DNA of 64,000 nt from Paragordius varius (lineage: Eukaryota; Animalia; Nematomorpha). The notes under the pieces were generated by a model, which made no database searches, was not told the origin of the DNA, and was given only the letters and a program-made list of their open reading frames with translations. The translations under genes and the position numbers were made by a program. The stretch spans positions 1,116,001 to 1,180,000 of the forward strand of contig OZ176060.1 in the NCBI GenBank assembly GCA_964247055.1. Reading direction: 5' to 3'. Each line of letters opens with the position of its first letter. Position 1 is the stretch's first letter. Positions 1 to 64,000 of this stretch are shown one piece after another.

Positions 1-3000
1 AATATTCAAAAAATGTTCAAAAATGTCATTTTTAAACTCAAAAATTAATAAAAAATAACAAAAATAATTAAAAAATACTCAAAAACAATTAAAAACAATT
101 AGAAAATTAACAAAATTCAACTAAAAATTAAAAAAATTCTTAAAATTGTCCTATTTTTCATTGAAAAATAACATTTTTCATTCTTTATATATACATATAT
201 ATAATAACAAAAATAACAAATCAAAAATAACAAACATCACTCATTTCATCCACATACATAAATGAGAGAGAGAGAGAAACACACCCACATTCACCATGTA
301 CAACAACTACAACTACTAGTGTGTGTGTGAGAGAGTGGAGAGAGAGAGTGTGTGAGAGAGTGTAACACAACAACACTCACCACAAGAGTGATGACGTCAT
401 CACTCTTGTGGTGAGTGTTGTTGTGATGGACACTTACTCATTTAATAATGAAGAAGAAGAAGAGAAGAGTAGAGAGAGAAGAAGGTTTTTGTTGTTGATT
501 CTTGTTGACACAAACACATATATACATGAATGAATGAATGAATGAAGAGAATGTTACACTACTACTATAGAAGAATGAAGAATATTGTTGAAGAAATGAG
601 TGTTATTCTTGTTTTTCAACAATTTTTGAATAAAAATGAGTATTTTTGAGACAATTTTACTAGATTTACTAATAATTTTGTTGAAAATTAACAATTTTTA
701 TACATTTTTTGATGAAAATGAATGTTTTTTGGACAATTTTGATGAATATTTATGAATATTATTGTTAAAATTGACATTTTTGACACATTTTTGATGATTT
801 GCTCAACATTTCATGAATAAATGACTAAAAAGTTGAAGAATTTTGAGTTTTTTTCTGTTTTTTTTGACTAAACTATGAATTTTTCTCTTATTTTTCAATA
901 AATTTTGAGTTTTTTCTTGAAATTTTTCTAAAATTCTCACAAAAATGAAGAAAAATTAGAAAAATTATCATTTTTTTTGAGTAAAAATTGATTTTTTTTG
1001 AATTTTTTGAGTTAAAATTGAATATTTAAATGATAATTATCTAAAATTCTTGTAAAAATGAGTGAAAATTAGAAAAAATAAGTAAAAATTTGTTAATTTT
1101 AGTGTAAAAATTCATTTTTTCTTCTTCAAAATTGACATTACCCAATTAAAAAATGTTAAAAATAAGAAAAAACTAGAAAAAATAAGTAAAAATTCACAAA
1201 ATATTCAAAAAATGTTCAAAAATGTCATTTTTAAACTCAAAAATTAATAAAAAATAACAAAAATAATTAAAAAATACTCAAAAACAATTAAAAACAATTA
1301 GAAAATTAACAAAATTCAACTAAAAATTAAAAAAATTCTTAAAATTGTCCTATTTTTCATTGAAAAATAACATTTTTCATTCTTTATATATACATATATA
1401 TAATAACAAAAATAACAAATCAAAAATAACAAACATCACTCATTTCATCCACATACATAAATGAGAGAGAGAGAGAAACACACCCACATTCACCATGTAC
1501 AACAACTACAACTACTAGTGTGTGTGTGAGAGAGTGGAGAGAGAGAGTGTGTGAGAGAGTGTAACACAACAACACTCACCACAAGAGTGATGACGTCATC
1601 ACTCTTGTGGTGAGTGTTGTTGTGATGGACACTTACTCATTTAATAATGAAGAAGAAGAAGAGAAGAGTAGAGAGAGAAGAAGGTTTTTGTTGTTGATTC
1701 TTGTTGACACAAACACATATATACATGAATGAATGAATGAATGAAGAGAATGTTACACTACTACTATAGAAGAATGAAGAATATTGTTGAAGAAATGAGT
1801 GTTATTCTTGTTTTTCAACAATTTTTGAATAAAAATGAGTATTTTTGAGACAATTTTACTAGATTTACTAATAATTTTGTTGAAAATTAACAATTTTTAT
1901 ACATTTTTTGATGAAAATGAATGTTTTTTGGACAATTTTGATGAATATTTATGAATATTATTGTTAAAATTGACATTTTTGACACATTTTTGATGATTTG
2001 CTCAACATTTCATGAATAAATGACTAAAAAGTTGAAGAATTTTGAGTTTTTTTCTGTTTTTTTTGACTAAACTATGAATTTTTCTCTTATTTTTCAATAA
2101 ATTTTGAGTTTTTTCTTGAAATTTTTCTAAAATTCTCACAAAAATGAAGAAAAATTAGAAAAATTATCATTTTTTTTGAGTAAAAATTGATTTTTTTTGA
2201 ATTTTTTGAGTTAAAATTGAATATTTAAATGATAATTATCTAAAATTCTTGTAAAAATGAGTGAAAATTAGAAAAAATAAGTAAAAATTTGTTAATTTTA
2301 GTGTAAAAATTCATTTTTTCTTCTTCAAAATTGACATTACCCAATTAAAAAATGTTAAAAATAAGAAAAAACTAGAAAAAATAAGTAAAAATTCACAAAA
2401 TATTCAAAAAATGTTCAAAAATGTCATTTTTAAACTCAAAAATTAATAAAAAATAACAAAAATAATTAAAAAATACTCAAAAACAATTAAAAACAATTAG
2501 AAAATTAACAAAATTCAACTAAAAATTAAAAAAATTCTTAAAATTGTCCTATTTTTCATTGAAAAATAACATTTTTCATTCTTTATATATACATATATAT
2601 AATAACAAAAATAACAAATCAAAAATAACAAACATCACTCATTTCATCCACATACATAAATGAGAGAGAGAGAGAAACACACCCACATTCACCATGTACA
2701 ACAACTACAACTACTAGTGTGTGTGTGAGAGAGTGGAGAGAGAGAGTGTGTGAGAGAGTGTAACACAACAACACTCACCACAAGAGTGATGACGTCATCA
2801 CTCTTGTGGTGAGTGTTGTTGTGATGGACACTTACTCATTTAATAATGAAGAAGAAGAAGAGAAGAGTAGAGAGAGAAGAAGGTTTTTGTTGTTGATTCT
2901 TGTTGACACAAACACATATATACATGAATGAATGAATGAATGAAGAGAATGTTACACTACTACTATAGAAGAATGAAGAATATTGTTGAAGAAATGAGTG

Positions 3001-6000
3001 TTATTCTTGTTTTTCAACAATTTTTGAATAAAAATGAGTATTTTTGAGACAATTTTACTAGATTTACTAATAATTTTGTTGAAAATTAACAATTTTTATA
3101 CATTTTTTGATGAAAATGAATGTTTTTTGGACAATTTTGATGAATATTTATGAATATTATTGTTAAAATTGACATTTTTGACACATTTTTGATGATTTGC
3201 TCAACATTTCATGAATAAATGACTAAAAAGTTGAAGAATTTTGAGTTTTTTTCTGTTTTTTTTGACTAAACTATGAATTTTTCTCTTATTTTTCAATAAA
3301 TTTTGAGTTTTTTCTTGAAATTTTTCTAAAATTCTCACAAAAATGAAGAAAAATTAGAAAAATTATCATTTTTTTTGAGTAAAAATTGATTTTTTTTGAA
3401 TTTTTTGAGTTAAAATTGAATATTTAAATGATAATTATCTAAAATTCTTGTAAAAATGAGTGAAAATTAGAAAAAATAAGTAAAAATTTGTTAATTTTAG
3501 TGTAAAAATTCATTTTTTCTTCTTCAAAATTGACATTACCCAATTAAAAAATGTTAAAAATAAGAAAAAACTAGAAAAAATAAGTAAAAATTCACAAAAT
3601 ATTCAAAAAATGTTCAAAAATGTCATTTTTAAACTCAAAAATTAATAAAAAATAACAAAAATAATTAAAAAATACTCAAAAACAATTAAAAACAATTAGA
3701 AAATTAACAAAATTCAACTAAAAATTAAAAAAATTCTTAAAATTGTCCTATTTTTCATTGAAAAATAACATTTTTCATTCTTTATATATACATATATATA
3801 ATAACAAAAATAACAAATCAAAAATAACAAACATCACTCATTTCATCCACATACATAAATGAGAGAGAGAGAGAAACACACCCACATTCACCATGTACAA
3901 CAACTACAACTACTAGTGTGTGTGTGAGAGAGTGGAGAGAGAGAGTGTGTGAGAGAGTGTAACACAACAACACTCACCACAAGAGTGATGACGTCATCAC
4001 TCTTGTGGTGAGTGTTGTTGTGATGGACACTTACTCATTTAATAATGAAGAAGAAGAAGAGAAGAGTAGAGAGAGAAGAAGGTTTTTGTTGTTGATTCTT
4101 GTTGACACAAACACATATATACATGAATGAATGAATGAATGAAGAGAATGTTACACTACTACTATAGAAGAATGAAGAATATTGTTGAAGAAATGAGTGT
4201 TATTCTTGTTTTTCAACAATTTTTGAATAAAAATGAGTATTTTTGAGACAATTTTACTAGATTTACTAATAATTTTGTTGAAAATTAACAATTTTTATAC
4301 ATTTTTTGATGAAAATGAATGTTTTTTGGACAATTTTGATGAATATTTATGAATATTATTGTTAAAATTGACATTTTTGACACATTTTTGATGATTTGCT
4401 CAACATTTCATGAATAAATGACTAAAAAGTTGAAGAATTTTGAGTTTTTTTCTGTTTTTTTTGACTAAACTATGAATTTTTCTCTTATTTTTCAATAAAT
4501 TTTGAGTTTTTTCTTGAAATTTTTCTAAAATTCTCACAAAAATGAAGAAAAATTAGAAAAATTATCATTTTTTTTGAGTAAAAATTGATTTTTTTTGAAT
4601 TTTTTGAGTTAAAATTGAATATTTAAATGATAATTATCTAAAATTCTTGTAAAAATGAGTGAAAATTAGAAAAAATAAGTAAAAATTTGTTAATTTTAGT
4701 GTAAAAATTCATTTTTTCTTCTTCAAAATTGACATTACCCAATTAAAAAATGTTAAAAATAAGAAAAAACTAGAAAAAATAAGTAAAAATTCACAAAATA
4801 TTCAAAAAATGTTCAAAAATGTCATTTTTAAACTCAAAAATTAATAAAAAATAACAAAAATAATTAAAAAATACTCAAAAACAATTAAAAACAATTAGAA
4901 AATTAACAAAATTCAACTAAAAATTAAAAAAATTCTTAAAATTGTCCTATTTTTCATTGAAAAATAACATTTTTCATTCTTTATATATACATATATATAA
5001 TAACAAAAATAACAAATCAAAAATAACAAACATCACTCATTTCATCCACATACATAAATGAGAGAGAGAGAGAAACACACCCACATTCACCATGTACAAC
5101 AACTACAACTACTAGTGTGTGTGTGAGAGAGTGGAGAGAGAGAGTGTGTGAGAGAGTGTAACACAACAACACTCACCACAAGAGTGATGACGTCATCACT
5201 CTTGTGGTGAGTGTTGTTGTGATGGACACTTACTCATTTAATAATGAAGAAGAAGAAGAGAAGAGTAGAGAGAGAAGAAGGTTTTTGTTGTTGATTCTTG
5301 TTGACACAAACACATATATACATGAATGAATGAATGAATGAAGAGAATGTTACACACAACTACTAAAGAAGAATGAAGAAGAAATTGTTGAAGAAGTGAT
5401 GAATATTCTTGTTTTTCAACAATTTTTGAATAAAAATGAGTATTTTTGAGACAATTTTACTAGATTTACTAATAATTTTGTTGAAAATTAACAATTTTTA
5501 TACATTTTTTGATGAAAATGAATGTTTTTTGGACAATTTTGATGAATATTTATGAATATTATTGTTAAAATTGACATTTTTGACACATTTTTGATGATTT
5601 GCTCAACATTTCATGAATAAATGACTAAAAAGTTGAAGAATTTTGAGTTTTTTTCTGTTTTTTTTGACTAAACTATGAATTTTTCTCTTATTTTTCAATA
5701 AATTTTGAGTTTTTTCTTGAAATTTTTCTAAAATTCTCACAAAAATGAAGAAAAATTAGAAAAATTATCATTTTTTTTGAGTAAAAATTGATTTTTTTTG
5801 AATTTTTTGAGTTAAAATTGAATATTTAAATGATAATTATCTAAAATTCTTGTAAAAATGAGTGAAAATTAGAAAAAATAAGTAAAAATTTGTTAATTTT
5901 AGTGTAAAAATTCATTTTTTCTTCTTCAAAATTGACATTACCCAATTAAAAAATGTTAAAAATAAGAAAAAACTAGAAAAAATAAGTAAAAATTCACAAA

Positions 6001-9000
6001 ATATTCAAAAAATGTTCAAAAATGTCATTTTTAAACTCAAAAATTAATAAAAAATAACAAAAATAATTAAAAAATACTCAAAAACAATTAAAAACAATTA
6101 GAAAATTAACAAAATTCAACTAAAAATTAAAAAAATTCTTAAAATTGTCCTATTTTTCATTGAAAAATAACATTTTTCATTCTTTATATATACATATATA
6201 TAATAACAAAAATAACAAATCAAAAATAACAAACATCACTCATTTCATCCACATACATAAATGAGAGAGAGAGAGAAACACACCCACATTCACCATGTAC
6301 AACAACTACAACTACTAGTGTGTGTGTGAGAGAGTGGAGAGAGAGAGTGTGTGAGAGAGTGTAACACAACAACACTCACCACAAGAGTGATGACGTCATC
6401 ACTCTTGTGGTGAGTGTTGTTGTGATGGACACTTACTCATTTAATAATGAAGAAGAAGAAGAGAAGAGTAGAGAGAGAAGAAGGTTTTTGTTGTTGATTC
6501 TTGTTGACACAAACACATATATACATGAATGAATGAATGAATGAAGAGAATGTTACACACAACTACTAAAGAAGAATGAAGAAGAAATTGTTGAAGAAGT
6601 GATGAATATTCTTGTTTTTCAACAATTTTTGAATAAAAATGAGTATTTTTGAGACAATTTTACTAGATTTACTAATAATTTTGTTGAAAATTAACAATTT
6701 TTATACATTTTTTGATGAAAATGAATGTTTTTTGGACAATTTTGATGAATATTTATGAATATTATTGTTAAAATTGACATTTTTGACACATTTTTGATGA
6801 TTTGCTCAACATTTCATGAATAAATGACTAAAAAGTTGAAGAATTTTGAGTTTTTTTCTGTTTTTTTTGACTAAACTATGAATTTTTCTCTTATTTTTCA
6901 ATAAATTTTGAGTTTTTTCTTGAAATTTTTCTAAAATTCTCACAAAAATGAAGAAAAATTAGAAAAATTATCATTTTTTTTGAGTAAAAATTGATTTTTT
7001 TTGAATTTTTTGAGTTAAAATTGAATATTTAAATGATAATTATCTAAAATTCTTGTAAAAATGAGTGAAAATTAGAAAAAATAAGTAAAAATTTGTTAAT
7101 TTTAGTGTAAAAATTCATTTTTTCTTCTTCAAAATTGACATTACCCAATTAAAAAATGTTAAAAATAAGAAAAAACTAGAAAAAATAAGTAAAAATTCAC
7201 AAAATATTCAAAAAATGTTCAAAAATGTCATTTTTAAACTCAAAAATTAATAAAAAATAACAAAAATAATTAAAAAATACTCAAAAACAATTAAAAACAA
7301 TTAGAAAATTAACAAAATTCAACTAAAAATTAAAAAAATTCTTAAAATTGTCCTATTTTTCATTGAAAAATAACATTTTTCATTCTTTATATATACATAT
7401 ATATAATAACAAAAATAACAAATCAAAAATAACAAACATCACTCATTTCATCCACATACATAAATGAGAGAGAGAGAGAAACACACCCACATTCACCATG
7501 TACAACAACTACAACTACTAGTGTGTGTGTGAGAGAGTGGAGAGAGAGAGTGTGTGAGAGAGTGTAACACAACAACACTCACCACAAGAGTGATGACGTC
7601 ATCACTCTTGTGGTGAGTGTTGTTGTGATGGACACTTACTCATTTAATAATGAAGAAGAAGAAGAGAAGAGTAGAGAGAGAAGAAGGTTTTTGTTGTTGA
7701 TTCTTGTTGACACAAACACATATATACATGAATGAATGAATGAATGAAGAGAATGTTACACACAACTACTAAAGAAGAATGAAGAAGAAATTGTTGAAGA
7801 AGTGATGAATATTCTTGTTTTTCAACAATTTTTGAATAAAAATGAGTATTTTTGAGACAATTTTACTAGATTTACTAATAATTTTGTTGAAAATTAACAA
7901 TTTTTATACATTTTTTGATGAAAATGAATGTTTTTTGGACAATTTTGATGAATATTTATGAATATTATTGTTAAAATTGACATTTTTGACACATTTTTGA
8001 TGATTTGCTCAACATTTCATGAATAAATGACTAAAAAGTTGAAGAATTTTGAGTTTTTTTCTGTTTTTTTTGACTAAACTATGAATTTTTCTCTTATTTT
8101 TCAATAAATTTTGAGTTTTTTCTTGAAATTTTTCTAAAATTCTCACAAAAATGAAGAAAAATTAGAAAAATTATCATTTTTTTTGAGTAAAAATTGATTT
8201 TTTTTGAATTTTTTGAGTTAAAATTGAATATTTAAATGATAATTATCTAAAATTCTTGTAAAAATGAGTGAAAATTAGAAAAAATAAGTAAAAATTTGTT
8301 AATTTTAGTGTAAAAATTCATTTTTTCTTCTTCAAAATTGACATTACCCAATTAAAAAATGTTAAAAATAAGAAAAAACTAGAAAAAATAAGTAAAAATT
8401 CACAAAATATTCAAAAAATGTTCAAAAATGTCATTTTTAAACTCAAAAATTAATAAAAAATAACAAAAATAATTAAAAAATACTCAAAAACAATTAAAAA
8501 CAATTAGAAAATTAACAAAATTCAACTAAAAATTAAAAAAATTCTTAAAATTGTCCTATTTTTCATTGAAAAATAACATTTTTCATTCTTTATATATACA
8601 TATATATAATAACAAAAATAACAAATCAAAAATAACAAACATCACTCATTTCATCCACATACATAAATGAGAGAGAGAGAGAAACACACCCACATTCACC
8701 ATGTACAACAACTACAACTACTAGTGTGTGTGTGAGAGAGTGGAGAGAGAGAGTGTGTGAGAGAGTGTAACACAACAACACTCACCACAAGAGTGATGAC
8801 GTCATCACTCTTGTGGTGAGTGTTGTTGTGATGGACACTTACTCATTTAATAATGAAGAAGAAGAAGAGAAGAGTAGAGAGAGAAGAAGGTTTTTGTTGT
8901 TGATTCTTGTTGACACAAACACATATATACATGAATGAATGAATGAATGAAGAGAATGTTACACACAACTACTAAAGAAGAATGAAGAAGAAATTGTTGA

Positions 9001-12000
9001 AGAAGTGATGAATATTCTTGTTTTTCAACAATTTTTGAATAAAAATGAGTATTTTTGAGACAATTTTACTAGATTTACTAATAATTTTGTTGAAAATTAA
9101 CAATTTTTATACATTTTTTGATGAAAATGAATGTTTTTTGGACAATTTTGATGAATATTTATGAATATTATTGTTAAAATTGACATTTTTGACACATTTT
9201 TGATGATTTGCTCAACATTTCATGAATAAATGACTAAAAAGTTGAAGAATTTTGAGTTTTTTTCTGTTTTTTTTGACTAAACTATGAATTTTTCTCTTAT
9301 TTTTCAATAAATTTTGAGTTTTTTCTTGAAATTTTTCTAAAATTCTCACAAAAATGAAGAAAAATTAGAAAAATTATCATTTTTTTTGAGTAAAAATTGA
9401 TTTTTTTTGAATTTTTTGAGTTAAAATTGAATATTTAAATGATAATTATCTAAAATTCTTGTAAAAATGAGTGAAAATTAGAAAAAATAAGTAAAAATTT
9501 GTTAATTTTAGTGTAAAAATTCATTTTTTCTTCTTCAAAATTGACATTACCCAATTAAAAAATGTTAAAAATAAGAAAAAACTAGAAAAAATAAGTAAAA
9601 ATTCACAAAATATTCAAAAAATGTTCAAAAATGTCATTTTTAAACTCAAAAATTAATAAAAAATAACAAAAATAATTAAAAAATACTCAAAAACAATTAA
9701 AAACAATTAGAAAATTAACAAAATTCAACTAAAAATTAAAAAAATTCTTAAAATTGTCCTATTTTTCATTGAAAAATAACATTTTTCATTCTTTATATAT
9801 ACATATATATAATAACAAAAATAACAAATCAAAAATAACAAACATCACTCATTTCATCCACATACATAAATGAGAGAGAGAGAGAAACACACCCACATTC
9901 ACCATGTACAACAACTACAACTACTAGTGTGTGTGTGAGAGAGTGGAGAGAGAGAGTGTGTGAGAGAGTGTAACACAACAACACTCACCACAAGAGTGAT
10001 GACGTCATCACTCTTGTGGTGAGTGTTGTTGTGATGGACACTTACTCATTTAATAATGAAGAAGAAGAAGAGAAGAGTAGAGAGAGAAGAAGGTTTTTGT
10101 TGTTGATTCTTGTTGACACAAACACATATATACATGAATGAATGAATGAATGAAGAGAATGTTACACTACTACTATAGAAGAATGAAGAATATTGTTGAA
10201 GAAATGAGTGTTATTCTTGTTTTTCAACAATTTTTGAATAAAAATGAGTATTTTTGAGACAATTTTACTAGATTTACTAATAATTTTGTTGAAAATTAAC
10301 AATTTTTATACATTTTTTGATGAAAATGAATGTTTTTTGGACAATTTTGATGAATATTTATGAATATTATTGTTAAAATTGACATTTTTGACACATTTTT
10401 GATGATTTGCTCAACATTTCATGAATAAATGACTAAAAAGTTGAAGAATTTTGAGTTTTTTTCTGTTTTTTTTGACTAAACTATGAATTTTTCTCTTATT
10501 TTTCAATAAATTTTGAGTTTTTTCTTGAAATTTTTCTAAAATTCTCACAAAAATGAAGAAAAATTAGAAAAATTATCATTTTTTTTGAGTAAAAATTGAT
10601 TTTTTTTGAATTTTTTGAGTTAAAATTGAATATTTAAATGATAATTATCTAAAATTCTTGTAAAAATGAGTGAAAATTAGAAAAAATAAGTAAAAATTTG
10701 TTAATTTTAGTGTAAAAATTCATTTTTTCTTCTTCAAAATTGACATTACCCAATTAAAAAATGTTAAAAATAAGAAAAAACTAGAAAAAATAAGTAAAAA
10801 TTCACAAAATATTCAAAAAATGTTCAAAAATGTCATTTTTAAACTCAAAAATTAATAAAAAATAACAAAAATAATTAAAAAATACTCAAAAACAATTAAA
10901 AACAATTAGAAAATTAACAAAATTCAACTAAAAATTAAAAAAATTCTTAAAATTGTCCTATTTTTCATTGAAAAATAACATTTTTCATTCTTTATATATA
11001 CATATATATAATAACAAAAATAACAAATCAAAAATAACAAACATCACTCATTTCATCCACATACATAAATGAGAGAGAGAGAGAAACACACCCACATTCA
11101 CCATGTACAACAACTACAACTACTAGTGTGTGTGTGAGAGAGTGGAGAGAGAGAGTGTGTGAGAGAGTGTAACACAACAACACTCACCACAAGAGTGATG
11201 ACGTCATCACTCTTGTGGTGAGTGTTGTTGTGATGGACACTTACTCATTTAATAATGAAGAAGAAGAAGAGAAGAGTAGAGAGAGAAGAAGGTTTTTGTT
11301 GTTGATTCTTGTTGACACAAACACATATATACATGAATGAATGAATGAATGAAGAGAATGTTACACTACTACTATAGAAGAATGAAGAATATTGTTGAAG
11401 AAATGAGTGTTATTCTTGTTTTTCAACAATTTTTGAATAAAAATGAGTATTTTTGAGACAATTTTACTAGATTTACTAATAATTTTGTTGAAAATTAACA
11501 ATTTTTATACATTTTTTGATGAAAATGAATGTTTTTTGGACAATTTTGATGAATATTTATGAATATTATTGTTAAAATTGACATTTTTGACACATTTTTG
11601 ATGATTTGCTCAACATTTCATGAATAAATGACTAAAAAGTTGAAGAATTTTGAGTTTTTTTCTGTTTTTTTTGACTAAACTATGAATTTTTCTCTTATTT
11701 TTCAATAAATTTTGAGTTTTTTCTTGAAATTTTTCTAAAATTCTCACAAAAATGAAGAAAAATTAGAAAAATTATCATTTTTTTTGAGTAAAAATTGATT
11801 TTTTTTGAATTTTTTGAGTTAAAATTGAATATTTAAATGATAATTATCTAAAATTCTTGTAAAAATGAGTGAAAATTAGAAAAAATAAGTAAAAATTTGT
11901 TAATTTTAGTGTAAAAATTCATTTTTTCTTCTTCAAAATTGACATTACCCAATTAAAAAATGTTAAAAATAAGAAAAAACTAGAAAAAATAAGTAAAAAT

Positions 12001-14483
12001 TCACAAAATATTCAAAAAATGTTCAAAAATGTCATTTTTAAACTCAAAAATTAATAAAAAATAACAAAAATAATTAAAAAATACTCAAAAACAATTAAAA
12101 ACAATTAGAAAATTAACAAAATTCAACTAAAAATTAAAAAAATTCTTAAAATTGTCCTATTTTTCATTGAAAAATAACATTTTTCATTCTTTATATATAC
12201 ATATATATAATAACAAAAATAACAAATCAAAAATAACAAACATCACTCATTTCATCCACATACATAAATGAGAGAGAGAGAGAAACACACCCACATTCAC
12301 CATGTACAACAACTACAACTACTAGTGTGTGTGTGAGAGAGTGGAGAGAGAGAGTGTGTGAGAGAGTGTAACACAACAACACTCACCACAAGAGTGATGA
12401 CGTCATCACTCTTGTGGTGAGTGTTGTTGTGATGGACACTTACTCATTTAATAATGAAGAAGAAGAAGAGAAGAGTAGAGAGAGAAGAAGGTTTTTGTTG
12501 TTGATTCTTGTTGACACAAACACATATATACATGAATGAATGAATGAATGAAGAGAATGTTACACACAACTACTAAAGAAGAATGAAGAAGAAATTGTTG
12601 AAGAAGTGATGAATATTCTTGTTTTTCAACAATTTTTGAATAAAAATGAGTATTTTTGAGACAATTTTACTAGATTTACTAATAATTTTGTTGAAAATTA
12701 ACAATTTTTATACATTTTTTGATGAAAATGAATGTTTTTTGGACAATTTTGATGAATATTTATGAATATTATTGTTAAAATTGACATTTTTGACACATTT
12801 TTGATGATTTGCTCAACATTTCATGAATAAATGACTAAAAAGTTGAAGAATTTTGAGTTTTTTTCTGTTTTTTTTGACTAAACTATGAATTTTTCTCTTA
12901 TTTTTCAATAAATTTTGAGTTTTTTCTTGAAATTTTTCTAAAATTCTCACAAAAATGAAGAAAAATTAGAAAAATTATCATTTTTTTTGAGTAAAAATTG
13001 ATTTTTTTTGAATTTTTTGAGTTAAAATTGAATATTTAAATGATAATTATCTAAAATTCTTGTAAAAATGAGTGAAAATTAGAAAAAATAAGTAAAAATT
13101 TGTTAATTTTAGTGTAAAAATTCATTTTTTCTTCTTCAAAATTGACATTACCCAATTAAAAAATGTTAAAAATAAGAAAAAACTAGAAAAAATAAGTAAA
13201 AATTCACAAAATATTCAAAAAATGTTCAAAAATGTCATTTTTAAACTCAAAAATTAATAAAAAATAACAAAAATAATTAAAAAATACTCAAAAACAATTA
13301 AAAACAATTAGAAAATTAACAAAATTCAACTAAAAATTAAAAAAATTCTTAAAATTGTCCTATTTTTCATTGAAAAATAACATTTTTCATTCTTTATATA
13401 TACATATATATAATAACAAAAATAACAAATCAAAAATAACAAACATCACTCATTTCATCCACATACATAAATGAGAGAGAGAGAGAAACACACCCACATT
13501 CACCATGTACAACAACTACAACTACTAGTGTGTGTGTGAGAGAGTGGAGAGAGAGAGTGTGTGAGAGAGTGTAACACAACAACACTCACCACAAGAGTGA
13601 TGACGTCATCACTCTTGTGGTGAGTGTTGTTGTGATGGACACTTACTCATTTAATAATGAAGAAGAAGAAGAGAAGAGTAGAGAGAGAAGAAGGTTTTTG
13701 TTGTTGATTCTTGTTGACACAAACACATATATACATGAATGAATGAATGAATGAAGAGAATGTTACACTACTACTATAGAAGAATGAAGAATATTGTTGA
13801 AGAAATGAGTGTTATTCTTGTTTTTCAACAATTTTTGAATAAAAATGAGTATTTTTGAGACAATTTTACTAGATTTACTAATAATTTTGTTGAAAATTAA
13901 CAATTTTTATACATTTTTTGATGAAAATGAATGTTTTTTGGACAATTTTGATGAATATTTATGAATATTATTGTTAAAATTGACATTTTTGACACATTTT
14001 TGATGATTTGCTCAACATTTCATGAATAAATGACTAAAAAGTTGAAGAATTTTGAGTTTTTTTCTGTTTTTTTTGACTAAACTATGAATTTTTCTCTTAT
14101 TTTTCAATAAATTTTGAGTTTTTTCTTGAAATTTTTCTAAAATTCTCACAAAAATGAAGAAAAATTAGAAAAATTATCATTTTTTTTGAGTAAAAATTGA
14201 TTTTTTTTGAATTTTTTGAGTTAAAATTGAATATTTAAATGATAATTATCTAAAATTCTTGTAAAAATGAGTGAAAATTAGAAAAAATAAGTAAAAATTT
14301 GTTAATTTTAGTGTAAAAATTCATTTTTTCTTCTTCAAAATTGACATTACCCAATTAAAAAATGTTAAAAATAAGAAAAAACTAGAAAAAATAAGTAAAA
14401 ATTCACAAAATATTCAAAAAATGTTCAAAAATGTCATTTTTAAACTCAAAAATTAATAAAAAATAACAAAAATAATTAAAAAA
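1..14483. repeat. Tandem array, subfamily A/B: 12 head-to-tail units of 1199 bp (A) or 1203 bp (B), order AAAABBBBAABA; probably continues left of the window
   Basis: The unit start 'aatattcaaaaaatgttc' recurs at 1, 1200, 2399, 3598, 4797, 6000, 7203, 8406, 9609, 10808, 12007, 13210 and 14409. By eye the units are identical except for one ~50-bp variant tract (B). Confidence 0.97.
366..425. repeat. Perfect 60-bp palindrome (30-bp arms, no loop), first of 22 copies
   Basis: cacaacaacactcaccacaagagtgatgac|gtcatcactcttgtggtgagtgttgttgtg, checked base by base. A/B copies start at 366, 1565, 2764, 3963, 5162, 6365, 7568, 8771, 9974, 11173, 12372, 13575. C copies (58 bp) start at 14796+1177n (n=0-7). 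The D/E variants have 26-bp arms and a 2-nt loop. Confidence 0.98.
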
Positions 14484-17400
14484 ATAAAAAAAAATATTCA
14501 AAAAATATCAAAAAATACTCAAAAAATAAAAAAATTAACAAAATTTCACAAAAAATAACAATTTTTCATTTAAAAATTCTTAAAATTGTCCTATTTTTCA
14601 TTCAAAAATAACATTTTTCATCTTTCTATATATATACATATAAGAATAAAAATAACAAAAATAACAATCATCACTCATTTCATCACATTCATAATTGAGA
14701 GAGAATGAGAGAGAGAGAGTGATGTGCAACACCAACAACAACAACTACAAGAATGATGTGTGTGTGAGAGTGAGAGTGAGTGTGTGTGTACAACTACAAC
14801 AACACTCACCACAAGAGTGATGACGTCATCACTCTTGTGGTGAGTGTTGTTGTTGTGAAGAAGAATATTATTATTATTATTATTAGTGAAGAAGAATAAG
14901 AGAAGAGAGAGAAGAAGGTTTTTGTTGTTGATTCTTGTTGAGACACACACACACATACATGATTAAATGAATGAATGATGAAAATGTTACTCTACTACTA
15001 CTAAAGAAGAATGAAGAAGAAATTGTTGAAGAAATGAGTGTCATTCTTGTTTTTATACTATTTTTTGAATGAAAATGACATTTTTGGACAATTTTTACTA
15101 GAATTATTAATATTTTTGTTGAAAATTGCCATTTTTGACACTTTTAAGGTTGATTTTTTCAATAATTCTTGAATAAATGTGTTAAAAGTTAGAAAAATTA
15201 AGATTTTTACATTAAAATTTGTCTTTTTTTCTAGAAAAATTCATTTTTTTCTCTAATTTTTGATTAAAAAGATGATTTTTTCTTAATTTTTGAATAAAAA
15301 ATGAATTTTTAGTTGAAATTTATCAAAAATTCTTGAAAAAATGAGTGAAAAATTCATAAATTAACACTTTTTTTGATGAAAAAATCATTTTTTTGAATAT
15401 TTATGACAAAAAATTGAATTTAATCTTGAAATTTAGCAGAAATTCTTCAAAAAATGAGTGAAAATTACAAAAATTCCGAATTTTTTGAATAAGAATCAAT
15501 TATTTCTCACTCAAAATTGAGAAATTTAATCAAAAAATGAATAAAAACTAGAAAAAATGTCAAAAAATAAGTAAAATATCCACAAAAAATTCAAAAATTG
15601 TTCAAAAATGTCATTTATAAACCAAAAAAATAATAAAAAATAACAAAAACAATTGAAAAAATAAAAAAAAATATTCAAAAAATATCAAAAAATACTCAAA
15701 AAATAAAAAAATTAACAAAATTTCACAAAAAATAACAATTTTTCATTTAAAAATTCTTAAAATTGTCCTATTTTTCATTCAAAAATAACATTTTTCATCT
15801 TTCTATATATATACATATAAGAATAAAAATAACAAAAATAACAATCATCACTCATTTCATCACATTCATAATTGAGAGAGAATGAGAGAGAGAGAGTGAT
15901 GTGCAACACCAACAACAACAACTACAAGAATGATGTGTGTGTGAGAGTGAGAGTGAGTGTGTGTGTACAACTACAACAACACTCACCACAAGAGTGATGA
16001 CGTCATCACTCTTGTGGTGAGTGTTGTTGTTGTGAAGAAGAATATTATTATTATTATTATTAGTGAAGAAGAATAAGAGAAGAGAGAGAAGAAGGTTTTT
16101 GTTGTTGATTCTTGTTGAGACACACACACACATACATGATTAAATGAATGAATGATGAAAATGTTACTCTACTACTACTAAAGAAGAATGAAGAAGAAAT
16201 TGTTGAAGAAATGAGTGTCATTCTTGTTTTTATACTATTTTTTGAATGAAAATGACATTTTTGGACAATTTTTACTAGAATTATTAATATTTTTGTTGAA
16301 AATTGCCATTTTTGACACTTTTAAGGTTGATTTTTTCAATAATTCTTGAATAAATGTGTTAAAAGTTAGAAAAATTAAGATTTTTACATTAAAATTTGTC
16401 TTTTTTTCTAGAAAAATTCATTTTTTTCTCTAATTTTTGATTAAAAAGATGATTTTTTCTTAATTTTTGAATAAAAAATGAATTTTTAGTTGAAATTTAT
16501 CAAAAATTCTTGAAAAAATGAGTGAAAAATTCATAAATTAACACTTTTTTTGATGAAAAAATCATTTTTTTGAATATTTATGACAAAAAATTGAATTTAA
16601 TCTTGAAATTTAGCAGAAATTCTTCAAAAAATGAGTGAAAATTACAAAAATTCCGAATTTTTTGAATAAGAATCAATTATTTCTCACTCAAAATTGAGAA
16701 ATTTAATCAAAAAATGAATAAAAACTAGAAAAAATGTCAAAAAATAAGTAAAATATCCACAAAAAATTCAAAAATTGTTCAAAAATGTCATTTATAAACC
16801 AAAAAAATAATAAAAAATAACAAAAACAATTGAAAAAATAAAAAAAAATATTCAAAAAATATCAAAAAATACTCAAAAAATAAAAAAATTAACAAAATTT
16901 CACAAAAAATAACAATTTTTCATTTAAAAATTCTTAAAATTGTCCTATTTTTCATTCAAAAATAACATTTTTCATCTTTCTATATATATACATATAAGAA
17001 TAAAAATAACAAAAATAACAATCATCACTCATTTCATCACATTCATAATTGAGAGAGAATGAGAGAGAGAGAGTGATGTGCAACACCAACAACAACAACT
17101 ACAAGAATGATGTGTGTGTGAGAGTGAGAGTGAGTGTGTGTGTACAACTACAACAACACTCACCACAAGAGTGATGACGTCATCACTCTTGTGGTGAGTG
17201 TTGTTGTTGTGAAGAAGAATATTATTATTATTATTATTAGTGAAGAAGAATAAGAGAAGAGAGAGAAGAAGGTTTTTGTTGTTGATTCTTGTTGAGACAC
17301 ACACACACATACATGATTAAATGAATGAATGATGAAAATGTTACTCTACTACTACTAAAGAAGAATGAAGAAGAAATTGTTGAAGAAATGAGTGTCATTC

Positions 17401-20400
17401 TTGTTTTTATACTATTTTTTGAATGAAAATGACATTTTTGGACAATTTTTACTAGAATTATTAATATTTTTGTTGAAAATTGCCATTTTTGACACTTTTA
17501 AGGTTGATTTTTTCAATAATTCTTGAATAAATGTGTTAAAAGTTAGAAAAATTAAGATTTTTACATTAAAATTTGTCTTTTTTTCTAGAAAAATTCATTT
17601 TTTTCTCTAATTTTTGATTAAAAAGATGATTTTTTCTTAATTTTTGAATAAAAAATGAATTTTTAGTTGAAATTTATCAAAAATTCTTGAAAAAATGAGT
17701 GAAAAATTCATAAATTAACACTTTTTTTGATGAAAAAATCATTTTTTTGAATATTTATGACAAAAAATTGAATTTAATCTTGAAATTTAGCAGAAATTCT
17801 TCAAAAAATGAGTGAAAATTACAAAAATTCCGAATTTTTTGAATAAGAATCAATTATTTCTCACTCAAAATTGAGAAATTTAATCAAAAAATGAATAAAA
17901 ACTAGAAAAAATGTCAAAAAATAAGTAAAATATCCACAAAAAATTCAAAAATTGTTCAAAAATGTCATTTATAAACCAAAAAAATAATAAAAAATAACAA
18001 AAACAATTGAAAAAATAAAAAAAAATATTCAAAAAATATCAAAAAATACTCAAAAAATAAAAAAATTAACAAAATTTCACAAAAAATAACAATTTTTCAT
18101 TTAAAAATTCTTAAAATTGTCCTATTTTTCATTCAAAAATAACATTTTTCATCTTTCTATATATATACATATAAGAATAAAAATAACAAAAATAACAATC
18201 ATCACTCATTTCATCACATTCATAATTGAGAGAGAATGAGAGAGAGAGAGTGATGTGCAACACCAACAACAACAACTACAAGAATGATGTGTGTGTGAGA
18301 GTGAGAGTGAGTGTGTGTGTACAACTACAACAACACTCACCACAAGAGTGATGACGTCATCACTCTTGTGGTGAGTGTTGTTGTTGTGAAGAAGAATATT
18401 ATTATTATTATTATTAGTGAAGAAGAATAAGAGAAGAGAGAGAAGAAGGTTTTTGTTGTTGATTCTTGTTGAGACACACACACACATACATGATTAAATG
18501 AATGAATGATGAAAATGTTACTCTACTACTACTAAAGAAGAATGAAGAAGAAATTGTTGAAGAAATGAGTGTCATTCTTGTTTTTATACTATTTTTTGAA
18601 TGAAAATGACATTTTTGGACAATTTTTACTAGAATTATTAATATTTTTGTTGAAAATTGCCATTTTTGACACTTTTAAGGTTGATTTTTTCAATAATTCT
18701 TGAATAAATGTGTTAAAAGTTAGAAAAATTAAGATTTTTACATTAAAATTTGTCTTTTTTTCTAGAAAAATTCATTTTTTTCTCTAATTTTTGATTAAAA
18801 AGATGATTTTTTCTTAATTTTTGAATAAAAAATGAATTTTTAGTTGAAATTTATCAAAAATTCTTGAAAAAATGAGTGAAAAATTCATAAATTAACACTT
18901 TTTTTGATGAAAAAATCATTTTTTTGAATATTTATGACAAAAAATTGAATTTAATCTTGAAATTTAGCAGAAATTCTTCAAAAAATGAGTGAAAATTACA
19001 AAAATTCCGAATTTTTTGAATAAGAATCAATTATTTCTCACTCAAAATTGAGAAATTTAATCAAAAAATGAATAAAAACTAGAAAAAATGTCAAAAAATA
19101 AGTAAAATATCCACAAAAAATTCAAAAATTGTTCAAAAATGTCATTTATAAACCAAAAAAATAATAAAAAATAACAAAAACAATTGAAAAAATAAAAAAA
19201 AATATTCAAAAAATATCAAAAAATACTCAAAAAATAAAAAAATTAACAAAATTTCACAAAAAATAACAATTTTTCATTTAAAAATTCTTAAAATTGTCCT
19301 ATTTTTCATTCAAAAATAACATTTTTCATCTTTCTATATATATACATATAAGAATAAAAATAACAAAAATAACAATCATCACTCATTTCATCACATTCAT
19401 AATTGAGAGAGAATGAGAGAGAGAGAGTGATGTGCAACACCAACAACAACAACTACAAGAATGATGTGTGTGTGAGAGTGAGAGTGAGTGTGTGTGTACA
19501 ACTACAACAACACTCACCACAAGAGTGATGACGTCATCACTCTTGTGGTGAGTGTTGTTGTTGTGAAGAAGAATATTATTATTATTATTATTAGTGAAGA
19601 AGAATAAGAGAAGAGAGAGAAGAAGGTTTTTGTTGTTGATTCTTGTTGAGACACACACACACATACATGATTAAATGAATGAATGATGAAAATGTTACTC
19701 TACTACTACTAAAGAAGAATGAAGAAGAAATTGTTGAAGAAATGAGTGTCATTCTTGTTTTTATACTATTTTTTGAATGAAAATGACATTTTTGGACAAT
19801 TTTTACTAGAATTATTAATATTTTTGTTGAAAATTGCCATTTTTGACACTTTTAAGGTTGATTTTTTCAATAATTCTTGAATAAATGTGTTAAAAGTTAG
19901 AAAAATTAAGATTTTTACATTAAAATTTGTCTTTTTTTCTAGAAAAATTCATTTTTTTCTCTAATTTTTGATTAAAAAGATGATTTTTTCTTAATTTTTG
20001 AATAAAAAATGAATTTTTAGTTGAAATTTATCAAAAATTCTTGAAAAAATGAGTGAAAAATTCATAAATTAACACTTTTTTTGATGAAAAAATCATTTTT
20101 TTGAATATTTATGACAAAAAATTGAATTTAATCTTGAAATTTAGCAGAAATTCTTCAAAAAATGAGTGAAAATTACAAAAATTCCGAATTTTTTGAATAA
20201 GAATCAATTATTTCTCACTCAAAATTGAGAAATTTAATCAAAAAATGAATAAAAACTAGAAAAAATGTCAAAAAATAAGTAAAATATCCACAAAAAATTC
20301 AAAAATTGTTCAAAAATGTCATTTATAAACCAAAAAAATAATAAAAAATAACAAAAACAATTGAAAAAATAAAAAAAAATATTCAAAAAATATCAAAAAA

Positions 20401-23400
20401 TACTCAAAAAATAAAAAAATTAACAAAATTTCACAAAAAATAACAATTTTTCATTTAAAAATTCTTAAAATTGTCCTATTTTTCATTCAAAAATAACATT
20501 TTTCATCTTTCTATATATATACATATAAGAATAAAAATAACAAAAATAACAATCATCACTCATTTCATCACATTCATAATTGAGAGAGAATGAGAGAGAG
20601 AGAGTGATGTGCAACACCAACAACAACAACTACAAGAATGATGTGTGTGTGAGAGTGAGAGTGAGTGTGTGTGTACAACTACAACAACACTCACCACAAG
20701 AGTGATGACGTCATCACTCTTGTGGTGAGTGTTGTTGTTGTGAAGAAGAATATTATTATTATTATTATTAGTGAAGAAGAATAAGAGAAGAGAGAGAAGA
20801 AGGTTTTTGTTGTTGATTCTTGTTGAGACACACACACACATACATGATTAAATGAATGAATGATGAAAATGTTACTCTACTACTACTAAAGAAGAATGAA
20901 GAAGAAATTGTTGAAGAAATGAGTGTCATTCTTGTTTTTATACTATTTTTTGAATGAAAATGACATTTTTGGACAATTTTTACTAGAATTATTAATATTT
21001 TTGTTGAAAATTGCCATTTTTGACACTTTTAAGGTTGATTTTTTCAATAATTCTTGAATAAATGTGTTAAAAGTTAGAAAAATTAAGATTTTTACATTAA
21101 AATTTGTCTTTTTTTCTAGAAAAATTCATTTTTTTCTCTAATTTTTGATTAAAAAGATGATTTTTTCTTAATTTTTGAATAAAAAATGAATTTTTAGTTG
21201 AAATTTATCAAAAATTCTTGAAAAAATGAGTGAAAAATTCATAAATTAACACTTTTTTTGATGAAAAAATCATTTTTTTGAATATTTATGACAAAAAATT
21301 GAATTTAATCTTGAAATTTAGCAGAAATTCTTCAAAAAATGAGTGAAAATTACAAAAATTCCGAATTTTTTGAATAAGAATCAATTATTTCTCACTCAAA
21401 ATTGAGAAATTTAATCAAAAAATGAATAAAAACTAGAAAAAATGTCAAAAAATAAGTAAAATATCCACAAAAAATTCAAAAATTGTTCAAAAATGTCATT
21501 TATAAACCAAAAAAATAATAAAAAATAACAAAAACAATTGAAAAAATAAAAAAAAATATTCAAAAAATATCAAAAAATACTCAAAAAATAAAAAAATTAA
21601 CAAAATTTCACAAAAAATAACAATTTTTCATTTAAAAATTCTTAAAATTGTCCTATTTTTCATTCAAAAATAACATTTTTCATCTTTCTATATATATACA
21701 TATAAGAATAAAAATAACAAAAATAACAATCATCACTCATTTCATCACATTCATAATTGAGAGAGAATGAGAGAGAGAGAGTGATGTGCAACACCAACAA
21801 CAACAACTACAAGAATGATGTGTGTGTGAGAGTGAGAGTGAGTGTGTGTGTACAACTACAACAACACTCACCACAAGAGTGATGACGTCATCACTCTTGT
21901 GGTGAGTGTTGTTGTTGTGAAGAAGAATATTATTATTATTATTATTAGTGAAGAAGAATAAGAGAAGAGAGAGAAGAAGGTTTTTGTTGTTGATTCTTGT
22001 TGAGACACACACACACATACATGATTAAATGAATGAATGATGAAAATGTTACTCTACTACTACTAAAGAAGAATGAAGAAGAAATTGTTGAAGAAATGAG
22101 TGTCATTCTTGTTTTTATACTATTTTTTGAATGAAAATGACATTTTTGGACAATTTTTACTAGAATTATTAATATTTTTGTTGAAAATTGCCATTTTTGA
22201 CACTTTTAAGGTTGATTTTTTCAATAATTCTTGAATAAATGTGTTAAAAGTTAGAAAAATTAAGATTTTTACATTAAAATTTGTCTTTTTTTCTAGAAAA
22301 ATTCATTTTTTTCTCTAATTTTTGATTAAAAAGATGATTTTTTCTTAATTTTTGAATAAAAAATGAATTTTTAGTTGAAATTTATCAAAAATTCTTGAAA
22401 AAATGAGTGAAAAATTCATAAATTAACACTTTTTTTGATGAAAAAATCATTTTTTTGAATATTTATGACAAAAAATTGAATTTAATCTTGAAATTTAGCA
22501 GAAATTCTTCAAAAAATGAGTGAAAATTACAAAAATTCCGAATTTTTTGAATAAGAATCAATTATTTCTCACTCAAAATTGAGAAATTTAATCAAAAAAT
22601 GAATAAAAACTAGAAAAAATGTCAAAAAATAAGTAAAATATCCACAAAAAATTCAAAAATTGTTCAAAAATGTCATTTATAAACCAAAAAAATAATAAAA
22701 AATAACAAAAACAATTGAAAAAATAAAAAAAAATATTCAAAAAATATCAAAAAATACTCAAAAAATAAAAAAATTAACAAAATTTCACAAAAAATAACAA
22801 TTTTTCATTTAAAAATTCTTAAAATTGTCCTATTTTTCATTCAAAAATAACATTTTTCATCTTTCTATATATATACATATAAGAATAAAAATAACAAAAA
22901 TAACAATCATCACTCATTTCATCACATTCATAATTGAGAGAGAATGAGAGAGAGAGAGTGATGTGCAACACCAACAACAACAACTACAAGAATGATGTGT
23001 GTGTGAGAGTGAGAGTGAGTGTGTGTGTACAACTACAACAACACTCACCACAAGAGTGATGACGTCATCACTCTTGTGGTGAGTGTTGTTGTTGTGAAGA
23101 AGAATATTATTATTATTATTATTAGTGAAGAAGAATAAGAGAAGAGAGAGAAGAAGGTTTTTGTTGTTGATTCTTGTTGAGACACACACACACATACATG
23201 ATTAAATGAATGAATGATGAAAATGTTACTCTACTACTACTAAAGAAGAATGAAGAAGAAATTGTTGAAGAAATGAGTGTCATTCTTGTTTTTATACTAT
23301 TTTTTGAATGAAAATGACATTTTTGGACAATTTTTACTAGAATTATTAATATTTTTGTTGAAAATTGCCATTTTTGACACTTTTAAGGTTGATTTTTTCA

Positions 23401-24160
23401 ATAATTCTTGAATAAATGTGTTAAAAGTTAGAAAAATTAAGATTTTTACATTAAAATTTGTCTTTTTTTCTAGAAAAATTCATTTTTTTCTCTAATTTTT
23501 GATTAAAAAGATGATTTTTTCTTAATTTTTGAATAAAAAATGAATTTTTAGTTGAAATTTATCAAAAATTCTTGAAAAAATGAGTGAAAAATTCATAAAT
23601 TAACACTTTTTTTGATGAAAAAATCATTTTTTTGAATATTTATGACAAAAAATTGAATTTAATCTTGAAATTTAGCAGAAATTCTTCAAAAAATGAGTGA
23701 AAATTACAAAAATTCCGAATTTTTTGAATAAGAATCAATTATTTCTCACTCAAAATTGAGAAATTTAATCAAAAAATGAATAAAAACTAGAAAAAATGTC
23801 AAAAAATAAGTAAAATATCCACAAAAAATTCAAAAATTGTTCAAAAATGTCATTTATAAACCAAAAAAATAATAAAAAATAACAAAAACAATTGAAAAAA
23901 TAAAAAAAAATATTCAAAAAATATCAAAAAATACTCAAAAAATAAAAAAATTAACAAAATTTCACAAAAAATAACAATTTTTCATTTAAAAATTCTTAAA
24001 ATTGTCCTATTTTTCATTCAAAAATAACATTTTTCATCTTTCTATATATATACATATAAGAATAAAAATAACAAAAATAACAATCATCACTCATTTCATC
24101 ACATTCATAATTGAGAGAGAATGAGAGAGAGAGAGTGATGTGCAACACCAACAACAACAA
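14484..24160. repeat. Tandem array, subfamily C: ~8.2 units of 1177 bp, homologous to but clearly diverged from A/B
   Basis: Identical ORF-track hits occur every 1177 bp (14675, 15852 ... 22914). The units carry the same central palindrome and similar GA/CA/TGAA blocks as A/B, with different AT-rich flanks. Confidence 0.96.
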
Positions 24161-26000
24161 CAAGAGTGATGTGTATGTGTGTGAGAGAGTGAGTGGAGAG
24201 AGAGATGAGTGTGAGTGTAACAACAACACACACAACAAGAGTGATGAATCACTCTTGTTGTGTGTGTTGTTGTGAAGAAGAATATTATTATTAGTAGTAG
24301 AAGAAGAAGAAGAATTGAGTAGAGAGAGAAGAATGTTTTTGTTGATGATTCTTGTTGAGACACAAACACATATATACATGAATGAATGAATGAATGAATG
24401 ATGAAAATGTTACACTACTACTACTAAAGAAGAATGAAGAATATTGTTGAAGAAATGATGAATATTCTTGATTTTCAATAATTTTTGAATAAAAATCAAG
24501 ATTTTTGGACAATATTACTAAAATTATTAATATTTTTGTGTAAAATTAACAATTTTTACACTTTTTTTGAACATTTTACTAAAAATTCATGAATAATAGA
24601 GTTAAAATCTTGAAAATTAAGAATTTTTCAGTGAAAATTGAGTTTTTTTCTAGATTTTTGAATGAAAATTTATTTTTTTCTCTAATTTTTGACAAAAAAT
24701 GACGATTTTTGGACAATTTTAATGAAAAACAAGAATATTTTTGTATGAAAATGACATTTTTGACACTTTTTTTGATGATTTACTCGATAATTTTGAAAAA
24801 ATGAACAAAAATCTTGAAAAATTAAGAATTTTCTCAGTAAAAATTCACTTTTTTTCAAATTTTACAGTAAAAAATGAATATTTTCTCTAATTTTTGATTG
24901 AAAAAAATGAATTTTAAGTTGAAATTTAACAAAAATTGTCAAAAAAGTGAGAAAAAATGAGTAAAAATAAGAAAAATTTGCTAAATTTACTGTAAAAATC
25001 AATTTTTTAGAATAAAAACTGAATTATTTCTACTTAAAAATGATAATTTTAATTTAAAAATGAGTAAAAAGTAGAAAAAAATAATAAAAAATATCCAAAA
25101 TACACAAAAAATATTCATAAAATCATCAAAAACGTCATTTTTAAACAAAAATACCTTCAAAATTAATAATTTTAATCAAAAAATCATCAATTTTAATCAA
25201 AAAATACTCAAAATACTCAAAAAATGAATAAAATTAAAAAAAAATATTAATAAAATATTAAAATTGTCCTACATTTCATTCAAAAATAACAATTTTTCAT
25301 TCAAAAATAACACTTTTCATTCTTCTCTATATATTATATATACATATATATATAATAACAATATAACAACTAATAATAACAAATCTTCACTCATTTCATC
25401 CATCAAAAATGAGAGAGAGAGAGAGATGTGCAGCAACAACAACAACTACAACAACAAGAGTGATGTGTATGTGTGTGAGAGAGTGAGTGGAGAGAGAGAT
25501 GAGTGTGAGTGTAACAACAACACACACAACAAGAGTGATGAATCACTCTTGTTGTGAGTGTTGTTGTGAAGAAGAATATTATTATTATTAGTAGTAGAAG
25601 AAGAAGAAGAATTGAGTAGAGAGAGAAGAATGTTTTTGTTGTTGATTCTTGTTGACACAGACACATATACATGATTGAATGAATGAATGATGAAAATGTT
25701 ACACTACTACTACTAAAGAAGAATGATGAATATTGTTGAAGAAATGATGAATATTCTTGTTTTTCAACAATTTTTTGAATAAAAAGAAGGTTTTTTGACA
25801 CATTTTTACTAAATTTATGAATAATATTGTTTAAAAATGAATATTTTGACACTTTTTTGAATATTTACTCAAGAATTTTAATCAAATTATTAATATTTTT
25901 GTTGAAATTTGACATTTTTGATATTTTTTAAGGTTTTTCTAATGAAAATTCATTAATAAATGACTAATTTTTGAAAAATTTTGAATTTTTTGATTAAAAA
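24161..26000. repeat. Two divergent edge units (D, E) of the array, period ~1.29 kb, decaying rightwards
   Basis: Homologous cores carry variant palindromes at 24220-24273 and 25514-25567. The right boundary is approximate. Confidence 0.85.
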
Positions 26001-28310
26001 TCAAGTATTTTTTTAAATTTTAACTAAAATAAAAAATTTACAAAAAAATCTAATTTTTAAATCATTTTTTTCAATAAAAATCACGTTTTTTCTTAATTTA
26101 CCTTCAAATTAGAGTTTAAGATTAAAATTTATATTTTTGACAAGTTTTTGGAGCAAAAACTCTAATTTCATAATCAAATATTAGTAAAAATTGAAAATTG
26201 CAAATTTTCCATTAAAAACAAGTTTATTCATTAAAATTTTAGGCAAAACGGTTTTTTTAACTATATTTAAGAAAGTAATTTTTTGGATGAGACATTATTT
26301 GCAACAGATTTAGTAATATTTTGTGTTTTAAAAAATTAAAAATTATTGAAATTTAATGAATATAATGTTTTAAAATTAAAAATTAAAAATAAAAAGTAAA
26401 TATAAAAAAGGTACATTGAGAGAAATATATCATAAGGAAAAGACTTTTAAGAAAATTAATTCCTTTTCTGTAATATTTTTTTGTTTAAAGAGGAATATCA
26501 TGGAACAGCGTTATAATTATTAATAATAAAAATAAAATAATTTAAAAATAATATATTTTTCTAATATAGTAATAAATAAATAATTAAATGAATGAATTAA
26601 TAGTTAAACAATATATAAATTAATAATTAAATTAAAAAAATTTAATAATGATAAATTAAATAAAAACTCAAAAAATTTAATTTTCATAATTAAATTATTT
26701 TTTTTCTAATATTTTTGAATAAATAGATTTTTTAATATTTAGACGTATTTATAAGAATATTGTATAAAAATTGATATTTTGGAACATTTGGATGATTTTA
26801 TACAAACATTCTTAGGAAAATGTGTAAACAAAAAAATTAACATTTCCGTAATAAAGATTAAGTATTTATGATTTTTTGGAATAGAAATTAACTTTTTTAG
26901 TCAAATCTAAAAAATTGAGTAAAATTTTTTTTGTCAAATATTATTATTGATACTTAATAAAGATTAAAAACTTGAAAAATTAGAGTTTTTCGGATAAATT
27001 TAAATTTTTCTTGAATATTTTTGAATAAAAAATGAGTTTTTCCATGTTATTATTCAAAAATTCTTGAAAAAATGAATGAATATTTGATAATATTTAAGTT
27101 TTTTCAGTAGAAATTTAGTTTTATTTCTAATTTTTTGAATGAAATTTGAGTTATTTACGAATTTTTATGATTAATTATTTAAAAGTGAGTGAAAACTTGA
27201 AAAATTAAGATTTTATGAGAGAAAAATAAATTTATTTCCAATTTTTTAAATATAAAATGAGTTTTTTGTCAAATCTTATGATTAATTTTAAAAAATTAGC
27301 ATAAATTTGGAAAATTTGAGATATCAGTAAAATTCAATTTTTGATCTTTTTGGAATAAAAATTGAGTTTTTTGTGTAAATTGTATTATTAATTCCTAAAA
27401 TATAAGTTTAAATTTGGCAAATTGCGATTTTTACAGTAAAAATAAAGTTTTTTTCTAAATCTTTTACTTAAAAATCAATTTTATTTCGTAATATCAAATT
27501 CAAAATCATTTTTCAAAAAAATCAATTTTATTATCGAATTTTTATTTGAAATTTTATTATTAATAAAAAAATGAATATAATTTTGGAAAATTGCGATCTT
27601 TTATTGAAAAATTAAGTTTTTTTCTAAATCTATTATTTAATTATCAGTTTTATTTCATAAAATCAAATTTAAAATCATTTTTTAGAAAAAATCAATTTTA
27701 TTTTCAAATTTTTATTTAAAATTTTATTATTAATCCTTAATAGATGAGTATAAATTTGGAACATTGCGATTTTACAGTAAAAATTAAGTTTTTTTCAAAT
27801 CTAATACTTTATTATCAATTTTATTTCATAAAATCGTTTTCAAATTTTTATTTGAAATTTTATTATTAAATGTTAAAAAATGGGTTCAGTTTTGTATAAT
27901 AAAAATGAATTTTATATTCGAATGATAATAGAGTTTTTTCTTAGAAATATTTTAAATATTCTTCAAAAATAGGCGAAAACTTGAAAATTAATTCTTAAAA
28001 TAATGAATAGATTAATTTTTTTGAATAAAAATGGAGATTTCCTCAAAATTCTTACAATAATGAGTTACAACTTGAAAAAGTTAAATTTTTTCAGTAAAAA
28101 CTCTGTTTTTTTAAAAAATAAAGATTTTCTCTTAGAAATCAATTAAAATAATTATTTAAAAAAATCAAGTTTTATACAATTTAAGTTAAAACACTTGGTT
28201 TTTTGACTCAAATTATACTCAGATTTATGGAGGAGACTATTTGCAAGAGATGTATAAATATTTTGTGTTTAAAAAATTGAAAATTATTGAAATTTAATGA
28301 AAATTAATGT
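26000..28310. repeat. Degenerate AT-rich sub-repeat zone related to the array spacer
   Basis: Three ~170-bp copies of 'ttgg(a/c)aaattgcgat..acagtaaaa..aagttttttttctaaatct' at ~27411, ~27582 and ~27755. 'cttgaaaaattaaga' recurs throughout. An ~80-bp block at ~26285-26360 is repeated at ~28225-28305. Confidence 0.65.
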
Positions 28311-28569
28311 TTAAAAAAAAATAAATAAATAAATATTATCATAAATAATTAATATTAATAATAAATTATTGTATTTTAATGAAAATTAATGGAAATTAAT
28401 TATTTTAAGACAAATATTATAATAAATTAATACAATAAAATAAAAATAAAAAAAATAAAAAAAAATAAAAAATTAAAAAAAATGCGAAAAATAAAAAATT
28501 AATTAAACCATCAATATAAAATATAATTATATTAACTGATAAAAAATTGATTAAAAAAAATAAAAAAGT

Positions 28570-29430
28570 GCGACATCTTTGTGCGAAACATTTCATATGG
28601 GAGAATATTCTGGAAGAAGGATAAGATGGAATAATCTGTATAAACTTAGAAATAATAATTAAAAAATAAAAAAAATAAAAATTAAAAAAAAAATTAATTA
28701 AAAAATAATAAAAATATTTAATTATTGAAAAAACCTTATAATAAAATTATTAATATTGAAATTTAATGAAAATCAACTTTAAATTAAAAAATAAATAAAA
28801 AATAATTAAAATAAAAAAGCGACATCTTGGTGCAAAACATTTCATATAGAAGAAAAAAGTATTCTGGAAGAATTGGAATAATCTAAAAATATTTCTTGAA
28901 GAATGAAAAAAAGAATAATAATATAAAAAAAGAGTAAAAAAATATTTTAAAATAATTAAATGAAAAATAAAAATAAATGAAAAATTATGAAAATTTAATG
29001 AAAATTAGTTACTTTTTAGATAAAAAAAATAATAAAAATAAAATAAAAAAAATAAAATTAAATAAATATAATGAAAATTAATTTTTTAAAATTAAAGAAT
29101 TAATACTAACTAAAAATTAAAAGTTAAAAATATTAAAAATTAAATTATAATATAAAAAGCGACATCTTTGTGCGATACATTTCATATGGAAGAAAAAATA
29201 TTCTGGAATAGTTGGAATATCTGAAATTTCTTGAAGAATGAAAAAAAGAATAATAAAATAAAAATCAATAAAATATTATAATAAAATAAGTGAAAAATTA
29301 ATGAAAATTAGTTACTTTATAGATAAAAAAAATAATTATAAAAAAGGAAAAAAGCGACATCTTTGTGCGAAACATTTCATATGGAAGAGAATATTCTGAA
29401 AGAAAAAAAAGAAGATTTAGAATCTCTGAA
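28570..29430. repeat. Four copies of a ~50-90-bp moderately GC-rich motif separated by A-rich spacers
   Basis: 'gcgacatctttgtgcgaaacatttcatatgg(a)agaa..tattctggaa' starts at 28570, 28819, 29159 and 29354. Confidence 0.9.
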
Positions 29431-32339
29431 ATTATTTCTTGAAGAATCAAAATATAAAAAAAAATAAACAATTTAAAAAAATAATAAAATAATTAAATTA
29501 AGAATAAAAAAAAAATTGATGAATAGATTTATCTTAAAAGTGTAATTTATTATTTGTTTAAAGGAAAATGAGAATTTAAGATGGGAGAAATATTATAAAA
29601 TTATCAAAAATATTCTCGTTTTATAATAAAAAATTATTTTTTCCAAATTTTGAGCTATAATTAATATTTTAAATTTTCAAGCCTAAACTCAAATCTTGAA
29701 TATATTTAAAAAAATTAAATTTGCAGATTAAATTTGTTAATAAAAACTTTAAAATTGTTAAATATCTCAAAATTTAGTATTTTTCATATTTTTTTAGTAA
29801 AAATTTAGATTTGTAGCCATAAGATTAAATAAATTTGGTAAAAGAATGAATTTGATAGTTTTTGAATATAAATTATTTTTTTGATATTTTAATAAATAAT
29901 TTGAATATTTGTTAACAACCGATATTTCCCATATTTTAAAATTTTTATTTACTAAAAAATTCTTAGAAAAATGTGTGAAAATGTCAAAAATTTAGATTTA
30001 TTTACATTTTAAATAAATATTTGTCGAAATTTAGTGATAAAAATTTAAAAAATTTGCATTGTTAAAGGAGATTTACTTTTTTCTTTTAATATTTTTTGAG
30101 TAAAAACTCGAATCAACACTCAAAAATGAGGAAAAACTTGAAAATTTAGAGTTTTTTTAATGAAAAAAGTATTTTTTGAGTAAAATTTGTGATTTTTTAA
30201 GTAAAAAATGGATATTTTTTAGGATTTTAAGCTAAAAATAAAGTTTTTTCTAAATTTAAGCTATTTTTTTAAAATAAATAAAAAAATATAAATATTAAAA
30301 AAAATAGTATAAATTTAATTTCAATTTAATATTTAATTAAAAAAAAAATTTATTAAAAAACAGCTGACATAAAGATATTTATAGAAATATTAAAATTTAT
30401 ATTTTTTGTGCAAATTTTAAAAATAATATATTATAATAATATCAGCTGTTTTTAAAATATTTAAATAAATATTAAATTAAAATCATTTAAAGGTTATAAA
30501 AAAAATATTATTAATATTAAAATATAATTTTAAAATTAAATAAAAATAAAATAAAAAATCTAGTTTTATTAGATAAATCTTTAATTTTTAAATTACAACA
30601 AAAAATAATAACAATTTTAAAAATATAAAAATAATTTATAAATTAATATTATAGATATTTTATTAAACTTAATATTTTTTAATAATTAAAAATATTTTAT
30701 AAAAATATAAAAATAATTTTAAAAATTAAATTATAGATAGTTTATTAAACATATTTTTTAAAAATTATATTTATTTTTTAAAAAAATAAAATTTTAAAAA
30801 TAAATAATAATTTTTATTAAAATTAAAAATTACAATTATTATCTAAATTTCAAATAAATAAAAGAATATTTTTTAAATTAAGTAATTAAAGGAAAATATT
30901 TATTTTATTTAATTTGAAATTAAAAATATATATTAATTTTTATTTTTTTAATTTAAAAAAATTTGATAAAAATTTAAAAAAAAATTAATTTTTAAAATAA
31001 TAAAAAATAAATATAAAATAATAAGAAATAAAATTATCTAGAAATCATTAACCTTTTCGTTGAACTCTAAGAGTTCTACAAAAAAAACAGATGTTTAATT
31101 TTTTAATTTAATTTAATTTTTTAATTTACATAAAATTAATTAAAAATTTTTTAGATAATTTTAATATTATATTTTATCTTTAAATTATAAAATATATATT
31201 TAAATTTTAAAATTAATTTATTTTTTATTTTAATTTTAAAAAATATTTATTCTATGAAAATCCGGAAATAAACATTTTATATTAAAATAAATAAATAAAA
31301 AAATAAATAATTATTTTTATTATTTATATCAAAAATCAAAACATTTAAAATAATTAATTTATTTAAATATTATTAAAATAAAAATATTATATTTTTTGAA
31401 AATAAATAATAATAATAATATTTATATTTAAAATAATAATATATTAAATATCTTACTATTTTTTAATATATTTTATATTTTATATTTTTTTAATAATTAA
31501 ATTAAGTTCGAAAATATATTTTTCAATCAATCGATTCTGGAAAAGGTGATTTATTTTTTTTAATTTAAAAAAATTATTTTTTAAAAAAATTTTATTAAAA
31601 ACTTTCTAATAAATTTAAATATATTAAATTATTAATTTAAAATAAATTATATTATAATTTATGATTAAATTCTTATTTTTAATTAAAAATAATTTTTTAA
31701 TTTATCAATTTTTAATAATAATTTTTATAAATTTAAATTATATTAAAATTTATATTTATAATTTAATAAAAAAATTTATTTTTTTTCTAAAAAAATTTTT
31801 TTAAAATTAGTACTTAATTAAAATTTTTATATTATTAATTTATTAATTTTTTATATTTACTTTTTAGTATTAATAGTTAATAAAATTATATTATTTAAAA
31901 TATTAGAAAATATTTATTAAATTTTTAATTATATAAATAAAATATTGTATTTAAAAAAATTTTTTAAAATATTTTTATAAATAATTTATTTATAAAAAAA
32001 ATTAAGTTTATAATTTATATTTTTTTTAAAATAAATTAAAAATAATAAAATATTAATTATTCATATATTTTAAATTTATATTTAATTTTAATTTTAATAT
32101 TATATATTTAATTATTCAATGTATATATTTTTTATTTTAAATTAAATAATAGATTATTTAAAAATTAATTTTTTAAATAAAATATAAAACATATTTTAAT
32201 TTTTAAATTTTTTATATATTTTGAATTTTTTTATATTTTTTAACTATATTTTTTAATTTAAATATATATTTATAAATTTTATTTTTTATTTTAACAATTT
32301 TATTTAAATTTAATTAATTTTTTAGATTAAAATATTCAA

Positions 32340-32466
32340 AAAACGTCAACATACAAAGCTCATGCATTCATTCGCCATATGATTTAAATTTTTTGAATAT
32401 CAGCTGATTCTATCGCTAGAAAATTTTATTTTTATATAATTATAAAAAATGAAAAATAAGTTTTTA
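32340..32466 (+). promoter_or_regulatory. Candidate core promoter / 5' UTR of the collagen gene
   Basis: GC-elevated island just upstream of the start codon, with an Inr-like TCATTC at 32368 and CAGCTG at 32401. The evidence is positional only. Confidence 0.3.
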
Positions 32467-32599
32467 ATGAAAAATAAATTATTTTTAATATTTTTATATT
32501 TTTTAAATTTGTTTATTCGTCTACTGAGCGGTGAAACAATATTAACAGCTGATAAACACCTGTCACTGAAAGATGATGGACGAATGAATGAAAAGACAG
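32467..32599 (+). CDS. Collagen exon 1: signal peptide [44 protein letters not shown]
   Basis: ATG at 32467 (in-frame alternative ATG at 32449), basic plus hydrophobic N-terminus, and donor GTGATT in phase 1 matching exon 2. Confidence 0.8.
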
Positions 32600-35500
32600 G
32601 TGATTTCGAAAAATTTTAATTTCTATTTTTAATATTTTTGTATATTTTTTAATTTTTCCATTTTTATTTTTTTAATAATAATTTTGTATATTTTCTTAAT
32701 TTTTAATAAATATATAAATTTAAATTCATAGTTTCTTAGAATTTTAAAAATAATATTTTAAAAAAAGGTGATATTAATTTAAAAAATAATAAAAAATATA
32801 AAAAATAAATAATGTTTGAATAAAATTTATACAAATCAAATACAAATTAATAAAAATTAATAAAATATATTTTTATTGATTTTTATTTTTTTAAAAACTA
32901 TATAATTTTTATTTTAATTTTTTATAATATTTTACTAAATATAATTTAGAAATATAGGTAATTATCAAATTAACAATTTATATTGTATATATCTTTTCTT
33001 ATTTTATTTAGATTTTATAAATTTTACTAATTTTTTTATTATAAAAATTTTTAAATATTTTATATTAATATTTTATTTTTATTAGTTTAATAAGTAAATT
33101 TTATTTATTTAAATTTTATTTAATTTTATATTTGTTAATTTTACTATATTTTAAATTATTTAGATATTTTTTATTTTGTTAATTTTTTTTTTACTTTTTG
33201 GTTTTATATTCTTATAATATTTATGTTATGATTTTTTTATATTTTATATTTTTTATTAAATATAAAATATTTTTAAATATTTTATTTTATATTTATAATT
33301 CTTTTTTTTAACATTTTTTATATTATTTTAGATGGGATTTTCCAAGAAAATTTGCAACTTCTAGAAAATTCTACAGAAAAAATAAATCTTGTGGATTTTT
33401 TTCGCATGCAGTCATTACCAGCTGGTGTTTCAAAAACTAAAGGTTAAAAAAATTTATTTAAATATATATTATTGAATTTATTTATTATTATTTAAATAAA
33501 TTTAATTTCATAAAATATATAAAAAATAGAATCAAATTAAAAAGAAAAAAATAATATTTTCATAAATTATAATGATTTAAAATTTTATTATAAACTTTAA
33601 AATATATATTTTTAATTAAAAATATTATTTGATTAAAAATGAAAGATAAAAAAATAATAAAACTCTAAATATTTCTATATAATAGGTAAAAAAATATAAA
33701 ATATTCAATTTTATCATAAAATAAAGTATAAAAAATACATTTAATTAATCAAAAAAATTATTTTTATTACTTTTAAAAATTAAATTTTTTTATTTAGCAT
33801 AAAAAATAAAAAAAAATAAAAAAAATTAAAATTTATTTTTATAAAATTTAAATATTACATAAAATATAAACATAATTATAAACATATAAAAATTTAATAC
33901 TAAATATAATTAAATTAAAATAAAATATAAATAATAAATAGTAAATAAAGAAAAATATCAATATCTAAAAAAAAATAAATATTCTAAATTAAAAATAAAA
34001 ATATTTAAATTTTAAATATTTATATATATTATAAATAAATATAAATTTTTAAATTAATATAAAAAAAATAAAAATAATATTTTATATTATAATTTTATAT
34101 TAGATGGTTTTTGTATATCACCTGATGGAAACCCAAAAACAGCTGTTTTGTCACCAGCTGTATGGGAGAAAATAAAATCCTTTGAACCGGATATGATAAA
34201 AAGCACATATGATCCAAAATTAGCTGACGCGATTAAAAAAGTTTATTATTCACTAGAAATATAGTTTTTTTTGTATTTTCTATTAAATAATTTTTTTATT
34301 TTTCCCTTAAATTATATTTAATTTACTTAAAATTTATATTATATTTATTTATTATATTTTAAAATTCTTCTTAATTTTTAAATTTGATACAATATCAGAT
34401 GATGCTATAAAAAACTCTAATTTTATTAATATTTTTTATTTATTTTTATAATATTATTGGAAAATATATTTTTTTTATTGAAGAAATTTATTTATATTTT
34501 TAATAAATTTAATTATTTATTTAAAAAATTTTAAATTTTTTATTTTATTATTTTCTATTTTTTAATTTTTTTATTTATATTTTTTTTATTTTTTTTATTT
34601 TTAAAATTTTATAGATTTCAGAAAACTTCCAATCCTTCAATATTTCTGATAAAGTTCAATTATCTCTAAATGCCGAACAGCTGATCCCAGGTAATTAATT
34701 ATTTTTTAATTTTTTTTCAAAATAATTTAATTTAATGAACTGAAAAAAATATTATTTATTAATCAAAAAAATTAATTTAAATAAGTTTAAATAGTTATAT
34801 TTTTTTTTATTTAGATTAAAATATATTAAATTATTTTATTTATAAAATTAAAAAAAAAGATTATTTATAAAATAGTATTTTTGTTATATTTATAAAACAT
34901 TTATATACAAAAAATATTTTTCCATATTTAAAAATATTATTTTGTACTTTGTTTTTTTTATTATTTATTTTTGTTTAAAATATATATTTTAATTAATTTT
35001 TTCATAGAAAATAATTTTATTTTTATATAAATATAAAAAATATATATTTCATTTGATTAAAAATATTGAACCTATTTTTAGCTTATGTTCATTAATATTA
35101 AAAAATATTGAAATTATTGAAAATAATTTTTTTATAAAAAATATTTATTAATTATTTTATGATATACTTTAAAATTAAATATTTTTGAATTAAATTTTAA
35201 GTATTTATATTAATATATAATAATAATTTAATTATTTTTTGTTTAATTTTTAAAATATTTTAAAAACTAAATACTTTTTTATTATTCTATAATATTCAAG
35301 TTAATTATTATTAAAATTTAAATTAATAAATAATTATATTAATTAATAATAAATTTTAATTAATTTTTAAATTATTTTTAAAATGTTTATTCTTAAAGTT
35401 AATTTTTAATATTTTAATATATTAATAAATTCTAATTCATATTAATATTTTATATATATTTATTTAATTTTTGTATTATTTGTATATAAACAAAAAATAT

Positions 35501-37055
35501 TTTATATATATAAAAAAATCATATTTTTATATATTTTTAATTTAAAAATTTAGTTTTCCCAAAAGACTTTACAATATCAATTTCTTTTCTGATTGAAAAT
35601 GCAGAAGAAACAGCTGATCTGGAAAAGTATATATATTGAATTATTTATTTTTATAAAAAATTTTTTTTTATTAATAAATTTTTTATGTAATATTATATTT
35701 TATATAATAATATATCTTATTTTTTTTGATTATATAATATTATTTTATTATTAATTATTAATATTTATTAATTCTTTTTTGGTTTTATTTTAAAAAATAT
35801 TTAAAGAAATTAAAAAATATTTAAATAGAGAAATTCTATAAATATTATTTATAAATTATATTTATCAATTGTTAATTGTTAAAATTTTGAAAAAAATAAA
35901 AAAATAATAATTTATTTGTTTAATATTTTTTTAAGGAAATCAGCTGATACGGATCAGTTAATGTCAATCATAACTCTTTATGATTCAAATGATGACGTCA
36001 GCCTCGCTATAAAATTAGCGCCAGCTGATGGCGCCATAATAATGGTCATGAAAACAGCTGATAATAAAACAACAGCAGATGGATTTAGGAATGTAACAAA
36101 ACAGCTGACGGAAGATGAAGAAGGAAAATCAGCTGATGTGCCAGAAACTTTTGTGACGTTAAAATTTACAGATGGCTTACCTGTTTTTAATGATAAAAAG
36201 TTTAAATTTTTATTATATTTTTATTTTCTTTTATTTTATTTTTTTTATTTTTGGATTTTTTATTTTTTTTAATTTTTTGGATTTTTAGTTTAACTATAAA
36301 GTGTTAAACAATATTAATTATATTAATTAAAATTTTTTAGATTAAAACATTATTATTTTAAAAATACAAATATATATAAAATAATTTTTTTGAAAATTAT
36401 TAATCATTAAAAAAAATATTATTAATATATTTAAAATATTATTTTAAAAATTTTATATATAAAAAATATTTTTTTCAACAATATTTATTTTTATTTCAAA
36501 AACTATTGCACGTGGCGCCAAAAAACAGATGGCACACGGTTTCATTTACCATGGATTCATCTAACCAGCTAATGACACTATTATTTGATTGCAAACAGCT
36601 GATCACCCAAAACTTACCATCTGATCAGCATGCATTGATTGAAACAGCTGATAGTATTTTAGTTTTTGGCCTGCCCTATTATGAAAATAGCCCATTTAAA
36701 GTTATTTTTTTTATATTAAATTTATTTTTAAAAATTTTTTTTATGATATTAATATTTTAAAAAATATTTTTTTATAATATATTTTATTTTTTAAAATTAA
36801 AATTAATAAATATTTTATATTTTTAATATTGATACTATGAAATTTATTTTAAAATATTATTATATTTTTTTTAAAAAATATTTAGAATTTTATATTCAAA
36901 AAAAATTTCATTTTTATATTTTTGATCAAAAATATTTAGCAATTGAAAAATTTTTTTTTGAATATATTTTATTATTTTTTTCAAATATTTTAATTTAAAA
37001 AATTTTTTTATTTATTTAATATTATGTTAAATATATAATATTTTTTTTTATAAAA

Positions 37056-37118
<63 letters not shown>

Positions 37119-40100
37119 ATACTTAAAAAATAAAAAAATTAGGGTCGAATTCAACATATGTTTTTGGAAACGGGAAAAACCGCAAAAAGTGCAGCAACTG
37201 ATTTTTGTAAATCACCTGATATCAGCTGTGAGACTTTAGAAGATCTACAAAATATAATTTTAATGGTATTATTAATTTTGTATTTTAATTTTTATTTTAA
37301 AATTTTTTTTTTATAAATAATTATTTTTTTAATAAATATTTAAATTATTTTTTATTTTATATATTATTTAAATATACTATAATTTTTATTTTTTAAAAAA
37401 TAGATAATTTTTATTATTTATTTTAATATTTCATAAATATTTTAAATTCTTGAATTTTAAAAATTTTATAAAATCTCATTAAATATATACACTTATCAAT
37501 ATATATTTTAAAAAATTTAATAATCAGTTGATAGTAATAAATCAAGTTAAAATTTAAATTTTTTAAATTCATTTAATTATATGTATAAAATTATTACATT
37601 TTGAATTTTATAAAAAAAATTTTTATTTAATTAATATATTTATATATTAGCTGATATATTGGGATATTTTAATAAATAATTTTTATTTAATATTTTTTTA
37701 TAAAAATTTAATAATTTTGTATTTATAAATTATTATATATATTTAATAATAAATGATTTTTTTTAAAAACTATTTATTTCAAAATTAATTTTTATTTTTT
37801 TTTTAAATTTTTTAACCGAAGTTTTACATAAATTTTCATATATATATTTATTTGAATCGATTTTTAAATTTATTATTTCAAATTTAGCAGAAATTAATTT
37901 AATAAATTTATATATTTTTTGTTTTTAATTTTTTAAAAAAATTTAATTAAAATAAATTAAATTAAATAATTTTTACAGCCAAATAATAATTTAACAACAA
38001 ATCAAGACGAGGAGAAGGAAACGATAAAAGATAAAAAATTTGACAATCAGCTGAGAGGCATGAGACCATATGATAAAATAGGAGCAGATGCCATTCATTC
38101 ATCCGATCACATGTTTTTGAATGATGCAGATCAGCTGATATATTCTTCAGGAGCACAAAAACGCCAAAGTCCAGAAATGTATAATATGGAAAATCGGTAA
38201 AATTAAAATTAATTTTTTTTTAAATAAAATTTTAATTATTATTTTTTAAAATAAAATAAATTATTTTAATAAATATTAAAAAATAAATTATTTTAATTAA
38301 ATAAATTAATAATTAAATTTTTTATAATAAAAAAATATTTTTTTTATATATTTTTCAAAATTACTATGCAAAAAATGATAATTTTTTAAAAATATTTTAA
38401 ATAAAAATTTTATTTTTTTTAAAAAAATATATTTTTTTAATTTATAAAACGTATTTAAAATAATAACATTTTATTTTTTAATAAATTTTAAAATATAATT
38501 ATTTTTTTAAAAATTTTTATTATTTTTAAATTATATTTTATTTAATTATTTTTTTGAATTTTTGTATTTTTTATATATATTTATTTATTTTTTATTATTT
38601 TTAATTTTTTAAATATTTTTGTTTATTTAATTTTATATTTTATTTTTATTTAAATATTAATTTTTTAGTAAATTAAATTTTATTTTTATTAATTATTCTA
38701 TTTTTAATATATTTTTAAAATAATATTAAATTTTTTTTTAAATATTAATTTATTTTTATTTTAGATATCGAGATAGATATATATTAACGAACCCCGATGG
38801 TTTATATAGACAAGCTGCCCAACGTATAAATATAAATTATTTTATTATTTAATAATATTATTTAAAAAAATAAAATATTTTTTATTTAAAAATAAAATTT
38901 TTTATAAAAATATATCTTTAAAATAGAATTTTACAATAATGATATTATTTTATAATAAATATAATTTATAATATATAATTTTACAAAAAAATATTCTAAT
39001 TAAATATATTTTATTTGAAATATATTAAAATTATATATTTATTTAATATATTAAAAATATTATTTTATAAAAAAATTAGTAAAATTATTTTTTTCATAAA
39101 AAAATTAGTTTTTAATTTTAATATTAATAAAAATACATATTATAAATATTAATATTAAATTAGTATAAATTTATTTTTATTTATTATTTTTTAAACTATA
39201 TATTTTTTAATATTTCAATAAAAATTAATAATTTTTAAAATATTTATTTATAACAATAATATTAAATTTTTTAATGAAATATCGCCGAAAATATTATAAT
39301 GATTATTATATATTTTTTATTAATTTTTATATATTTTCCTATATTTTATTTTTTGAATATTTTAAAAACTTTTGTGTGAAAATTTTCAGATTTAAAAAAT
39401 TATTTTTTAAAACTAAATATTTTTTTCAATATTTTTTTTAAATTTTTATTTATAAATTTTCAATATTAATTTTTTTCAATTTTATATTAAAATTTTTATT
39501 TTTTTTATTTTTTTTTATTTTTTTATTTATATTTTTTTGATATTATAGAAATTTTTGTGGGAAAATCTTCAAATTTGGATAATTCCACATTAGAAAATAT
39601 TCCTTCACCAGAAATTTTGCCGACAAATAAATCAGGTTTTATAAAAAATATTTTTGATTAAATCTTTATTAAAATAATATTTTATAATTTATAAATTATT
39701 TAAAATATTAAATTTAAATTAAAATAGTTAATAAAAAATATTAAAATATTTAATGATATTTAAATATTTTTTAAAAATTATATATTCTTTAAAAATATTT
39801 TTAATATTAAAAATATTTTAATTAAGTAAATATTAATAAATAATTAAGAAAATTTAATTTATTTTAAATTTTTATCTTTAAAATTAAAATATTTAAATTA
39901 TTTAATATAATAAATAATTATTTAATTATAATTATATTAATTATATTATTAATGTATTGCTTAAATTTATTTAAATTTATAAATTAAATAATATATTTTT
40001 AAAAAAATTTCAATATTTTATTATATTTAAAGTATAATTTAAAAATTAAATAATTAAAAAAAAATAAGAATTTTAAATTTTTATCAAAAATTTTTTATTT

Positions 40101-42239
40101 AAAATATTTGAATTAAATTTAAAATAATTGATTATATTTAAATTATGTTAATTTAATTTTATATATTTTTTAAAGATTTTGAATAAAAATATTTATTCAA
40201 ATTATTTTGTTCAATTTTTAATTTTTTTATATTTTTTAGTTTTATCATACTTGGAACAAGAAATTAGTCAGGTATATAATTATTTTTTTTATAATATAAA
40301 ATAAATAAATTTATATAAATTAATAAAATATTTTTTTATGATAAATTTTAAAAATTTTTTATCTTTTTTATTAAAACTAAAAATTAATAAACAGTCAGAA
40401 GAAAAAAAATAAAATATTTCAAAAAGTTTATTTCATAATTTATTTTTTAAAATTATTTTTGTATTTTATTAATAATTTATTATAATAAAAAAATTAAAAA
40501 AAAATAAAAAATTTTTTATTGATAATTTATTTAATTTATTATTCATCTAAATATATATATATATATATATATATTAATTAAAAAAAATAAAACAATTAGA
40601 AAAATTATTTTTTTAATTTTTTAGTGTCCGGCCACAGTTCGAGGCCCAGCTGGCCCGCGAGGACCCCAAGGCCCAAAGGGAGAACAGGTGGTTTTAATTT
40701 TTGAAAAATAATATATTTTTAATAATTTTAAAAAATTAAAATTTTATAAAATCTAATTTTTAGAATTTTTTAATAATTTATATTAAATTTTAGATATTTT
40801 TTACAATTTCTATATTTAAAATAAAAAAATATAATTTTACTTTACAAATCTTATAAAAATAATTTATATATTTTTTCCTTTATCTATTAATTTTCATAAT
40901 CAAATAATTATTTAGATAAAAGTTAATTTATTTATTTATATTTTAAATTATAAAAAAATATTTAATATACTTTGAATAAATCTATGATAAAATGATAAAA
41001 TTTCATTTAATTTTCATTATAATATTAAATTAATTTTTTTTAATATATATGTTTTATATTTTTTTTAATTTTTATTTTTTAATATTTAGTTATTTATAAT
41101 TTTTTCAATCAAATATTTTTAAAAACATTAATTATTTATTTATTTAAATAATTTTTTAAAATATATAATTTATTTATTTTTTATTTTTTTATAATTTTAG
41201 GGCGAAAGAGGACGTGATGGGCTAGATGGGGCAAAAGGGGCACAGGGCGCTCCTGGTCACGTGTTTATGATTCCAGTAAAAATTTAAAAATAATAAATTA
41301 AAAAAAAAATTTATTTAAATTTTAAAATATAAAAAAAAATTATTTAATTAATTCATTTTTTAATTTTAAATTTTAAAATTTTATAATAATTTTATAATAT
41401 TTTAAAAATATTTTGAAATATAAAATTTATAAAATTATTTATAATTTAATACCTATAAATATAATTTTAATTTATAAAATTAAATTTTCAAATATAATTT
41501 GATTATTAATTATTTTAATTTAAAATTACAATTTTTAAAAAAAATAAAATATTTATATATTTACTTAAAAAATATTTAAAATGAAATATTTATATATTTA
41601 AAAAATAGATTTTTTATAAAAATATATATAATATAAAATAATATTTTTTTTAATTTTATTAAGAATAAATTATATATTATAAATAAAAAATAATTATTAA
41701 TTTAAAAAAATATGTTATATATATATAATATTTTTTTAATTAATTTTATTTTTAATAAAATACATAATTTTTTAGATAAATTATTTATTAAAAATTATTT
41801 TTTTAGTTAAGAAGAGCTGGAGATACTAAAGGGCCAGGTGTGGAAGCGGAAATTTATCGACAGATGTTACAACAACATATGGTGCGGTTTTTTACAATCA
41901 TCTGATTATTTAATTATTCATTTTTTAATATATGCTTTAAATTATTTTATTTATTTTATAAAAACTAAGATTCTAAATTCTAAATATTTTATAATAGATA
42001 TTTTTATAAATAATTTTTTATTAGTTATCATTATTATTTAGTTTTTTTCTTTTTATATTTACTATAATACGAAAAAATATCTAATTTTTTTTATTTCTTA
42101 TTTTAAAAATTTTATTTTAAATCAATGTTTAATAAAATTTTTATAAATTATTAATAACTATTTTTATAAAAATTATATAATTAATTATTTTAATTTCAAA
42201 AAATTAATAGACAAATGTTTCAATGGTTCTTTCAGTTGA

Positions 42240-42281
<42 letters not shown>

Positions 42282-43808
42282 TTTATTTATTTTATTTTTA
42301 AAATATAAATATAATAATTTTGTTTATTTTATTAATTTTTTTAGTTTTATATAAGAATATTTAATATAGAAAAATTAAAAAAAAACATTTTTTTTTAGAA
42401 ATTAAAAATATATCTAAAAAAATCTTTATATATATTTATTAAAAAATATTTTTTAAACAAAATTTATTTATAATTAATTTTTTTAAAAATAATTAATTTT
42501 TAGCAAGCAATGAGAGGATCACCTGGTCCGCAAGGATTCACTGGAACATCTGGTCCAGTGGTATTTATATAATAATTTTTTTAATTATATTAATTTTATA
42601 TTTTTTAATTATTTATTTTTAATTATTTTATTTTTAATATATTTTTAAAATTAAATAAAATAATTTATATTTTATTTTCATTTATTAATTTTTATTTTTG
42701 TTTATTATTTAATTTTGAACTTTTAATTTTGATTATATTTATTTAAATTTTAAATTAATTATTTTAAATTTATTATTTTGATTTTTTATTATAAATTTTT
42801 CTTAATGTTACTTTATATTATTTTTTTTTTAGTTTATAAAATTATTAACTTTAATTCATTTAATTATTTTTTTAATCATTTTATTATAATTTTTTTTAAT
42901 AAAAATTTAAAAAAATTTTGTTTTAATTTTTTTAATTGATTATTTTTAATAAAAATATATAAAACATTTTAATATTTTTATTGAAATATTTTTTTAAATA
43001 TTTTAATAAATTCAAATATTTATTTTAATTTTTAATATATTTTTTATAAAAAAAATTTTGTTATTTATTTTTTTTCCAATTATTAAATAAAGAATATATT
43101 TAAATATTTTTAGGGACCAGCTGGGGACGAAGGCCCGAAGGGGGAAACAGGTGATCGCGGAGAAATTGTAATTATTTTATAATATTAATATTTTTTTAAA
43201 TAATATTTTTCAAATTTATTTTATTAATTTTTATTATTATATTTTAAAATTTTATTTTTTATAGTTTCACTTTTTTAAATTTTTATTTTTTTATTTTTAC
43301 ATTTAATTGAAAAAATTTAAAAAGAAAAATAATCATATTTCCTTAAAAATTAAAAAAAATTAAAATAATAAATTATTTAAAAATATATAAAATTTTTTTA
43401 TTTTTTTATTTATTATTAATATTATTTTTTTATAATTTTTATTTTTATATTTTTTTTATTTTAGATATTTTTTTATTATTTTTTTTTAATTTTTTAATTT
43501 TAAAAATAATTTTTTTTTAAGAAATATTAATATCAAAAAATAAATAATATTTTAAATATTTAAATATTTAAATTTATTTTTTTTATAAAAAATATGATAT
43601 TTAATTTTTTAAAATAATTATTTTAGGGCTTACCTGGACCCCAAGGACCATCTGGTTTACGAGGCCGAACAGGACGAAGGGTAAAATATATGTTAAAAAT
43701 AATTTTTTTTAAAATAAATAAATTAATAAAAAAATAAATAAAAATAATAATTTTGAAATAAATTTAATTTTAAATTAATTTTTTTATTAAAAAATATTTT
43801 TTAAATAA

Positions 43809-43850
<42 letters not shown>

Positions 43851-46800
43851 AAAAGTTTTCTTAAAAATTAAATATTAATATTTTTAAATTTTTTCAAAAA
43901 AATTATCAATTTAATAAAATTAAATTTAAATACTAATTATATTATATTTATCCATATTTTGAAAAAAATATAAATATTATAAATATATATTTTTTTATTT
44001 AATTTTTAAAAAATTATCTTTTATATTATAAATAATTAATTTCTCAAAAAAATATTATTTTATACATTTTTTGTTAAAAAATAAATTTTTTAAATATTTT
44101 TTTATTTATTATTTTAATAAAATTAATTTTTAGGGCCCACCTGGTCGAGATGGCGAAAGGGGGGTCGCCGGAGTTCCTGGAATTGCTGTATTTTATTTTT
44201 TTTTATTTTTTTTAATTCTTTTTTTTTAATATTATTTTTATTTTTTTATATATTAATATATTTAATTAAAATATATAAATATAACTATTTATTATTAAAT
44301 AAAAAATTTCTATTATTTAACAAAGATATATATATATATATATATATTTAATTTATATTTTTTTAGAAGAATTTGAATTTTTTTTATTTTATTTTTTTAT
44401 TTTTTTTTATTTTTTTTTATTTTTATAATTTTTATTTTTTATATTTATTTTATTTTTCTATTTTTTTGAAGTTAGAATATGTATTAAAAAAATCTTAAAA
44501 TAGAATTTTTTTTAATTTTATCTTTATTTATTTTTTAAGTTAATTTTGGATTTTTTTTAAGATAAAGTTGGATTTTTTTATTTTTTAAATTTTTGATTAG
44601 ATTTTTAATAAATTTTTTATAGAAATATCTATTTTTTCTTTAAATTTTTATTATTATTTATTTGCTTTTTATTAATTATAATTTTTAAATTTTAACATTT
44701 ATAAATTCAATATTTTTTTATAATTTTTTTTAATTTTTTTTAAAATTATTTTTTAGGGTCCTAAAGGTTTCCAGGGACCCGTTGGGCTGATTGGAGAAAA
44801 GGGCGATTTTGGACCCCGCGGTCGCCAGGGGCAACCAGGCGATAAGGGTTATGACGGAACAGCTGTAAAACATATGATTGATCTTTTAATAATTTATATT
44901 TTTATAAAATAAAAATATTATTTAAAAAAATAAAATAGAATTTTTCTAAAAATTGAAAAATAAAAAAAATTAATATAATTAAAATATAAAATTATTTATA
45001 AAACAAATTTAATATATTTTTTTTAATTCATTCTAAAATATTATAAAAAAGTAAAATAAAATTTAAATAAAATTAAATTTGTATTAATATTTTTTAAAAA
45101 TAATAAGACGAACAGCTGTAATTCATATAATTTCCAGGATTTTTTTTTAAAAAAAATTTTAATTTATACAGTAAAAATTAAAATCAATTTTTTAGATAAT
45201 AACTAAATAAAAATAACAAATAAAGAATATTTCATGTATTTTAATAAATATTTATTTTTAAAAATTATAAAAAAATTAAATATAATATAATAAAAATTAT
45301 TTTAAATAAAGCAAATCGAAAAATAGTTACAAAAAAATTATTTTTTATAAATTAATTTTAATAAAAATATATTTTTTTAGGGGGAAGAAGGTCCACGAGG
45401 TTTGCCGGGATTACCAGGAGAACCGGTTATTTTTTATTATAATTTTAATATTTTTATTTTTTTATAATTTTTTATATTTTTATACATTTTATATTAGTAT
45501 TTATAGTTTAATCATTTTTTCTTTTTTATATTATTTTTTACTTTTTTTTATTTTTCTTATTACCATTTTATTATTTTTTATATATTTATAATATTTCATA
45601 TTTATTTACTATAAATTTAATATATTTTTATCTTTTATTTTTTATTTATTTTTTATTTAATTATTTAATATTTATTATATTAAAAAATATTTCGTGTTAT
45701 TTTATTATTATTTTTTTATGAATATTAAAAAAATATTTAAAAATATATTTATTAATATTTTTATTTCTTTTTTTTGAATTTTTTTTTAATTTTTTTTAAT
45801 TTTCATTAGATTAAGTAATTTAATTTTCTATAATATTTATTTGTAAAATTTAAAAAATATTTTTTAAAAATCAGATGTTTCTAATATTTATTAAAACACA
45901 TGTTTTAGGGTATGAATGGGTTCATGGGCCCTCGAGGTTTTCCAGGGAGTGTTGGATTACCTGTATATTTTTTAATTTTATTTATTTTATATATTTAATA
46001 TTTTTAATTTTTTAATTTTTTATTTTTATTTTATTTTTATTTTATTTTTAATTTTTTTATTTTTTTTATTTAATATTTTAAATTTAAAAAATTAAATAAA
46101 AAAAATATGTGCAAACTTAATTAATTTAAAAAAATTTAAAATTTTCAAAAAACTAAATAAAAAAGATGAAAATATTTTTTAAAAAATATATTATTTATTG
46201 AGAAATTTTTTAATATATATACTTATTTAAAATAATATTTTTATAAAAAAGGAAAAATATTTATATAAATTCAAATATTTTTTTATTAAAAATTAATTTG
46301 TTATCATATATTTTATATAAAAAAATATTTTTTGAATATTTTTTGAAAATTTTTATAAATATTTTTATTTGTTTTTATAAATTTTAATAATTTGTGTATA
46401 TATTAATAAATATTTTTTTAAATAAAATATTTAAAATTAATATTTTTTGATTTTTTTTAATTTTATTATAAAATATTTTTTAATTTTTAGGGCCCGCCAG
46501 GGCCCGAAGGCCCTTTAGGGCTAAAAGGCGCCCCCGGGAATTTGGGGCTTCCTGGCGCCCCAGGGATGGTGGGACCCCCAGGACCACCTGTAAATTTTTT
46601 AATTTATTTTTTATTTTAATTTAAATTTTATAATATTCAATTTTTTATATTTTATTTTAAATATTTAAAATTACATATTTTATTATTTTTTATATATTAT
46701 TTTTAGAACTTTAATTATTTTTTACATTTTTTGTATAAATTAATATATTAATATCATTTTTAATTTATATTTTTATGTAGTATTGTTTTAAAATAGTTTT

Positions 46801-48435
46801 TATATTTTTTGCATTTTCATAAATATTTTTTAAATTAAATATTTTAGTTTTATATATCACAGTTCAGGTAGATTTAAATTTTAATAATTATTAATTTTTT
46901 TATTAAGTCCGCATTTTATTAATATTTATATTTTATTATAATAAAAATTCATTTTGTTAAAAAAAAAATTATGAAAAATAATAAAAATAATAAAATATTT
47001 AATAATAAATAAATTCATAATGAAACATAAATCAATTATAAAAAATTTAAAAAATATATAAATGTGCATAATAAAAAAATATAAATATCAAAAAAATATT
47101 TAAAAATTTAAAAATATTTAAAATAATAAATAAAATTAAAAATTAAAAGATAAAAAATAAGAAAAATTTCGAAAAAAAATTTAAAAATTATTTATAAAAC
47201 TTAAAAAATATTTAAAATAAATTAAAAAATTATATATATTCATATTTAATTAAAAAAATTTTTAAACATTAAAAAAAATGTGCGCATCCTAGGGCTCGAC
47301 CGGCGCGCCGGGCGAGCGCGGACCCACCGGCCCCCAAGGCTCAGATGGGCGCCCAGGCGCCCCTGGACTCCCAGGTCTTCAAGGAAATACGGTAAATTAA
47401 ATTTTTTATAATTTTTTTTATTTTATTTTTTTTTAAAAATAATTTTTTTAATTTTTTTTATTTTTATTGAATATTTATATTAGTTAAATTTTTTAAAATA
47501 TTGAATTAATTAAAAAATAAAATGAAAAATTATTAATTTTTATTTTAAATTAAATATAAAAAAATTAATATTATTTTCCATTTTTTTAATATAAAAAATT
47601 CAAAATTATTTTATTATAAAAAATATTTTATTTTTTTATTTTAAATATATATCTATTCATATAATTCAATTTATTATTTGATATAATTGATAATTGATAT
47701 TAAAAAATTTTTTTATAATTTTTATTTTTTTAATTTAAAAATTATTTTTTATTTAAAAAATAAAAAAATATATATTATATTTTTTAAATAATTTTGATCA
47801 CTTATTTTTTTTTATTTTTTAATTAAAAAATAAAAAAATATACATTGTTTTCCATTTTTAAAAAAAATATTTATTTTTATCATAACTATTTATAATTTTT
47901 ATTTTAAAATTTCAGTGTTTTAAATAATTTTCAGTTTTTTTTAATTATATTTAGATTTTTTAATATTTTTAATATTTTTTTTCAAATCTCCTTATTATTA
48001 ATATTTTTAATTTATTTTAATAAATTAAATTTACATATTCATATTTTTATTTTAGGGTTCTCAAGGCTTACCTGGTCGCCCAGGTGAAAAAGGAGATTTG
48101 GTATTTTTATATTTTTTTATTTTTGTTTTTTTTTATTTTTATTTTATTTATATTTTTTCATAATTTTTTATTTATAAAAATATCATATATATTTTATTTT
48201 ATATATATTATGTTATAATAATAATTTTTTAATTTTTATTTGATTTTGTTTTTAAGTGTTATAAAGAACAAAATATTTTTTATTTCCATTTTATTAATGT
48301 TATAAATGAATTAATTTCTTTTAAATAAGTCAATTAATTAATTTTTTATGATTTTTTTTATTTTTTAGCTTTTTTTTAAATTATGTAGAAATATATATTA
48401 GAAAAATATTATTATTTTTTTCTATAATAAAATAG

Positions 48436-48466
<31 letters not shown>

Positions 48467-51400
48467 TTATATTTTTTAAAAATATTCAAAAAATTTAAAT
48501 TTTTATTTTTTAGGGTCCGTTAGGACCCCAAGGCGTCATTGGCTTTAGCTCTTAATTTTATTATTTTATTTTAAATATTTTATAAATTTTTATTTTTTTT
48601 TTTAATTTTTATTTTATTAAAAGTAATATTTATTTTTTTATAATTAAATTCTACATTATTTAATTAATATTTTTTATATTATTTTAAATATTTTTTCATT
48701 ATATTTTTTTATTTTATAAAATTTCAAATGTTTTAATTAATTTAAATTATTTTATAAAAAAATTTAAATATTATATTTTTAATCATTTTTTATATATATT
48801 TTTTTAGAAAAATTCATTTTTTATTTTATATATATATATATATATATTTTAAAAAAAATCAAAAAAATTAAAAAATAAATTTATTTTTAATTTGTTATAT
48901 TTTAGGGTCCGTTAGGACCCCAAGGTGTTATTGGGTTTAGCGGACCACGTGGCCTGAAAGGTCAAACCGGTCTGAGAGGGCTAACTGGAGAAAAAGGCGA
49001 TAAAGTATATAAAATAATTATAAATAATTTTTCAAAAAAAATATTATTATAAAATAATATTTTTAATTTTTTTATATTTTTTTAAAAAAATAAAAATATT
49101 AAAAAAAAAAATTTTTAAAAAAAAAATTTTTAAAAATATATTTAGAATTTTAAGTTAATTTTTTTTAAAATTTTTAATTTTTTAACAAAAAAATAAATAA
49201 TTTTGTATTTTAAATAATTATTTCTTAGTAAATAAAATATTTATTAAAAATATAATATTCGAATATTTATAAAAAAATTATAATATTGTATTTCAATTAT
49301 ATATATATATAATATATATAGATTCTAAAAAACAATGTTTATTAATGATTAAAAATATTAATAAATTATTATACATATATATTTTTTATAAAATAATTTT
49401 ATATTTTAAATTTATTTTTAAACATTTTCTTAATATTTTTAAGATATTAATTTAATGTTTTTTTAATTCTATTTCATTTAGATAAAATAATTTTAATTGT
49501 TTTTAAAATATTTTTTTTAATATTTTTATATTTATAAATATTTTTAATATTTTATTAATCTTTATAAATAATAAAAAATTAAAGATATTATTTTCATATT
49601 TTTAATTTTTGTCATTAAATATTTAATTTTTATTTATTAATAAATTTTTTTTTAAAATATTTTAAATATTTTTAAACATTTTAATTATTTTTATATTTAT
49701 TAGGGCTCTTTTGGGTTAGATGGGGAAAAAGGGCGGGAAGGAGAAAGAGGCGAAAAAGGTAAAAATAAATAAAAAAAATTAAAAAAAATTAAAATTAAAA
49801 ATTTTTTTTAATGTTTTAAAATTAAATTAAAATATTTTTATTTTTTAATTTTTTTAATTTTCTTTATTTTCTTTTAAAATTTTAAAAATTAATTCATATA
49901 TTTTAATATCTTTTTATAATATATTATTAAATTAAAATAATAAGATTTAAAAAATTAAAGATAAAATATACAAAAAATTATTTTTTAATTTTTTTATAAT
50001 CATTTTTATATTTTTTTAATATCTCAAAAATAATTATATTTATATACATATCATTTAAAAAATATTTTTTTTAAAAAATAATTTAAAAAATTGTTAAAAT
50101 ATAAAAATTAAAAAAATTTATTTTTTTACAAATATTTTTTATTTTTCTATAAAAATTATTATAGAAAGTTTAAATCAAAAATTAAATTATATTTTAAAAT
50201 TAAAATAATCATATTTGTTATAAATTTATAATTTTTTTATTCTTTTTTTTATAATTTTATAAATGTATATATTTTTTTTATAATTCATTATATTATAATG
50301 ATAATTTAAAAAGAAATATATTATATAAAAAAAAATGAAAAATTAACATAATTTTTTAAAAAAATTAAAAATATACATTTTTTCTAAATTATATCTTTTT
50401 GTAAATTTCTTATTTTCTATATTTTTTTTAAAAAAAATCAAAAATCAAATATTATTTTAATAAAATATTATTTTTTCAAAAATAAATTTTTTTTTAAATT
50501 TCTAATTCTTAGGAACCAAAGGGCTCCAAGGTTCCCCTGGTCAAGACGGGCCCGAGGGCGAAAAAGGGCCCGAAGGACCAGCTGGTGAGACTGGAATACA
50601 AGGACCACGAGGAATAAAGGTTTATATAAAGGAAAAAACAGCTGTTTTTATCAAAAATCAGGTGTTTTTGAGAAAAACAGTTGATTCTGTTTTAAGATTT
50701 GTTTTTTAAAATTAAGATATATATCTATATATATATATATATATATAGATATATATATATATATATATTTAAAAAAATGAAAATAATGTTTTAGGTAAAA
50801 ATATATTTTCGAAAAAGTGTGAGACTTAAAACTCAGACACCAATGGGAATAAATGTTTTTTAATCAGCTGGTTTTATAGAAGTCACCTGTTTCACTAAAA
50901 ACAGATTTATTAAATAATTTTATTCGAGAATTAATTTTAAAATTTATGATATAATGTATTCTTCTAAGAAATAAAACCGGAATACAAGGACCACGAGGAA
51001 TAAAGGTTTTTATAAGAAAAACAGCTGTTTATATCAAAAATCAAATGTTTTTGAGAAAAACAGTTGATTTTGAATTTAAAAAAGTGTTTTTTCAATAAAA
51101 TATATATGTTTTTGGAAAAATTAAAAATATTATTTTAGTTAAAAATGAAATTTTTCGAAAAAAAGTGAGGACTGGAATTCAGACACCACGAGGAATAAAG
51201 GTTTTGTATTAGCTGATTTACTAAACAAACAGTGTTTTAAAAATCAGGTGTTTTTATATGGTTATATTCTAAATAATTATAAAATTTATGATATATATGT
51301 ATTCTTATATAAAATGAAAGTAGAATACAAGTACCACGAGGAATAAACGTTTTTATGAGCAAAAAACAGCTGTTTCTAAAACTAAAACCGGTTTTTTATG

Positions 51401-54400
51401 GCATCTATTTACAAAACCGATTTGTATAATTTAATCGATCATTTTAAAAACCGAGTTTCTAAAACGGTTTTGGCTCATAAAACCTGCATTTGGCTTTAAC
51501 CGGAATTTGAGTCTAATCAAGGTTTTACCGGTTTTTTTGAAACCCGGTTTTTGGGTTAGGTCTTGAATAAAAGTCCAGAATTTAGCGGTTTTTAAAAAAA
51601 TGCTTAACCAAAAAAGTTTTGAAAACCCGATTTTTTTGTATTTTAAAGGTGTTGAGTAAACGTTTAGATTTTACCGGTTTTTTGAAAAACACACAAGTTT
51701 CGCGCCCATTTTTTCATATAGAAAAATTAGATTTTTAGGGCAAAAAAGTGGCAACTTTTATGCTGAATTTTTTTACCCGAGGGTTTCCCCGATCTTTTTA
51801 AAGCTTTTTCAAAACCAATTTTTGTTTAGTTTAGCGGGAAAGATCAATATAAATCTTAAATTTTTATGCACAGTTTTATACCCGCCGGTTTATTTTAGTG
51901 CTTTTTCCAAACCGGTTTTTTGTTTGGTTTAATGAGAAAATTTGATACCAGGCGGCCTAAATAAACCGGTTTTTTAAGTTTTTTTCTGCCCAATTATTTT
52001 TACCCGCCGGTTTATTTTAGTGCCTTTTCCAAAACCGGTTTTAGTTTAGCGGAAAAGATTGATATCCGGATTTCTAAATACACAAGCCTTGCTTTATTTT
52101 CAAAAATTTGATGTATTATTTTTATTACCCGCCACTTTTTAAATGCTCTTTTTTATAACCGGTTTTTAGTTTGATTTATCGGGAAAGATTACTCGGTTTT
52201 CAAAATAAACTGTTTATGTTTTAAATTTTTATATGCTTATTATTACCCGCGCGATTTACTCGAGTTTTTATATGCTTTTTTCACAACCGGGTTTTATGAC
52301 TTACCGGGAAAGTATAAAACCCAGTTAAGTTCAATGTGCTTTATTTTTAAAATTAAGCTTATTTTTACCCGCGCGATTTACCCGAGTTTTTAAATGCGTT
52401 TTGTAAAACCGGTTTTTGTTTAGTTTAGCGAGAAAGATTGATACCCGGTTTTCGAAATAAACCGGGTTCGCTTTAGTATTTTAAATTTTAAGGTTCAATT
52501 TATTTAAACCGCCGGTTTCCCGTTCTTTTTTAAATATTATTTAAATCCGGTTTTTGTATGATTTAGCGGGAAAGATTGATACCCGGTTCTCGCGGTTTTT
52601 TACGATTTTGATTATGTGCACTTTCAAATACTTTTTCAAAACCGGTTTAAAATCTTTTTCAAAACATGTTTTTTGGTTTAGCGGGAAAGATTGGTACCGG
52701 ATTTTAAAATAAACTATGATCTGTTTTTTTATCCGCCGGCATTTTTTAATCTTTTCAAAACAGGTTATGTATCGGGAAAAATGGATACCCGTTTTTTAAA
52801 CCGGTTTTTTATAATTTTTTATGCCCAATTATTTTTACCAGTCGGTTTTTTCGCATTTTTTTAAAACCGGTTTTTATGTTAGCGTGAAAGATTGGTACCC
52901 GGTTTTCGAAATAAACCGAATTTTCATGATTTTTCAATGCCCATTTTTACCCTAAGGCTTCCCCAAGTTTTTAAGCATTCTTTTTAAAAACCGGTTTTTG
53001 TAGGATTTAGCGGGAAAGATAGATAACCAATTTTCGATATAAACCGTTTGTGTTGTAAATTTTTGTGCTCAATTTCCACGGTTCCGGTATCTTAAATCGC
53101 TTTTTTTAAAACCAGTTTTAGGTTTGGTTGTATTAAAAGATCGATACTGGGTTTTCAAAACAAACCGGTTTTCCAAAATTTTTTAACCGCCGGTTTTAGT
53201 CTTTATGAATATTTTTTTCAAAACCGGTTTTTGTTTGGTTTAGCGGAGAAGAGTACCTTTATATACAGTTATTTACACACTTGAACCGATATTTACCCGG
53301 TTTTTTTAAAAACCGGTTCGATTCTTAAAAACAATTTTTAGCGGTTGTGTTTGTAGAAACCGGATTTCAAGCTGCCTCCTCAGCTTTTTTAAAAAAACCA
53401 GTTTCGGTTTTTAAAACCAGTGTTTTGTATATTCTTTGGTTCGATTTGTTTTTAATTTTATGATTTTTTTTTCGAATTTATAAAAACAGCTTTTTTTAAA
53501 AAAAAATGGCTCGATTTTTTTGGGCAAAGATTTTTAAACCAGTTTTCTCAAACCCGATCGTTTGTTGTTTCTTTCGAAACTCGGGTTTATAAACCCGGTT
53601 TTTTAAAAATTCACGTCCCAATTTAAACCCAGTTTCGTAGGATTTTTCCGGAAGATAGAAAATACACCCCGAGTGTTTAATACCCGGCAAAATCGGTTTT
53701 TATAAAAAAACATTCAAAATTTAACTCGACTTTGTAAGATTGATTAGGTAGATAAAAAGACACCCCATGTGTCTAATACCTGTGTCGTAAAACCGGTTTT
53801 TCTTAATAACCATAAACTTTTAAAATCCGGGTAAAAAACAATTAAGAAACAAAAACAAAACCGGTTATTTTAAAAACCGGTTTTTTATACATAAAACCCC
53901 CTTTTGACCGGTTTTTAAAACCGGTAATAAAAACCGAATTATTTTTAATAACAGGGTCCATAAAAACCCATTTTAAACTGTACCAAACCTGGGTCTTAAA
54001 CCGTACTAGCTTTTTAAATTGGGCCAAACCGGTTTTTTGATTAGGTTGTATTTTTAAAAAGCTGGTTTTAAAAACGGAGTTGCTTTTAAAACTAATTTCG
54101 GGTAACAATAACCGGTTTTTAACTTTTTTTAAACCAGATTTTCTAATTAAAGCCGGTTTTTAAACCCTATTTCAAAGCCGGTTTTTAAAACCGATTTTTT
54201 AATTTCATTACAATTCTAGGGCGAAAGAGGAGCCCCTGGTCTAACCGGATATCCGGGAGAACCCGGTCCCAAAGGCGATCACGGATTTCAAGGCCAGACC
54301 GGACGAACAGGTGTTAAGGGTTCACAGGTGATTTTTTATTTTAATTTTTAAAAGTTTCTTTTTAAACTTTTTTTATAATTTTTTATTTTTTTATTCTTTT

Positions 54401-56729
54401 ATTTTTTTATTTTTTAAAATTTTAATTTTTTTCTTTCATTTTTATTTTTTTATTTTTTATATTTTTATAATTTTATTAAAATTTTATATGATTGAATCTT
54501 ATGTTTTTTTATAATCAAAAATTGCTGAGATTAGTTTTACTCTTTGAAATTGATTTCAAATAAAATTTTATATTTTATATATTTTTTAAAAAAATATTTT
54601 TTAAAATTTGATATCTTTATTTATTTTTGTTTTTAATTACAAAAAATTTAGAATTTTTTTTATTTTATTAAAATAATTATTTTTCCAAATTTTTATTCTG
54701 TTATTTTTTATTATTTTTAATTGAAAAAAATAAAATTTTTATTTTATTTTATTAATAAATTTATTTGTTATTTTGTAAAAAAAAATTATTTTTATTTTAT
54801 TTAAAAAAATAAACAATCATAAACATATTTTATTATATAAATCGATTTAATTATTTTAATTATGTTAAAAATATAATTTTTTTTATTTAAAAATATTTTT
54901 ATAATTTATTTAAAAATACAATATATTATTTTTTAATATTTTTTTATTTTAGGGAAGTCAAGGTGTGACAGGTGAAAGGGGTGAACCCGGGATTCGAGTT
55001 TTTTATTTATTTTTTATATTATTTTTTTTTAATTGTTTCAATAAATTTTATTTATTTAACTTTTTATTTTTATATTCTTAAATTTTTTTTAATGATTTTT
55101 TATAATTTATAATTTATTATTAAATATTTAAATTTTTATTTTTATAATTATTTTTTTATTTTTACTTTTTTGAATATTTTACTTTTATATTTTCGTAATT
55201 TTTTTTTATATTTACTTTTATAGTGTTCTTATTTTAATTATTAAAATATTTTATTTTTTTTATATAAATATTTTAAATTTTATTTAATATTAAAATATTT
55301 TAACATTTATAATATATTTATATAAAATATATTTTTACTAATTATTTTTAATTATTTTTTATTTGTTTTATTTGTTTTTTTTTATTTTTTTATATAATTT
55401 AATTTTTTTAATTTTTAGGGCATTCCTGGCCTACGAGGCAAAAGAGGGCCCATTGGTGCCCCTGGCTTACCTGTAAAATATTTAATTTTTCTTATTTTAT
55501 TTTTATTTTAATTTTAAAATTTATTTTTTTATTTTTAATTATTTAATTTTATTTTTTATTTTATTTCATATTATATATTTTTTTATTTTAATTTTTAATT
55601 TTATTCTTTTTTACTTTTTTTATATATTCTTTTTAATTTTCATTATATATATATTTTAAATTTCATTTTTATAATTTAAATTGATATTTCAATTTTTTAA
55701 TTTTTTCAATTTTTTTATTTTAATTTTTAAATTTATTCGTTTTTATTTTTTTGTGAATTATTTTTAAATTTTTTATTTTATATATATTTTAAATTTCATT
55801 TTCATTTTTTTTTATTACTTTTTTATTTTTGATTTATTTAATTTTATTTTTTTATTTTATTTCATATTATATATTTTTTTATTTTTATTTCAAAAATTAT
55901 AAGAAATATTTAAAATTATTTTTATTTTTTAGTTTTTTCAATTTTAGTTCTTAAATTATATTTTTGTTTTATTAAAGTTATACCATTTTATTGTTTTAAA
56001 TATTTGTTTTATTTCTAAATTTTATATTTTCTGAACTATTTAAATAACTAAATTTTATTTTTTTATAATTATGTTTTTTCTATGTTAGTTAAAATAAAAA
56101 TACTAAACTAAAATATTTTTTCAAAAAATCATATATTTCAAAATAAATTTAAATAAAAATTATAAAAAAAATTAAAAATAAAAAAATATTAGAAATAAAA
56201 TATTAAAAATAAATTTTTTTTATTTTATTAAAAATTTTAAATTATTTTTAATTTTCTTTTTAATATATTTATTAATAAATAAATATAATAAAATAAATTA
56301 TATATAAAATTGTAAAAAAACCTAAATTTCATAAAAAGTATTTATAAAAAAAAATAATTTAAATGATAAAAACTTATATAATATAAAAAAATAAAGAAAT
56401 CTAAAAATATATAAAATTTAATATTATATAATAAATATTAAAATAGAAAAAAAAAGAAATTAATACAAAAATTAAAAAGTTTTTTTTATTTTAGGGAAAT
56501 GTGGGGCAACCAGGCCCCCCAGGCAATACGGGTGAGGATGGACCACAGGGGAATCCTGGTGAATCACTTTTTTATTTTTTATTTTATTTTGTTTTTAAAA
56601 ATAAAAAATATATATAAATATATTTAAACATTTAAAAAAATATTTTTTATCAATAAATTATTAAAATATTTATTTTATTATATAATTTTCATTAATAACA
56701 TAAAAATTTATACAAAATCATTTTAAAAA

Positions 56730-56780
<51 letters not shown>

Positions 56781-57573
56781 TAAATTATTTTAAAATATTT
56801 TATTTAAATATTCTTATTTACAAATGAATATCTTATTATATTGAAGATAAATATATTAAAGTTAAATTTATAATATTTATGATATATTTTTATTAAAAAA
56901 TTTGGACTTAAAAATTTATTTATAATAATTTTTTAAAAATGTTTTTACAAAAAAAAATATATTTTAAATTACCATATTTTTAAATAAAATTAATTGAAAA
57001 TTAAAAAAAAAATTTTAAAAAATTAAAAAATAATTATTTTTATATATTAACAGGTGTTCCAGGATTCCCTGGACCCGTGGGCGCACCTGGGGCAAAAGGC
57101 GCCCTTGGGCTCCCAGGACCTCAGGGGGAACGCGGGGAGCCGGTAATTTTTTATTTTTTATTTTTTTTTAAATTTAAAATAATTTAAAAAAATATTTAAT
57201 TTTAATTTTAAATATATTTTTAATTATTTAAAACGAATATTATATTTTGGAAGATGTAACTTTTTGGTTTTTATTTTATTAAATTTTTTTAAAAATATAA
57301 TTAAAAAATATTTTTTTAATTGAGTATTTTAATATATATTTATATTATTTGAATTTTATTAGGAGAAATATTTTATAAATTTTTTTTATAAATAAAAAAT
57401 ATATTTTTTTTTATTATATTTATTAAATCTTACAAATTTTATAATTGTAATATATTTTATAATAAAAATGATTTTGAAATTTAAATTTCTTTCAATTAAA
57501 TTTATAATTGTAATTATATTTTATAAAATAAATATAAATATAATATTGAATATATTTATATATTTATTTTATT

Positions 57574-57616
<43 letters not shown>

Positions 57617-60018
57617 TAATTTAATATTTTCTATTTGATAATTTTATAAATAAGTATCTTAATTAATTTTAATTTTATTTAAATATCATTTTTTATTTAA
57701 AAATAAATAAATATCTTAATTTATTTATTTAATTTTATTTTATTAAAATTTTTATTTAATTATTTTTTAAAAAACATATGATTTTAGGGAAACCCCGGGA
57801 AAAACGGGCCAGCTGGCCCGCAAGGTCCCATTGGCCTTCAAGGCAATCAGGGTGAAACTGGACCCCCAGGAGAGATGGGCTCACCCGGGTTACAGGTAAT
57901 TTTTTATTTTATTTTTTTTTAAATAAATAAAATTAATTAATTTTAAAAAATAAAAAAAAATAAAAAATTGTATATAGTATAAAAAAATAAATATAAAAAA
58001 AATAAAAAAATATAAAAAATAAATTTTTGTGGATTTTAGGTATATTTTTGTCTTTTTATTTTTTTATTAAAATTCTTCTTAAATAATTTTTCCATGTTTT
58101 TTTTATTAAAATTCAATCAAATAAAAAATATAAATATAAGAAAAAATAGAAAAATAAAAAATTATATCTTTCGGAGAGATGGGCTCACCTGGGTTACAGG
58201 TATTTTTTTTTTTTTTAAAAATAAAAATTTTTATATATAAAAATTAAAAAAATTTGAATAAAAAATAAAGGAAAATTAAAAATTTTTTTTATATAAATAT
58301 TTATAAAATTTTTAAATATTATACTAAATATTCTTTTTAATATCTAAAATAAAAAATAAAAAGATAAAAAACTTTAACAATAAAAAAATGATACATATTA
58401 ACCCTCTGGAGAAATGGGCTTACCCGGGTTCCATATAACTTTTTATTTTTCATTATAAAAAATGAAATTAAATAATTTATAAATTTTAAATATGAAAATC
58501 TAAAATATCATTAAATAAATCAAAAAAATAAAAAAATTAATAAAAAAAATTAAAAAAAATTTTTCTGGATTTTTGATAATTTTTAAAAACTATGCTTATT
58601 ATTGTTTTGATAATATTAAAAATTGAAAAAAATAAAAATATAAAAAAAATATTTATTTCCTGGAGAGATGGGCTCACCCGGGTTACAGGTAAATTTTCAT
58701 TTTTTTTATTTTTAAAAAATTAAAAATTTAAAAAATAAAAAAATTAAAAAAATTAAAATAAATATAAAATTATTTTTTAATATTATATTATTTTTTATTT
58801 TTTAATTTTAAATAAAATTTAAAAAAGTAATATATATTTAAATATTGAAAAATCTGAAATTAATATAAATTAAATAACAAAAAAAATCATTATAAAAAAA
58901 TGTAATTATAAATTTATTTTTATCTTTTTTGAATATTTTTTAATTTTAAATAAGCTTTTTTAGATAATATAAAAAAATTAAATTAATCAGAAAAATAAAA
59001 TAAAAATATAAAATAAAATTTTAAAATAAAATTTAATAATAAAAAAAGAAAAAAATGAAAAAATATATCAATCTCACAGTATTTATTATCTTTATTTTTA
59101 TTAACAATTTTTTTAAATTTTATTTTTTTTTAAATTTTATATTATAGACGTTACTTAATATATATAAATTTATATAAAAAAATATTTATATATATATAAA
59201 AATTATTAAATTTTTAATTAATTTTCAGTTATTAAGGTCAAAAAAATTAATTTTATTAAAAAAATATTTATTTTAACATTTTTAAAATATTTAATTTTTA
59301 ATATTTTCTTAGAATTTAGAAAAAAATTTTACAAAATAATTTTTTTTAATCTTTGTATATATATATATATATATATATATATTTAGGGTCTTCACGGCGA
59401 GATTGGGGCCGTAGAGGCCCTTATAATATATTTTTTAATTTTTTTATTTTTTTATTTTTCCGAAAAAATAAAATTAATTTTTTTAAAATATATTAAAAAA
59501 TTTTTTCTAAAAAATTATTTTTTCCAAGCATATAATATTTTTTATTAAAATTTATTTTTTTCTACTAAAAGAAACAGCTTTATTTCAAAATAATATTTTT
59601 CTGAAATTATTCATTTATATATATAAATTTGTATAAAAATTCTTAAAAAAAAATTAATTTTCTTAAAAAAATAAATCCAACTTTTTAATAATTTATTAAT
59701 AATTTTTACTTTTTTTAAAATTTAAAAAAATTATTTTTAAAAAATAAATTTTAATTTTTAAAAATTTATTTTTTTAGGGTCACCGGCGAGATTGGGGGCC
59801 GTAAAGGCCCTTAAAATATTTTTTTTAATTTTTTTTTATTTTTCCGAAAAAATAAAATTAATTTTTTTAAAATATATTAAAAATTATATTAATTATTTAT
59901 CTTAAAAATTATTTTTTCCAAGTCCATATTTTTTTATTAATTTTTTTTTCTACTAAAAGAAAACAGCTTTATTTCAAAATAAAATAATTTTTTCTGAAAT
60001 TATTCAATTTTCTTCATT

Positions 60019-60075
<57 letters not shown>

Positions 60076-60912
60076 CAATAAAAAAATTAATTTTCTCAAA
60101 AATAAATTTTTTTTTAATAAAAAAATAAAAAAAATATTTTTTATAAATTTTTTTTTCTCAAAAATAAATTTTTATTATATATTTTTCCAGGGTCTTCACG
60201 GCGAGATTGGGGCCGTAGAGGCCCTTAAATATTTTTTTTAATTTTTTTATGTTTTTATTTTTCCGAAAAAATATTAAATATAGAAAAATAAAATAATATA
60301 TTAAAAATTATTTTAATTATTTTTCTTAAAAATTATTTTTTAGGGTTTTCCAAGCCCATATTTTTTTATTAATTTTTTTCTACTAAAAGAAAACAGCTTT
60401 ATTTTAAAATAAAATAATTTTTCTGAAATTATTCATTTTTCTTTTATATAAATATTAATTTGTATAAAACAAAAAAAAATATTTTTTTACAAAAAAAAAT
60501 ATTTTTTTACAAAAAAAATATAAATTTTAATTTTTATAAAAAATAAATTTTTTTAGAAATCTATTAAAAATAATTTTATTAAAAAAATAAAAATAAATAA
60601 ATTTATTTTTATATAAATAATTTTCTTAGATTGAAAAAATTTTTAACAAATTTAATTTTCTTAAAATATATATTTTAAAAATATAATTATTAAATAAATT
60701 TTTTTTTTCTAAAATCTATAATTTTTTCTCAAAATTAATTTTTATTTTTTTTATTTTTTTATTTTTTAGGGTCTTCACGGCGAGATTGGGGCCGTAGGGC
60801 CCGTCGGGCCCGAAGGCCCAAAAGGGGACCGCGGGTACCCCGGTCCGGGCGGTCCGCCCGGAGAAACCGGTCTACCCGGTTTTCCTGGCGAACGCGGAGT
60901 TATTGGAGTTTC

Positions 60913-60946
<34 letters not shown>

Positions 60947-63054
60947 ATGATAATTTTTAAATATTTAAATTTTTTGTGAATTATAATTTAAATATGAATT
61001 AAATTTTTTTTGAAAATTATATAATTTTTTTTATAACATATTAATATAATTTTTATATATTTTTTTAATATTTTATATTTTTTTATTTTATAATTTAATA
61101 TTTAAAATATAATTTTAATACTTTATTTTTATAATTATAATTTAAATTTTTTTTTTAAATATTTAAAAAAATTTTTTGAATAAATTAAAATAAAAAATAT
61201 TTTTAAATTATATTTTGTCTTAATTTAGTATGAACTTATATTTAGAACTTTTAAAAATTATTAATAGTATTTATAATTTATTTTTTAAAAAAATAATATT
61301 TTTTTTATAATATATAAAAATTTAATTTATAATTTTTAACAATTTGGGGTTAAAAATTTATATAATATTTTATCAAAAAAATGATTTTTTATTTATATTC
61401 ATTAATTTTTATGTTTCATATTTTTTTTTATATTTTAATATTTTAATTTTTTGATAATTTTAATTTATTGAAAATATTATTTAAAATTATTTTTTTTAAA
61501 ATTAGTTTATACAGTAGCATATGGTATATAAAATATTTTGTCCATTACTAAAATGAATGTTAATTGGATAGGATAGTGATTTTTTAATTTCAATCGCTTG
61601 TTGTTAATTTGGAGACGCTAAATAAAAATTTTTTTTATAAAAATATCAATAATTTAATAATTATTTTTTTAAATTCATATAATAAATATATAAAAAAACT
61701 GATTATATGAAAATATTCAATATATATAAAAATTAATCATTTAAATGATTTTTTTTTCTTTTATTTTTATATTTTTATTATTTTTTGTTATTTATAATTA
61801 ATTAATATATTAATCTTTTTAAAAATTATATAATTTTTTATTTTTATTATTTAATATTTATATTTTTTTTTATTAAATGAATTTTTAAATATTTTTAAAT
61901 TAAATAAAATTAAATTTATATTTATAGGGCTTACCTGGCCCCAAAGGCGAGAGAGGTTCTAAAGGGGAAAACGGGCTTCGGGTATTTTTTTTCTTTTTTA
62001 TTTATTATTTATTTTATTATGTTTTTATTCAATTATTATTTTATTTTTTTATTAATTATTTTTATTCTATTTTTTATTTTTATATTTTTTATATATATTT
62101 CTAATTTTGTTTTTAAATTTTTTATTTTTTAATTTATTAATATCATTATTTTTATTTTTTTAATTTTTTTATTAAAATTTTTAATTTTATTATTTTTTTT
62201 TTAATATTTTCTTTAAATTTTTTTTTGATATTTAATATTTTTTATTTATTTATTTTTAATTTTAATAAAATTATAAATTAATATTTTTTTGATTTTTTAA
62301 TTTTTTTATATTTTTATTTTATTTCTATAATTAAATTTTTATTTTTATTTTAATATTTTTCAAAAAGTTGAATTATATTATTTTCTATTTTTTTAATTAA
62401 TATTTATTATTTCTTAATTTTTTTATTTTTTTTTAATATTTTATTTTTTTTTTATTTTATTTTTTATTTTTTTAATATTTATAATTTAATTTTTATTTTA
62501 TTTTATTTATTTTTATTTTTAGGGCGATAAAGGTCAAATTGGAATTACAGGAGAGCCAGGACCCCAAGGATCAGCTGTTTAATAATTATTTTTAATTTTC
62601 AATATTTTTTTTAAATTTAAATATATTAAAAATTATATTTTTTTTATATTATATTAATATTTTTTTTAATATATATCAAATTAATTATATAAAAAAATTA
62701 AAATTTCATTTATAAAATAATTTGATCAAAAGCGATTAAATATATATTTTTATATTAAATATTAAAGATAAAAATAATATTAATTAAAAAAATTAATTTT
62801 ATAAATAATTTAAATATTTTTTATAATCAATATAAATAATATAAAATTAATTAATTTTTTTAAATTGATCAATTCTGAAATAAACTTAATTTTTTTTATA
62901 TAAATAAAATATTTTTAAATTTTAATGAATTATCAATAAAAAATCATCATTAAAAATAATAAAAAATTAAAAAATTATATATATATATTTTTAAATTAAA
63001 ATAAATTAAGTTATATCTAAAAACATATATTTTTTTATTAAAATAAAATCTATT

Positions 63055-63097
<43 letters not shown>

Positions 63098-63342
63098 TTT
63101 ATTTTAAGTTTAATTATTTAATTTAAGAAATTTATTTTTTAAATATTAAAATAAATTAAATTATATTTTAAAAATAAATTCAAATTAAAAATAAATTAAT
63201 TATTATTTTAAAAATAATTTTTTAATTTTTCCAGGGACCCCCAGGACCCCAAGGTCAACTGGGCACTAAGGGTGAAAAGGGCAAACATGGTGCCACAGGT
63301 GAAACTGGAACAGCTGGTCAATCAGGTGTTCCCGGTCCCAAA
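32467..63342 (+). CDS. col11a1-like: Clade-B fibrillar collagen alpha chain (type V/XI-like); 38 exons in the window, 3'-incomplete
   Basis: All 37 internal introns are GT-AG, and the phases join into one 1152-aa open frame. It encodes a signal peptide, a TSPN domain with four conserved Cys (GFC, FDC, DFC, ISC) and a DxKWH motif, a minor helix, the linker GHVFMIP..KGP..QMLQQHMQAMRG (cf. GTMLMLP..KGP..AILQQARIALRG of COL11A1, from memory), and 194 uninterrupted Gly-X-Y triplets, mostly in 45/54/99/108-nt exons. Confidence 0.95.
33332..33442 (+). CDS. Collagen exon 2: [37 protein letters not shown] (start of TSPN)
   Basis: AG/GT flanks, phase 1-1. Confidence 0.88.
34104..34240 (+). CDS. Collagen exon 3: [12 protein letters not shown]...LADAIKK
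   Basis: AG/GT flanks, phase 1-0, conserved GFC. Confidence 0.88.
34615..34690 (+). CDS. Collagen exon 4: [25 protein letters not shown]
   Basis: AG/GT flanks, phase 0-1; resembles the TSPN segment QLSAPTKQLFP. Confidence 0.9.
35554..35626 (+). CDS. Collagen exon 5: [24 protein letters not shown]
   Basis: AG/GT flanks, phase 1-2; FPxDF TSPN motif. Confidence 0.9.
35936..36199 (+). CDS. Collagen exon 6: [19 protein letters not shown]...GLPVFNDK
   Basis: Lies within ORF 35916-36272; AG/GT flanks, phase 2-2. Confidence 0.9.
36529..36700 (+). CDS. Collagen exon 7: [25 protein letters not shown]...[13 protein letters not shown]
   Basis: Lies within ORF 36506-36760; KWH and DC motifs of LamG/TSPN; phase 2-0. 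Confidence 0.9.
37143..37265 (+). CDS. Collagen exon 8: [41 protein letters not shown] (end of TSPN)
   Basis: AG/GT flanks, phase 0-0; resembles GDIQQ..AAYDYC..SPDC. Confidence 0.92.
37979..38196 (+). CDS. Collagen exon 9 (variable region) [13 protein letters not shown]...MYNMEN
   Basis: AG/GT flanks, phase 0-2, open frame. Confidence 0.85.
38765..38823 (+). CDS. Collagen exon 10 (variable region) [20 protein letters not shown]
   Basis: AG/GT flanks, phase 2-1. Confidence 0.8.
39549..39635 (+). CDS. Collagen exon 11 [29 protein letters not shown]
   Basis: AG/GT flanks, phase 1-1. Confidence 0.8.
40240..40271 (+). CDS. Collagen exon 12 (32 nt) [11 protein letters not shown]
   Basis: AG/GT flanks, phase 1-0; needed to join exon 11 to exon 13. 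Confidence 0.78.
40625..40687 (+). CDS. Collagen exon 13 [21 protein letters not shown] (minor helix)
   Basis: AG/GT flanks, 63 nt, Gly-X-Y. Confidence 0.95.
41201..41275 (+). CDS. Collagen exon 14 [25 protein letters not shown]
   Basis: AG/GT flanks, 75 nt. Confidence 0.95.
41807..41881 (+). CDS. Collagen exon 15 [25 protein letters not shown] (linker)
   Basis: AG/GT flanks, 75 nt; clade-B linker motif. Confidence 0.92.
42504..42560 (+). CDS. Collagen exon 16 [19 protein letters not shown] (start of major helix)
   Basis: AG/GT flanks, 57 nt. Confidence 0.95.
43114..43167 (+). CDS. Collagen exon 17 [18 protein letters not shown]
   Basis: 54 nt, Gly-X-Y, AG/GT. Confidence 0.96.
43627..43680 (+). 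CDS. Collagen exon 18 [18 protein letters not shown]
   Basis: 54 nt, Gly-X-Y, AG/GT. Confidence 0.96.
44134..44187 (+). CDS. Collagen exon 19 [18 protein letters not shown]
   Basis: 54 nt, Gly-X-Y, AG/GT. Confidence 0.96.
44757..44864 (+). CDS. Collagen exon 20 [36 protein letters not shown]
   Basis: 108 nt, Gly-X-Y, AG/GT. Confidence 0.96.
45381..45425 (+). CDS. Collagen exon 21 [15 protein letters not shown]
   Basis: 45 nt, Gly-X-Y, AG/GT. Confidence 0.96.
45909..45962 (+). CDS. Collagen exon 22 [18 protein letters not shown]
   Basis: 54 nt, Gly-X-Y, AG/GT. Confidence 0.96.
46491..46589 (+). CDS. Collagen exon 23 [33 protein letters not shown]
   Basis: 99 nt, Gly-X-Y, AG/GT. Confidence 0.96.
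47293..47391 (+). CDS. Collagen exon 24 [33 protein letters not shown]
   Basis: 99 nt, Gly-X-Y, AG/GT. Confidence 0.96.
48056..48100 (+). CDS. Collagen exon 25 [15 protein letters not shown]
   Basis: 45 nt, Gly-X-Y, AG/GT. Confidence 0.96.
48514..48555 (+). pseudogene. Truncated duplicate of the acceptor and first 36 nt of exon 26, ending in TAA
   Basis: tttag|ggtccgttaggaccccaaggcgtcattggctttagc tct taa, compared with the start of exon 26; no donor. Confidence 0.9.
48906..49004 (+). CDS. Collagen exon 26 [33 protein letters not shown]
   Basis: 99 nt, Gly-X-Y, AG/GT. Confidence 0.96.
49704..49758 (+). CDS. Collagen exon 27 (55 nt) [18 protein letters not shown] + first G of the next Gly codon
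   Basis: The only GT is one base past the triplet boundary; this is complemented by exon 28. Confidence 0.9.
50513..50619 (+). CDS. Collagen exon 28 (107 nt) (G)[35 protein letters not shown]
   Basis: ttag|ga acc aaa; phase 1-0. Confidence 0.92.
50819..51372 (+). repeat. Four decayed copies of the exon 28 3' end, its donor and the start of intron 28
   Basis: 'ggaatacaaggaccacgaggaataaagg ttt...aaaaacagctg' variants at ~50819, ~50977, ~51166 and ~51320. Confidence 0.85.
51373..54205. repeat. ACCGGT-palindrome-rich degenerate minisatellite or possible transposon relic in intron 28
   Basis: About 20 ACCGGT sites, mostly as (a)aaccggtt(t). About 12 copies of 'ttagcgggaaagattgatacccgg' at ~90-190-bp spacing between ~51830 and ~53250. 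GC and CpG are much higher than in the flanking introns. Confidence 0.8.
54220..54327 (+). CDS. Collagen exon 29 [36 protein letters not shown]
   Basis: 108 nt, Gly-X-Y, AG/GT. Confidence 0.96.
54953..54997 (+). CDS. Collagen exon 30 [15 protein letters not shown]
   Basis: 45 nt, Gly-X-Y, AG/GT. Confidence 0.96.
55419..55472 (+). CDS. Collagen exon 31 [18 protein letters not shown]
   Basis: 54 nt, Gly-X-Y, AG/GT. Confidence 0.96.
56495..56558 (+). CDS. Collagen exon 32 (64 nt) [21 protein letters not shown] + first G of the next Gly codon
   Basis: cct g|gtgaat; phase 0-1, complemented by exon 33. Confidence 0.9.
57054..57142 (+). CDS. Collagen exon 33 (89 nt) (G)[29 protein letters not shown]
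   Basis: aacag|gt gtt cca; phase 1-0. Confidence 0.92.
57788..57895 (+). CDS. Collagen exon 34 [36 protein letters not shown]
   Basis: 108 nt, Gly-X-Y, AG/GT. Confidence 0.96.
58173..58694 (+). repeat. Three copies of the last ~27-30 nt of exon 34, two with an intact GT donor
   Basis: 58173 ggagagatgggctcacctgggttacag|gtattt; 58408 ggagaaatgggcttacccgggttcca; 58659 cctggagagatgggctcacccgggttacag|gtaaat. Confidence 0.93.
59380..60600 (+). repeat. Three ~400-bp tandem units, each with an AG acceptor plus the first ~30 nt of exon 35
   Basis: ag|ggtcttcacggcgagattggggccgtagaggccctta at 59387 and 60191, with a decayed copy at 59778. The copies share downstream sequence (ttccgaaaaaa...ctactaaaagaaa(a)cagcttt...ttctgaaattattca). 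Confidence 0.93.
60770..60913 (+). CDS. Collagen exon 35 (144 nt) [48 protein letters not shown]
   Basis: 16 triplets, AG/GT. Confidence 0.95.
61928..61981 (+). CDS. Collagen exon 36 [18 protein letters not shown]
   Basis: 54 nt, Gly-X-Y, AG/GT. Confidence 0.96.
62523..62576 (+). CDS. Collagen exon 37 [18 protein letters not shown]
   Basis: 54 nt, Gly-X-Y, AG/GT. Confidence 0.96.
63235..63342 (+). CDS. Collagen exon 38 [36 protein letters not shown]
   Basis: 108 nt, Gly-X-Y, AG/GT; the gene continues past the window. Confidence 0.96.
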
Positions 63343-64000
63343 GTAAACCTCGTTTCATATTAATTTGAGAAAATGAGTTAAAAATATTATTTTGTAATAA
63401 TTATTTTATTTTTTTCAATTATGTAATTATTTATAAATTAATTTTTATAAAAAAATAAATATTAATTATTAATAATTATTTAATATTTATGTATAAATTT
63501 TATTTTTATTTATTTTTTATGTTATATTTTTATAATAATATTTACTTAAAATCAGAAAATATATTACAATATTTATATTTATAGATGAAGTATTTATTTT
63601 TTATATATAAAAAAAAATAAAATAATGTTAAACAAAACTTATTATATTTTTTAATTTCAATTTAATTTTTATAAAAAATAAAAAAATTATATATATTAAT
63701 ATTTAAAATAATTTGGTAATAATATAATTTATTAAAAATAAATTTTATAAAAATTAATTATTAATAATTATTTAATATTTTATATATATATATTTAAATA
63801 TATTAATTTTTTTTATTTATTTATTTTTATAACAAATAAAATAAAAATATAAGATTAAAAATATTTTAAAATTATTATATTTTATTTTAATATTTAATAG
63901 TCAAAAATTTATTTTAAATATTTAATTTTATAAATAAACAATTAAATTTTATCAAAAAAATTATTTAATTTTTACATTAAAAAAAATTGTTTAAATAAAA

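Follow-up and report, generated by a model that had tools for sequence, protein, structure and literature searches.

Introduction

Macrosatellites such as DXZ4 and D4Z4 are built of kilobase-sized units, repeated some tens of times at one or two loci, and are G+C-richer than their surroundings. A long perfect palindrome is absent from their units, which instead have CTCF sites or a gene. The array studied here resembles them in unit size, copy number, number of loci, G+C excess and the presence of a conserved candidate factor site in each unit, with no sequence relation to them. Dyad symmetry, with predicted formation of non-B DNA, has likewise been described for the monomers of centromeric satellites (Kasinathan and Henikoff 2018, PMC5889037). 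Those dyads are shorter than 10 bp and belong to chromosome-wide satellites, whereas the present array is found at two loci only.

Template switching perfects and extends inverted repeats and gives one-step compensatory changes (PMC8794818, PMC5453318, PMC13100816). In quasi-palindrome correction by replication template switching (Ripley model; Loytynoja and Goldman 2017, PMC5453318; Monttinen and Loytynoja 2022, PMC8794818), as probably at our locus, several bases change in one step so that the arms become complementary, arms extend into former flank and 'compensatory' pairs appear without intermediates. In yeast promoters, inverted-repeat expansion is seeded by the palindromic binding site of a dimeric factor (PMC13100816). 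Compared with these systems, the outcome is seen here 92 times within one tandem family, in at least ten symmetric versions, whereas we infer the event from the pattern.

Template switching was also suggested for Nematomorpha, whose mitochondria have perfect palindromes (PMC6649704). These likewise have perfect arms and few imperfect intermediates, and were read as the result of active conversion or template switching (PMC6649704; PMC10380579). They are scattered, lie inside protein-coding genes and reach 142 bp per arm. In contrast, the palindrome of the array is nuclear and non-coding, adjoins a spliced collagen gene, has 26-30 bp per arm and occupies a fixed place in the unit. Concerted evolution of two arms is also a property of the large human and ape Y and X palindromes. 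As far as these are described through the citations in PMC6649704, they have arms of kilobases to megabases, a spacer, and conversion by recombination, whereas the arms here are <30 bp long with no spacer.

A locus-specific macrosatellite

We analysed a window of 64,000 nucleotides of Paragordius varius DNA, which begins with the right-hand 22 units, 1177-1294 bp each, of an array on contig C11 (Table 1). A repeat finder returned 22 loopless or near-loopless inverted repeats at 357-25567, confirming the 22 tandem palindromes of the first-pass annotation. Twelve are of type A/B, eight of type C, one of type D and one of type E. Unit spacing is 1199 or 1203 bp for A/B and 1177 bp for C. The array extends leftward beyond the window by 47 more units, to C11:1,054.6 kb. 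Across the 110-Mb genome (44 contigs), the family comprises 92 units of 1034-1385 bp, with 69 on C11 and 23 in a second array on C10. All 92 first-look candidates of the whole-genome search coincided with these units, and no dispersed copy was found outside the two arrays. The genome is strongly AT-rich, and the array is G+C-richer than its surroundings. Leaving aside low-complexity frames, no ORF in the units reaches 90 aa, and no known RNA or protein content was found by Rfam at gathering score on the whole window, by tRNA search or in the ORF lists. The array is a non-coding, locus-specific 1.2-kb macrosatellite, with a tandem unit in the range of about 1 kb or longer that is confined to two loci.

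The C10 and C11 array loci form an old inverted segmental duplication, the flanks of which are today 68-84% identical, and each array lies a few kb upstream of a copy of a collagen gene. No orthologous unit pairs could be resolved between C10 and C11, the nearest units being 11-17% apart and without collinearity. The sole correspondence is an approximate positional match at the collagen-side edge. The collagen exons are listed in Table 1 as context only.

Table 1. Position of the array, its palindromes and neighbouring features in the window.
Feature	Position	Strand	Evidence or remark
C11 satellite array, right-hand part	1..25900	.	array homology to 25877; non-array homology to C10 from 26114
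A/B palindrome, 30+30 nt, perfect	366..425	.	fold -36.5 kcal/mol, z -10.4
Further A/B palindromes	1565-1624, 2764-2823, 3963-4022, 5162-5221, 6365-6424, 7568-7627
Further A/B palindromes	8771-8830, 9974-10033, 11173-11232, 12372-12431, 13575-13634
20-bp core with candidate CRE octamer at dyad centre	386..405	.
C palindrome, 29+29 nt, perfect	14796..14853	.	repeat finder, fold
Further C palindromes	15973-16030, 17150-17207, 18327-18384, 19504-19561, 20681-20738, 21858-21915, 23035-23092
D palindrome, perfect 26-nt arms around asymmetric GA	24220..24273	.	repeat finder, fold
E palindrome, like D with one mismatch	25514..25567	.	repeat finder
Second well-conserved unit block, 60-210 bp right of dyad	455..605	+	conservation profile, pi by block
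Non-repeat flank, array to collagen gene	26114..33837	.	inverted collinearity with C10 array flank, 70-81% identity
Two 108-bp collagen triple-helix exons, gene downstream of array	50509-50616, 54220-54327	+	PF01391 above cut-off, both

Long terminal or origin palindromes are typical of mobile and rolling-circle elements. Together with the sharp-edged dyad at a fixed place in every unit, this speaks for a relic of such an element (foldback, MITE-like, Helitron end or viral origin), or for a centromere, a replication origin or a programmed break site. We regard this group of readings as very unlikely. The absence of dispersed copies, of real ORFs and of a constant flanking duplication, the immediate flanks being variable, led us to reject a transposon, foldback or rolling-circle element. 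The 20-bp core at the dyad had no match in viral contigs, and its seven matches in metagenome contigs were unrelated. A general centromere satellite was discarded because all units lie in two arrays on two of 44 contigs. As to breakage, neither of the two recent block junctions coincides with a dyad centre, their distances past one being about 850 and 1100 bp. Site-to-site association shows no decrease across the palindrome, in a test of low power since association is near background beyond 50 bp everywhere. The centromere-like, break-site-like and rolling-circle roles suggested in the first-pass annotation are thus not borne out.

Symmetric versions of the palindrome

Each unit contains a mirror-image site of 52-60 bp, and symmetry over the core and 16 nt per arm is perfect in 80 of the 92 units. 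The loopless A/B and C palindromes of 58-60 bp seen on first reading were recovered with perfect arms of the lengths given in Table 1. The differences reported for the edge units also held. In D, two arm substitutions are each mirrored on the opposite side, and a 4-bp central deletion leaves an asymmetric GA, giving a perfect 26+2+26 structure. E has this structure too, apart from one mismatch at a position where the family is polymorphic (in the left arm of one version and the right arm of another). A/B and C share the same 58 bp palindrome, whereas their central 491 bp are merely 81% identical, in agreement with the earlier remark that the flanks had diverged around an essentially unchanged palindrome.

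Outside the core, pairing amounts to 88-100% at positions 1-18 and 76% at position 19, and falls to about 25% from position 20 onward. Symmetry thus ends sharply 29-30 bp from the centre, and arm length stays at 26-30 nt across all versions. Within these limits the outer 16-19 bases of each arm occur in at least ten distinct symmetric versions, which differ at 12 of 19 arm positions; at three two-state sites, six of the eight possible combinations were found in symmetric form. In 82 kb of neighbouring non-array DNA, no perfect palindrome containing G/C and having arms of at least 10 was found, so that the process is not visibly genome-wide.

As single strands, the palindromes are predicted to fold with -26 to -36.5 kcal/mol (z = -8 to -10; none of 200 shuffles equal). 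A hairpin-RNA role, also raised in the first-pass annotation, found no counterpart among Rfam families: the matches were sub-threshold and of the generic hairpin kind (best 37.8 bits against a cut-off of 95, in a search of one unit at permissive E-value). In a microRNA the conserved part is expected to be a 22-nt arm, whereas here the loop-proximal 10 nt are fixed and the outer stem is variable. A microRNA gene was rejected on these two grounds.

Concerted change of the two arms

Covariation of the arms was examined over all genomic copies, as had been proposed with the first reading. Ten of the 18 distinct palindromes are symmetric; 10,000 right-arm permutations gave 1.9 on average and never more than 7. 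In one alignment (A1), 96.6% of cells are paired and ten pairs (51 cells) have changed on both sides, which none of 500 shuffles reached; slid controls gave at most three double-sided pairs. No pair varies on one side only, and G-U cells number two. The claim that the arms change together and that symmetry is actively maintained is therefore strongly supported over 92 copies. The double-sided changes, CG to AU and UA to AU, are two-sided transversions without a wobble intermediate. Length changes are symmetric as well: a unit at C11:1092233 has lost 3+3 bp in the core, and the 'catcaaat' version differs by 2 nt in length. Two versions have an arm that includes GATGG, a sequence which other units have in the flank; at this place the left side bears the complement, as copying would predict. 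Double-sided pairs, symmetric indels and arm extension into former flank are all products expected of template switching.

Sites that mirror each other, 30-48 bp apart, are associated with V of 0.84-1.0, compared with 0.30-0.54 for same-arm sites only 4-5 nt apart; background association in the unit at 25-50 bp is r2 ~0.04. Arm diversity (pi 0.14-0.18) is close to that of the other conserved block (0.146), so that arm sequence as such is not frozen. These observations bear on a plain satellite with no symmetrising process, in which palindromes perfect by chance were amplified and symmetry reflects recent common descent. Large blocks of identical units (12 A/B, 8 C and 7 of another type) are in line with such a history, and unequal exchange and conversion are clearly active over the whole unit. 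However, this reading is already contradicted by the number of symmetric versions and site combinations, by a mirror-site association far above that of closer same-arm neighbours, and by permutation and slid controls, all of which the data exceed. We consider it extremely improbable.

When mapped on a flank-based tree of the units, palindrome versions show 12-17 changes per site, about equally in left and right arms, and one complex version turns up in four places. The unit tree itself is mosaic, and association decays within 25-50 bp.

Asymmetric units and rare variants

Asymmetric units are more frequent on C10 (8 of 23) than on C11 (4 of 69; p = 0.0013), being concentrated in the small array and at array ends. 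They have also been amplified, with three tandem copies on C10. Amplification and clustering of such units argue against strong selection on each unit. The same unpaired variant, in the same arm, is present in units beside the homologous ends of both arrays. If these end units are orthologous, the asymmetry has persisted since the duplication, and correction would not be fast everywhere.

In the inner arms, rare variants are about 3.5-fold depleted (5 of 2112 cells, where the conserved block has a rate of 0.0085; p = 3e-4). The count was anchored and gap-free, since a count from the multiple alignment is inflated by alignment gaps. Arm copying alone would leave the rate of change unlowered, yet rare variants are depleted. 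This shows that copying alone is insufficient, and points to selection or extra inter-unit conversion at the palindrome too.

A candidate CRE-type site at the dyad centre

The 20-bp core is identical in 86 of the 92 units, and no other 20-bp window of the unit has so low a diversity (pi 0.025). The 1199-bp unit contains one CpG, which lies in the core (395-396). Lowest diversity and retention of the sole CpG suggest constraint on the core, which might serve for dimer binding or as a hairpin nucleus. A G/C-rich centre disfavours cruciform extrusion. The palindromic octamer TGACGTCA occupies the dyad centre in 89 of the 92 units; the 4-bp central deletion removes it from D and E, whereas the 3+3 deletion leaves it intact. 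The central 14-mer of the core agrees letter for letter with the BATF3 HT-SELEX dimer consensus tabulated in PMC5449588. Judged by its sequence, the core is thus a candidate CRE-type bZIP-dimer site of textbook form. Its 12-mer occurs 86 times in the genome, always within this satellite, and the genome encodes at least seven bZIP_1 domains.

Near-invariance of the core, its agreement with a published consensus and the bZIP repertoire favour selection on structure or on a dimeric site as the main cause of symmetry, with asymmetric units being selectively removed. Selection could act on a bZIP-type dimer site whose contacts are extended, on a cruciform-binding target or on an RNA hairpin. Depletion of rare variants in the inner arms, the constant arm length and retention of both paralogous arrays since the duplication point in the same direction. 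Several observations nevertheless make this reading rather unlikely. The outer 19 bp vary freely, which is incompatible with a sequence-reading protein, and 58 bp greatly exceeds the footprint of a bZIP. The rarity of G-U cells and the transversion pairs leave no viable intermediate, independent mutation and selection cannot yield symmetric indels, and asymmetric units were amplified threefold. Finally, selection acting unit by unit on 92 redundant copies would be very weak.

Arm-to-arm copying as the probable explanation

Of the two causes offered in the first-pass annotation, arm-to-arm conversion fits better than stepwise selection, given the predominance of wobble-free transversion pairs, the symmetric indels and the penalty-free amplification of asymmetric units. 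One arm would be copied from the other by replication template switching within the quasi-palindrome, or alternatively by repair templated by an intrastrand hairpin. Whole palindromes would additionally be exchanged between units via short-tract conversion. The outer arm sequence could then drift, with complementarity restored by copying, around a nearly invariant 20-bp centre. Overall, we think it probable that the outer arms drift and are kept complementary by DNA-level arm-to-arm copying and cassette-like conversion between units, perhaps with constraint on the core.

Most likely, the palindromes are a clean natural example of symmetry upkeep rather than a proven functional element. With at least ten symmetric versions and a dozen asymmetric units among its 92 copies, the family amounts to a natural replicate experiment on inverted-repeat perfection. 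The data separate one-step copying from stepwise compensatory selection, since only one-step copying agrees with the transversion pairs and the symmetric indels. The array would also give the unexplained perfect palindromes of hairworm mitochondria a counterpart in the nucleus, and would offer a tractable place to ask if a single repair activity accounts for the two.

It is improbable, in our estimation, that the palindromes are working parts (some 90 structure-forming or dimer-binding sites), or that hairworms possess a lineage-specific palindrome-perfecting repair acting in nucleus and mitochondria. Were the palindromes working parts, the array would have been kept upstream of both collagen copies since the duplication, in a regulatory, replication or chromatin-organising role. 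The candidate CRE-type centre is conserved in both paralogous arrays, each of them next to a collagen gene, and provides a testable functional lead.

The palindromes lie in a satellite confined to two paralogous loci

A family census was taken by pattern and DNA searches over the whole assembly (110.6 Mb, 44 contigs). The satellite was found in two places only, on contig C11, which contains the window (C11:1,116,001-1,180,000), and on contig C10. The 92 candidates of the first DNA search were exactly the 92 units of the two arrays, and therefore no dispersed copies were found. Each unit comprises a central, more G+C-rich segment (about 450 bp) and an AT-rich spacer that aligns poorly. Identity between subfamilies is 75-84% across the central 491 bp.

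The first-pass annotation described 22 tandem, nearly loopless palindromes in the window. This was confirmed by a repeat finder, which recovered 22 inverted repeats with 0-2 bases separating the arms, and by folding: as single strands, the sites reach -26 to -36.5 kcal/mol, 8 to 10 SD below shuffles. The arm differences quoted for unit D were also correct. Units D and E, at the array edge, have a further, single copy of the inner left-arm sequence (window 24162 and 25456); it lies 75 bp upstream of the palindrome and lacks a right-arm partner. A degenerate version occurs in the other units.

The two loci are collinear on either side of the array, in inverted orientation and with 68-84% identity. 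At both, the array is flanked by the 5′ part of a collagen gene on one side and by a repeated mini-exon element on the other. Judged from this flanking collinearity, the arrays are paralogues: a segment of more than 50 kb was duplicated long ago, in inverted orientation, between C11 and C10. In the 2.5-kb mini-exon element, a mini-exon-like segment reading LDGALNPDLKKD and then GTGAGT recurs every 230-250 bp.

Location and properties of the satellite arrays, unit types, core exceptions and flanking features
Feature	Location	Number	Description
Satellite array, right-hand end	window 1-25,900		tandem, unit ~1.2 kb
A/B units	window array	12	perfect 30-nt arms; spacing 1199 or 1203 bp
C units	window array	8	perfect 29-nt arms; spacing 1177 bp
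Edge units D and E	window array	2	26-nt arms flanking asymmetric GA; one mismatch in E
C11 array	C11: about 1,054.6 to 1,141.6 kb	69 units	
C10 array	C10: 3,225.6 to 3,252.5 kb	23 units	orientation opposite to C11
Duplicated neighbourhood, C11 side	window 26114-33837 and C11:1,036-1,051 kb		matches C10 locus, inverted
2.5-kb mini-exon element	C11:1,049.5-1,051.3 kb		left edge of C11 array
2.5-kb mini-exon element	C11:1,066.8-1,067.8 kb		within 5.3-kb gap of C11 array
2.5-kb mini-exon element	C10:3,254.2-3,256.9 kb		homologous edge of C10 array
Core exception	C10	three tandem units	one common substitution
Core exception		one case	symmetric 3+3-bp deletion; central octamer retained
Core exception	units D and E		4-bp central deletion

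The two arms change together

With positions counted outward from the core (the central 20 bp of the palindrome), 88-100% of units have complementary arms at positions 1-18; the share drops to 76% at position 19 and lies near 25%, the chance level, from position 20 onwards. Twelve of the 19 arm positions are variable. The core plus 16 nt per arm is perfectly symmetric in 80 of the 92 units. Eighteen distinct palindromes were found, 10 of them symmetric; when the right arms were permuted 10,000 times, the symmetric ones numbered 1.9 on average and never more than 7. In an alignment of 88 units, 96.6% of the cells are paired and only two are G-U. Ten pairs (51 cells) show changes on both sides, a level reached in 0 of 500 shuffles, while slid controls gave at most three pairs; no pair is variable on a single side.

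The strength of association V between mirror positions 30-48 bp apart is 0.84, 0.87, 0.87 and 1.0, as compared to 0.30-0.54 for variable positions of the same arm merely 4-5 nt apart. Elsewhere in the unit, background r2 is about 0.04 for sites 25-50 bp apart. Kinship of the copies is therefore ruled out as the cause of the symmetry by the counts, the permutations, the controls and the mirror-site association. Overall, the initial proposal that the arms co-vary between copies is upheld, far past its first reading, across the 92 genomic units.

Proposed arm-to-arm copying and transfer between units

Where both sides have changed, CG is replaced by AU or UA by AU; both members of the pair undergo a transversion, and there is no wobble intermediate. 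Indels are symmetric as well: one is a 3+3-bp core deletion, the other a difference of 2 nt in length that marks a strongly divergent version, itself still perfect over 29-30 nt. Both observations point to one-step copying between arms, in which one arm would be recopied from the other rather than adjusted by stepwise compensation under selection. Moreover, five bases that belong to the flank of other units form part of the arm in two versions, and their complement is present on the left side, which looks like a lengthening of the arm by copying. Of the eight combinations possible for three two-state sites, six are present, every one symmetric.

In a flank-based tree, the palindrome versions are scattered, with 12-17 changes per site and similar values for left and right arms; the complex divergent version turns up at four separate points of the tree. 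This scattering argues that whole palindromes are transferred between units as cassettes. Asymmetric units are mostly chimeras whose left and right arms come from different versions, and one chimera, mismatched in the core as well as at three sites, has been multiplied to three tandem copies. Asymmetric units are clustered in the smaller array and at the ends of arrays (C10, 8/23; C11, 4/69; p = 0.0013). Such clustering usually accompanies the weakest homogenisation.

We therefore consider arm-to-arm copying at the DNA level, combined with cassette-like conversion among units, to be the probable origin of the symmetry. The mechanism class is already known. Template switching within quasi-palindromes is known to perfect and lengthen inverted repeats, and a single event yields changes that appear compensatory (PMC5453318, PMC8794818, PMC13100816). 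It has been proposed for the perfect palindromes of Nematomorpha mitochondrial genes (PMC6649704), which resemble the present ones in their perfection but lie in mitochondrial genes rather than in a nuclear satellite. In the papers searched, no precedent was found for a nuclear satellite with many symmetric palindrome versions. The present case is an unusually clean one of concerted evolution of both arms, with a short loopless palindrome and 92 replicates in a two-locus macrosatellite. The analysis contributes the segmental-duplication context, the comparison of mirror with neighbour association, the argument from transversions and indels, the rare-variant depletion and the negative break-site tests.

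Copying between arms would erase half of the new mutations and double the other half, so that the density of rare variants should not fall. An anchored, gap-free count gave only 5 rare cells out of 2112 in the inner arms (four belonging to one symmetric variant, one unpaired), a depletion of about 3.5-fold with respect to the conserved block, where the rate over gap-free columns is 0.0085 (p = 3e-4). This leaves two options: inter-unit conversion takes place preferentially at the palindrome, or new variants are selected against. The second option would fit selection for symmetry of a structure or site; such selection, however, appears unlikely to be the chief source of the symmetry, because the transversion pairs, the symmetric indels and the amplified asymmetric unit favour one-step copying over compensation and per-copy selection would be very weak across 92 redundant units. 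All other readings share the probability left by copying and selection.

An unpaired T at position 6 outside the core, in the same relative arm, was observed at C11:1055968 and C10:3252479, in units adjoining homologous ends of the two arrays. If these end units are orthologous, the asymmetry is possibly older than the duplication, and correction would then not have been uniformly fast.

The core and its possible functions

The 20-bp core has the lowest diversity among units (pi 0.025) of any 20-bp window in the unit. Arm diversity (0.14-0.18) is close to that of a conserved block 60-210 bp rightward (0.146), and microsatellite-like stretches immediately outside the arms are highly variable (0.40-0.43). 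The satellite nearly lacks steps between C/G bases (CG and GC at 0.07-0.12 of expectation, GG at 0.24), whereas these dinucleotides are over-represented (1.6-3.4) in neighbouring non-array DNA. Practically every G or C of the unit is isolated, and the dyad centre, the symmetry midpoint, is the sole CpG of the 1199-bp A unit. The core is unchanged in 86 of the 92 units. Its near-invariance and the retained CpG suggest some constraint on the core sequence.

The central 14 bases of the core are identical to the HT-SELEX consensus that PMC5449588 gives for the bZIP factor BATF3, and at least seven bZIP domains are encoded in the genome. A 12-mer of the core occurs 86 times in the genome, always within the satellite. 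The exact core was also found in seven JGI metagenome contigs (38-51% G+C; three are one sequence) with unrelated flanks, and had no match among viral contigs. As regards the suggested dimeric protein site, the core thus fits a CRE-type bZIP site, but the 58-bp symmetry with freely varying outer sequence does not, as it is not a requirement of a sequence-reading dimer. The best functional lead is this predicted CRE-type core, which both paralogous arrays have retained next to collagen genes.

Other functions proposed from the first reading were not supported. A centromere satellite is not borne out by a family present at two loci only. Against a break or exchange site, the two block junctions of recent origin in the window were located about 850 and 1100 bp past a dyad centre; site-to-site association did not fall across the dyad in a low-power test. 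For a mobile, foldback or rolling-circle element, dispersed copies, ORFs (of at least 90 aa, low-complexity ones aside), a constant flanking duplication and a viral-contig match were all lacking, and the seven metagenome matches are unrelated. No known RNA was found at Rfam gathering scores, a permissive search yielding generic hairpins far below threshold. With the loop-proximal part fixed and the remaining stem variable, the conservation pattern is the opposite of that of a microRNA.

Surroundings of the array

As regards a genome-wide tendency towards such sites, a scan of 82 kb of non-array DNA found zero G/C-containing perfect palindromes with arms of at least 10. Outside the array, the window is extremely AT-rich (7-15% G+C) and contains 108-bp collagen triple-helix exons with GT-AG borders. 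Window 50590-51349 holds the 3′ end of such an exon and its donor site, with at least two further copies within the next intron. The collagen intron at window 51400-54200 is packed with repeats of one family, each about 110 bp long and organised around short palindromes of the AAACCGGTTT type, with a G+C content of about 32% that is far above that of the surroundings.
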